A stretch of DNA of 63,679 bases, filler included, from Reclinomonas americana ATCC 50394 (GCA_048213135.1; 19 parts of 19 records of this genome joined end to end with filler, not necessarily neighbours in it), one strand, 5' to 3'. Shown: positions 1 to 63,679, counted from the whole stretch's first letter. The notes: a model not told the origin generated them from the sequence alone. Program-made: numbers and translations.

Positions 1-41
1 GTACGTACGTACGACGTACGTACGTACGGAACGTACGACGA

Positions 42-93
<52 letters not shown>

Positions 94-165
94 TGAGACT
101 TGCCGATCGTTTCCTTATCTCAAGTTAATTCTCACTTCTCTTCCTCGCTTGCGCAGTTCGCCATC

Positions 166-3100
166 ATGACCGAACTCGAGAGCATTCCCAACGCATCGCC
201 CGCTGTCCTCGAGCGCGAGCTCGTCCGCATCATCGCTCGACTCAATCATCAGGCCACCGGAACCGACACTTCTGCCATTGGTTCTGTGCACTCGGAGTCT
301 CCGGCACCAGGCGCGTCACTGGCTCAGACATGGTCTCCGTCACCGCCGCCCGACGAGAGAGACGTGGTGAGTGTTTGACAAGATGCCCATGCTTCTTTTC
401 TCTCGTTCTAGTTCTCCTCTCTGATTTTCTCTCCCTCTCTCTGTCCTCTTACCTTCTCCCTTCCCTTCTCATGTTGTGCAATCCTCTTTTTTCTTCCATC
501 TCTCCCTTTCTCCCCCTTCCCATGTCATCCCTCCCCCTCATTCCCTTCTCCTCACTCCCCTCTCTCTCCCTCGCAGCCCACCGCTGTGACCCCACTCCCA
601 CCGCTCACCGAATTCGAGCAATTCCTGCAATCTCTGGGACCCGATGTGGCCGAGGCCGATCGCAAGCAATACCTGGACGAGTACGCACATCTGATGGAGC
701 AGATCGACACCATCAACGCCAAGTCGGGCGCCGTGCCGGCCGCACCCACCGCCGGCGGCCCTGGCGACTCACCGCAGGACAACCGCGAGCGATTTGCTCG
801 TCTCCTCGACATGAAACTGCGCTCGAGCAGCGTGCCGCCCGTGTCGCAGGCAGACGTCGCCAAGCCGGGCAGTTGCGTGTCGCCACACAGTGTTCTGTCT
901 TTTCAGTGTAAAAACTGATGATCTTGTGTCATGCAGCGGAGGCGCGGGCCGCCGAAGACGAAGCTGACGATGGCGAGGAGGGTCCCGAGGGTGGGGCGGC
1001 GGTGGCGTCCGGTACGCTGTCGAGCCCACGGCGCCGACTGAGCGATGCTGCCACTCGCCCGTTCCGCAACGCGTTGCACACACCGGAGGTGGAACCAATC
1101 GCTGCTGCTGCCGCTTCCGCTGCCGCTGCTGGTGGTGCCACTGGTGCGACTGTCACGAGGCACGACAACACGGCCGCCGACGACGATGTCCAAGAGAATG
1201 ACGATGAGCACGGTCGCGCAGTAGCCCCGCTGACAGCGGCGTCGCCATTCACTGGCGTGTCGTTGGATCCGGCCATGGACGCGGAAGTGGAGGCTGTGGC
1301 CGGCCGAAGGCTCTCGAAGCCAGCGCCGCCTCTCGAGTCAACCAAAATCAAGGCGCCGCGCACACATGAGGCCAGGCAACAACAAGCAGCGCAACAAGTA
1401 CCGCCGCCACCTCAGCAGCAGGTGGAGCAGGAGGAAGAAGAAGTTGCGCCGCCGCCTCTGTCGGTGCAGCCATCATTGCCGCCGCCGACAAGGGACAATT
1501 TACAACGTCAGCGTCACCAGCAGCAGCTGACAGAGTCGCAAGAGCAGCCCATGTATGCGTCGGTGGCAGACCAGTTGCGTTTGTTGTGTGATAGCCTCTG
1601 TTCTCGTTGTATGGTTCTTCTCCTCTTCTGTCTTTCATGCGCTCATTCTCCGCCTCCCCGTCGTGCAGCATGTCGGCCATTGAGAACACCGTCCTCATGA
1701 TGTACCCGACCATCGAGGACTTTGAGAAGGAACTCGAGGGCCTGCCGGAGCAGGAGCGGGAGGAATACTTGGCCCATTATCGCATCCTCGCCTCAGCGCC
1801 GGGTAGTCGCGGTGGCATGGGCATGTCGCCGCACTTTGGCATTCCACCAACCGCACCAGTCGCTTCTCTCCCATGGGATCCCGCGGCATACCCGCAATTG
1901 GCCGACCCGCAGCAATTGCACCAGGTGCACCTGGTCCAGCAGTGGATGGCCATGATCCAGCAGCAAATGGGCATGCAGCCGCATTCGCCACTGATGACGG
2001 GCATGGGCTTGGGCATGGGAATGCCGCCGCCGCCACTCGATCCAGCGTTGATGCAAGCATGGATGCATCACATGCAGACAGGCGGTCATGGAAGTGGGGC
2101 GGACGCGCAGTATCAAGCGGGGCGGTATGCATCGCAGCCTGCGTTCGGCTCGGCGGATCCACAAGGGTGAGTGTGAATGTGCGAGACCAGTTTTCTTCCA
2201 ATCGTTCTCCCCTCTATTTTCAGTCTGATTTCTCCGTGCTCTCCTGTATTATTCTGTCTCCTCTCCTCACTTCTTCTCCTCGTCGGCTCTCTCTCTCTCT
2301 CTATCCCCATATCCCTTCTGTCCTGTCCTCTCCTATCTCCTCGCCTCACTTCTTTGCTGCTTGTTCCCACTTGTCTGCCACTCCTGTTTTCTTCTCCCCT
2401 CTTCTCTCTCACGTCTCCTGTCTTTGCCTCTCCTTCCTCACCCTTTCCCCTCAGGCAACCGCGCCACCGCCACAACCACCACCACCATCACCACCACCAA
2501 CGCCACGGCGAAGACGACCGTCAGAATCGCAAACACCGCTCCTCACACCGAGCCGAGGGCGAGGGCATTGGCGACGACGAGTCGCAGAAGGGTTCCTCGC
2601 ACCGCCGGCATCACCATAATCGCCACGGCCGGCAGCGCCGTCACAGCCAGCCGGACACCGAGGCGTTGCCGCTGATGACCTCGCCGCCACCCAAGGAGCC
2701 GCCACCACCGCCACCTGTCATCGACGGCAAGTTGCTGTCGGTGGAGCACTTGCAGGAGAAGTTGCTGTCAATGGCGCCGCCGCAGCAATGGGCGTACCTG
2801 CAAGAGTACGAAAAATTCCTGCAGGCGCGTCGAGTCGCTCGTGTGTCGTCGCCGACCGACGACGATCAGTTGCACGAGGTGCGAGAGCATTTGGCACGCC
2901 TGCGTACCATGACACCGGGCACCGCCGGCGAGCTGGATACCGTCGGCGCCGACGAGGAGCACGATGATGAGGCGAAGCGATCGCGGCTACGCTGGGAGCA
3001 GCACCGGTTCCGTCAGTGGCAACTGGAGCAGAAGCATCGAGAGCACGACGAGGCGGTGCGTCAGGAGCAGGAGAAGCTGCAGCGTGAGCGTTCCGAGCTG

Positions 3101-5382
3101 CAGCTGGTGTTTGACGCACACGTGCGGCAAGTGCAACAGTTTTACGAGCAGCAGCGCGAGTCGGAGAACCAGCGGCGACTGCAGGAGGAGATGGACGAGC
3201 ATTTGGCCGAGGAGCGGCGGCAACTGCAACGCGAGCTGCAGCGCCAGATTGAGCTGCAGGAGGAGCTGCAAGAAAAGGAGCGATCGGCGGCCGTGCAACA
3301 GCGCGCGCTGCACGAGAAGCAACTGGATCAGCTGCGTGCGCAAAAGGAGCAGATTCTGTCGTTGCAAGAGTCGCAGCGGGAGCAGCTGGATCAACTGCGA
3401 CGCGACCACGAACGGCTGCTGTGCCTCAAGCCAGTGCCGCAGCAGCAGGAGGCAGTGGCACCGCAAGCGCCGCCTTCATTACCACAGCAGCCACAGTCAT
3501 CTACGCAACCACCAGCTGTGGCAGCAGCAGCAGCTGCAACGACAGCGGACGCAGACGCGCAGGCGGCAGTGGCAGCGGTGGCGGTGGTCGCTGACGAGGC
3601 GGCTGCGGTGCCTGCGGTGACAACCGTGGAGGTCGGCGGCACACCACTCGTGCATTCGGCCGCTGCTACCGCCGCCGTTGCCTTTGGCGGTGCCAGCGGT
3701 GCAGGCATCGGTGACGAGGAGGAGATGATGGTGAGCAGTGCGCCCGTGGTGGTGGCAGCGCCGCCGCAGATGCTGCTCTCGGCCGCCAACCTCGATTTGG
3801 CGGAGCTGGAGGCGCAGCTGGAGAAGCGCCTAATGGAGCAAATCGCCGTGGTGCAGAAGCAGCAGGAGGAGGAGCGGCGGCAGTTGGAGGCTCAGCTGGC
3901 GGCGGAACGTGAGCAGCAGCGATTGGTGGCCACTCAGCTGGCGGAGTTGGAGCAGCGATTGGAGGAGCACCGGCAAAAGCAGATGGAGATGGCGGAACGA
4001 GAGGAGCGACTGCGTCGTGAGGCCGATGAGGAGGCCAAGAAGCAGGAGGCCGCTCGGCTGTCACTGGAAATGCAGTTGCTCGAGTCGCGTGGTCAGAACG
4101 AAGAGGAGACAGAGGCTTCGCGTGCGGAGAGGCAGCGACTGGAGGGCGAGCTGGAGCGTGTGCGGGAGCAGCAACGGGTGGAGGCCGAGCAGCGACTGCA
4201 GGAGCAGATGCGCGAGGAATTGGAGCGCGTGCAGCGAGAGACCGCCGAGCGTCTGAAACAGGAGCTCGACGCGCTGGAAAGCAAGCGCCTGCAGGAGCAG
4301 GAAGAGATGGAAAAGGTGAGTCGTTTGTGTGCTGTGTTGGTTCATTTGCTCCCGGTGTTGCTAATCTCCTGGGGGGTGCAGCGACTTCTCGAGCACCGCA
4401 CAAAGCTGGAGGAGGAGATGCAAAAGAGGCAGGAGGCGCTTGCCGCGGAAGAGCTGGCGCGGCAGGAGGCCGAGGCCGCGAAACAGCGTGCTGAGGAGGC
4501 CGAAGAGCGAGAACGGGCGCGTGTGGCCGAGGAACTGCAGTCGCTCCGATCGGCGCTCGTCGACTTGCGGACCGAGCATGAACGCGCGCTGGCCAAGCAC
4601 GAAGAGGAGGAGCAGACGCTGCGTGCGGAGGTGGAGCAGAGCGTGCGGCGGATGCTGGACGAGAGGCCGCCCGTCAAGCCCACCGTCAAGCCCGCCGTTG
4701 TCAAGGACGGCGAGCACGACAATGACGATGATGACGATGATGGTTCACTGGCCTCCGCAGGCGATCTGCAGAGCGATGCCACCTCCACCATTGCGTTCCG
4801 CAACGACGAACAGCGCACGGCGTTGCGCGAGCTGCAGGAGGAAGTGCGCCAACTGCGCGTCCTCACCATGGAGCAGCAGCAGTTGTTGTCGCAGGTGGGT
4901 GGTGGGGAATAGGAAAGGAGAAGGAGAGGGTGGGATATACGAAATATGGAGGGAAGAAACACTGAAGAAGTGTGATGAGACTTGCACGTGTTTTTTTGTG
5001 TGTGTGTGTGTGTTTCAGGTGTCTGTTATCTGTTCAGCTGCCTTGCTTCTCCTCGTTCGCACTCACATCCATTCTTGCTCTCTTTCTCTCTTTGTGTGTG
5101 TCTCTCATGCTTCCTCTTCCTCGTTTTGTTGTCTGCATGTGCGTTGCTTCTCGAGTGATTTCCACTCTATTCGCCTGGTATCTCTCTCACGCTCCCCGTG
5201 GTTGTGAGTTTGCTTGTGAAGTAACTCTCTCGTACCCTTCACAGGCTTCCTCATGGGCCGCCCCACCGTCCACCGTCACTGCCGCCACTGCGACAGGCAC
5301 TGCGCCGACTGCCGTGGTCGCCACAGCAGCTGCCGAACCTGAACCGAAGAAGGACAAGAAGGCGAAGAAGGGCACCGCCGCT

Positions 5383-5414
<32 letters not shown>

Positions 5415-8235
5415 AGACAGCAGCAGCGAGGACGAGAGCAGTCGGGAACCGTCACCAGCACCACGGCCACAGAAGAGTGCCGTCAAGGCCGAGCCAGTTG
5501 CGAGCAACAAGACGCCGCCGCGTTCTCGGCAGCCCTCCAAGAGCGCCAAGGGTCGCACCGCCACGGAGGAGCAGCCCAGCAAGACCGCGGCGGTGAGCCG
5601 AGTGAAGAAGACTGGCGCAGCTGCCTCGGCGACTACCGCAACGGCGACAACCGGTGGTGGTGGAAAGAAGGCTCCGTCAACGACCAGGCCCGGCGCCGGG
5701 CCGCCTCGGGTCGAAAGCGATGACGGCAGCGGCGGCAGCAGCAGCAGCGACGAAGATGACGACACGGAGGCCGAGGACGAGAAAGACAAGCGATTCGAGG
5801 CCATGCTGGCCGAGACCAAGGCCAAGGTGGCGGCCATGAAGCAGGGTACCAAGCCACCACCGGCGGCTGCTGCTGCTGCGGCAGCACCCTCCATTCGGCG
5901 CACCGGAGACTCGACGAGCAAGGCGGCGTCGCGCAAGACCTCACGGCAGGCGTCAAAGACGCGCAAGGCCTCCACCAGTCGCAAGCGCAAGTCCACCTCG
6001 CGTCCACCACCGCCGCCGCCCATCGACACGCGTCTGCCACCGGATCTGCTGGCTCTCGGATTGAGACCGATTGGTTACTTGCCGACGCAGCCGCCAATCA
6101 CATACGGCCAGCAGGCACTGTCGCCGCCAAAGTACCCGCCAGCGCCACCCATGTCGCCACCGACGTCACGAGCTCCGCGCCCTGTGCTGCCCGCCATTGC
6201 GTCGCCGTCGCCCACGCACAACAACGCGTCGGTGGATGCGGCTGGTGGGGGAGGAGCCGCATTCAATAGCCCGTCGATGCGTACTCGCGCACTCGGGCAC
6301 TCCATGTCGCAAGTGTATCCGCCATCCGCCGTCGTCGACGACCTGTGGCGTGAGGAGCAGCAGCACCAGCAGCCACCGATGCCACCGCAAGTGCCGCCGT
6401 TGCAGCTGTACATGGCTGCGCACCCGTCACAATCCTCGCCGGCCTCCGCTCGCGATGTGCCGCTCTCGCAGTTGCTGTATTCGAGCCCAGGTCGGCGTCA
6501 GCAGGCGGTGGCCACGGCCAGTGCGCGGGTGGCTTCCAATCCGAAGCCGCTGGATTATTGGACCGAGCAAGTTGGTGAGTTGGCGGGGGGATATAGGAGA
6601 GGAGGCAGGAGAGGAGAGGGAGATAGGGAGGGTGGGTGGGAGGGAGAAAGGACGAGAAGCAATGGGGGGAGCGAAATGGAGAGAAAATGGAGAAAGTGAG
6701 AGAAAGTCAGGTAGCAAGAGAACGAGAGAGGGAGAGAAAGTCGGAGAGGGAGAGGGAAGAAAGGGAAGAATTCTTTGCATGATTGAAGATGCTGACGAGT
6801 TGATCCATGTTTGCAGAACGCACGCGTCGCTCTGGTGCTCCTCCTGCATCCAACGCCTCGTCGGCGCAGTTGGGCAAGCCGGCGGTGCCGGGGCACGTTC
6901 TCCCGCCCGCGCGCAAGGGCGACAAGAACATGCCGCGTGAGTTGGTCAAGGCACTAAAGTTGGCCACGGAGGCGCTGGCCAAGCAGTCGTTTGCACTGTC
7001 CATGCCGCCGCCGGCTCCTTGGCCTCCTGTGAAGCACCAGTCGCAACAACAGCAGCAACAGCAGCAGCAGCAGCAGGCGTACCAATCGCAGCTGCAGCAA
7101 TATCAGCAGCAGTTGTTCATGCAGTCGCAGCAGTTGTCACCACGGGAGCGTGGCAAACTCGCCGCTGCGGGTGCTGCGGTTCGCGCCTCGGGCTCGTTTG
7201 GACCGAGTGGGGGACCGGTGCCGATTGATCGGGAGGTGAGGCGAAAGAGGAGAAGGGGAAAGGGGGGTGAGAAAGGAAGGGAAGGGAGGCGAAGGGAGGC
7301 GAAGGGAAGGAGAGTGGACGGGATAGGCGCCTCGTTCTGTCTCCATGTCATGCTCGTTTTTTTGTGCGTCTTTCGTTCTCAGTTTGTGGTGCAGATGCAA
7401 GTAAGCAGCGACATATGTGTGAGAGAGAGAGAGAGAGATAGACCAAGTCTGTGTGTATTATGTATATTCCTCACTTTGTGCAAGTCAAGATGCGCAGTCG
7501 CTTCGTTGCGCTGTTGTCGGTCTTCTTCGTGTCATACGTGTCTCAGCAGTTTGTAAAAAGTACGGCTGGAGAGATATGGAGAGAGAGGCAACTGCATGCT
7601 GCCTTCAAGCAATGTTCTGCTTCCTCATGTATTTCTTGCTTTCATTGTGCGTGTCGCAGAGCCTCGGGTACCGCGATCTGTACTCCAGTCAATTGCGCCA
7701 CCGTGCGTACGCTCCTCGCGGATTCGGCACTCCTGCGGATCAGAACGAGGCTGCTCGACTGGCCATGGAGCAGCAGTTGCGTGCATAATCCTTCGTTCTC
7801 CGACTTTGCATGACCTCTTAACCTTGTTTCCTGTTCACGTAGAATGGCCGATGTACCGCCGCAGCAGTCGCCGCGTTCGATGGTGCCGCCAGAGGTGATG
7901 TGGCAGCAACAGCAGCAATGGCAGCAGCAGCAGTGGCAGCAGCAGCAGCAATCGCCACCGTCACAGCGCCTCCCAGTGTTGTCGCCGCAGTCGTCGGATG
8001 ACCAACGACGAAGAAACGAGGGCGATATGAACGCCACCGAGTCGTCTGCGTCGTCGGTAATGCTTCCGTCGCATCGCGGGGCGCATCGTCCCGACAGTGC
8101 TGCCGTCACCGACAGTGTGATCAACGGCAAGACGTTTGGGCAGTCTGCTCGATGTTGCGTGGAGAGAAGGGAGAGAGAGGAGTGGACAATGCAATCATCC
8201 AAACACATCTTACGTCTCTCTTTCTCTCCCTCCTC

Positions 8236-8273
<38 letters not shown>

Positions 8274-8759
8274 GCACGCTTCTGAGTCACTCAATCTGCC
8301 ATTGTCACTCTTACTCTTTCTCATTGCTTTCTCCACTTCCTCAACATGCTTTGTTTGTTTCCGACAGCCACTCCTGCGGCCAATGCCGGCCCACTTCCTC
8401 CACCGCTGAAGCGTCGCGTCTCCGCTGTGCCGTCGATGCCGTCGTCAGTGTACTCGGCCTCATTTGCGACGGAGAGTGCCGGCAGCACGCCGGTGGCTCC
8501 GGCGCTCCCGTCGCCAAAGGCTAATCATCGCTCTCCTATTGTCGCTGGTGCACGAGCCGTTGCGAACAGGAGCAGCACGAGGAGTGACGACGATGACGAC
8601 GATGAAGAGGAGGATGATGACGACGACGACGCGTCGGATCAGTACAGCTCCGACACGGACGGCTCGAATCCGCCGGCAAGTGCGGCCGTGAAGAAGCTGT
8701 TGCGGAAGCCAGGCGTCGGCTTGCCGCCTCCTCCGCGACTCATTGGGGAGTTGCGGTAG
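166..8759 (+). CDS. Large multi-exon low-complexity/coiled-coil protein of unknown function
   Basis: Phase-consistent exon chain (approx. 166-367, 577-871, 937-1573, 1669-2167, 2455-4315, 4382-4894, 5245-6574, 6817-7235, 18-nt microexon 7383-7400, further exons, 7843-8153, 8369-8759 TAG). Long E/Q/R coiled coil, His-rich and P/Q-rich tracts. Could be more than one gene. Confidence 0.6.
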
Positions 8760-8978
8760 TTGTTTTATGTTCTTGTATTTTATTTGAGTGAGTTGAGAAT
8801 GGGACAGAAAAACATGTTTATCCTTTGCACGCGATTTTGCTAAGAGAGCGGGAAAAAGTGAAGTTTTATGGTTTAATGAGTGTTACTGCCTGTTGAATTC
8901 AGTGTGCATGCATTGCTGCTTTTACGATGTGGTCCCCAAACAAGAATTTCTCCGCCCTCCGCTGGTGCGACGGATTCG

Positions 8979-9928
8979 TCAACGACGCGGTGTGGCGGCC
9001 ATGGGGTGCGGAGGCGCACGACGAGAGTGCACTCGTTGCTGAATGGCACGAGCGGCTGCGCCTGTCGGTGCAGGTGGAGCGCCAATGCCAAAGAAGCGTC
9101 GCAGCAGTGCCTCGCGATTCCGATACGCCACGTAGCCGGAGACACCGAGGAGAATGAGGATGAGGGCAACGGCGGAAGGGGAGATGCCAAAGGAGCGGTA
9201 CGGTCCGGTGGCCACCATCGAGGTCTTGCAGCGTTCTCGCGTGAGCGCCTGGTTGCGGTCCTCCGACGGGATCCTCCGCTGGATGTCGGCCACGAATTGT
9301 GCAAAGTAGTTTTGCACGGCGCGGAGGTTGGTGGTGCCGAAGATCATCTGATGGAAGGGGAAGGTGAGGGGGGAGGTGAGGGGGGAGGGTGAGGGGGAGG
9401 GTGAGGGGGAAGGGTGAGGGGGAAGGGTGAGGGGAAGGGTGAGGGGAAGGTGAGGAGGGAGGAGAGGGAGGAGAGGGAGGAGAGGGAAGGTAGAGGGAAG
9501 GAGAGGGAGGTAGAGGGAGGTAGTAGGGNNNNNNNNNNNNNNNNNNNNNNNNNNNNNNNNNNNNNNNNNNNNTTAATTAATTAANNNNNNNNNNNNNNNN
9601 NNNNNNNNNNNNNNNNNNNNNNNNNNNNCTGGCACAAACACAAAACTCTCTCACTTACACACTTTTCGCACTCACTCTCTCAAACACTCACTTTTTCGCA
9701 GGCATTCTCACACTCCTTCTCTCTCTCACACACACTCACCGCATCACGCAGTTCCTCTGGGAGTTGCAGAATGACGGCGGCAAAGGAGCGCGAGACCTTG
9801 CCGAGCACCTCGTGACAGTAGCGCAGCGCGGGGGAGGCGTCGGCGACCACCGGAAGCGGGGTGAAGAAGCGCATGCGAATCATCGAGAGCAGCTCGCCCG
9901 GGTGCGACAAGAGGCGCACGATTTCCAT
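8979..9928 (-). CDS. FDFT1: Squalene synthase (first and last exons; middle lost in assembly gap)
   Basis: Exon 9928-9740 MEIVRLLSHPGEL...YCHEVLGKVSRSFAAVILQLPEELRDA carries the hallmark SRSFAAVI motif. Exon 9347-8979 TTNLRAVQNYFAQFVADIQRRIP plus a hydrophobic anchor matches the SQS C-terminus. Confidence 0.9.
9529..9628. other. Assembly gap placeholder N44-TTAATTAATTAA-N44 (first of 18)
   Basis: Identical six-frame-stop linker recurs near 11176, 13361, 15467, 20556, 22401, 28644, 32726, 35477, 40675, 42048, 43813, 45488, 48623, 55459, 58935, 60221 and 62240, mostly flanked by (GA)n/(CA)n runs. Confidence 0.97.
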
Positions 9929-10183
9929 GGTAGTGTGTGTGGGGGTGAGAGGGGGTGGAAGGGGGAGGAGAGGGAAGGAAAAGGGGGAGAGGGTGAGGAT
10001 TCGCTCTGCGAAAAAATAATGAATGTGTGTGAGAAGTCGTCGAAAATTCGCGCACCTTTTACAACAATCTTGATGACCATGTTCAACCGTATCCAAAACA
10101 TCAACACAGACACCAATCTTGAGGCAGCAGCAGGTTCCTATAGTGTGTGTGTGTTCGCTCTCGGAGCTCGAGCTCCGAACAAC

Positions 10184-10375
10184 TCGAGAACTGCGATCTT
10201 CATCGCATAAGCGTGGTTGACCAGTGGATTTGACGCACTTGCAGACATCGTACACGGCACATCGAATTCGGGAAAAGGCCATAAGCCAGGCAAACAAAGC
10301 AAAGCCGGGTCCGGATCCGTGAAGCAAGCAGAGCAAAAACAGTGGTGGTGTCGTACGTTGGTGGCGTGGTTGAAA
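10184..10375 (+). repeat. Dispersed ~190-bp element, copy 1
   Basis: TCGAGAACTGCG...CACGGCACATCGAATTC...GCCAGGCAAACAAAGCAAAGCCGGGTCCGGATCCGTGAAGCA is shared with 22728-22934 (+) and 53497-53682 (-). Confidence 0.85.
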
Positions 10376-10514
10376 TTTAAACAGAAGAGAGCTTGTCATG
10401 TTGTTGGTGAGGCTCATATCGGTGGTGGCTGGTGGTGGGCGCAGTTGTTGTTGTTGTTGTTGTTGCTGCTGCTGTTGTTGTTGTCGCAGTGGTGATTTCA
10501 AAACTGTGAGAGCC

Positions 10515-10771
10515 ACTGACCGGTGGCCGCACAGTGAGAAACAAGCGGACTGAGGGTTGAAGACGACGTTGATCACAGACACAATGTTGTCGTTGTCGTC
10601 GTCGTTATGTACAGTGAGGGGAAGAACGTGCAAGACATGCTGGTTGCATGAAAGCAAGGCCAGTGTCAGCACTGACCGGTGGCCGCACAGTGAGAAACAA
10701 GAGAGGACTGAGGAAAGCGACGTTGACCACAGACACAGTGCTGTTGCTTGTTGTTGCTGTCATTATGTACA
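10515..10771. repeat. Two-copy ~100-bp direct repeat
   Basis: CACTGACCGGTGGCCGCACAGTGAGAAACAAG...GACGTTGA(T/C)CACAGACACA...TTATGTACA at ~10515-10611 and ~10670-10771. Confidence 0.8.
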
Positions 10772-11072
10772 TCTACTGCAAAGTGGATGCTGGCTGTGTA
10801 AGAGAAAAGACGATCGATCGCCGTGTGCTGCAGCTTGTCACGCACACGCGCTTGTGCATGCAGCTCTGCACGTACACGTACACTGTACGTCGGCAGAGTC
10901 TCAGAGACGCAGTGTCTCAAACAGAGTGTTCGAGTTTTTTTGCAAGTGAAATTGCTCTTCTGCAACACCGTCACGCGCACTCTCCTCTCCTCTCTCGCAC
11001 TGCTACATGCTCGTGGTCATCTCTCCCTTTGATGGAGAAGGGAAAAAAAAAAGAAAAATAAAAAAAGTTACA

Positions 11073-11144
11073 AGGCATCGCCATGTATCGATCATGGTGC
11101 CTGTGGGTTATGAGCCCACCGCTCTACCTTTGAGCTACGATGCC
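11073..11144 (-). tRNA. tRNA-Met(CAT), initiator-like but atypical
   Basis: Cloverleaf GGCATCG/CGATGCC, GCTC/GAGC, GTGGG-CTCATAA-CCCAC, CCATG-ATCGATA-CATGG. Three anticodon-stem G-C pairs and an A54/A60 T-loop are initiator marks. A T6 Pol III terminator follows. Confidence 0.88.
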
Positions 11145-11275
11145 AACAACGGGGAAGAGAGGGAAATGATCGTGCNNNNNNNNNNNNNNNNNNNNNNNNN
11201 NNNNNNNNNNNNNNNNNNNTTAATTAATTAANNNNNNNNNNNNNNNNNNNNNNNNNNNNNNNNNNNNNNNNNNNN

Positions 11276-12762
11276 GAAAGGGACAGGCACTGCGTTTGGT
11301 CTTCAGTCTCTAATCCATGTCTGTGCAGACGCCCGACGATGGAGAGTACGACGACGATGATGATGATGAGGAGTATGAGAGCGAGGAGGAGGAGAGTGAG
11401 GAGGAGGAAGAAGAGGAGGAGGAGGTGGTCAAGCCTGTGGAGCAAGCGCCGCCGCCACCGCCGGCTGTCGAGCCTGCTGTTGTCAAGCAGCAGCAGCAGC
11501 AGGTTGCGGACAGTCGACGCGCGTCCAAGGTTACGCAGCCGGAGACCATGGCGGACAGTGTGGTGGTGGAGCCGCGGCAGAGCTCGCGGGCGGTGAAGCG
11601 CCAGCAGAAGAAGCATTTGCTGAGCGAGGATGACGACGAGCATGCCGGCGAGCAGGAGGAAGAAATGGAGGAGGAAGTTATGCAGACTGTGGAGGTGGAG
11701 GAGGCCAAGCAGCCACCCAAGCAGCTGGCGCCCGCGGAGGGTGATACCAGGCCGGCGGCGGAGCAGGGTGCCCCGAGCGAGCAGCCGCCAGCAGCGGAGA
11801 CTCCCGTGTCCGCTGCTGCTCCTGCGAGTCGACGCCATCGCAAGCGCTCCAAGACAGCAACAACGACACCGACAACCGCCGCCGACGGTCAGCCGGTGGA
11901 GCACAAGGACGACGACGCATCCTCGTCGGCCTCGTCTCGCCGTCGGCGGAGGAAAGCAAAGCACGTGGACGGCCAGGCGCCGCGTCAGCGCAGGAAACCG
12001 TCGCCTCTCGGCGATCACGATGCGTCGAGTGCGGCCTCGGCCGACGGTGACTGGGAGCCGCGTTGGGACGAGAGCGCCGGCGGTGTTGTGCGCTCGGTAT
12101 CCACTCCCAAGTTTGGCGATGGCGGCGGCAGCGCCGGTGGCAGCAACCGCCAGCGCGGTTTCTCGTTTAATACCAAGCCGCTGCCGTCGCCGGCGGACTG
12201 GGAGGAGGAGTGGCAGCCGGTGGTGACGCCTGCGGGCGCCAAGCAGCCGGACGAGGTCGAGGGGGAGAAGAGCAAGGAAGGAGAGGGGGAGCAGGAGGAG
12301 AAGGCGGCGGCGTCGGAGGTGACAACAGTAACGTCACCGCTATCGGCGCGCTCGCACCCTGTGCTGCCGGTGGTGGAGTGGGAGGAGGGCTGGGAGGCTG
12401 GCGATGTGGCGGCGGCGGCGGATGGAGAAATGGAGAAGAAAGAAGAGCAGCCGGTGGCGATACAAGTGGAGCCGGCACCATCAGGCCCCGTGGGAGATGA
12501 GAGCCATGTCAGTGTTGCTGCGCATGTGCCGCGAGTGCCGTCGGTGGTCGACGTGGAGATTCCGGTTCCTGCGGTCGAGGTGTCCGACGACGTGGATGAC
12601 GAGGAGGAGGAAGAGGTGGACGATGGAGTTGGCGAGGTGAAAAAGTACGACGAGGACGAGGCGGGGGAGGTGGAGGTGGTGAAGGATAAGGAGGAGACAA
12701 TAGTGGATAGCAAGGAGGTGAAGGCGGAGGTCGAGAAGGAAGAGGAGGAAGATTTGAGATGA
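11276..12762 (+). CDS. Acidic low-complexity protein, probable 3' part
   Basis: Long open frame with E/D-rich, GC3-biased codons ending in TGA at 12762. The 5' end abuts a gap. Confidence 0.6.
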
Positions 12763-12950
12763 CAATCTATAGTTAGTTAGGGATTTTATGAAAGGAGATT
12801 TTTATGGTTGAATCCAAGGGATGCGGCAGAGAGTTGCGAACGCAGATGTGAAGAAGTGCAAGGATAGGAGGTCCAGGTTGGCGACAGTACAAAATGGGGA
12901 GTGGTTCCTTCTCCTACAGCAGCGCGAGAGACACTCTTGCTGTTGTAGTA

Positions 12951-39800: not shown

Positions 39801-41421
39801 TCCGGAGACCGGCAACAAGTATCTCATCACCGCGTGTGACGGCTGCTTCAAGATCTTTGACATTGAGGAGGCTCGGGTGCGTCGTCTACCGCACTTTGTG
39901 AGAGATCAGTTTCTCCAGCTGAGTGAGTGACTCAACAACCTTTTCTCCTTCTTTGCAGTTGCTGCAAGTGTGCGACGCGCCGTACACCGGCAATGCCGAC
40001 TTTGTGCACTTTGTGCATCCGGTCGGGTTGCACGTGGAGCCGCGCCAGTTTGTCATGATTAGTCGCGGCGTGTGCGAGTTTGACGACGACGGGCAGTCCA
40101 CGGCTCCGTCGACGGTGTGCATGCACGTGCTGGGATTGCCGGAAAATGGAGGCGACACGTTTGCGCTGGGTACGGCGCGGACGTTTTCACATCCACTGTT
40201 GCGTGCACTCTAAGAGGGGAAGGGGGTTGTCACAGGAGAAGAAGCTCATTCTGTGTGTGTGCATGTGTGTAGGTACGAGTCGCTATACACGCCTGTGAGA
40301 CCAGCGGTGACTGGGCGATATCTGTTCGCGCCGTCGCAGGGTGGCCGCCTCTTTGTGTGGCGGCTGATGGATGGCAAGTTGATTGGCGTGTGCGATCAGA
40401 ACGAAGGTGCGTGGACGGGAGGAGAGACGGGAATTGAAGAAAGCAGAGAGAGAGAGAGAGGGAGAGAGAGAAAGAGAGAGAGTATCGCGTGATGTGCAGT
40501 GTCTTCACCGTTGCTTTCTTTCTGTATTTTCTCCCTCTTGGCCTTTAACTCACCATTGCGTGCATGCCTGTATGACCGAGATGGAGTCTGTGAGTGAGAG
40601 ATAGAGATGGAGTTCTATAGGAGAGGGAGATATGAGCAGGAGAAGGGAGGAGAAGAAAAAGAGAAAGAGCGAAANNNNNNNNNNNNNNNNNNNNNNNNNN
40701 NNNNNNNNNNNNNNNNNNTTAATTAATTAANNNNNNNNNNNNNNNNNNNNNNNNNNNNNNNNNNNNNNNNNNNNGGGGTTTGTGTCTCGTTTCTGGGCTC
40801 GTCTGTGACATTTGAGTGAATGAGAGACAGAGTGAGAGACAGAGAGAGATGAAGCGAGTGAGTGAGTGTGTCTGTTCATGTTTGTATGATTGGGATGGAG
40901 TTAGTGGGAGAGAAAGAGAAAGTGAGAGTGCGTGTGAGAGAGACTGGTGTCCTTATTTGTTGCCTCTCTCATGTGTTCCACCTGCAGGCCACGACATTCT
41001 CAGCACTCTCGCGCACCCGACGCAAGATCTGGTGTTTGTTGCTGGACACGGTCTGTCTTCAACCCCTTTCTCTGCATTGTGGCCACGAAACTCACTGCCT
41101 GCGCACGCAGAGAGCCGCGTGGTCGTCCTTTCGCCCGATCCATCATCAGCGCCACCGCAGCTGGCACCACCACAACCTCCACCTCCGCAGCCGCAGCAGC
41201 AACCTGCACCGATATTAGCTCTTCCGCCGCTGCCGCCGCCGCCACCACCACCGCCACCACCGCCTCCACCACCACCACAGCCTATGCAGACGTCGCACTT
41301 GCCGTCGTCGTTGCCGCCGCTTCCGTCGGCTCCACTATCCGATCTCATGAACGACGACACGGGAATGGAGGACGAATTCTGGAAACCACCGTCGCCCTCC
41401 AGCGACTTCTTCGACGCATAA
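36877..41421 (+). CDS. HARE-HTH + WD40-repeat protein with Pro-rich tail
   Basis: EAYRALKKARRSLTTLELKERIDQAGRYRFGGSTPINTLAGALS...SPFLLVGQGLHIL fits the HARE-HTH pattern. WD-like exons (HDGAATAMTISPDGQLLAT...VRLY; ITACDGCFKIFD). Basic/acidic N-terminal region. Confidence 0.72.
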
Positions 41422-41544
41422 TGTGACGAGGCACGCCCAAGCAAGCATAGTTGGGGAGAAATGAAATTAGCCATGAAATGTTTGTTACGCGACGTGCAAA
41501 GAAGCCGTGCATTCCATTTCCCCCACGCCGTGATGGCGTTATTC

Positions 41545-42640
41545 TTAGTCGACGGCGACAAAAAGGCCGTTGTAAAGATTGCGGGTGCCTCGTGTTGGGT
41601 TCGACACGATTCCATTGTTGCCTTCGCCGGCCACCAGCATGGTGGAGCTGCCGCCCTGGTCCATCTCCATGGCCACTGTGGCACCGATCAGATCCTTCAT
41701 AAAGTAGGCCATGGGCTTGGCCTCGAGGCCGCATGTGGGGTCGGAGCGATGGCACCCGTCGTGACCATCCGACACCACCATCACCAAGCTCAGGTTGCAG
41801 TTGTTCGGGTCGGGGCACGGTTCTTGGCGAATCAGGCCGACAGCGGTGTTGGACGAGTGCTCCCAGATGTTGACGTTGTGATCGTCAAAGGGGATCTCCA
41901 CCACGGGGACTGTGTGCGCGCCGACTTGTAAGAGCGGAAAGAGAGAGAGAGAGGGAGAGGCAGGAGGGAGGAGGGAGAGGGAGGAGGGAGGAGGGAGGAG
42001 GGAGGAGGGAGGAGGGAGGAGGGAGGAGGGAGGAGGGAGGAGGAGGANNNNNNNNNNNNNNNNNNNNNNNNNNNNNNNNNNNNNNNNNNNNTTAATTAAT
42101 TAANNNNNNNNNNNNNNNNNNNNNNNNNNNNNNNNNNNNNNNNNNNNGGCCGTCAATGATGAGCGCCGTGGGCCGTGCGTATCCCAGGCAGTCGCAGCTG
42201 TGGAGGGGTGCATGAGTAGAGAGGACAAGGATGCGCCGATGGTAAATATTTGTAACTTGCTGGAGAGGAGAGTGCCCTGCAGCGCGGCGGCGGTGAGGAT
42301 AGTGACGTACAAGGAGGGAAGTGGGAGAGAGATGGGACGTAACATTGACCACCATCAGGCCGTCGCCAATACCGTAGTTCGGGTGCTCCGCAGAGGCCTT
42401 TTCCAGCGCCTCGGCGTGCGATTTCAGGAAGCACACGTCGTCGATGAACTGCGCAGCAGGTGAGCAGTGGAAGTGGCGTGGGGAGGTCGCGCGTACACAA
42501 CGCTCTTGGAGTCGACACGCCAAAAGTAGCCGCTGAGGGGAGAGTTAGCAAAGGGTGGAAGGGGGTGGGGCAAGGACAGCAAAGTACCCGTTGACGCCGA
42601 GAACGACATTCGGAATTTGCGTGGACATGTCGGCGAGGTT
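41545..42640 (-). CDS. Phosphodiester glycosidase (NAGPA-like) family protein, partial
   Basis: GVNGGYF, NTAVG, VMVVSDG, AMEMDQGGSSTM and RNLYNGLFV motifs occur in family order. Confidence 0.75.
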
Positions 42641-43119
42641 CTGCGAAGAAGAGATGGGGAAGTGAGAAAGGTTGAGAAGGGGTAGAAGGGAAAGGTACGG
42701 CAGAGAGCGGCGCAAGTCCGAGCAACAGTAGAGAGTGACAGCGTCGCTTGCAGAGCACCAACGACAGAGGAAGGATCTCAAACGAGTCACGGTAGGCAAG
42801 CACGATAACTTTAAACACAATCTCATGAAGTGCAGTACACGCGGAAGCACGAAGTAACAGAGCGAGAGAGAGAGAGAGAGAAAGAGGCAAGCCAACGGAG
42901 CAGAATGTGTTGTCAGTGGATCGCGCACGGCGAACAAAAGCAAGAAATAGAATTGGTTGCAGTCTGTACAAGTCATAACAGGCATGTAAAGGAAACTCGC
43001 GAACCCAGGACCACGACAGAATGACGGACGACGAAGAGACACTCCCCGCTCGAAGAGCAGAGCGCGCACTCCCTGGCAGAACAGCTCCAATTTTTCTACT
43101 CGGCCTCTTCTTCCTCTCA

Positions 43120-43752
43120 CTCTGCAAATCTCTCTCACACTGCTTCCGTTCTCCCTTCACGCTCCAGCAAGTGCTCCCTCTGCACCCCAGTCGCCGTCCT
43201 CTCACTCTGCAAGTCTACTTCCTCCTCTGCTTCTCCCTTCCGCTGCAAGGCTTCTCCCTCAACCCTGCTCCTAGCAAATCTCTCTCACACTGCTTCCGTT
43301 CCCCCTTCGCGCTGCTGCAAACTCTCTCCCTGCAGCTTAGCCACCGTTCTCTCACTCTTTTCTCCCTCCCGCTGCAGGTTATTATCTTCTCGTTTTTTCT
43401 TTCACTTTGCTTCTTAACCTTCTCTCGCTCATGAGTATTCTCCCTTGTCTGCAGGATCTCTCCTGGTACCCAGTTGCCGTCTTCTCACTCAGCAAGTCTG
43501 CTTTCTCCAGTGTGCACCTTCTCCCTTCACCCTTTTTTGTCTTTCACTCGCCTTCCTTCTCATTTACTCTCACTGCACGAGACTTCTCTCTTCACGCTGC
43601 TGCAAAAGCTCTCCCTACAGCTTAGCCACCGTTCACTCACTCTGCAAATCTAATTTCTCCACTATGCAAGTCTATCTCTCACTGTGCCATCTGTTGTCGC
43701 CCGCGAGTCTTCTCCCTTCATGCTGTTGCAAGCGCTTTCCGTGCAGCTTAGC

Positions 43753-43760
<8 letters not shown>
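43120..43760. repeat. Degenerate ~150-bp tandem repeat
   Basis: Recurring GCAAATCTCTCTCACACTGCTTCCGTT and CAGCTTAGCCACCGTTC motifs. Confidence 0.6.
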
Positions 43761-43791
<31 letters not shown>

Positions 43792-44470
43792 CTCCTCCTC
43801 TCTCTCTCTCTCNNNNNNNNNNNNNNNNNNNNNNNNNNNNNNNNNNNNNNNNNNNNTTAATTAATTAANNNNNNNNNNNNNNNNNNNNNNNNNNNNNNNN
43901 NNNNNNNNNNNNCGAGCAGTGCCAGGGTGACGATCAGCACGCGCAGAGACATTGTCGAGAGAGAGAGAGAGGACACTGTGACATTCATGGCGACTTCGGA
44001 AGCAGACAGAGACAGAAGCAAGTCAAGACACACTTATAATGCAACAGAGGACTTTACAGGCGAGCTCCTCACGACTGCAAAGTCAACAGAGAACGAGGAA
44101 ACGCCCCAACTTCGCGGTCGAATGCTCTAGCATTGCGACTTTTCTACTGTTCCACTCACTTCCACACTCAACCACACTGCCTCACAGACATAACGAGCTC
44201 AGCTGAGCCTCCCAATACAAGTTGCAGAAGCACACTCGAGATCAGCACATTCCATTGCATGCATGTTCTGCACTTGAGGAGTTCATGATCGCAGCAAGCT
44301 TACTAGCCTCCCTAAAGCTTGCCTTGCTTGAACCAGAGAGTCGAGCCTGCAAGTTGACGGTCATCTTGATGGTACACTGACGCTTCGGGGGCGCAGACAG
44401 GAAAAGCGAGAGACATGAGCAAGCACAAAAAAGAAAGAAAGGAGAGACACGGGCGCACACACGGGGCGGA

Positions 44471-44820
44471 TTACAGTGTCGAGCTTGTTGGCGTCGACGG
44501 GGTAGTGGTGCTTGAGCGGCTGCCGGTGGGTCCGTTGGTGGTGCCTGGCGAGAGGAGGAGAGCTCGGCGTCTCTCAATGGCCTGGTTTTGGCGGCGCCAC
44601 TCGGCTTCCTCTCGTTCGTGGCCGGCTTGCTCCAGGCGGTAGACGCCGCGCAGGCGAGGGGAGGCGGGGGAGGTCGGTGAGGAGGGGGAGGCGCGTGATC
44701 TGCGAGTGGGCAAAGGGTGAGAAGCGGCGATGAAGGGGGGGGGTGGGGAGGGTGAAGTGCAACGCAACTCGTTGAGCAACTTGACGCGCTCCTCGTTGCG
44801 CTGGTGGCGCACTCCGCGAG
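44471..44820 (-). CDS. 3' exons of a small unknown protein
   Basis: ARGVRHQRNEERVKLLNE / SRASPSSP...EQAGHEREEAEWRRQNQAIERRR, with a probable GTTGCG intron at 44768. Confidence 0.4.
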
Positions 44821-45423
44821 CTGCAATAGAAAGATGAGGAACGAGGAAGAGCGACGACCTGAAAAGGACCACGCATCGCGGAGAGAGACAGACGGAACAT
44901 GGTGCAGAGGACTCGAGAGTGCAGGAAAGCGAGACGCAGGATTATCGCGTCATCACGGAATACCACTGGCAGAGCGCCGTGCAGTGGGCAAGAGAGGAGA
45001 AGGGCCACATCGCGCACAATGGAAAGACAGTGTCGCAGTGGAGAGCGATAGGCATAGCGCCGTGGAGTGGGAGAGAGGAGAAGGACCAATGGAAAGCACA
45101 GTGTCGCAGTGGAGAGCACAGAGCGTCGTGCAGGAGGAAAGAGAGGAGTAGGACAACATCACCAATAACCGGAAGCGCAATGCTGCGTCGTAGAAAGCAG
45201 CAGACTGCGCGTTGTGCAACGCGAAAGAGAAAGAAAGGGCCAGAGTGCAGGAAAGCGAGGCAAGAACCTCATCGTGAACTAAGACACGCTGACTCAAGTG
45301 ACGGCACAGCAGCAATTGACCGCAATGGTCAATCCTCGCTCCTCTCACTGCCTGTTTGACTCTTCCTCTCTCTCTCTCTCTCAAGTGCACTCGGCTCGCA
45401 TCTTCCTTGTTCTGTTCTCTGGT

Positions 45424-45487
<64 letters not shown>

Positions 45488-45587
45488 NNNNNNNNNNNNN
45501 NNNNNNNNNNNNNNNNNNNNNNNNNNNNNNNTTAATTAATTAANNNNNNNNNNNNNNNNNNNNNNNNNNNNNNNNNNNNNNNNNNNN

Positions 45588-45683
<96 letters not shown>

Positions 45684-46411
45684 ACACTCTCTCTCCCTCA
45701 CTCACTCCCTCACTCCCTCACTCACTCACTCACTCACTCACTCTCTCTCTCTCTCACTCTCTTTCTCACTCTCTCTCTCTCCCTCACTCACTCCCTCCCT
45801 CACTCACTCACTCACTCACTCACTCACTCACTCACTCACTCACTCACACACTCTCTCTCACACACACACACTCACACTCATTCACTCACATACACACACC
45901 CTTCTCTCTTGCTCTTCTTCCTTCACTGCACTCCTCTCCTTCTCTCCCTCTTCTCTCTCTCTCTCTCTCTCACTCACAAGACACGACGCGGAGGCGCCAA
46001 GTTGCCATCCGCATCCAGCGGATAGATGAGCTTGCCCTGCTGATGCACTTGCTGCACAGAGCCGCGCTTGCGTGTCTGAGTGTATGGAGAGGTGAAGGCC
46101 GGGGTTGCCATTGCTCTTTCAATGTCTCGATTGATATTGATGCAATGACAGAGAGAGCCGCGCGCGCGAAGTCGACGTTTTGTAATTCTTGCAAACCAGT
46201 GAGTGGGAGGGTAAGCACTGCTCGTAAGCCTCCTCTATTATCTTCCTGCACTCTCGTCTTTTCGCCCTTGCATGCCTCTGTTATGAACGATCGCCAATTG
46301 TGAATCGATCTCGCGATCGATGTTTTGTAATCACCCTTCGCCCGGGCCCTCGACCCTTCACCCTCGGACCCTTTCCACCCTTCCCTAACTCCCCCGTCTT
46401 TCATTCTTTTT

Positions 46412-47518
46412 TCAAAATCCCACATCGTCTGCCACAATGCTGCGTCGGTACACCTGCACCTCGGCCTCTTCGACAATGAAGCACCGCAGCACGATCTCCG
46501 CCAGGCAACAATCGTTCTCCTCCCCCTCCTCCTGCGTGGCCACCACCGCTTGCACCTCGTGAACCGCGCGCAACGCCACCTGCGCCACGCTGAGCTCCCT
46601 TGTGGCCATGCCGCACTGTGTTGACCACACACGCACAGACGCATCGTTGCACGCCGCGGCAATGTGCTGCCCGTCCACGCTCACCGCCACGGCACACACA
46701 TCGCGCACGCCGTCCACGTCAAACTGGCGCACTTGTCGGCCACTGGCGGGCGACCACAGGCGAACGGTGCCGTCCATGCTGCCGCTCACAATCAGCCGCT
46801 CGCCCTGCACCGGCAACAGCGCCACTGCGTACACGAGGCTGCCGTGACCTTCGATTCGCTGCACCTGCTCTCCACTGGCCAGCGAATACAAGCGCACAGT
46901 GCGGTCTTGCCCGCCCGCCACCACCACCTCATTGGTGACCGCCACCGACCAAATGCCATTCACCGGTCCCTTGAACGAGCGCACATGCGCGCCATTGACC
47001 AGCGACCACACACGAATGGTCTCGTCCCAGCTGGCCGACACCACGTGCGCTCCATCGGGTGTCAGCGCCACCGACATGGCCGACTCGGTGTGCGATGCGA
47101 ATCGATACACCATGGCACCACTCTCCGCTCGCCACACGCGCACTGTGCGATCTGCACTCCCCGACACCACCCACTCTCCATCTCCGCTCACGGCCACACA
47201 CCGTACCATCTCCGCATGCCCCACCAATCGTCGCAACAACTTGTACTCTTTCCACAAGCACACTGCGGCGTCCTTGCCGCCACTGACAATCATCGAGTCG
47301 GCGGGTGCGACTGCCACTGCGTACACTGCGCCTGTGTGTCCACCCTCCTCCAGCACGTGCTCCAGTCGGTCGGTGAGCAGAGACCACACACGCACACGGG
47401 CGTCGTCGCAGGCGGCGACAATGTGCTGCCCGTCGGGCGTGCAGGCCACAGAGTGCACTGTGTCGCAGGGAGCACGGAAGATTCGCTTGAAGGGTGAGGG
47501 AGGAGGCGGGTTACTCAT
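46412..47518 (-). CDS. Intronless WD40 propeller protein with conserved C-terminal helical segment
   Basis: 368-aa ORF with about 7 GH...SVA...VSGS.D.TVRVW repeats; the C-terminus is shared with 62432-63545. Confidence 0.88.
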   Translation of the reverse strand: MSNPPPPSPFKRIFRAPCDTVHSVACTPDGQHIVAACDDARVRVWSLLTDRLEHVLEEGGHTGAVYAVAVAPADSMIVSGGKDAAVCLWKEYKLLRRLVGHAEMVRCVAVSGDGEWVVSGSADRTVRVWRAESGAMVYRFASHTESAMSVALTPDGAHVVSASWDETIRVWSLVNGAHVRSFKGPVNGIWSVAVTNEVVVAGGQDRTVRLYSLASGEQVQRIEGHGSLVYAVALLPVQGERLIVSGSMDGTVRLWSPASGRQVRQFDVDGVRDVCAVAVSVDGQHIAAACNDASVRVWSTQCGMATRELSVAQVALRAVHEVQAVVATQEEGEENDCCLAEIVLRCFIVEEAEVQVYRRSIVADDVGF

Positions 47519-48183
47519 TCGTGTGTGAGAGAGAAAGTGTGTGTGTGCTCGCTAGTGGAAATTCGCTGATATCGAAAACGAATTACCAATATGTCGAAGC
47601 CGCTGAAAAAAAACGAATGCTTGAACCTTGGAGTCATGTGGAAAGGACACTGGCTGTAGAATGCCCGGCGAGAAAGCTGCCGGACTCAGAAACAATAACT
47701 GTAGTTCAATCGACAAATTTGAACGACTGCGTTTTTTGGCCTCGTGTAATTGTATCATCACATACGACCAAGCAGATGGGTTGCTCACTGTGCTGTGTAA
47801 GCACTTACTGACCGTGGACTGTCGATGAGTTGGCTTTGCGGGGAAAACGCAGTGTCGATGTTCAGATTGCAATTGTTCGAGATCAGTCTGCAGCCAGTTT
47901 CAAGGAGAGGCAGCGGCGCATATCTAGCGAGCAGAGGTATCAAGTGATGTTTGCGTCCTTTGATGCTGGTGACCGTTGCACGCTGCAGGAAAAGCTGATA
48001 CTGGACGCGACGTCGACAACGCGAAGTTAATAGTTGAGGATCGCGGAGGCTACACTAGAGGCAGTCTCACGTAGGCGAGTGCCAAGGACGGCCTTCGGCA
48101 ATCAGGCTCCGGGAAAACAAATGCCTCGAAGCAGAAAAGAAAGAACTTCGATGTCCAGGACAACCAGTTCTCTGTGTGGCGCG

Positions 48184-51100
48184 ATGACGAGCGCGGGAGA
48201 CGATGATGACTTTGCAGACTTTGCAGCGTATGAGGGAGCTGTAGTGCCTACGGGTGAGCGAGTGTGAGTGTGTGTGAGGAGAGTGTGTGACATGTCTGAC
48301 TGGTGTGTGTGTGAGCTCAGGTGTGCCGCCTGTGGTGCCTGCAGCAGAGGATGATTTTGATGAGTTTCTGTCACATGTGGCGACGAAAGGTGAGAGAGAC
48401 AATGTGTGAGAGAGAGAGAGTGAGAAAGAGTGAGAGAGAGAATGAGCGAGCGCGTGAGTGAGTTGCTGCGTGGCCGACTCGTTGTGCGCTCTGTGTGTGG
48501 AGAAGAGATGGAGAGCGACGCGACCATGTGCGTGAGAGAGATCAAAGAAGTGCAAATTGGTTCAACTTTAATGCTGATCTGCGTGCGACAGTGCCTTCTG
48601 CGTTGGTGGCGTCGATTGCCGCNNNNNNNNNNNNNNNNNNNNNNNNNNNNNNNNNNNNNNNNNNNNTTAATTAATTAANNNNNNNNNNNNNNNNNNNNNN
48701 NNNNNNNNNNNNNNNNNNNNNNCCAGCACCACCTGTTGTGCCAGTGGCTTCACCACAGAAGCCGGTCGCCGTTGCCTCTCCAGAAACTGGTGCAGTACCT
48801 GCTGCTGCTCCTATTGTTGCTGGCGTTGATGATGACGAGTTTGCGGAGTTCGAATCGGTGCCGGTGCAGTCGGACTCGCCCGTGGCCCTGTTGGATGCCG
48901 ACGATGTGCAAGACGCGTTCACCCCGCAAGTCACTGCGCCAGTGATTATTCCACCTCCTCCAGCAACAGCAGTGGCGCCTGTGGCAGCGCCAGTCGTCTC
49001 TACTGCTCCAAGTCACGCTATTGTTGCCGATGATGACGAATTTGCTGAGTTCGAATCAGTACCCGTGCAGTCGGACTCGCCAGTGGCGCTGTTGGACGAC
49101 GATGACGATGTGGTGAAGCCGGCTGCGCCTGTTGCTGTGCCACCAGTGTCACCACCGAAGCCTGTCGCCGCTGTCGCCTTGCCAGTTGCCGCTCCAGCAC
49201 CGCCCATTGTGCAAGTGGCTTCACCACAGAAGCCTGTCGCTGCCGTCGCCTCTGCAGTCGCTGCTGCAGCACCACCTGTCGTCCCCCCAGCTTCACCACC
49301 GAAGCCTGTCGCTGCCGCTGCCTCGCCGATCGCTGCGGCTGCACCTGCTGCCGCTGTTGTTGCTGGCGTTGACGACGACGACGAGTTTGCGGAGTTCGAA
49401 TCGGTGCCGGTGCAGTCGGACTCGCCCGTGGCGTTGCTGGACGACGATGACGATGTGGTGAAGCCGGCGGCTGTTGCTGTGCCTCCGGCGTCGCCACCGA
49501 AGCCTGTCGCCGCTGTCGCCTCGCCAGTTTCCGCTGCTGCTGCAGCACCTGCGGTGCCTCCAGTGTCACCACCGAAGCCTGTCCCTGCCGTCGCCTCTCC
49601 AGTCGCTGCTGCAGCACCACCTGTCGTCCCCCCAGCTTCACCACCGAAGCCTGTCGCCGCCGCTGCCTCGCCAGTTGCTGCTGCACCACCTGTTGACCCT
49701 TCAGTATCGCCTCCGAAGCCTGTCGCCGCCGCCTTGCCAGTCGCTGCTGCAGCATCACCTGTTGTGCAGGTGGCTTCACCACCGAAGCCTGTCGCCGCCG
49801 TCGCCTCTGCAGTCGCTGCTGCAGCACCACCTGTTGACCCTCCAGTATCGCCTCCGAAGCCTGTCGCCGCCGCCTTGCCAGTCGCTGCTGCAGCACCACC
49901 TGTTGTGCAGGTGGCTTCACCACCGAAGCCTGTCGCCGCCGTCGCCTCTGCAGTCGCTGCTGCAGCACTACCTGTTGACCCTCCAGTATCGCCTCCGAAG
50001 CCTGCCGCTGCCGCTGCCTCGCCGGTCGCTGCGGCTGCACCTGCTGCCGCTGTTGTTGCTGGCGTTGACGATGATGACGAGTTTGCGGAGTTCGAATCGG
50101 TGCCGGTGCAGGCGGACTCGCCAGTAGCGCTGTTGGACGACGATGACGATGTGGTGAAGCCGGCGGCTCTTGCTGTGCCACCCGTATCACCACCGAAGCC
50201 TGTTGCTGCTGCTGCACCTCCTGTTATCCCCCCAGCTTCACCACCGAAGCCTGTCGCCGTCGCTGCCTCGCCAGTCGCTGCTGCACCACCACCTGTTGTC
50301 CCTCCAGTATCTCCACCGAAGCCTCTCGCTGCCGCTGCCGCTGCCTCGCCTGTCGCTGCGGCTGTGCCTGCTGCCGCTGTTGTTGCTGGCGTTGACGACG
50401 ACGACGAGTTTGCGGAGTTCGAATCGGTACCCGTGCAGTCGGACTCGCCCGTGGCCCTGTTGGATGACGACGATGTGCAAGACGCCTTTACTCCGCAAGT
50501 CACTGCGCCAGTGATTATTCCACCTCCTCCAGCAAAAGCATTGGCACATGTGTCCGCGCCAGTCGTCTCTACTGCACCAATTCACGCTGTTGACGATGAT
50601 GACGAATTTGCCGATTTCGAATCAGTACCTGTCCAGTCGGACTCGCCAGTGGCGCTGTTGGATGATGATGACGATGTGATGAAGCCGGCTGCGCATGTTG
50701 CTGTGCCACCTGTGTCGCCACCGAAGCCTGTCGCCGCTGTTATCTCTCCAGTTTCCGCTGCGGCCTCACCTGTTGTGCCTGTGGCGTCGCCGAAGCCGGT
50801 TGCCGCTGTCGTTTCTCCAGTCGCTGCCGCAGCACCAGTTATACAAGTGGCTTCACCGCCGAAGCCTGTCGCCGCCGCTGCCTCGCAAGTCGCTGCTGTG
50901 ACCGCTGTTACCGTTGTTGCTGGGGTGGATGACGATGACGAATTTGCTGAGTTCGAATCGGTTCCGGTGCAGTCGGACTCGCCCGTGGCGCTGTTGGATG
51001 ACGATGACGATGTGCAAGACGCCTTCACCCCTCAAGTCACTGAGTCGATGGCCATTCCACCGCCCCCTGCATCCATCGTGGCGCCTGTGCCCGCACCAGT

Positions 51101-53201
51101 CGTCTCCTCTGCTCCAAGTCACGCTGTTGTTGACGATGACGACGAGTTTGCCGATTTTGAGTCAGCGGCTGTCCAGTCAGAGTCACCGATTGCGTTGCTC
51201 GACGACGACGATGATGGTTCGCGGCCATCTGCGACGAGAACTGCCACTGGTGCCGTGAGCTCGGCATCAACCGTTGCCGTTTCCAACAACAATGTGGACG
51301 ACGACGACGATGAGGAGGAGGAGTTTGCTGACTTTGAATCGGCACCAGTGCAGTCGGAGTCGCCGATTGCTCTGTTGGACGACGACATCGCATTTTCGCC
51401 GCCTGTTGTGACAGCGGTGTCAACAGCGCCCGTGCCCGCGCCCGTCGTGGCAGTTGCTGCAGTTGAGGAGGAGGACGATGAGTTTGCCGATTTCGAGAGC
51501 GCCACCGTGGAGCCGCCAGCCGCCGTGGCAGTGACAGCCACCGCTGCCGCTGCTGCTACAGTGGACGATTTCGAGTTTGACGAGGCCGAATTCCACAGTG
51601 CGCCGCCGTCGACGGCTGCAGCCGCCGAGAGTTGCGACCCGTTCATCGCCGTTTGCATCACATTTGCAAAAGTGTCACTGACCGTCATAATTATCCGCAG
51701 TTCCACCTCCGCCTCCCTTGGCCCCCATCACTGTCCCACCGCCGCCTTCCACGTCGCTACAGCCTCCGCGACCCGCCTCACTGCTGGGAGTGAGCGATGT
51801 GCAGGCGAGCGAGGTCTTTGGCTCCTCGCTCAGTCAGCGCATGTGGGAACAAGTCACCAGTCAGTGGTTCGGCACACAGTCGGCCCTGCTTGGCCGCGCT
51901 CCGCCAGCTGTCGTCGACACCTCGCTCTCGACCTTGGTGGATCCGCGTGCGGGAGGGTTCGTACGGGGTGCAGGAGATTCACACGTGCTCGGTAGTCAGT
52001 CACTCACACACTCGCGTACAGTGGGAAACTCGTGTTTGATCGCATCTTGCGTGACTTTTTGGATCCGTTCTACACGCGCTTCAACTTTGTCGTTGCGTCA
52101 GAGTCCACTCGCGCATCACTGCCTTTCTCGTTCTCACTGCTGCTGCTGCAGCCGTCGCCCACGTTGCACGGTGGCGAGTTTACGATGCCTGCCGGTGCCA
52201 ACACACCACCGCAGTCTCCGTCACCACCTCGGCTAAATGCCGCTCCTGGAGGCTCCCGCTCGCCACCTCAGTCGCCTGAAGGTTTGCCGTGGCTGCGTCT
52301 CCTCGTACTTGTGTATGGGAAGTGGTTCTCACTTCATCTTGTGCATCCCCCAGTGGCCGTGGAACCTCTCTCCTCGCTGATTGGAGCGCCGGCTGTGCCC
52401 GCCGATACTGTGGTTGCCTGGCGCAGCCTGTCGCCGCCCGCCACCGTATCCGTCACCGTAGCTCAACCTCGTCCACAAGTTGCCTCGCCGCCACCATCAT
52501 CGCCACCACCACCACCAGCAGCTATCGTCCCCGCCGCTGCCGTGCACCAGCATGCGCCAGTGACTGCTGTCGTTTCCTCATACGATGACGACGAGGAGAA
52601 TGGTGAGGCAGAGTGGTCTGCATTTACGGAGGCCACTCCACCTGTGCCTCCTCCTCCTCCTGCTGCTGCGATGGCGGTTGTAGCACCCCAGTCGCCTCCC
52701 CGCGCGCTGTTCTCGTCGCCACCAAAACAGCAGCAAGCCGCGCCCGTCCCTGCCGCCGCGCCCGTCAAACCCATGGACGACGACGACTTTTTTGGTTTCA
52801 TGTCGGCCCCGAAGGCAGCCGGTGCAGTCTCACAACCAGTGCCATCACCAGCGCCATCACTACCTGCTGCGTTCGACACCAGCGCCATGTTTGGCGTAAC
52901 GGCACACCCACCGCCACAGCATCAACAACAGTACAGCCACAACGACGACGACGATCCATTTGGTTTCGGTGGTCCGCGACGAGCAACAGTTCAACCTCCT
53001 CCTCCTCCTCCTCCTCCACCTGCACCAGTACCACCACCACAACCCGCGGCAGTGGCCCCTGCGACTGGAGCGCTGGCTGAAGTGCTGGCGCACAGTCGAC
53101 CGCTCGTGCATCGCATGAATCTGCCACATGCCGCTGTGTCGGCGGCGGTGGCGGGCGAAGTAAGGCAGTTGTTGTCGGCTCGCTTGCAGGGACTGACATG
53201 A
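48184..53201 (+). CDS. Aftiphilin/gamma-synergin-like adaptor-binding protein with tandem DDDEFA(E/D)FES motifs
   Basis: Ten EFA(E/D)FES repeats in P/A/V-rich spacers, N-terminal DDFADF, and EWSAF and DPF motifs. Phase-consistent exons run to TGA at 53201. Confidence 0.6.
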
Positions 53202-53496
53202 GGCGCGGTAAAATGTGTGTGGACTAATTACTACTGAACGGTGGGCGACGAAGAAGGGGCATGGTTGGACGTGGTGGGAGCGATCGCAGGTGAAGGAGTG
53301 TGCCGACTGCCGAGAGCGAATGCATGACAGCGCAATAACCCTCCTCTGCTGGATAGAAAGCAGAGGGTCGTCAATATGTATGTCACAAGCGCGGTAGGAG
53401 GTCAAGGTCTGCACAACCCTGTGAATGCCAGTGTTTTGATCAAGAGATCGCAAGAGTGCGTGGCCAGAGTGTCCACAACGCGACATGCTCTCTTTT

Positions 53497-53682
53497 CACC
53501 ACCAACGACGACTCCTCCACTGCTTGACGGATCCGGACCCGGCTCTGCTTTGTTTGCCTGGATATGGCCTGTTTTCGAATTCGATGTGCCGTGAGCGATC
53601 GCGGAAGACGCTACACGTCTATGCAAGTGCGCTTGCGGTAATTCGAAGATGGATATCGCAGTTCTCGACTTGTTCGAAGCTC
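53497..53682 (-). repeat. Dispersed ~190-bp element, copy 3 (inverted)
   Basis: Reverse complement reads GTCGAGAACTGCGATATC...CACGGCACATCGAATTCG...CCAGGCAAACAAAGCAGAGCCGGGTCCGGATCCGTCAAGCA. Confidence 0.85.
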
Positions 53683-54023
53683 ATAGTTTCCTCGTCGTGG
53701 CGTTTGCGTGATGTCTCCGATCCTGGTGCCCACACAATGGTGATTAATACAGCGTACCCATTGGCAGCTTTGCGGCTGTTTGGGGTTGTCGATCAACGAA
53801 ATCGTTGTGGGACAAGTATCGACGTCACCTTGTAGGCAACCGGATGATCCGCGTGTATGTTTAGCAAGGCGACCTACACACGAAAGAAGTCGAGTGCTGC
53901 CACTGCTGCTTCTGCGTTGGCTTGTGAAGTTGCAGTGTCCCGTCACAGTCCTTTCAGACAATCACTCACGCGCGACTTTCCTCAATCGGAGTGCGTGTGT
54001 GCAGCTCTTAGTCAACCGACAAG

Positions 54024-54425
54024 ATGTTTGACAAGACATTGCAAGACCTTGTGAAGGGCATTCGGCAGCACAAGAAAAACGAGGCGGAGTACATTGCCGC
54101 CCAGTTGCGCGAGATTCGCGACGAGGAACTGCGCTCCAATGATCCGCGAAAGAAGTTTCTCGCGGTGCAGAAGCTCACCTATGTTGCGTGCAAAGTCAAT
54201 GGGACAGAGAGGAGAGATGGAAAGGGAAGGAGAGGGCGTGTGTGAGGACGAGATGGACATGTCTATATTCGCACGTGTGTGGTGTGTGTGTGGGTGTGTG
54301 TGTGTGGAGGGAGGGAGGGAGAGAGAGAGAAGGAGTGTGCTTGTGTGTTTGTGTTCAATTGCGCGTGAGAGAGAATGAATGTCGCATCTCATTGACGCAT
54401 GATGGAGAGAGAGAGATTGAAGCAG

Positions 54426-54481
<56 letters not shown>

Positions 54482-55397
54482 TCACTCACTCACGTACACA
54501 CGCAGCTAGAGGGAGAGATGCTACAGCTCGAGTACAGGTAGAATGAGAGACGAGTGGAAGAATGTGTGTGTGTGTGAGAGAGAGTGAGAGAGAGTGGAGG
54601 GCTGTGCAGCTTGATCGCACTTGCTACAGCCACTGGAGAGCGTGAGGTGTGCACAAGTGTGTGTGTAATGGGAGAGAAGATTGAAGTGCAGGCAAACCGC
54701 CGTGAAATCACATCACGTTCTTTCCTCCTCCTCCCCCTTCATTCTCACTTTCCCTCCCTTCCCCTTCCCCTCTTCTGCAGCTCCACATGGCCGGCTACGA
54801 CGTCAGTTTCGGCACCTTCCACGTAACCGAGGTCCTCTCCAACCCCGTCTTCGCCATGAAGCGCGCCGGCTACCTGGCCGCCTCGCAGCTCTTCCCAACC
54901 TCGGCCGACGTGGAGCCAGCGGTGCTCATGGTCACCAATCAGCTCAAGAAGGATCTCAAGTCGAACAATCCCTACGAGATTGGTGTGGCCATTAATTGCA
55001 TTGCCAACATTGCCACGTCGGACTTGGCGTCGGATGTGGTCGCCGATGTGGTCGCATTGCTCGGCAACTCGCGCTCGTACGTGCGCAAGAAGGCGGTGCT
55101 GGTGTTGCACAAGTTGTTCCTCAAGTTCCCCGACTCGTTGAGACCGACGTTTGCGCGTTTGCGCGAGAAGCTGGAGGACACGGATCCGAGTGAGTCACTT
55201 ATCGTGCCGAGTTGGGGGATACACGCACACGCGCAGCGTCTCATTGATGTTTCACAGCGGTCGTCGCCTCCACGGTGAATGTGCTGTGCGAGTTGGCGCA
55301 GAAGCACCCGGAGAACTATGTGCGCCTGGCGCCGTCGTTTTTCACGTTGTTGACCACGTTGAACAACAACTGGACGCTGATTAAGATTGTGAAGTTG
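54024..55397 (+). CDS. AP3D1: AP-3 complex subunit delta, 5' part
   Basis: MFDKTLQDLVKGIR...KLTY|LHMAGYD...KRAGYLAASQ...YVRKKAVL...FPDSLRPTF...VNVLCELA...NNNWTLIKIVKL; the remainder is lost in the gap. Confidence 0.95.
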
Positions 55398-55558
55398 GTG
55401 AGTTGGGGGTAAAGAAGGGAAAATAGAGGGAACGTGTGTCCTAATGCTCTCTCTCTCTNNNNNNNNNNNNNNNNNNNNNNNNNNNNNNNNNNNNNNNNNN
55501 NNTTAATTAATTAANNNNNNNNNNNNNNNNNNNNNNNNNNNNNNNNNNNNNNNNNNNN

Positions 55559-57952
55559 AGCACGCGCACCAGCACGGCCGCCACCAGCAACGCCACCGCC
55601 ACAAAGGCAAAGGCGGCCTCACGGCCACCAACGGCAGTCACAAAGTCGCCACGGCGCAGCCACGGTGCCAGCAGGCGCTCCGCTTGCACCCACCACGAGG
55701 CGGCACGGAGGCGCCACGGCACCTCCTGCTTGCGTGCCGCGTGGAGCTGTGCCGCCCGCGCAAACCACTCCTCGGCGTCGACGTAGCGACCCTGCTGGCG
55801 CAGCGCGTGACCGAGCTTGGCGGCGGAGAGCGGATCGCTCTTGGCGTGTCGCATCAGGTGCTCCACCGCCGTGTCAATGTCGCCGACGGCCAGCGCCGCA
55901 TCGGCCAACTTGCGCGACGACTTTTGGGCGACAAACTGCGGCTGCGAGTGCGGATCGGCCAGCGCCATCGAGTAGCGAGCGAGTACGTCGGTGTCCAACA
56001 CGCCCTGCCGGCGCTCGAGGCACGAGGCCACATTGAGGCGTGCCACAGAAAAGCCCATGGCCTCCAGTCGCAGGTAGCGGAAGAGTGCGCCCGTGCCAAA
56101 CGCGTCGCGTGCGTGGGCGGCCAGCGCCAAGCGGAACTCCTCGACCCAGCGCGCGCTCGACTCGGCGACAGTGCGGTAGTTCTGCGCCGCGCTGCGCACG
56201 TTCTGGCGGCGAGCGAACCGGTCGCCCAGAGCCATCAGCGACGGATGATGCAGCTTCATGGCGGCCTTGCCCAGGAGCTGCTCGCCGGCGGCCGGCGAGT
56301 GCACGACACCATAATCGACCGCCGTGCCACTAATGTGCAACATGGCGAGGTCGAACAGCGCGTCCGGATGGCCGGCCTCCACCGCCTCGCGCAGGCGACT
56401 GACGGCACGCGCAAAGGCGCTCAGAGGCGACGTGTACGACATGGAGGTGAGACCTGGAGGGGAGGGGAGGGGAGGTGAGGAAAAGGGCATCGTCGGCACG
56501 GGAGAAAAACATTGAAAGTAGCACTCACCCTTCAGGTGCAGACGGGCGAATTCGGTGGCGCCCACTGGATCCTGCACAATGGCCGCCCGATCAAAGTACG
56601 AGGCGGCCATGTCGCGATCGCGCGCGTATCCACCCAGCCCGAGGAGGTGCACGAAACCGAGAGCCACAAACGCCTCCGGCGACGACATTTGCTCGGCCTC
56701 GTGCAGCCACCACAGACCGTGCGACTCGGACTTTTCGAAACCGCGCGCTCCCATCAAGTGGAGCAGGCCGGCCCGCACCATGCTGCCCGGATGCCTCAGC
56801 GCCGCATACTTGGTCACATGCTCGCGATCCGCACGATCGCGCAGCTGATGCGAGTACAGCGTCAACCGCAGCTGCTCCGGTCGATTCAGTTGTCGCGGAT
56901 CCTCCTCCAGCAAGCGTGCAAAGGCCGACAACTCGGCGTCGGGCGAGCGTCGCGAGAGAGCGCATGACTGCATAATGCGCTCCTCCTGTCGCTCCGAGCT
57001 CGTCAGCGAGGCCTCCACCGCCGCCTGGCGATAGAACGCCGCGCCCTTGGCCGCGTCCTGCGTGCCGGCCTCGTTGCGCTGACTAAAGAACCAGCCGAGC
57101 GCCATATTGGCCTCGGCGCATCCACCGGCCGCCGCCTGATGCCACAATCGCAGCACATATGTCTCCACGTCATCGTCGTCACCGCCGCCACTGCCACTGC
57201 ATTCGTCGGCAGTGGGCGCCACCAGGCGACTGCGCAAAAGCACGCCCAAATCGAACATGGATCTCGCGTGCCCGTCGGCCGCCGCCAAGCGCAATAACGA
57301 CGCCGCCGTGGACAGCGAATGCGCAACGCACATGTCGCCAAACTGCAGAGTGAGAGTGGAGGTGAGTGCTGGGGACACAGGGAAGGGCGCGCGCAAAGAT
57401 ACTCGAACGCACCAAGTACATTTGTCCGAGACGATGCATGGCCACGGAAGAACCTCCTGCCGCCGCCGCCTCAAGCAGCTCAACGACACTGCACACATAG
57501 TCAGTCACACACACACACTGCCGCACACACGCGCGTCTACAGTCTTCGTACCCTACACAAGGCTCGGGTTCTTCGCGCCACCGCCGCTCGGCTTCACGAA
57601 CCATCCATTCACTCGAATGCGACGCCGACGAAGGCGACGACGCGGATGAAGCCGACGTGGACGGCGATGTGAGAGCTGCTGCTGTCACTGTGCTGCTAAA
57701 GAAGGCACTGTCTGGTCTGCGCAGACTCGAAGACACTGGCGAGGGAAAGAGAGAGAGAGAGTCAGTCAATCGGGCACAAAGTGCGCGTTTTTTTCTTCTC
57801 TCTCTTTCTCTCAGTGACGATGACAGACCTGCGGGTGATGATGAGGGCGCTGTGACTTGTGCAGAGGCGAGCACTGCGGCTGCAATGAGCACGCAGGCGA
57901 CGACAAGAGCGAGTCGTCCCATGTCCAACACTGGGCGGCGTCGTCCCGGCAT
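55559..57952 (-). CDS. SEL1L: SEL1L/Hrd3-like ERAD component
   Basis: Signal peptide, multiple Sel1 repeats, the ALFRYLRLEAMGFSVARLNVA segment typical of SEL1L/Hrd3, and a C-terminal TM helix. The stop lies in the gap. Confidence 0.75.
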
Positions 57953-58397
57953 TTTTTGAGGCGAGGTGCGAGTGAAGATCAGCAAGAGAGAGACAACGAG
58001 ACAAGCTTTTCTCGTGTGTGTGTGTGTGTGTGTGAGAAAGAGGTGTGTGGGGTGGCGTGTGTGTGTTTTTTTTTACGAGAGTGTCCCCTCTCACACACTT
58101 GGTACAAAAAAATTCACGAGAGAGCTGCCAGCGGCTCTTTCCTTTGTGGAAATCTTCCGTGGGGATGTTTGTGGGTGGCGGGTTGCTCGGTTCGCTGGAT
58201 GTGGAAGGTGGCGTTGTGGAGGTGCAAAGGGAAAGGGAAGGGAAAGGCGGGAAGGGATGAGAGGGAAAGAGGCGTTGGGGGAGGAGAGGGAGAGGGAGAG
58301 GGAGAGAGGGATAGGGATAGGGAGAGAGGGAGAGAGTGAGAGAGAAGGAGTGTGTGTGTGAGAGTGTGAGTTTGTGTGTGTGAGAGAGAGAGAGCGT

Positions 58398-58720
58398 GTG
58401 AGACAAGTCGTGATCATTCGCGCGCCCTCTTTGTCGTGCGACTCCAGAGACTTGCTTGGAAGGCTTGCTTGGAAGGTCCACTTGCTGTCTTCCTACCTAA
58501 CATGACAAGTATCTCTGCGATGAAAGGGCACGAGAGGATGGAGAGAGAGAGAGAGAGCGGGAAAGAGTGAGACTAGTCGTGGTCATTCGCGCGCCCTCTT
58601 GTCGTGCGACACCTTCTCCGCTTGCTTGAGAGGTCACTGTCGTTGTCTTCCTACTTAACATGCCAAGTATCTCTGTGATGAAAGGGTACGAGAGGATGGA
58701 GAGAGAGAGAGAGAGAGAGA
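58398..58720. repeat. Two-copy ~165-bp direct repeat ending in (GA)n
   Basis: TGAGAC(A/T)AGTCGTG(A/G)TCATTCGCGCGCCCTCTT...AACATG(A/C)CAAGTATCTCTG(C/T)GATGAAAGGG(C/T)ACGAGAGGATG occurs twice. The head motif TGAGACAAGTCGT recurs near 59095 and 59247. Confidence 0.8.
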
Positions 58721-58876
58721 GAGAAGAGAGAGAAGAGAGAGACAGAGAGAGAGGTAGCAAGTCAATAAGCGCGCTGCATGCAAGAGACAACCTGGATTTT
58801 GAGTGGCACAAGTCGCGGACAGGGACTCCTCCATTGGCTTGACTGTCTTCCTTCTGCGTGAGGCGGCAGTTGGTCA

Positions 58877-58916
<40 letters not shown>

Positions 58917-59369
58917 GAAGAAGAAGAGAGAGAGNNNNNNNNNNNNNNNNNNNNNNNNNNNNNNNNNNNNNNNNNNNNTTAATTAATTAANNNNNNNNNN
59001 NNNNNNNNNNNNNNNNNNNNNNNNNNNNNNNNNNGAGGAGGGAGGGAGAGAGAGGGAGAGAGGAGTGAGAAGATTTGGACTGACTGTGAGAGACTGAGAC
59101 AAGTCGTTGGGAGAAGCTAGCTCGCCGAACGGGCGGCGAAGACTCCCCAATAGCTTGCGTTCTCGCTCTTGTTAGGCCACCTGATCGGCAGCGATCGCTG
59201 TGCGAAGGCAGGAGCGAGAGAGAGAGAGCGATCGAGAGTGTGAGAGTGAGACAAGTCGTCTTCTGACGCGCGCTCGTTGCAATAGGCAGCGTAGACTCCA
59301 CTACCAGCGACAGAGCGCTGTCGTGATCATTCCCATTGCACGCCTTATCGACGGCGATCGTTGTGTGGC

Positions 59370-59401
<32 letters not shown>

Positions 59402-59722
59402 ATAAACAAAACGAAAGACAACTGCATCGCGATCGCGATCGCCACTGCGCAGTGCAACATGAACTTCCCCACACACGGAACGTGACTGGAGCGATCGCTC
59501 TCGCCGTTCACCTGCTTGGCAACAACCATCATGAGTCGGAAGATCGATCGCGACGTCGACGTTCCATTCTCTCTTGCTACACATGAAGAGTAAAATCCCC
59601 ATTCTTGTGCTCATCTTTGCGTAAACCCTCCCCGCATTCTGCCAGAAACGAACCCAGCACAGCAGCCAGCCGACTTCACTTGAAAGTCCTTGTCCCAGTT
59701 CAATCACTTCACCTCCGTCACC

Positions 59723-60144
59723 ATGAGCGAGGCTCCACCCGCCGACTCACTGCGCGCAGGCGAAGAGTACCAGCGCTTCCGCTCCCTCGTCCCACTCAAA
59801 CAAGTGAGCACACACGCGCGTGGCCATGTCACAATGTCACACACACTCTCACTGTGACACTTTGACAAAAAGGTGTCTGTTGCTGGCGACGAGGAAGACA
59901 AGAACTGGGTGTACTATGACCTGGGCCCGAGAGAAAAGGCACGTGAGATGCACTCACAAGTGTGTGAGAATAAGAGAGAGAGAGCCCTGACACCATATAT
60001 GGTGCCGTGTTCCTCTCTTCCTCTCTTGTCTCTTTTTGTTATGAGTAGATTCCGCTCATTTGTCTTCCGGGAGCGTCGGGAACGGCCAACAACTTTTACC
60101 GGCAAATGATTCAGCTGTGTCCCAAGGGCTATCGCATTATCGCG
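59723..60144 (+). CDS. SPG21: Maspardin (alpha/beta-hydrolase fold), 5' three exons
   Basis: EYQRFRSLVPLKQ|VSVAGDEEDKNWVYYDLGPREK|IPLICLPGASGTANNFYRQMIQLCPKGYRIIA matches the maspardin N-terminus; the second intron is GC-AG. Confidence 0.88.
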
Positions 60145-60376
60145 GTTCGGAACAACTTTGCAGAGAAGGGGCAAGGAGGGAGGAGGGAAGAGGGAGGAGA
60201 GGGAGAGAGAAGGGGGAGAGNNNNNNNNNNNNNNNNNNNNNNNNNNNNNNNNNNNNNNNNNNNNTTAATTAATTAANNNNNNNNNNNNNNNNNNNNNNNN
60301 NNNNNNNNNNNNNNNNNNNNTCTCTCTCCCGGCATTCCCTCGCTGTTCACTCACCACGCATTATCACGATGTGCAG

Positions 60377-61795
60377 AGGACAACGACACCTTTGACAAGG
60401 CTAAGAACCTCGGCACTCTGACTGCTGGCGCCGCCGCCACCGTCATCAATGCCAGGTATTGCTGTCTCTCTTTCTTTCTCTTGATATTTACCATTCTTTC
60501 GCACTCATCACTGTCCTCTCCTCCATCTCCACGCAGCGTTGACGCCCCCGCCGATATTGATTTCTTCAAGGTTTGTGTCACTGTTACCCGGACTTTTGCC
60601 CTCACCCGCCTCTCTCTCACCTTCTCCTCCCACAGATCACCACCACCGCCTCGTCGATCTCGATCAGCGTCGCACCCCCCAGCGTGGCGGCCTACCTGAG
60701 CGGCCCGCAGAACAACGACGCCACCGGCTCGTGCTCGGCTGGCACCTCGTACAACCCGCAGAACCAGCAGAACCTGGCCTTCCAGCTCATCTCCAGCAAT
60801 GGCACCACGGTCATCACCACCGTCAACGCCACCGCCGCCGGAACTGCCGAGGCCATTACCAATTTCACGCTGCCGGTGTCGACGGGCGGAGTCTACTTTA
60901 TCCGTGTGTACTCGGCATCGACCACCACGGCTGTGATCCAGCGCTACACCATGTCGGTGTCGGTGGCAGGCACTACGGCGCCCTCGTGCGCCACTGTCAC
61001 GTGCCCGAGTGGCCAGTTCTGCTCGAATGGCGCCTGGTGAGTGTGATTGTCGTGCACTGTTGGCGTGTTTGCGCAACTTATTTCTTACCACTACTTTTCA
61101 TGCGCAGCACGGCGTGCACTTGCGTGTCGGCCAACACCCTGCTGTGCAACACTGACGGCTTCTGCTCGTGCAAGGTCAACTTCTCCGGCACCACCTGCTC
61201 CGCCTGCGCAACGGTTTGTTCTCGTCTCTTGATTACATTCTGTGCCACACAACGAGTCTCACTGCTTGCCGCCGCAGGGTTACACTGGCACCACGTGCAC
61301 GACCTGTGCCGCTGGCTTCTTTGGCCCGACCTGCGACGTTCAGTGCACCAGCACCACGTGCAAGAACGGCGGCTCGTGCACCACCACTGGCACATGCACA
61401 GTTGCGCCTCATTATTATCTTACCATTATCTTCCGTTGCTGACACACACGCACACAAAAAAACAGTGCGTCAACGGCTTCACCGGTGCCTTCTGTGAGAT
61501 TGCGCCGCCGACGCTCACTGCTGGCGGCACCTGCTTCCGCTCGCGCACGGGCGTCATCTCCGCCAACTTCACCAACATGCCGTCTGGTGCGTACCTGATG
61601 GTGGTGGCCGCCGTGGGCGACACCAGCAAGGTCGCCGGCACCACCACTGTGGCGGTGTCGGGCAGCGGCTCCGCCCAGCTGGGCTCGATCAGCCTGCCCT
61701 CCGGCACCTACATTATCAAGGCGTTCACCAACTTGACTACGCGTGCGGCCATTACGACGCCGTCGCCGTCCTTTACAATCACCACCACTTGCTAA
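60377..61795 (+). CDS. 3' part of a probable extracellular protein: PPC-like domain + EGF repeats + C-terminal beta domain
   Basis: EDNDTFDKAKNLG...DIDFFK...YFIRV (pre-peptidase C-terminal-like), then CSCKVNFSGTTC, CAAGFFGPTC and CKNGGSC...CTCVNGFTGAFCE; TAA at 61795. Confidence 0.75.
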
Positions 61796-62431
61796 GCTAT
61801 CGCGAGGCGTTTGATTGTTTATTGTTTGTATTTTCTTTCTCAAGACACACATGTGAGGAGCGTTGAGCAATATTACAGACGCATGTCCATGTTAACCGGG
61901 GTTGGGGGAAGGGAGTGGGAAGGGAAAGGGGTGAGGTAGGTGACGCAGGGAGGGGGGTGGGAATGAGAGACGACAAAAGAGGCAAGAGAGCGGGTGTGTG
62001 AAAATGGCGACGTGGAAACGAGTGAGAGAGATGGCCTGGATGGCGTCGGACTGCAGACAATGCTTTGGTATGACCTGGATGGCGTCGAACATGAAGCTTG
62101 CGGGAGAGTGGCTCTCTCTCTCTCTCTCGCGGAGATGAATCTCCAAAAAAGGACATTTTCTTCTCTCACGATCCCACTGTTTCATTAATTGCGAGAAACG
62201 CAGGAGGAGAAGGAGTCTCTCTCTCTCTCTCTCTCTCTCNNNNNNNNNNNNNNNNNNNNNNNNNNNNNNNNNNNNNNNNNNNNTTAATTAATTAANNNNN
62301 NNNNNNNNNNNNNNNNNNNNNNNNNNNNNNNNNNNNNNNTCCTCGGTCCGTCCAACACACACGGTTGGTCGACAGTCGAGTTGTATTGTCTCCTCTCTCT
62401 CTCTCTCTCTCTCGCTCTCTCTCCCTTCCTC

Positions 62432-63545
62432 ATGTCCCTCTCTCCCTCTCCACTCATCCTCCTCCCCTCCAAGCGCATCACGGGTCACACTTTTCTTGTG
62501 ATGTGCGTCGCCATCACTCCCAATGGTGAGCACATCATCTCTGGGAGTGCAGACAAGACAGTGCGAGTGTGGTCTCTGGTGACTGGCGCTGAGGTGCGAC
62601 GACTGGAGGGACACACGTATTATGTGAACTCTGTTGCCGTGACTCCCAATGGCCAGCACATCGTGAGTGGCAGCTACGACCGCACGCTGCGAGTGTGGTC
62701 ACTGGAGAGTGGAGAAGAAGTGCGTCTGTTGAAGGGGCACGCTGAGGTAGTGCAATGTGTTGTCATCACTCCCGACGGGGAGCACGTTGTCAGCGGGAGT
62801 TATGACAAGACAGTGCGTGTGTGGTCACTGGCGAGTGGAGACGAGGTGAGGCGGTTGGAGAGACACACTGGCGGAGTGAACTCTGTCGCCGTCACGCCGG
62901 ATGGTCTCTACGTTGTCAGCGGGAGTGGCGACGGGGCAGTGCGAGTGTGGTCGCTGGAGAATGGCACTGAAGTGCACCGGTTCGACGGGCATAGAGGTTG
63001 GGTGCTGTCGGTTGCCATTACACTCGATAGTCAGCACATTGTGAGTTGCAGTCACGACGGGACCATGAGAGTGTGGTCAATTGCGACTGGAAAGGAAGTA
63101 CGACGGTTTGAGGGACATACTCTTGACACGATTCGCATCTCCATCGCCCCCGACGGTGAGCACGTTATGAGTGGAGGTAATTTATAATCCGGTTGTGCGA
63201 GTGTGGTCACTGGCAAGTGGAAGAGAGGTGCTACAGCTTGAGGGACACACTGGAGGTGTGCGCGCTGTGGCCGTGACTCCCGATGGTTTGCATGTCGTGA
63301 GTGGTGGTTATGACAACACTTTGCGAGTGTGGTCCACTCCTTGCGGCCTTGCTGCGTGTGAGTTGGGCGCAGCACGCGAGGCAATGCGGGCCGTCCATGA
63401 GGTGCAACGAGCAGTTGTCGACGACGAAGACGAGGACGAGCCAGATTCGCGGTGCCTGCCAGAGATGGTGCTGCGGTGCTTCATTGTGGAGGAGGCGGCG
63501 GTTGTGCTGCACCGGCGAAGCATGGAACCGGAGTCGCACTTGTAA
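62432..63545 (+). CDS. Intronless WD40 protein, paralog of 46412-47518, with a 1-nt frameshift near 63180
   Basis: Highly regular GHT..V.SVAVTPDG..VVSGS.D.TVRVWSL repeats. Removing one T in AATTTATAA restores GNYNPVVRVW. Shared C-terminus. Confidence 0.82.
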
Positions 63546-63679
63546 AAATGGGAGGGGCGAGAGAGACAGAGCGTTTTCTTTTGTTTTTTTTTTGTGTTCT
63601 TGTTTTGTTGTTTCGTGTTTTTTTTGTGATGACCCAAAGTGAACGAGTTGGCTTGCTGCTGTTGCGATACAGCTGTGTG

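Follow-up and report, generated by a model that had tools for sequence, protein, structure and literature searches.

A candidate class of GTTGCGT-type 5′ splice sites, displaced by one base, in a window of the Reclinomonas americana genome

A shifted (+1) register between atypical 5′ splice sites and U1 snRNA was reportedly described by Roca and Krainer in 2009; in human, shifted-register sites are rare and carry a long perfect run of the GUUAAGUA type. Roca et al. are said to have added, in 2012, a bulge +2/+3 register of 5′ splice site/U1 pairing. The latter is a validated register in human, and according to Tan et al. 2016 (PMC4856993) the validated non-canonical registers together account for 1.5% of 201,541 human donors. 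Among protists, a preprint on Archamoebae (bioRxiv 10.1101/2022.06.08.495308) gives GUUUGU donors with a U1 reading ACAAAC in Entamoeba and GUACGU donors with ACGUAC in Mastigamoeba, and diplonemid donors are given as (G)/GTATG or non-canonical in PMC12621601. Our search of the non-subscription literature on shifted registers, U1 and protists turned up no lineage in which a shifted class is abundant, and a text search for GTTGCGT/GTTGAGT donor motifs, in DNA and RNA spelling, returned only one unrelated preprint.

Here we analysed a window of 63,679 nucleotides, filler included, made of 19 parts of the genome of R. americana ATCC 50394 (GCA_048213135.1) joined end to end. Judging from the sequence, roughly a quarter of its introns appear to open with GTTGCGT and not with the usual G/GTGAGT or G/GTGCGT; 10 of the 37 short introns in the gene parse of this window of a GC-rich genome belong to this shifted class. 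A preliminary description had called it a major donor class, which fits its abundance in the window, while its genome-wide status is an extrapolation from one 62-kb window. As in the human shifted (+1) register, these donors start with GUU, carry their recognition block one base deeper, would pair +1G at the place of −1G and would be cut at GU. They differ from the rare human sites in making up about a quarter of one window's introns, in having a G-C-G core that pairs poorly with the textbook U1, and in being known from sequence alone. With the bulge +2/+3 register they share the GUU start, a single extra U and the one-base displacement of the downstream block, but that register keeps −1G paired, and −1 G is missing here (0/20). 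The class also resembles the Archamoebae, as the preprint presents them, in having a lineage-specific donor that is poorly read by the textbook U1, with a GUU start shared with Entamoeba; in that text, Archamoebae use a single near-universal motif in the normal register with a single changed U1, whereas here two motifs coexist and the GTTGCGT type is displaced by a base. Finally, like GC-AG and U12-type introns, this is a minority donor class with its own strict consensus, but it starts with GT, unlike the former, and has no motif likeness to the latter.

Every one of the 22 GTTG(C/A)G sites and four variants (three GTTTCG, one GTTGTG) of the preliminary description was confirmed at its coordinates and strand, giving 26 matching hexamers (Table 1). 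Its count of 17 independent positions is correct, since the five paralog pairs are real: one duplicated, internally repetitive NHL-cadherin gene supplies 12 of the 22 sites, and its copies A (22.5-29.5 kb) and B (29.6-36.3 kb) are 80-91% identical. Three likely members absent from the earlier list were found by the offset-aware parse, at 18641 (minus strand), 38106 and 40198 (both plus strand). Our gene parses were donor-free (no donor model), offset-aware or NHL-trained; a first self-trained parse without splice signals, which was noisy and contaminated by antisense shadows, and an automatic per-site frame picker, whose frames were often wrong, were used only where stated. The donor-free parse recovered 872, 7776, 8154, 16044, 51631 and 54183 and missed 20 of the 26 listed sites.

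The last exon base, previously said never to be G, is A at 10, T at 9, C at 3 and G at none of the 22 sites. This exclusion persists when checked within the window against canonical donors: −1 G is found in 0/20 shifted-class donors vs 20/23 canonical donors (p 2e-9), the shifted set being picked by motif and the canonical set coming from a parse whose donor model rewards −1 G. In the donor-free parse, G precedes 12/12 GTG[ACG]G donors whose two flanks each score >= 15, and it precedes 2/26 of all coding-strand GTTGMGT in the window. Coding-strand GTTGAGT with G at −1 occurs at 19594 and 44172, neither of which is assigned as a donor.

The overall number of GTTGMGT shows a mild excess, with 31 occurrences vs 21.2 +/- 4.8 in shuffles, 1/100 of which reached 31. 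Strand is far from evenly distributed among the 92 GTTG[CA]G of the window: with T at +7, 26 lie on the coding strand and 2 on the opposite one, 3 being unassigned, and without it the figures are 35, 24 and 2, respectively (26:2 split, binomial p 3e-6; Fisher p 0.001 vs the non-T set). Outside acidic coding repeats, the top strand-biased heptamers are GTTGCGT (20:1) and GGTGCGT (15:0).

All 25 modelled class introns start with GT and end with AG, the 13 that were aligned all ending in YAG, and 19/25 have a length that is not a multiple of 3. Their median length is 67 nt, vs 68.5 nt for canonical introns. A YTRAY motif lies near the 3′ end in 9/25 class introns vs 10.7% of control YAG sites (p 8e-4) and in 8/26 canonical introns, the strict motif thus being present in only a third. 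Between paralogs, indels of 10 and 13 nt fall just past the motif or in the intron, with none in the 60-nt upstream exon flank.

The position of the cut can be read at several protein junctions. In the AP-3 delta gene, 86/87 homologs score better with KLTY/LHM than with an extra V, the best homologs being about 60-61% identical, so that the preliminary claim of an AP3D1 junction fixed by homology in favour of N/GTT is upheld. No protein or transcript product of the organism itself was among the matches; one near-top match comes from a malawimonad transcriptome. In the uracil-DNA glycosylase (UNG) gene, the upstream exon corresponds to residues 161-183 of chain 1akz_A, R and a split-codon S fill 184-185 and the next exon runs from 186, the exon ends thus falling on contiguous residue numbers in solved structures. 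In the NHL-cadherin gene, whose exon proteins match mostly bacterial sequences at identity <= 53%, four types of junction and their paralogs preserve the repeat spacing D/E+2+N/G+2+[IV]R that uninterrupted repeats show. The EGF-like junction reads C-T-C-V-N-G-F-T-G-A-F-C, that is C-x-C-x2-G-F-x4-C, and an extra V is rejected there because C-x-C would be broken. Pfam, searched with 34 predicted exons, yielded no domain on which a further junction test could be based. A GC-AG intron cut 3 nt downstream (GTT/GCGT), the outcome that the preliminary description had named as contrary to its claim, would add one residue and is ruled out at AP-3 delta, UNG, the NHL repeats and the EGF-like module. U12-type donors have the consensus RTATCCTT, and a U12-type intron is likewise rejected, the sites reading GTTGCGT. 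By these sequence criteria, the sites behave as genuine spliceosomal GT-AG donors cut directly before GTT.

Table 1. Positions of class donors, their introns and related sites in the window, with the evidence at each
Feature	Coordinates	Strand	Evidence
65-nt intron, donor gca/GTTGCGT	872..936	+	donor-free parse; length not 3n; YTRAY present
95-nt intron, donor cca/GTTGCGT	1574..1668	+	offset-aware parse; donor-free parse chose in-frame GT 12 nt downstream
67-nt intron, donor gca/GTTGCGT	7776..7842	+	donor-free parse; length not 3n; YTRAY present
214-nt intron, donor gat/GTTGCGT	8154..8367	+	donor-free parse; both flanking exons score > 30
Possible 83-nt intron (weak), donor agc/GTTGCGT	13953..14035	+	motif and CACAG acceptor only; coding evidence poor
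Unused GTTGAGT in last UNG exon, codes part of PLSA	14524..14530	-	exon aligns to solved UNG structures
66-nt intron, UNG gene, donor gat/GTTGCGT, phase 1	14547..14612	-	1akz_A residue mapping
63-nt intron, donor aga/GTTGCGT	15982..16044	-	donor-free parse; retained copy would stay in frame, no stop
Unlisted donor tac/GTTGCGT closing 78-codon exon	18635..18641	-	offset-aware parse
68-nt intron, donor cca/GTTGCGG	21641..21708	-	offset-aware parse; donor-free parse chose in-frame GT 6 nt downstream
63-nt intron, donor ctc/GTTGCGT, copy A	23717..23779	-	in-frame stop 17 nt in; paralog 76 nt, indels 1+10+2
62-nt intron after YIAD, copy A	25823..25884	-	NHL-trained parse; spacing D+2+G+2+VR kept
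55-nt intron after YIAD, copy A	26539..26593	-	NHL-trained parse; paralog intron 10 nt longer
66-nt intron after YIAD, donor GTTGAGT, copy A	27850..27915	-	stops in three frames; next exon SANNTVRQ, spacing D+2+N+2+VR
74-nt intron, variant donor caa/GTTTCGT, copy A	28905..28978	-	junction YVGEVNNCRIRRV, same repeat spacing; paralog indels 2+4
Possible 110-nt intron (weak), donor cga/GTTGCGT, copy A	29332..29441	-	paralog segment indel-rich with (GT)n run; upstream exon 53% conserved
Copy B paralog of 23779	30297..30372	-	repeat/paralog comparison
Copy B paralog of 25884	32378..32439	-	NHL-trained parse
Copy B paralog of 26593	33259..33322	-	NHL-trained parse
Copy B paralog of 27915	34763..34828	-	NHL-trained parse and paralog comparison
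Copy B paralog of 28978 (GTTTCGG)	35740..35807	-	repeat/paralog comparison
Copy B paralog of 29441 (GTTGAGT, weak)	36169..36293	-	paralog comparison
Unlisted 67-nt intron, donor aga/GTTGCGT	38106..38172	+	offset-aware parse
Listed variant GTTTCG (unsupported)	39652..39657	+	motif only; no coding support
Unlisted 75-nt intron, donor act/GTTGCGT	40198..40272	+	offset-aware parse
Listed variant GTTGTG (unsupported)	42496..42501	-	motif and frame only
Listed donor cga/GTTGCGT (unsupported)	44762..44768	-	motif and frame only
70-nt intron closing 969-codon exon, donor aga/GTTGCGA	51631..51700	+	donor-free parse; CTGAC branch-like motif
598-nt first intron of AP-3 delta gene, donor tat/GTTGCGT, phase 0	54183..54780	+	86/87 homologs; also donor-free parse
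65-nt intron in EGF-like module, donor aca/GTTGCGC	61401..61465	+	C-x-C kept

With respect to how such donors are read, +3U, +4G and +6G are invariant in the class and +5C and +7U near-invariant. The profile overlap between class and canonical donors is 0.915 at offset +1 and 0.785 at offset 0, and on average (25 sites) 6.4 pairs with the 5′ end of the textbook U1 are possible in the shifted register, 4.4 in the canonical one and 6.7 with a bulged U. The predicted stability tells another part of the story: the mean duplex with the textbook U1 AUACUUACCUG, which may not be the host's own, is −1.5 kcal/mol for the class vs −2.8 kcal/mol for 500 random GT sites, GTGAG and GTGCG donors reaching −10.0 and −5.2 kcal/mol. 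Position +5 is C in 19/20 class donors, though A would pair with U1, and the corresponding canonical +4 is split 8 C : 14 A (p 7.5e-5). Given this weak duplex and the +5 C bias, an ordinary U1 reading the consensus with a T added is not a sufficient description of the class. The preliminary description, which took the motif as the local consensus with an extra T and proposed routine shifted U1 pairing, is thus borne out for the one-base offset, the exclusion of −1 G and the gain in possible pairs, but not for the C at +5 or for the strength of the textbook duplex. Since the best match lies at a one-base offset and pairing with the textbook U1 is weak, with C at +5, the shifted register is the best reading, and a co-evolved or variant U1, in line with the variant snRNAs that the preliminary description gave as its other option, is a live rival.

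We therefore favour, with moderate confidence, GT-AG introns that are cut before GTT and have their recognition block one nucleotide deeper in the intron. On this view, which is inferred, U1 does the reading, and what sets the class apart is its pairing register and not the sequence of the snRNA. The block U-G-C/A-G-U, with G or U as its usual next base, would be the ordinary G/GUG(A/C)GU(G) block one nucleotide further in, and U1, then U6, would pair with the 5′ splice site one position out of the usual register. In this arrangement the slot of the last-exon G would be filled by the first G of the intron, leaving +2U unpaired; this placement of +1G is favoured over a simple bulged U because −1 G is absent. 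As the chemistry would still select GU, the cut would fall one base upstream of where the same helix is cut at a normal donor. In the proposed register, the last exon base would occupy the slot of canonical position −2, which would explain why it is never G and often A.

An unlikely but live rival is that the snRNA itself has changed: a co-evolved U1, or an additional U1 whose 5′ end (roughly ACGCAAC, replacing the ACUUACC of the standard 5′ end, ACUUACCUG) is the complement of GUUGCGU, would be the class's own reader, with no slipped register. It would account for the fact that random GT sites pair better with the textbook U1 than the class does, the invariant and near-invariant positions suggest pairing to a complementary RNA, and the 19:1 bias to C at +5 is consistent with a G in the reading snRNA. 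Hypothetically giving the 5′ end G and C facing the GC core, and A as its eighth base, yields −11.2 kcal/mol for the class vs −4.1 for GTGAG donors, although the variant U1 sequences scored are our own constructs. In the Archamoebae preprint (bioRxiv 10.1101/2022.06.08.495308), the changed U1 of Entamoeba and Mastigamoeba offers a precedent, and against it stands the standard U1 of Thecamonas and Micromonas, lineages that prefer C at +4. Moreover, two readers would be needed because the most frequent donors, those with GTGAG, pair well with the textbook U1. Two parallel donor codes, an ordinary U1 for the G/GUGAGU type and a dedicated or co-evolved U1-type snRNA for the GUUGCGU type (a quarter or more of introns), with the cut one base upstream of the helix's usual position, is a doubtful conjecture. 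In the window, Rfam found no U1 or U6 at the gathering threshold or at E up to 1, its only results being a tRNA and sub-threshold matches on microsatellite hairpins.

We consider it quite improbable that an ordinary U1 reads the class in the canonical register with the +2 or +3 U looped out. A +3 bulge permits as many pairs as the shift does, and PMC4856993 documents this register in human, with 68 predicted sites among 201,541 (Table 3 of that article). However, −1 G would then pair with C9 and should be as frequent as at canonical donors, which it is not, and stability with the textbook U1 is equally poor.

It is very unlikely that GTTGCGT is the terminus of an introner-like family of mobile introns, retained through shared origin more than special recognition. 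The narrow length range, the strict 7-nt 5′ end with C at +5 and the 3′ end GTCATGCAG common to introns 872 and 14612 would suit such a relic, but canonical introns are equal in length range, and an origin leaves the spliceosomal reading unexplained. Across the 13 aligned introns, mean column identity is 35% and only G1, T2, T3, G4, G6 and the terminal AG are invariant; an introner-like family was rejected on this lack of common internal sequence.

Mis-modelling, in which chance GTTGCG in or near exons were taken for donors or the true cut lay 3 nt on at a GC donor, is scarcely credible. In its favour, the motif is in only mild excess overall, five listed positions have nothing but motif and frame behind them (13953, 29441/36293, 39652, 42501 and 44768; six sites with both paralogs), the donor-free parse missed most listed sites and a perfect GTTGAGT lies unused inside a UNG exon. 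Against it stand the strand bias, the non-3n indels between paralogs and the junctions of AP-3 delta, UNG, the EGF-like module and four types of NHL junction, where one more residue is rejected.

Non-canonical U1 registers have so far been rare human exceptions, proven minigene by minigene. If a one-base-displaced donor serves a quarter of a genome's introns, it would constitute a natural large-scale experiment on how U1 binding comes apart from the selection of the bond to be cut; it would reveal the extent to which the 5′ splice-site code can drift and would test whether snRNAs co-evolve with the donor code. Were the class instead read by a dedicated snRNA, the U2 and U12 types would be joined by a third major class of introns, marked out by an snRNA of its own. 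Genomes with such donors will be mis-annotated by gene finders whose training covered ordinary ones, as a canonical-only view would shift or merge exons.

The preliminary description had reported a class of introns with the donor N/GTTG(C/A)G(T), where the slash marks the cut and the recognition block lies one base deeper than in canonical G/GTGAGT or G/GTGCGT donors, and this observation is confirmed. We recovered 26 of its 26 hexamers (22 GTTG(C/A)G, three GTTTCG and one GTTGTG) in place and on the strand claimed, and the last exon base is indeed never G among the 22 (A 10, T 9, C 3, G 0). Merging five pairs to reach 17 independent positions was also right, the two paralogous NHL-cadherin gene copies being 80-91% identical. 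The raw abundance of the motif is unremarkable (GTTGCG 60 against 50 expected under a first-order model). Under the same model GTTGCGT occurs 23 times for 10.7 expected; GTTGMGT occurs 31 times for 21.2 ± 4.8 in dinucleotide shuffles, 1 of 100 of which gets to 31, and for comparison GGTGMGT occurs 40 times for 21.6 ± 5.2.

Strand is a convincing signal that is independent of annotation. The coding strand was set for 16 blocks (55.8 kb) with a self-trained coding model devoid of splice signals, and all 92 GTTG(C/A)G of the window were then sorted. Those with T at +7 are found 26 times on the coding strand, 2 times antisense and 3 times where no strand is assigned, compared with 35, 24 and 2 for those without this T. 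The 26:2 split has a binomial p of 3e-6 and, against the non-T set, a Fisher p of 0.001. When words from acidic coding repeats are left out, the top strand-biased heptamers of the window are GTTGCGT (20:1) and GGTGCGT (15:0); because this coding-strand bias is shared with GGTGCGT, GTTGMGT acts as an ordinary donor word does.

Among the 25 modelled class introns, 19 have a length that is not a multiple of three, and the median is 67 nt (n=25) versus 68.5 nt for canonical introns (n=26). Paralog indels lie directly 3′ of the motif (10 nt at 26593/33322; 1+10+2 nt at 23779/30372; 2+4 nt at 28978/35807), while the 60-nt upstream exon flanks have zero indels. YTRAY is present 9-45 nt upstream of the acceptor in 9/25 class introns, 8/26 canonical introns and 10.7% of control YAG sites. 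Class introns are not copies of a single element: what 13 of them have in common is limited to GTTG(C)G(T) and the terminal AG, with a mean column identity of 35%. Separately, two class introns from unrelated genes share the 3′ end GTCATGCAG and the 5′ GTTGCGT, and no further internal similarity was found between them.

A Viterbi parse that scored coding potential, mildly favoured YAG and had no donor model predicted 50 introns and found 6 of the 26 sites; the 20 that it did not find mostly concern short exons of NHL genes. A second parse, in which a donor model trained on canonical donors only was applied also one base downstream, additionally found two sites and proposed three candidate members absent from the preliminary description, and retraining the coding model on NHL genes brought in six more sites. 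The offset and NHL-retrained parses give 66 introns, 37 of them at most 130 nt long, comprising 10 of shifted type, 26 with G at +5 and one other. On this count the claim that the class is abundant stands inside the window, which is also the limit of its reach. A perfect GTTGAGT in the last exon of the uracil-DNA glycosylase (UNG) gene is evidently unused as a donor.

Features and sites of the window
Feature	Position (strand)	Observation
Sites found by the donor-free parse	872, 7776, 8154, 16044, 51631, 54183	16044: 63-nt intron, frame stays open on retention
Sites added by the offset parse	1574, 21708	In-frame alternative GT 12 nt past 1574 and 6 nt past 21708
New candidate members	18641 (-), 38106 (+), 40198 (+)	Offset parse
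Sites added by NHL retraining	25884, 26593, 27915, 32439, 33322, 34828	
Weak or unsupported sites	13953, 29441/36293, 39652, 42501, 44768	
Introns sharing a 3′ end	872-936 (+); 14547-14612 (-)	65 nt; 66 nt
Paralogous donors	27185 (-); 34098 (-)	Copy A cag/GTGAGG; copy B cag/GTTAGG; +3 differs
Linkers	9529-9628 and 17 further places	18 identical, 100 bases: 44 N, TTAATTAATTAA, 44 N
tRNA gene	11073-11144 (-)	61.6 bits, sole Rfam match at gathering score; contig short, without convincing protein gene
UNG gene	14422-15692 (-)	Crosses a contig linker; acidic exons upstream to ~16300, with the 16044 donor, may be its N-terminal extension
UNG N-terminal conserved exon	15567-15692	
NHL-cadherin copies A and B	22501-29500 (-); 29600-36300 (-)	Large gene, duplicated in tandem, with NHL-type beta-propeller repeats and cadherin-like domains; identity extends to introns; one exon has its best relatives mainly among bacterial cadherin-domain/NHL proteins (planctomycete and similar), ~40-47% identity
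WD40 frame	46415-47551 (-)	Unbroken, 379 codons
Repeat-bearing exon	48723-51629 (+)	969 codons, adjoins the AP-3 delta gene on its upstream side

Several class junctions can be placed from comparison of the predicted proteins, without any splice model. For AP-3 delta, the first three exons were spliced both ways and compared with the 87 homologs whose alignment crosses the junction; KLTY/LHM, with the cut before GTT as previously claimed, outscores KLTYV/LHM in 86/87, with one gap fewer. In UNG, the exon ...HHYII(R) corresponds to residues 161-183 of the human protein (chain 1akz_A) and the next exon, AHPSPLSA..., starts from 186, so that exactly R and a split-codon S fill 184-185, again in line with that cut. 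Unbroken units of the NHL-type repeats follow the pattern Y-V-G-D-x2-N-x2-(I/V)-R, and the spacing across four interrupted junction types, each with its paralog (YIAD/SANNTVR, YIAD/QLNHAIR, YIAD/RSGPIVR, and YVGEV(N)/NCRIR at the variant GTTTCG), matches them only with the cut before GTT. The EGF pattern has a C-x-C spacing that an extra valine would break; in the EGF-like module the junction reads C-T-C-V-N-G-F-T-G-A-F-C, C-x-C being intact with the same cut. Altogether, roughly two in three sites have good support for a cut before GTT.

The exclusion of G at −1 is borne out by 20 independent class sites (the 17 and the three new ones, copy A only) and 23 canonical donors, which have G there in 0/20 and 20/23 (p 2e-9), with the caveat that class sites were selected on their motif and that the parse supplying the canonical donors favours G at −1. 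In the donor-free parse, G precedes 12/12 GTG(A/C/G)G donors having both flank scores at least 15, and among all coding-strand GTTGMGT it precedes 2/26 (p 0.009 versus base composition), both only candidate donors. The motif is also, as proposed, the local consensus displaced by one, with a profile overlap of 0.915 when slid one base versus 0.785 unslid. This overlap extends to positions unused in site picking, class +7 being T in 17/20 and canonical +6 in 17/23, and class +8 being G/T-rich where canonical +7 is G-rich. The copy B donor at 34098 is a canonical-register donor that has gained T at +3 and retained G at −1 and +5.

The window (63,679 bases, 56% G+C) is eukaryotic, intron-rich DNA in 19 contigs of 1.2-9.5 kb, whose ends lie mostly within (CT)n or (GA)n runs and whose order resembles the true scaffold, because genes run on across linkers. 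The nearest AP-3 delta relatives are ~60% identical; therefore the protein collection contains no near relative of the organism. Our Rfam search of the window found no snRNA, only one tRNA. Among solved structures, chain 2ymu_A ('WD-40 repeat protein' in its deposition) is by far the best relative of the WD40 frame, with E 2e-160; the frame appears to encode a very regular repeat protein and not one of the conserved housekeeping WD40 proteins. In the 969-codon exon, which matched no Pfam family, an acidic motif (…DDDDEFAEFESVPVQSDSPVALLDDDDD…) recurs some dozen times alongside spacers rich in Pro, Ala and Val. Finally, GTACGT is 3.75-fold over-represented (41 versus 10.9 expected) and almost absent from predicted donors; this palindromic word may represent a minor type of donor or a site with a regulatory role.

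Concerning the mechanism, the best reading of class donors, which is not secured, is the shifted register, with +1G in the slot of −1G. The same helix would be formed at both donor types (G-G-U-G-M-G-U-G and G-U-U-G-C-G-U-K), and the cut would be set at whichever GU is there. Such a register is already known from a few rare donors in human. According to PMC4856993, all validated non-canonical registers make up 1.5% of 201,541 human donors, and 68 bulge +2/+3 sites are predicted. The routine shifted U1 pairing proposed earlier is thus upheld in part: the offset and the −1 congruence fit, but two observations are at odds with an ordinary U1 that has simply slipped one base. First, the predicted duplex with the textbook 5′ end AUACUUACCUG averages −1.5 kcal/mol for the class, weaker than 500 random GT sites (−2.8), compared with −10.0 for GTGAG and −5.2 for GTGCG donors. 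Second, class +5 is C in 19/20, the equivalent canonical position having C:A = 8:14 (p 7.5e-5), and it is A, not C, that would pair with U1. An RNA reader whose sequence complements the G-C-G core would solve both misfits; for two hypothetical 5′ ends of our own construction, the class duplex is predicted at −7.1 and −11.2 kcal/mol. The preprint bioRxiv 10.1101/2022.06.08.495308 reports co-evolved U1 5′ ends, namely ACAAAC for GUUUGU donors in Entamoeba and ACGUAC for GUACGU donors in Mastigamoeba. It also reports that Thecamonas and Micromonas, whose donors have C at +4, retain a standard U1 (the standard 5′ end being ACUUACCUG). Such a reader would be a live, if less probable, alternative to the shifted register. 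A bulged-U register, canonical with one U looped out, is spoken against, as it would retain the −1G:C9 pair and the class has no G at −1.

Our literature search (motif words; shifted registers, U1 and protists), most subscription journals being outside its scope, found no lineage that makes common use of such donors. What may be new here is that donors of shifted-register type, a known kind, are raised to a major class, with an unexplained G-C-G core.
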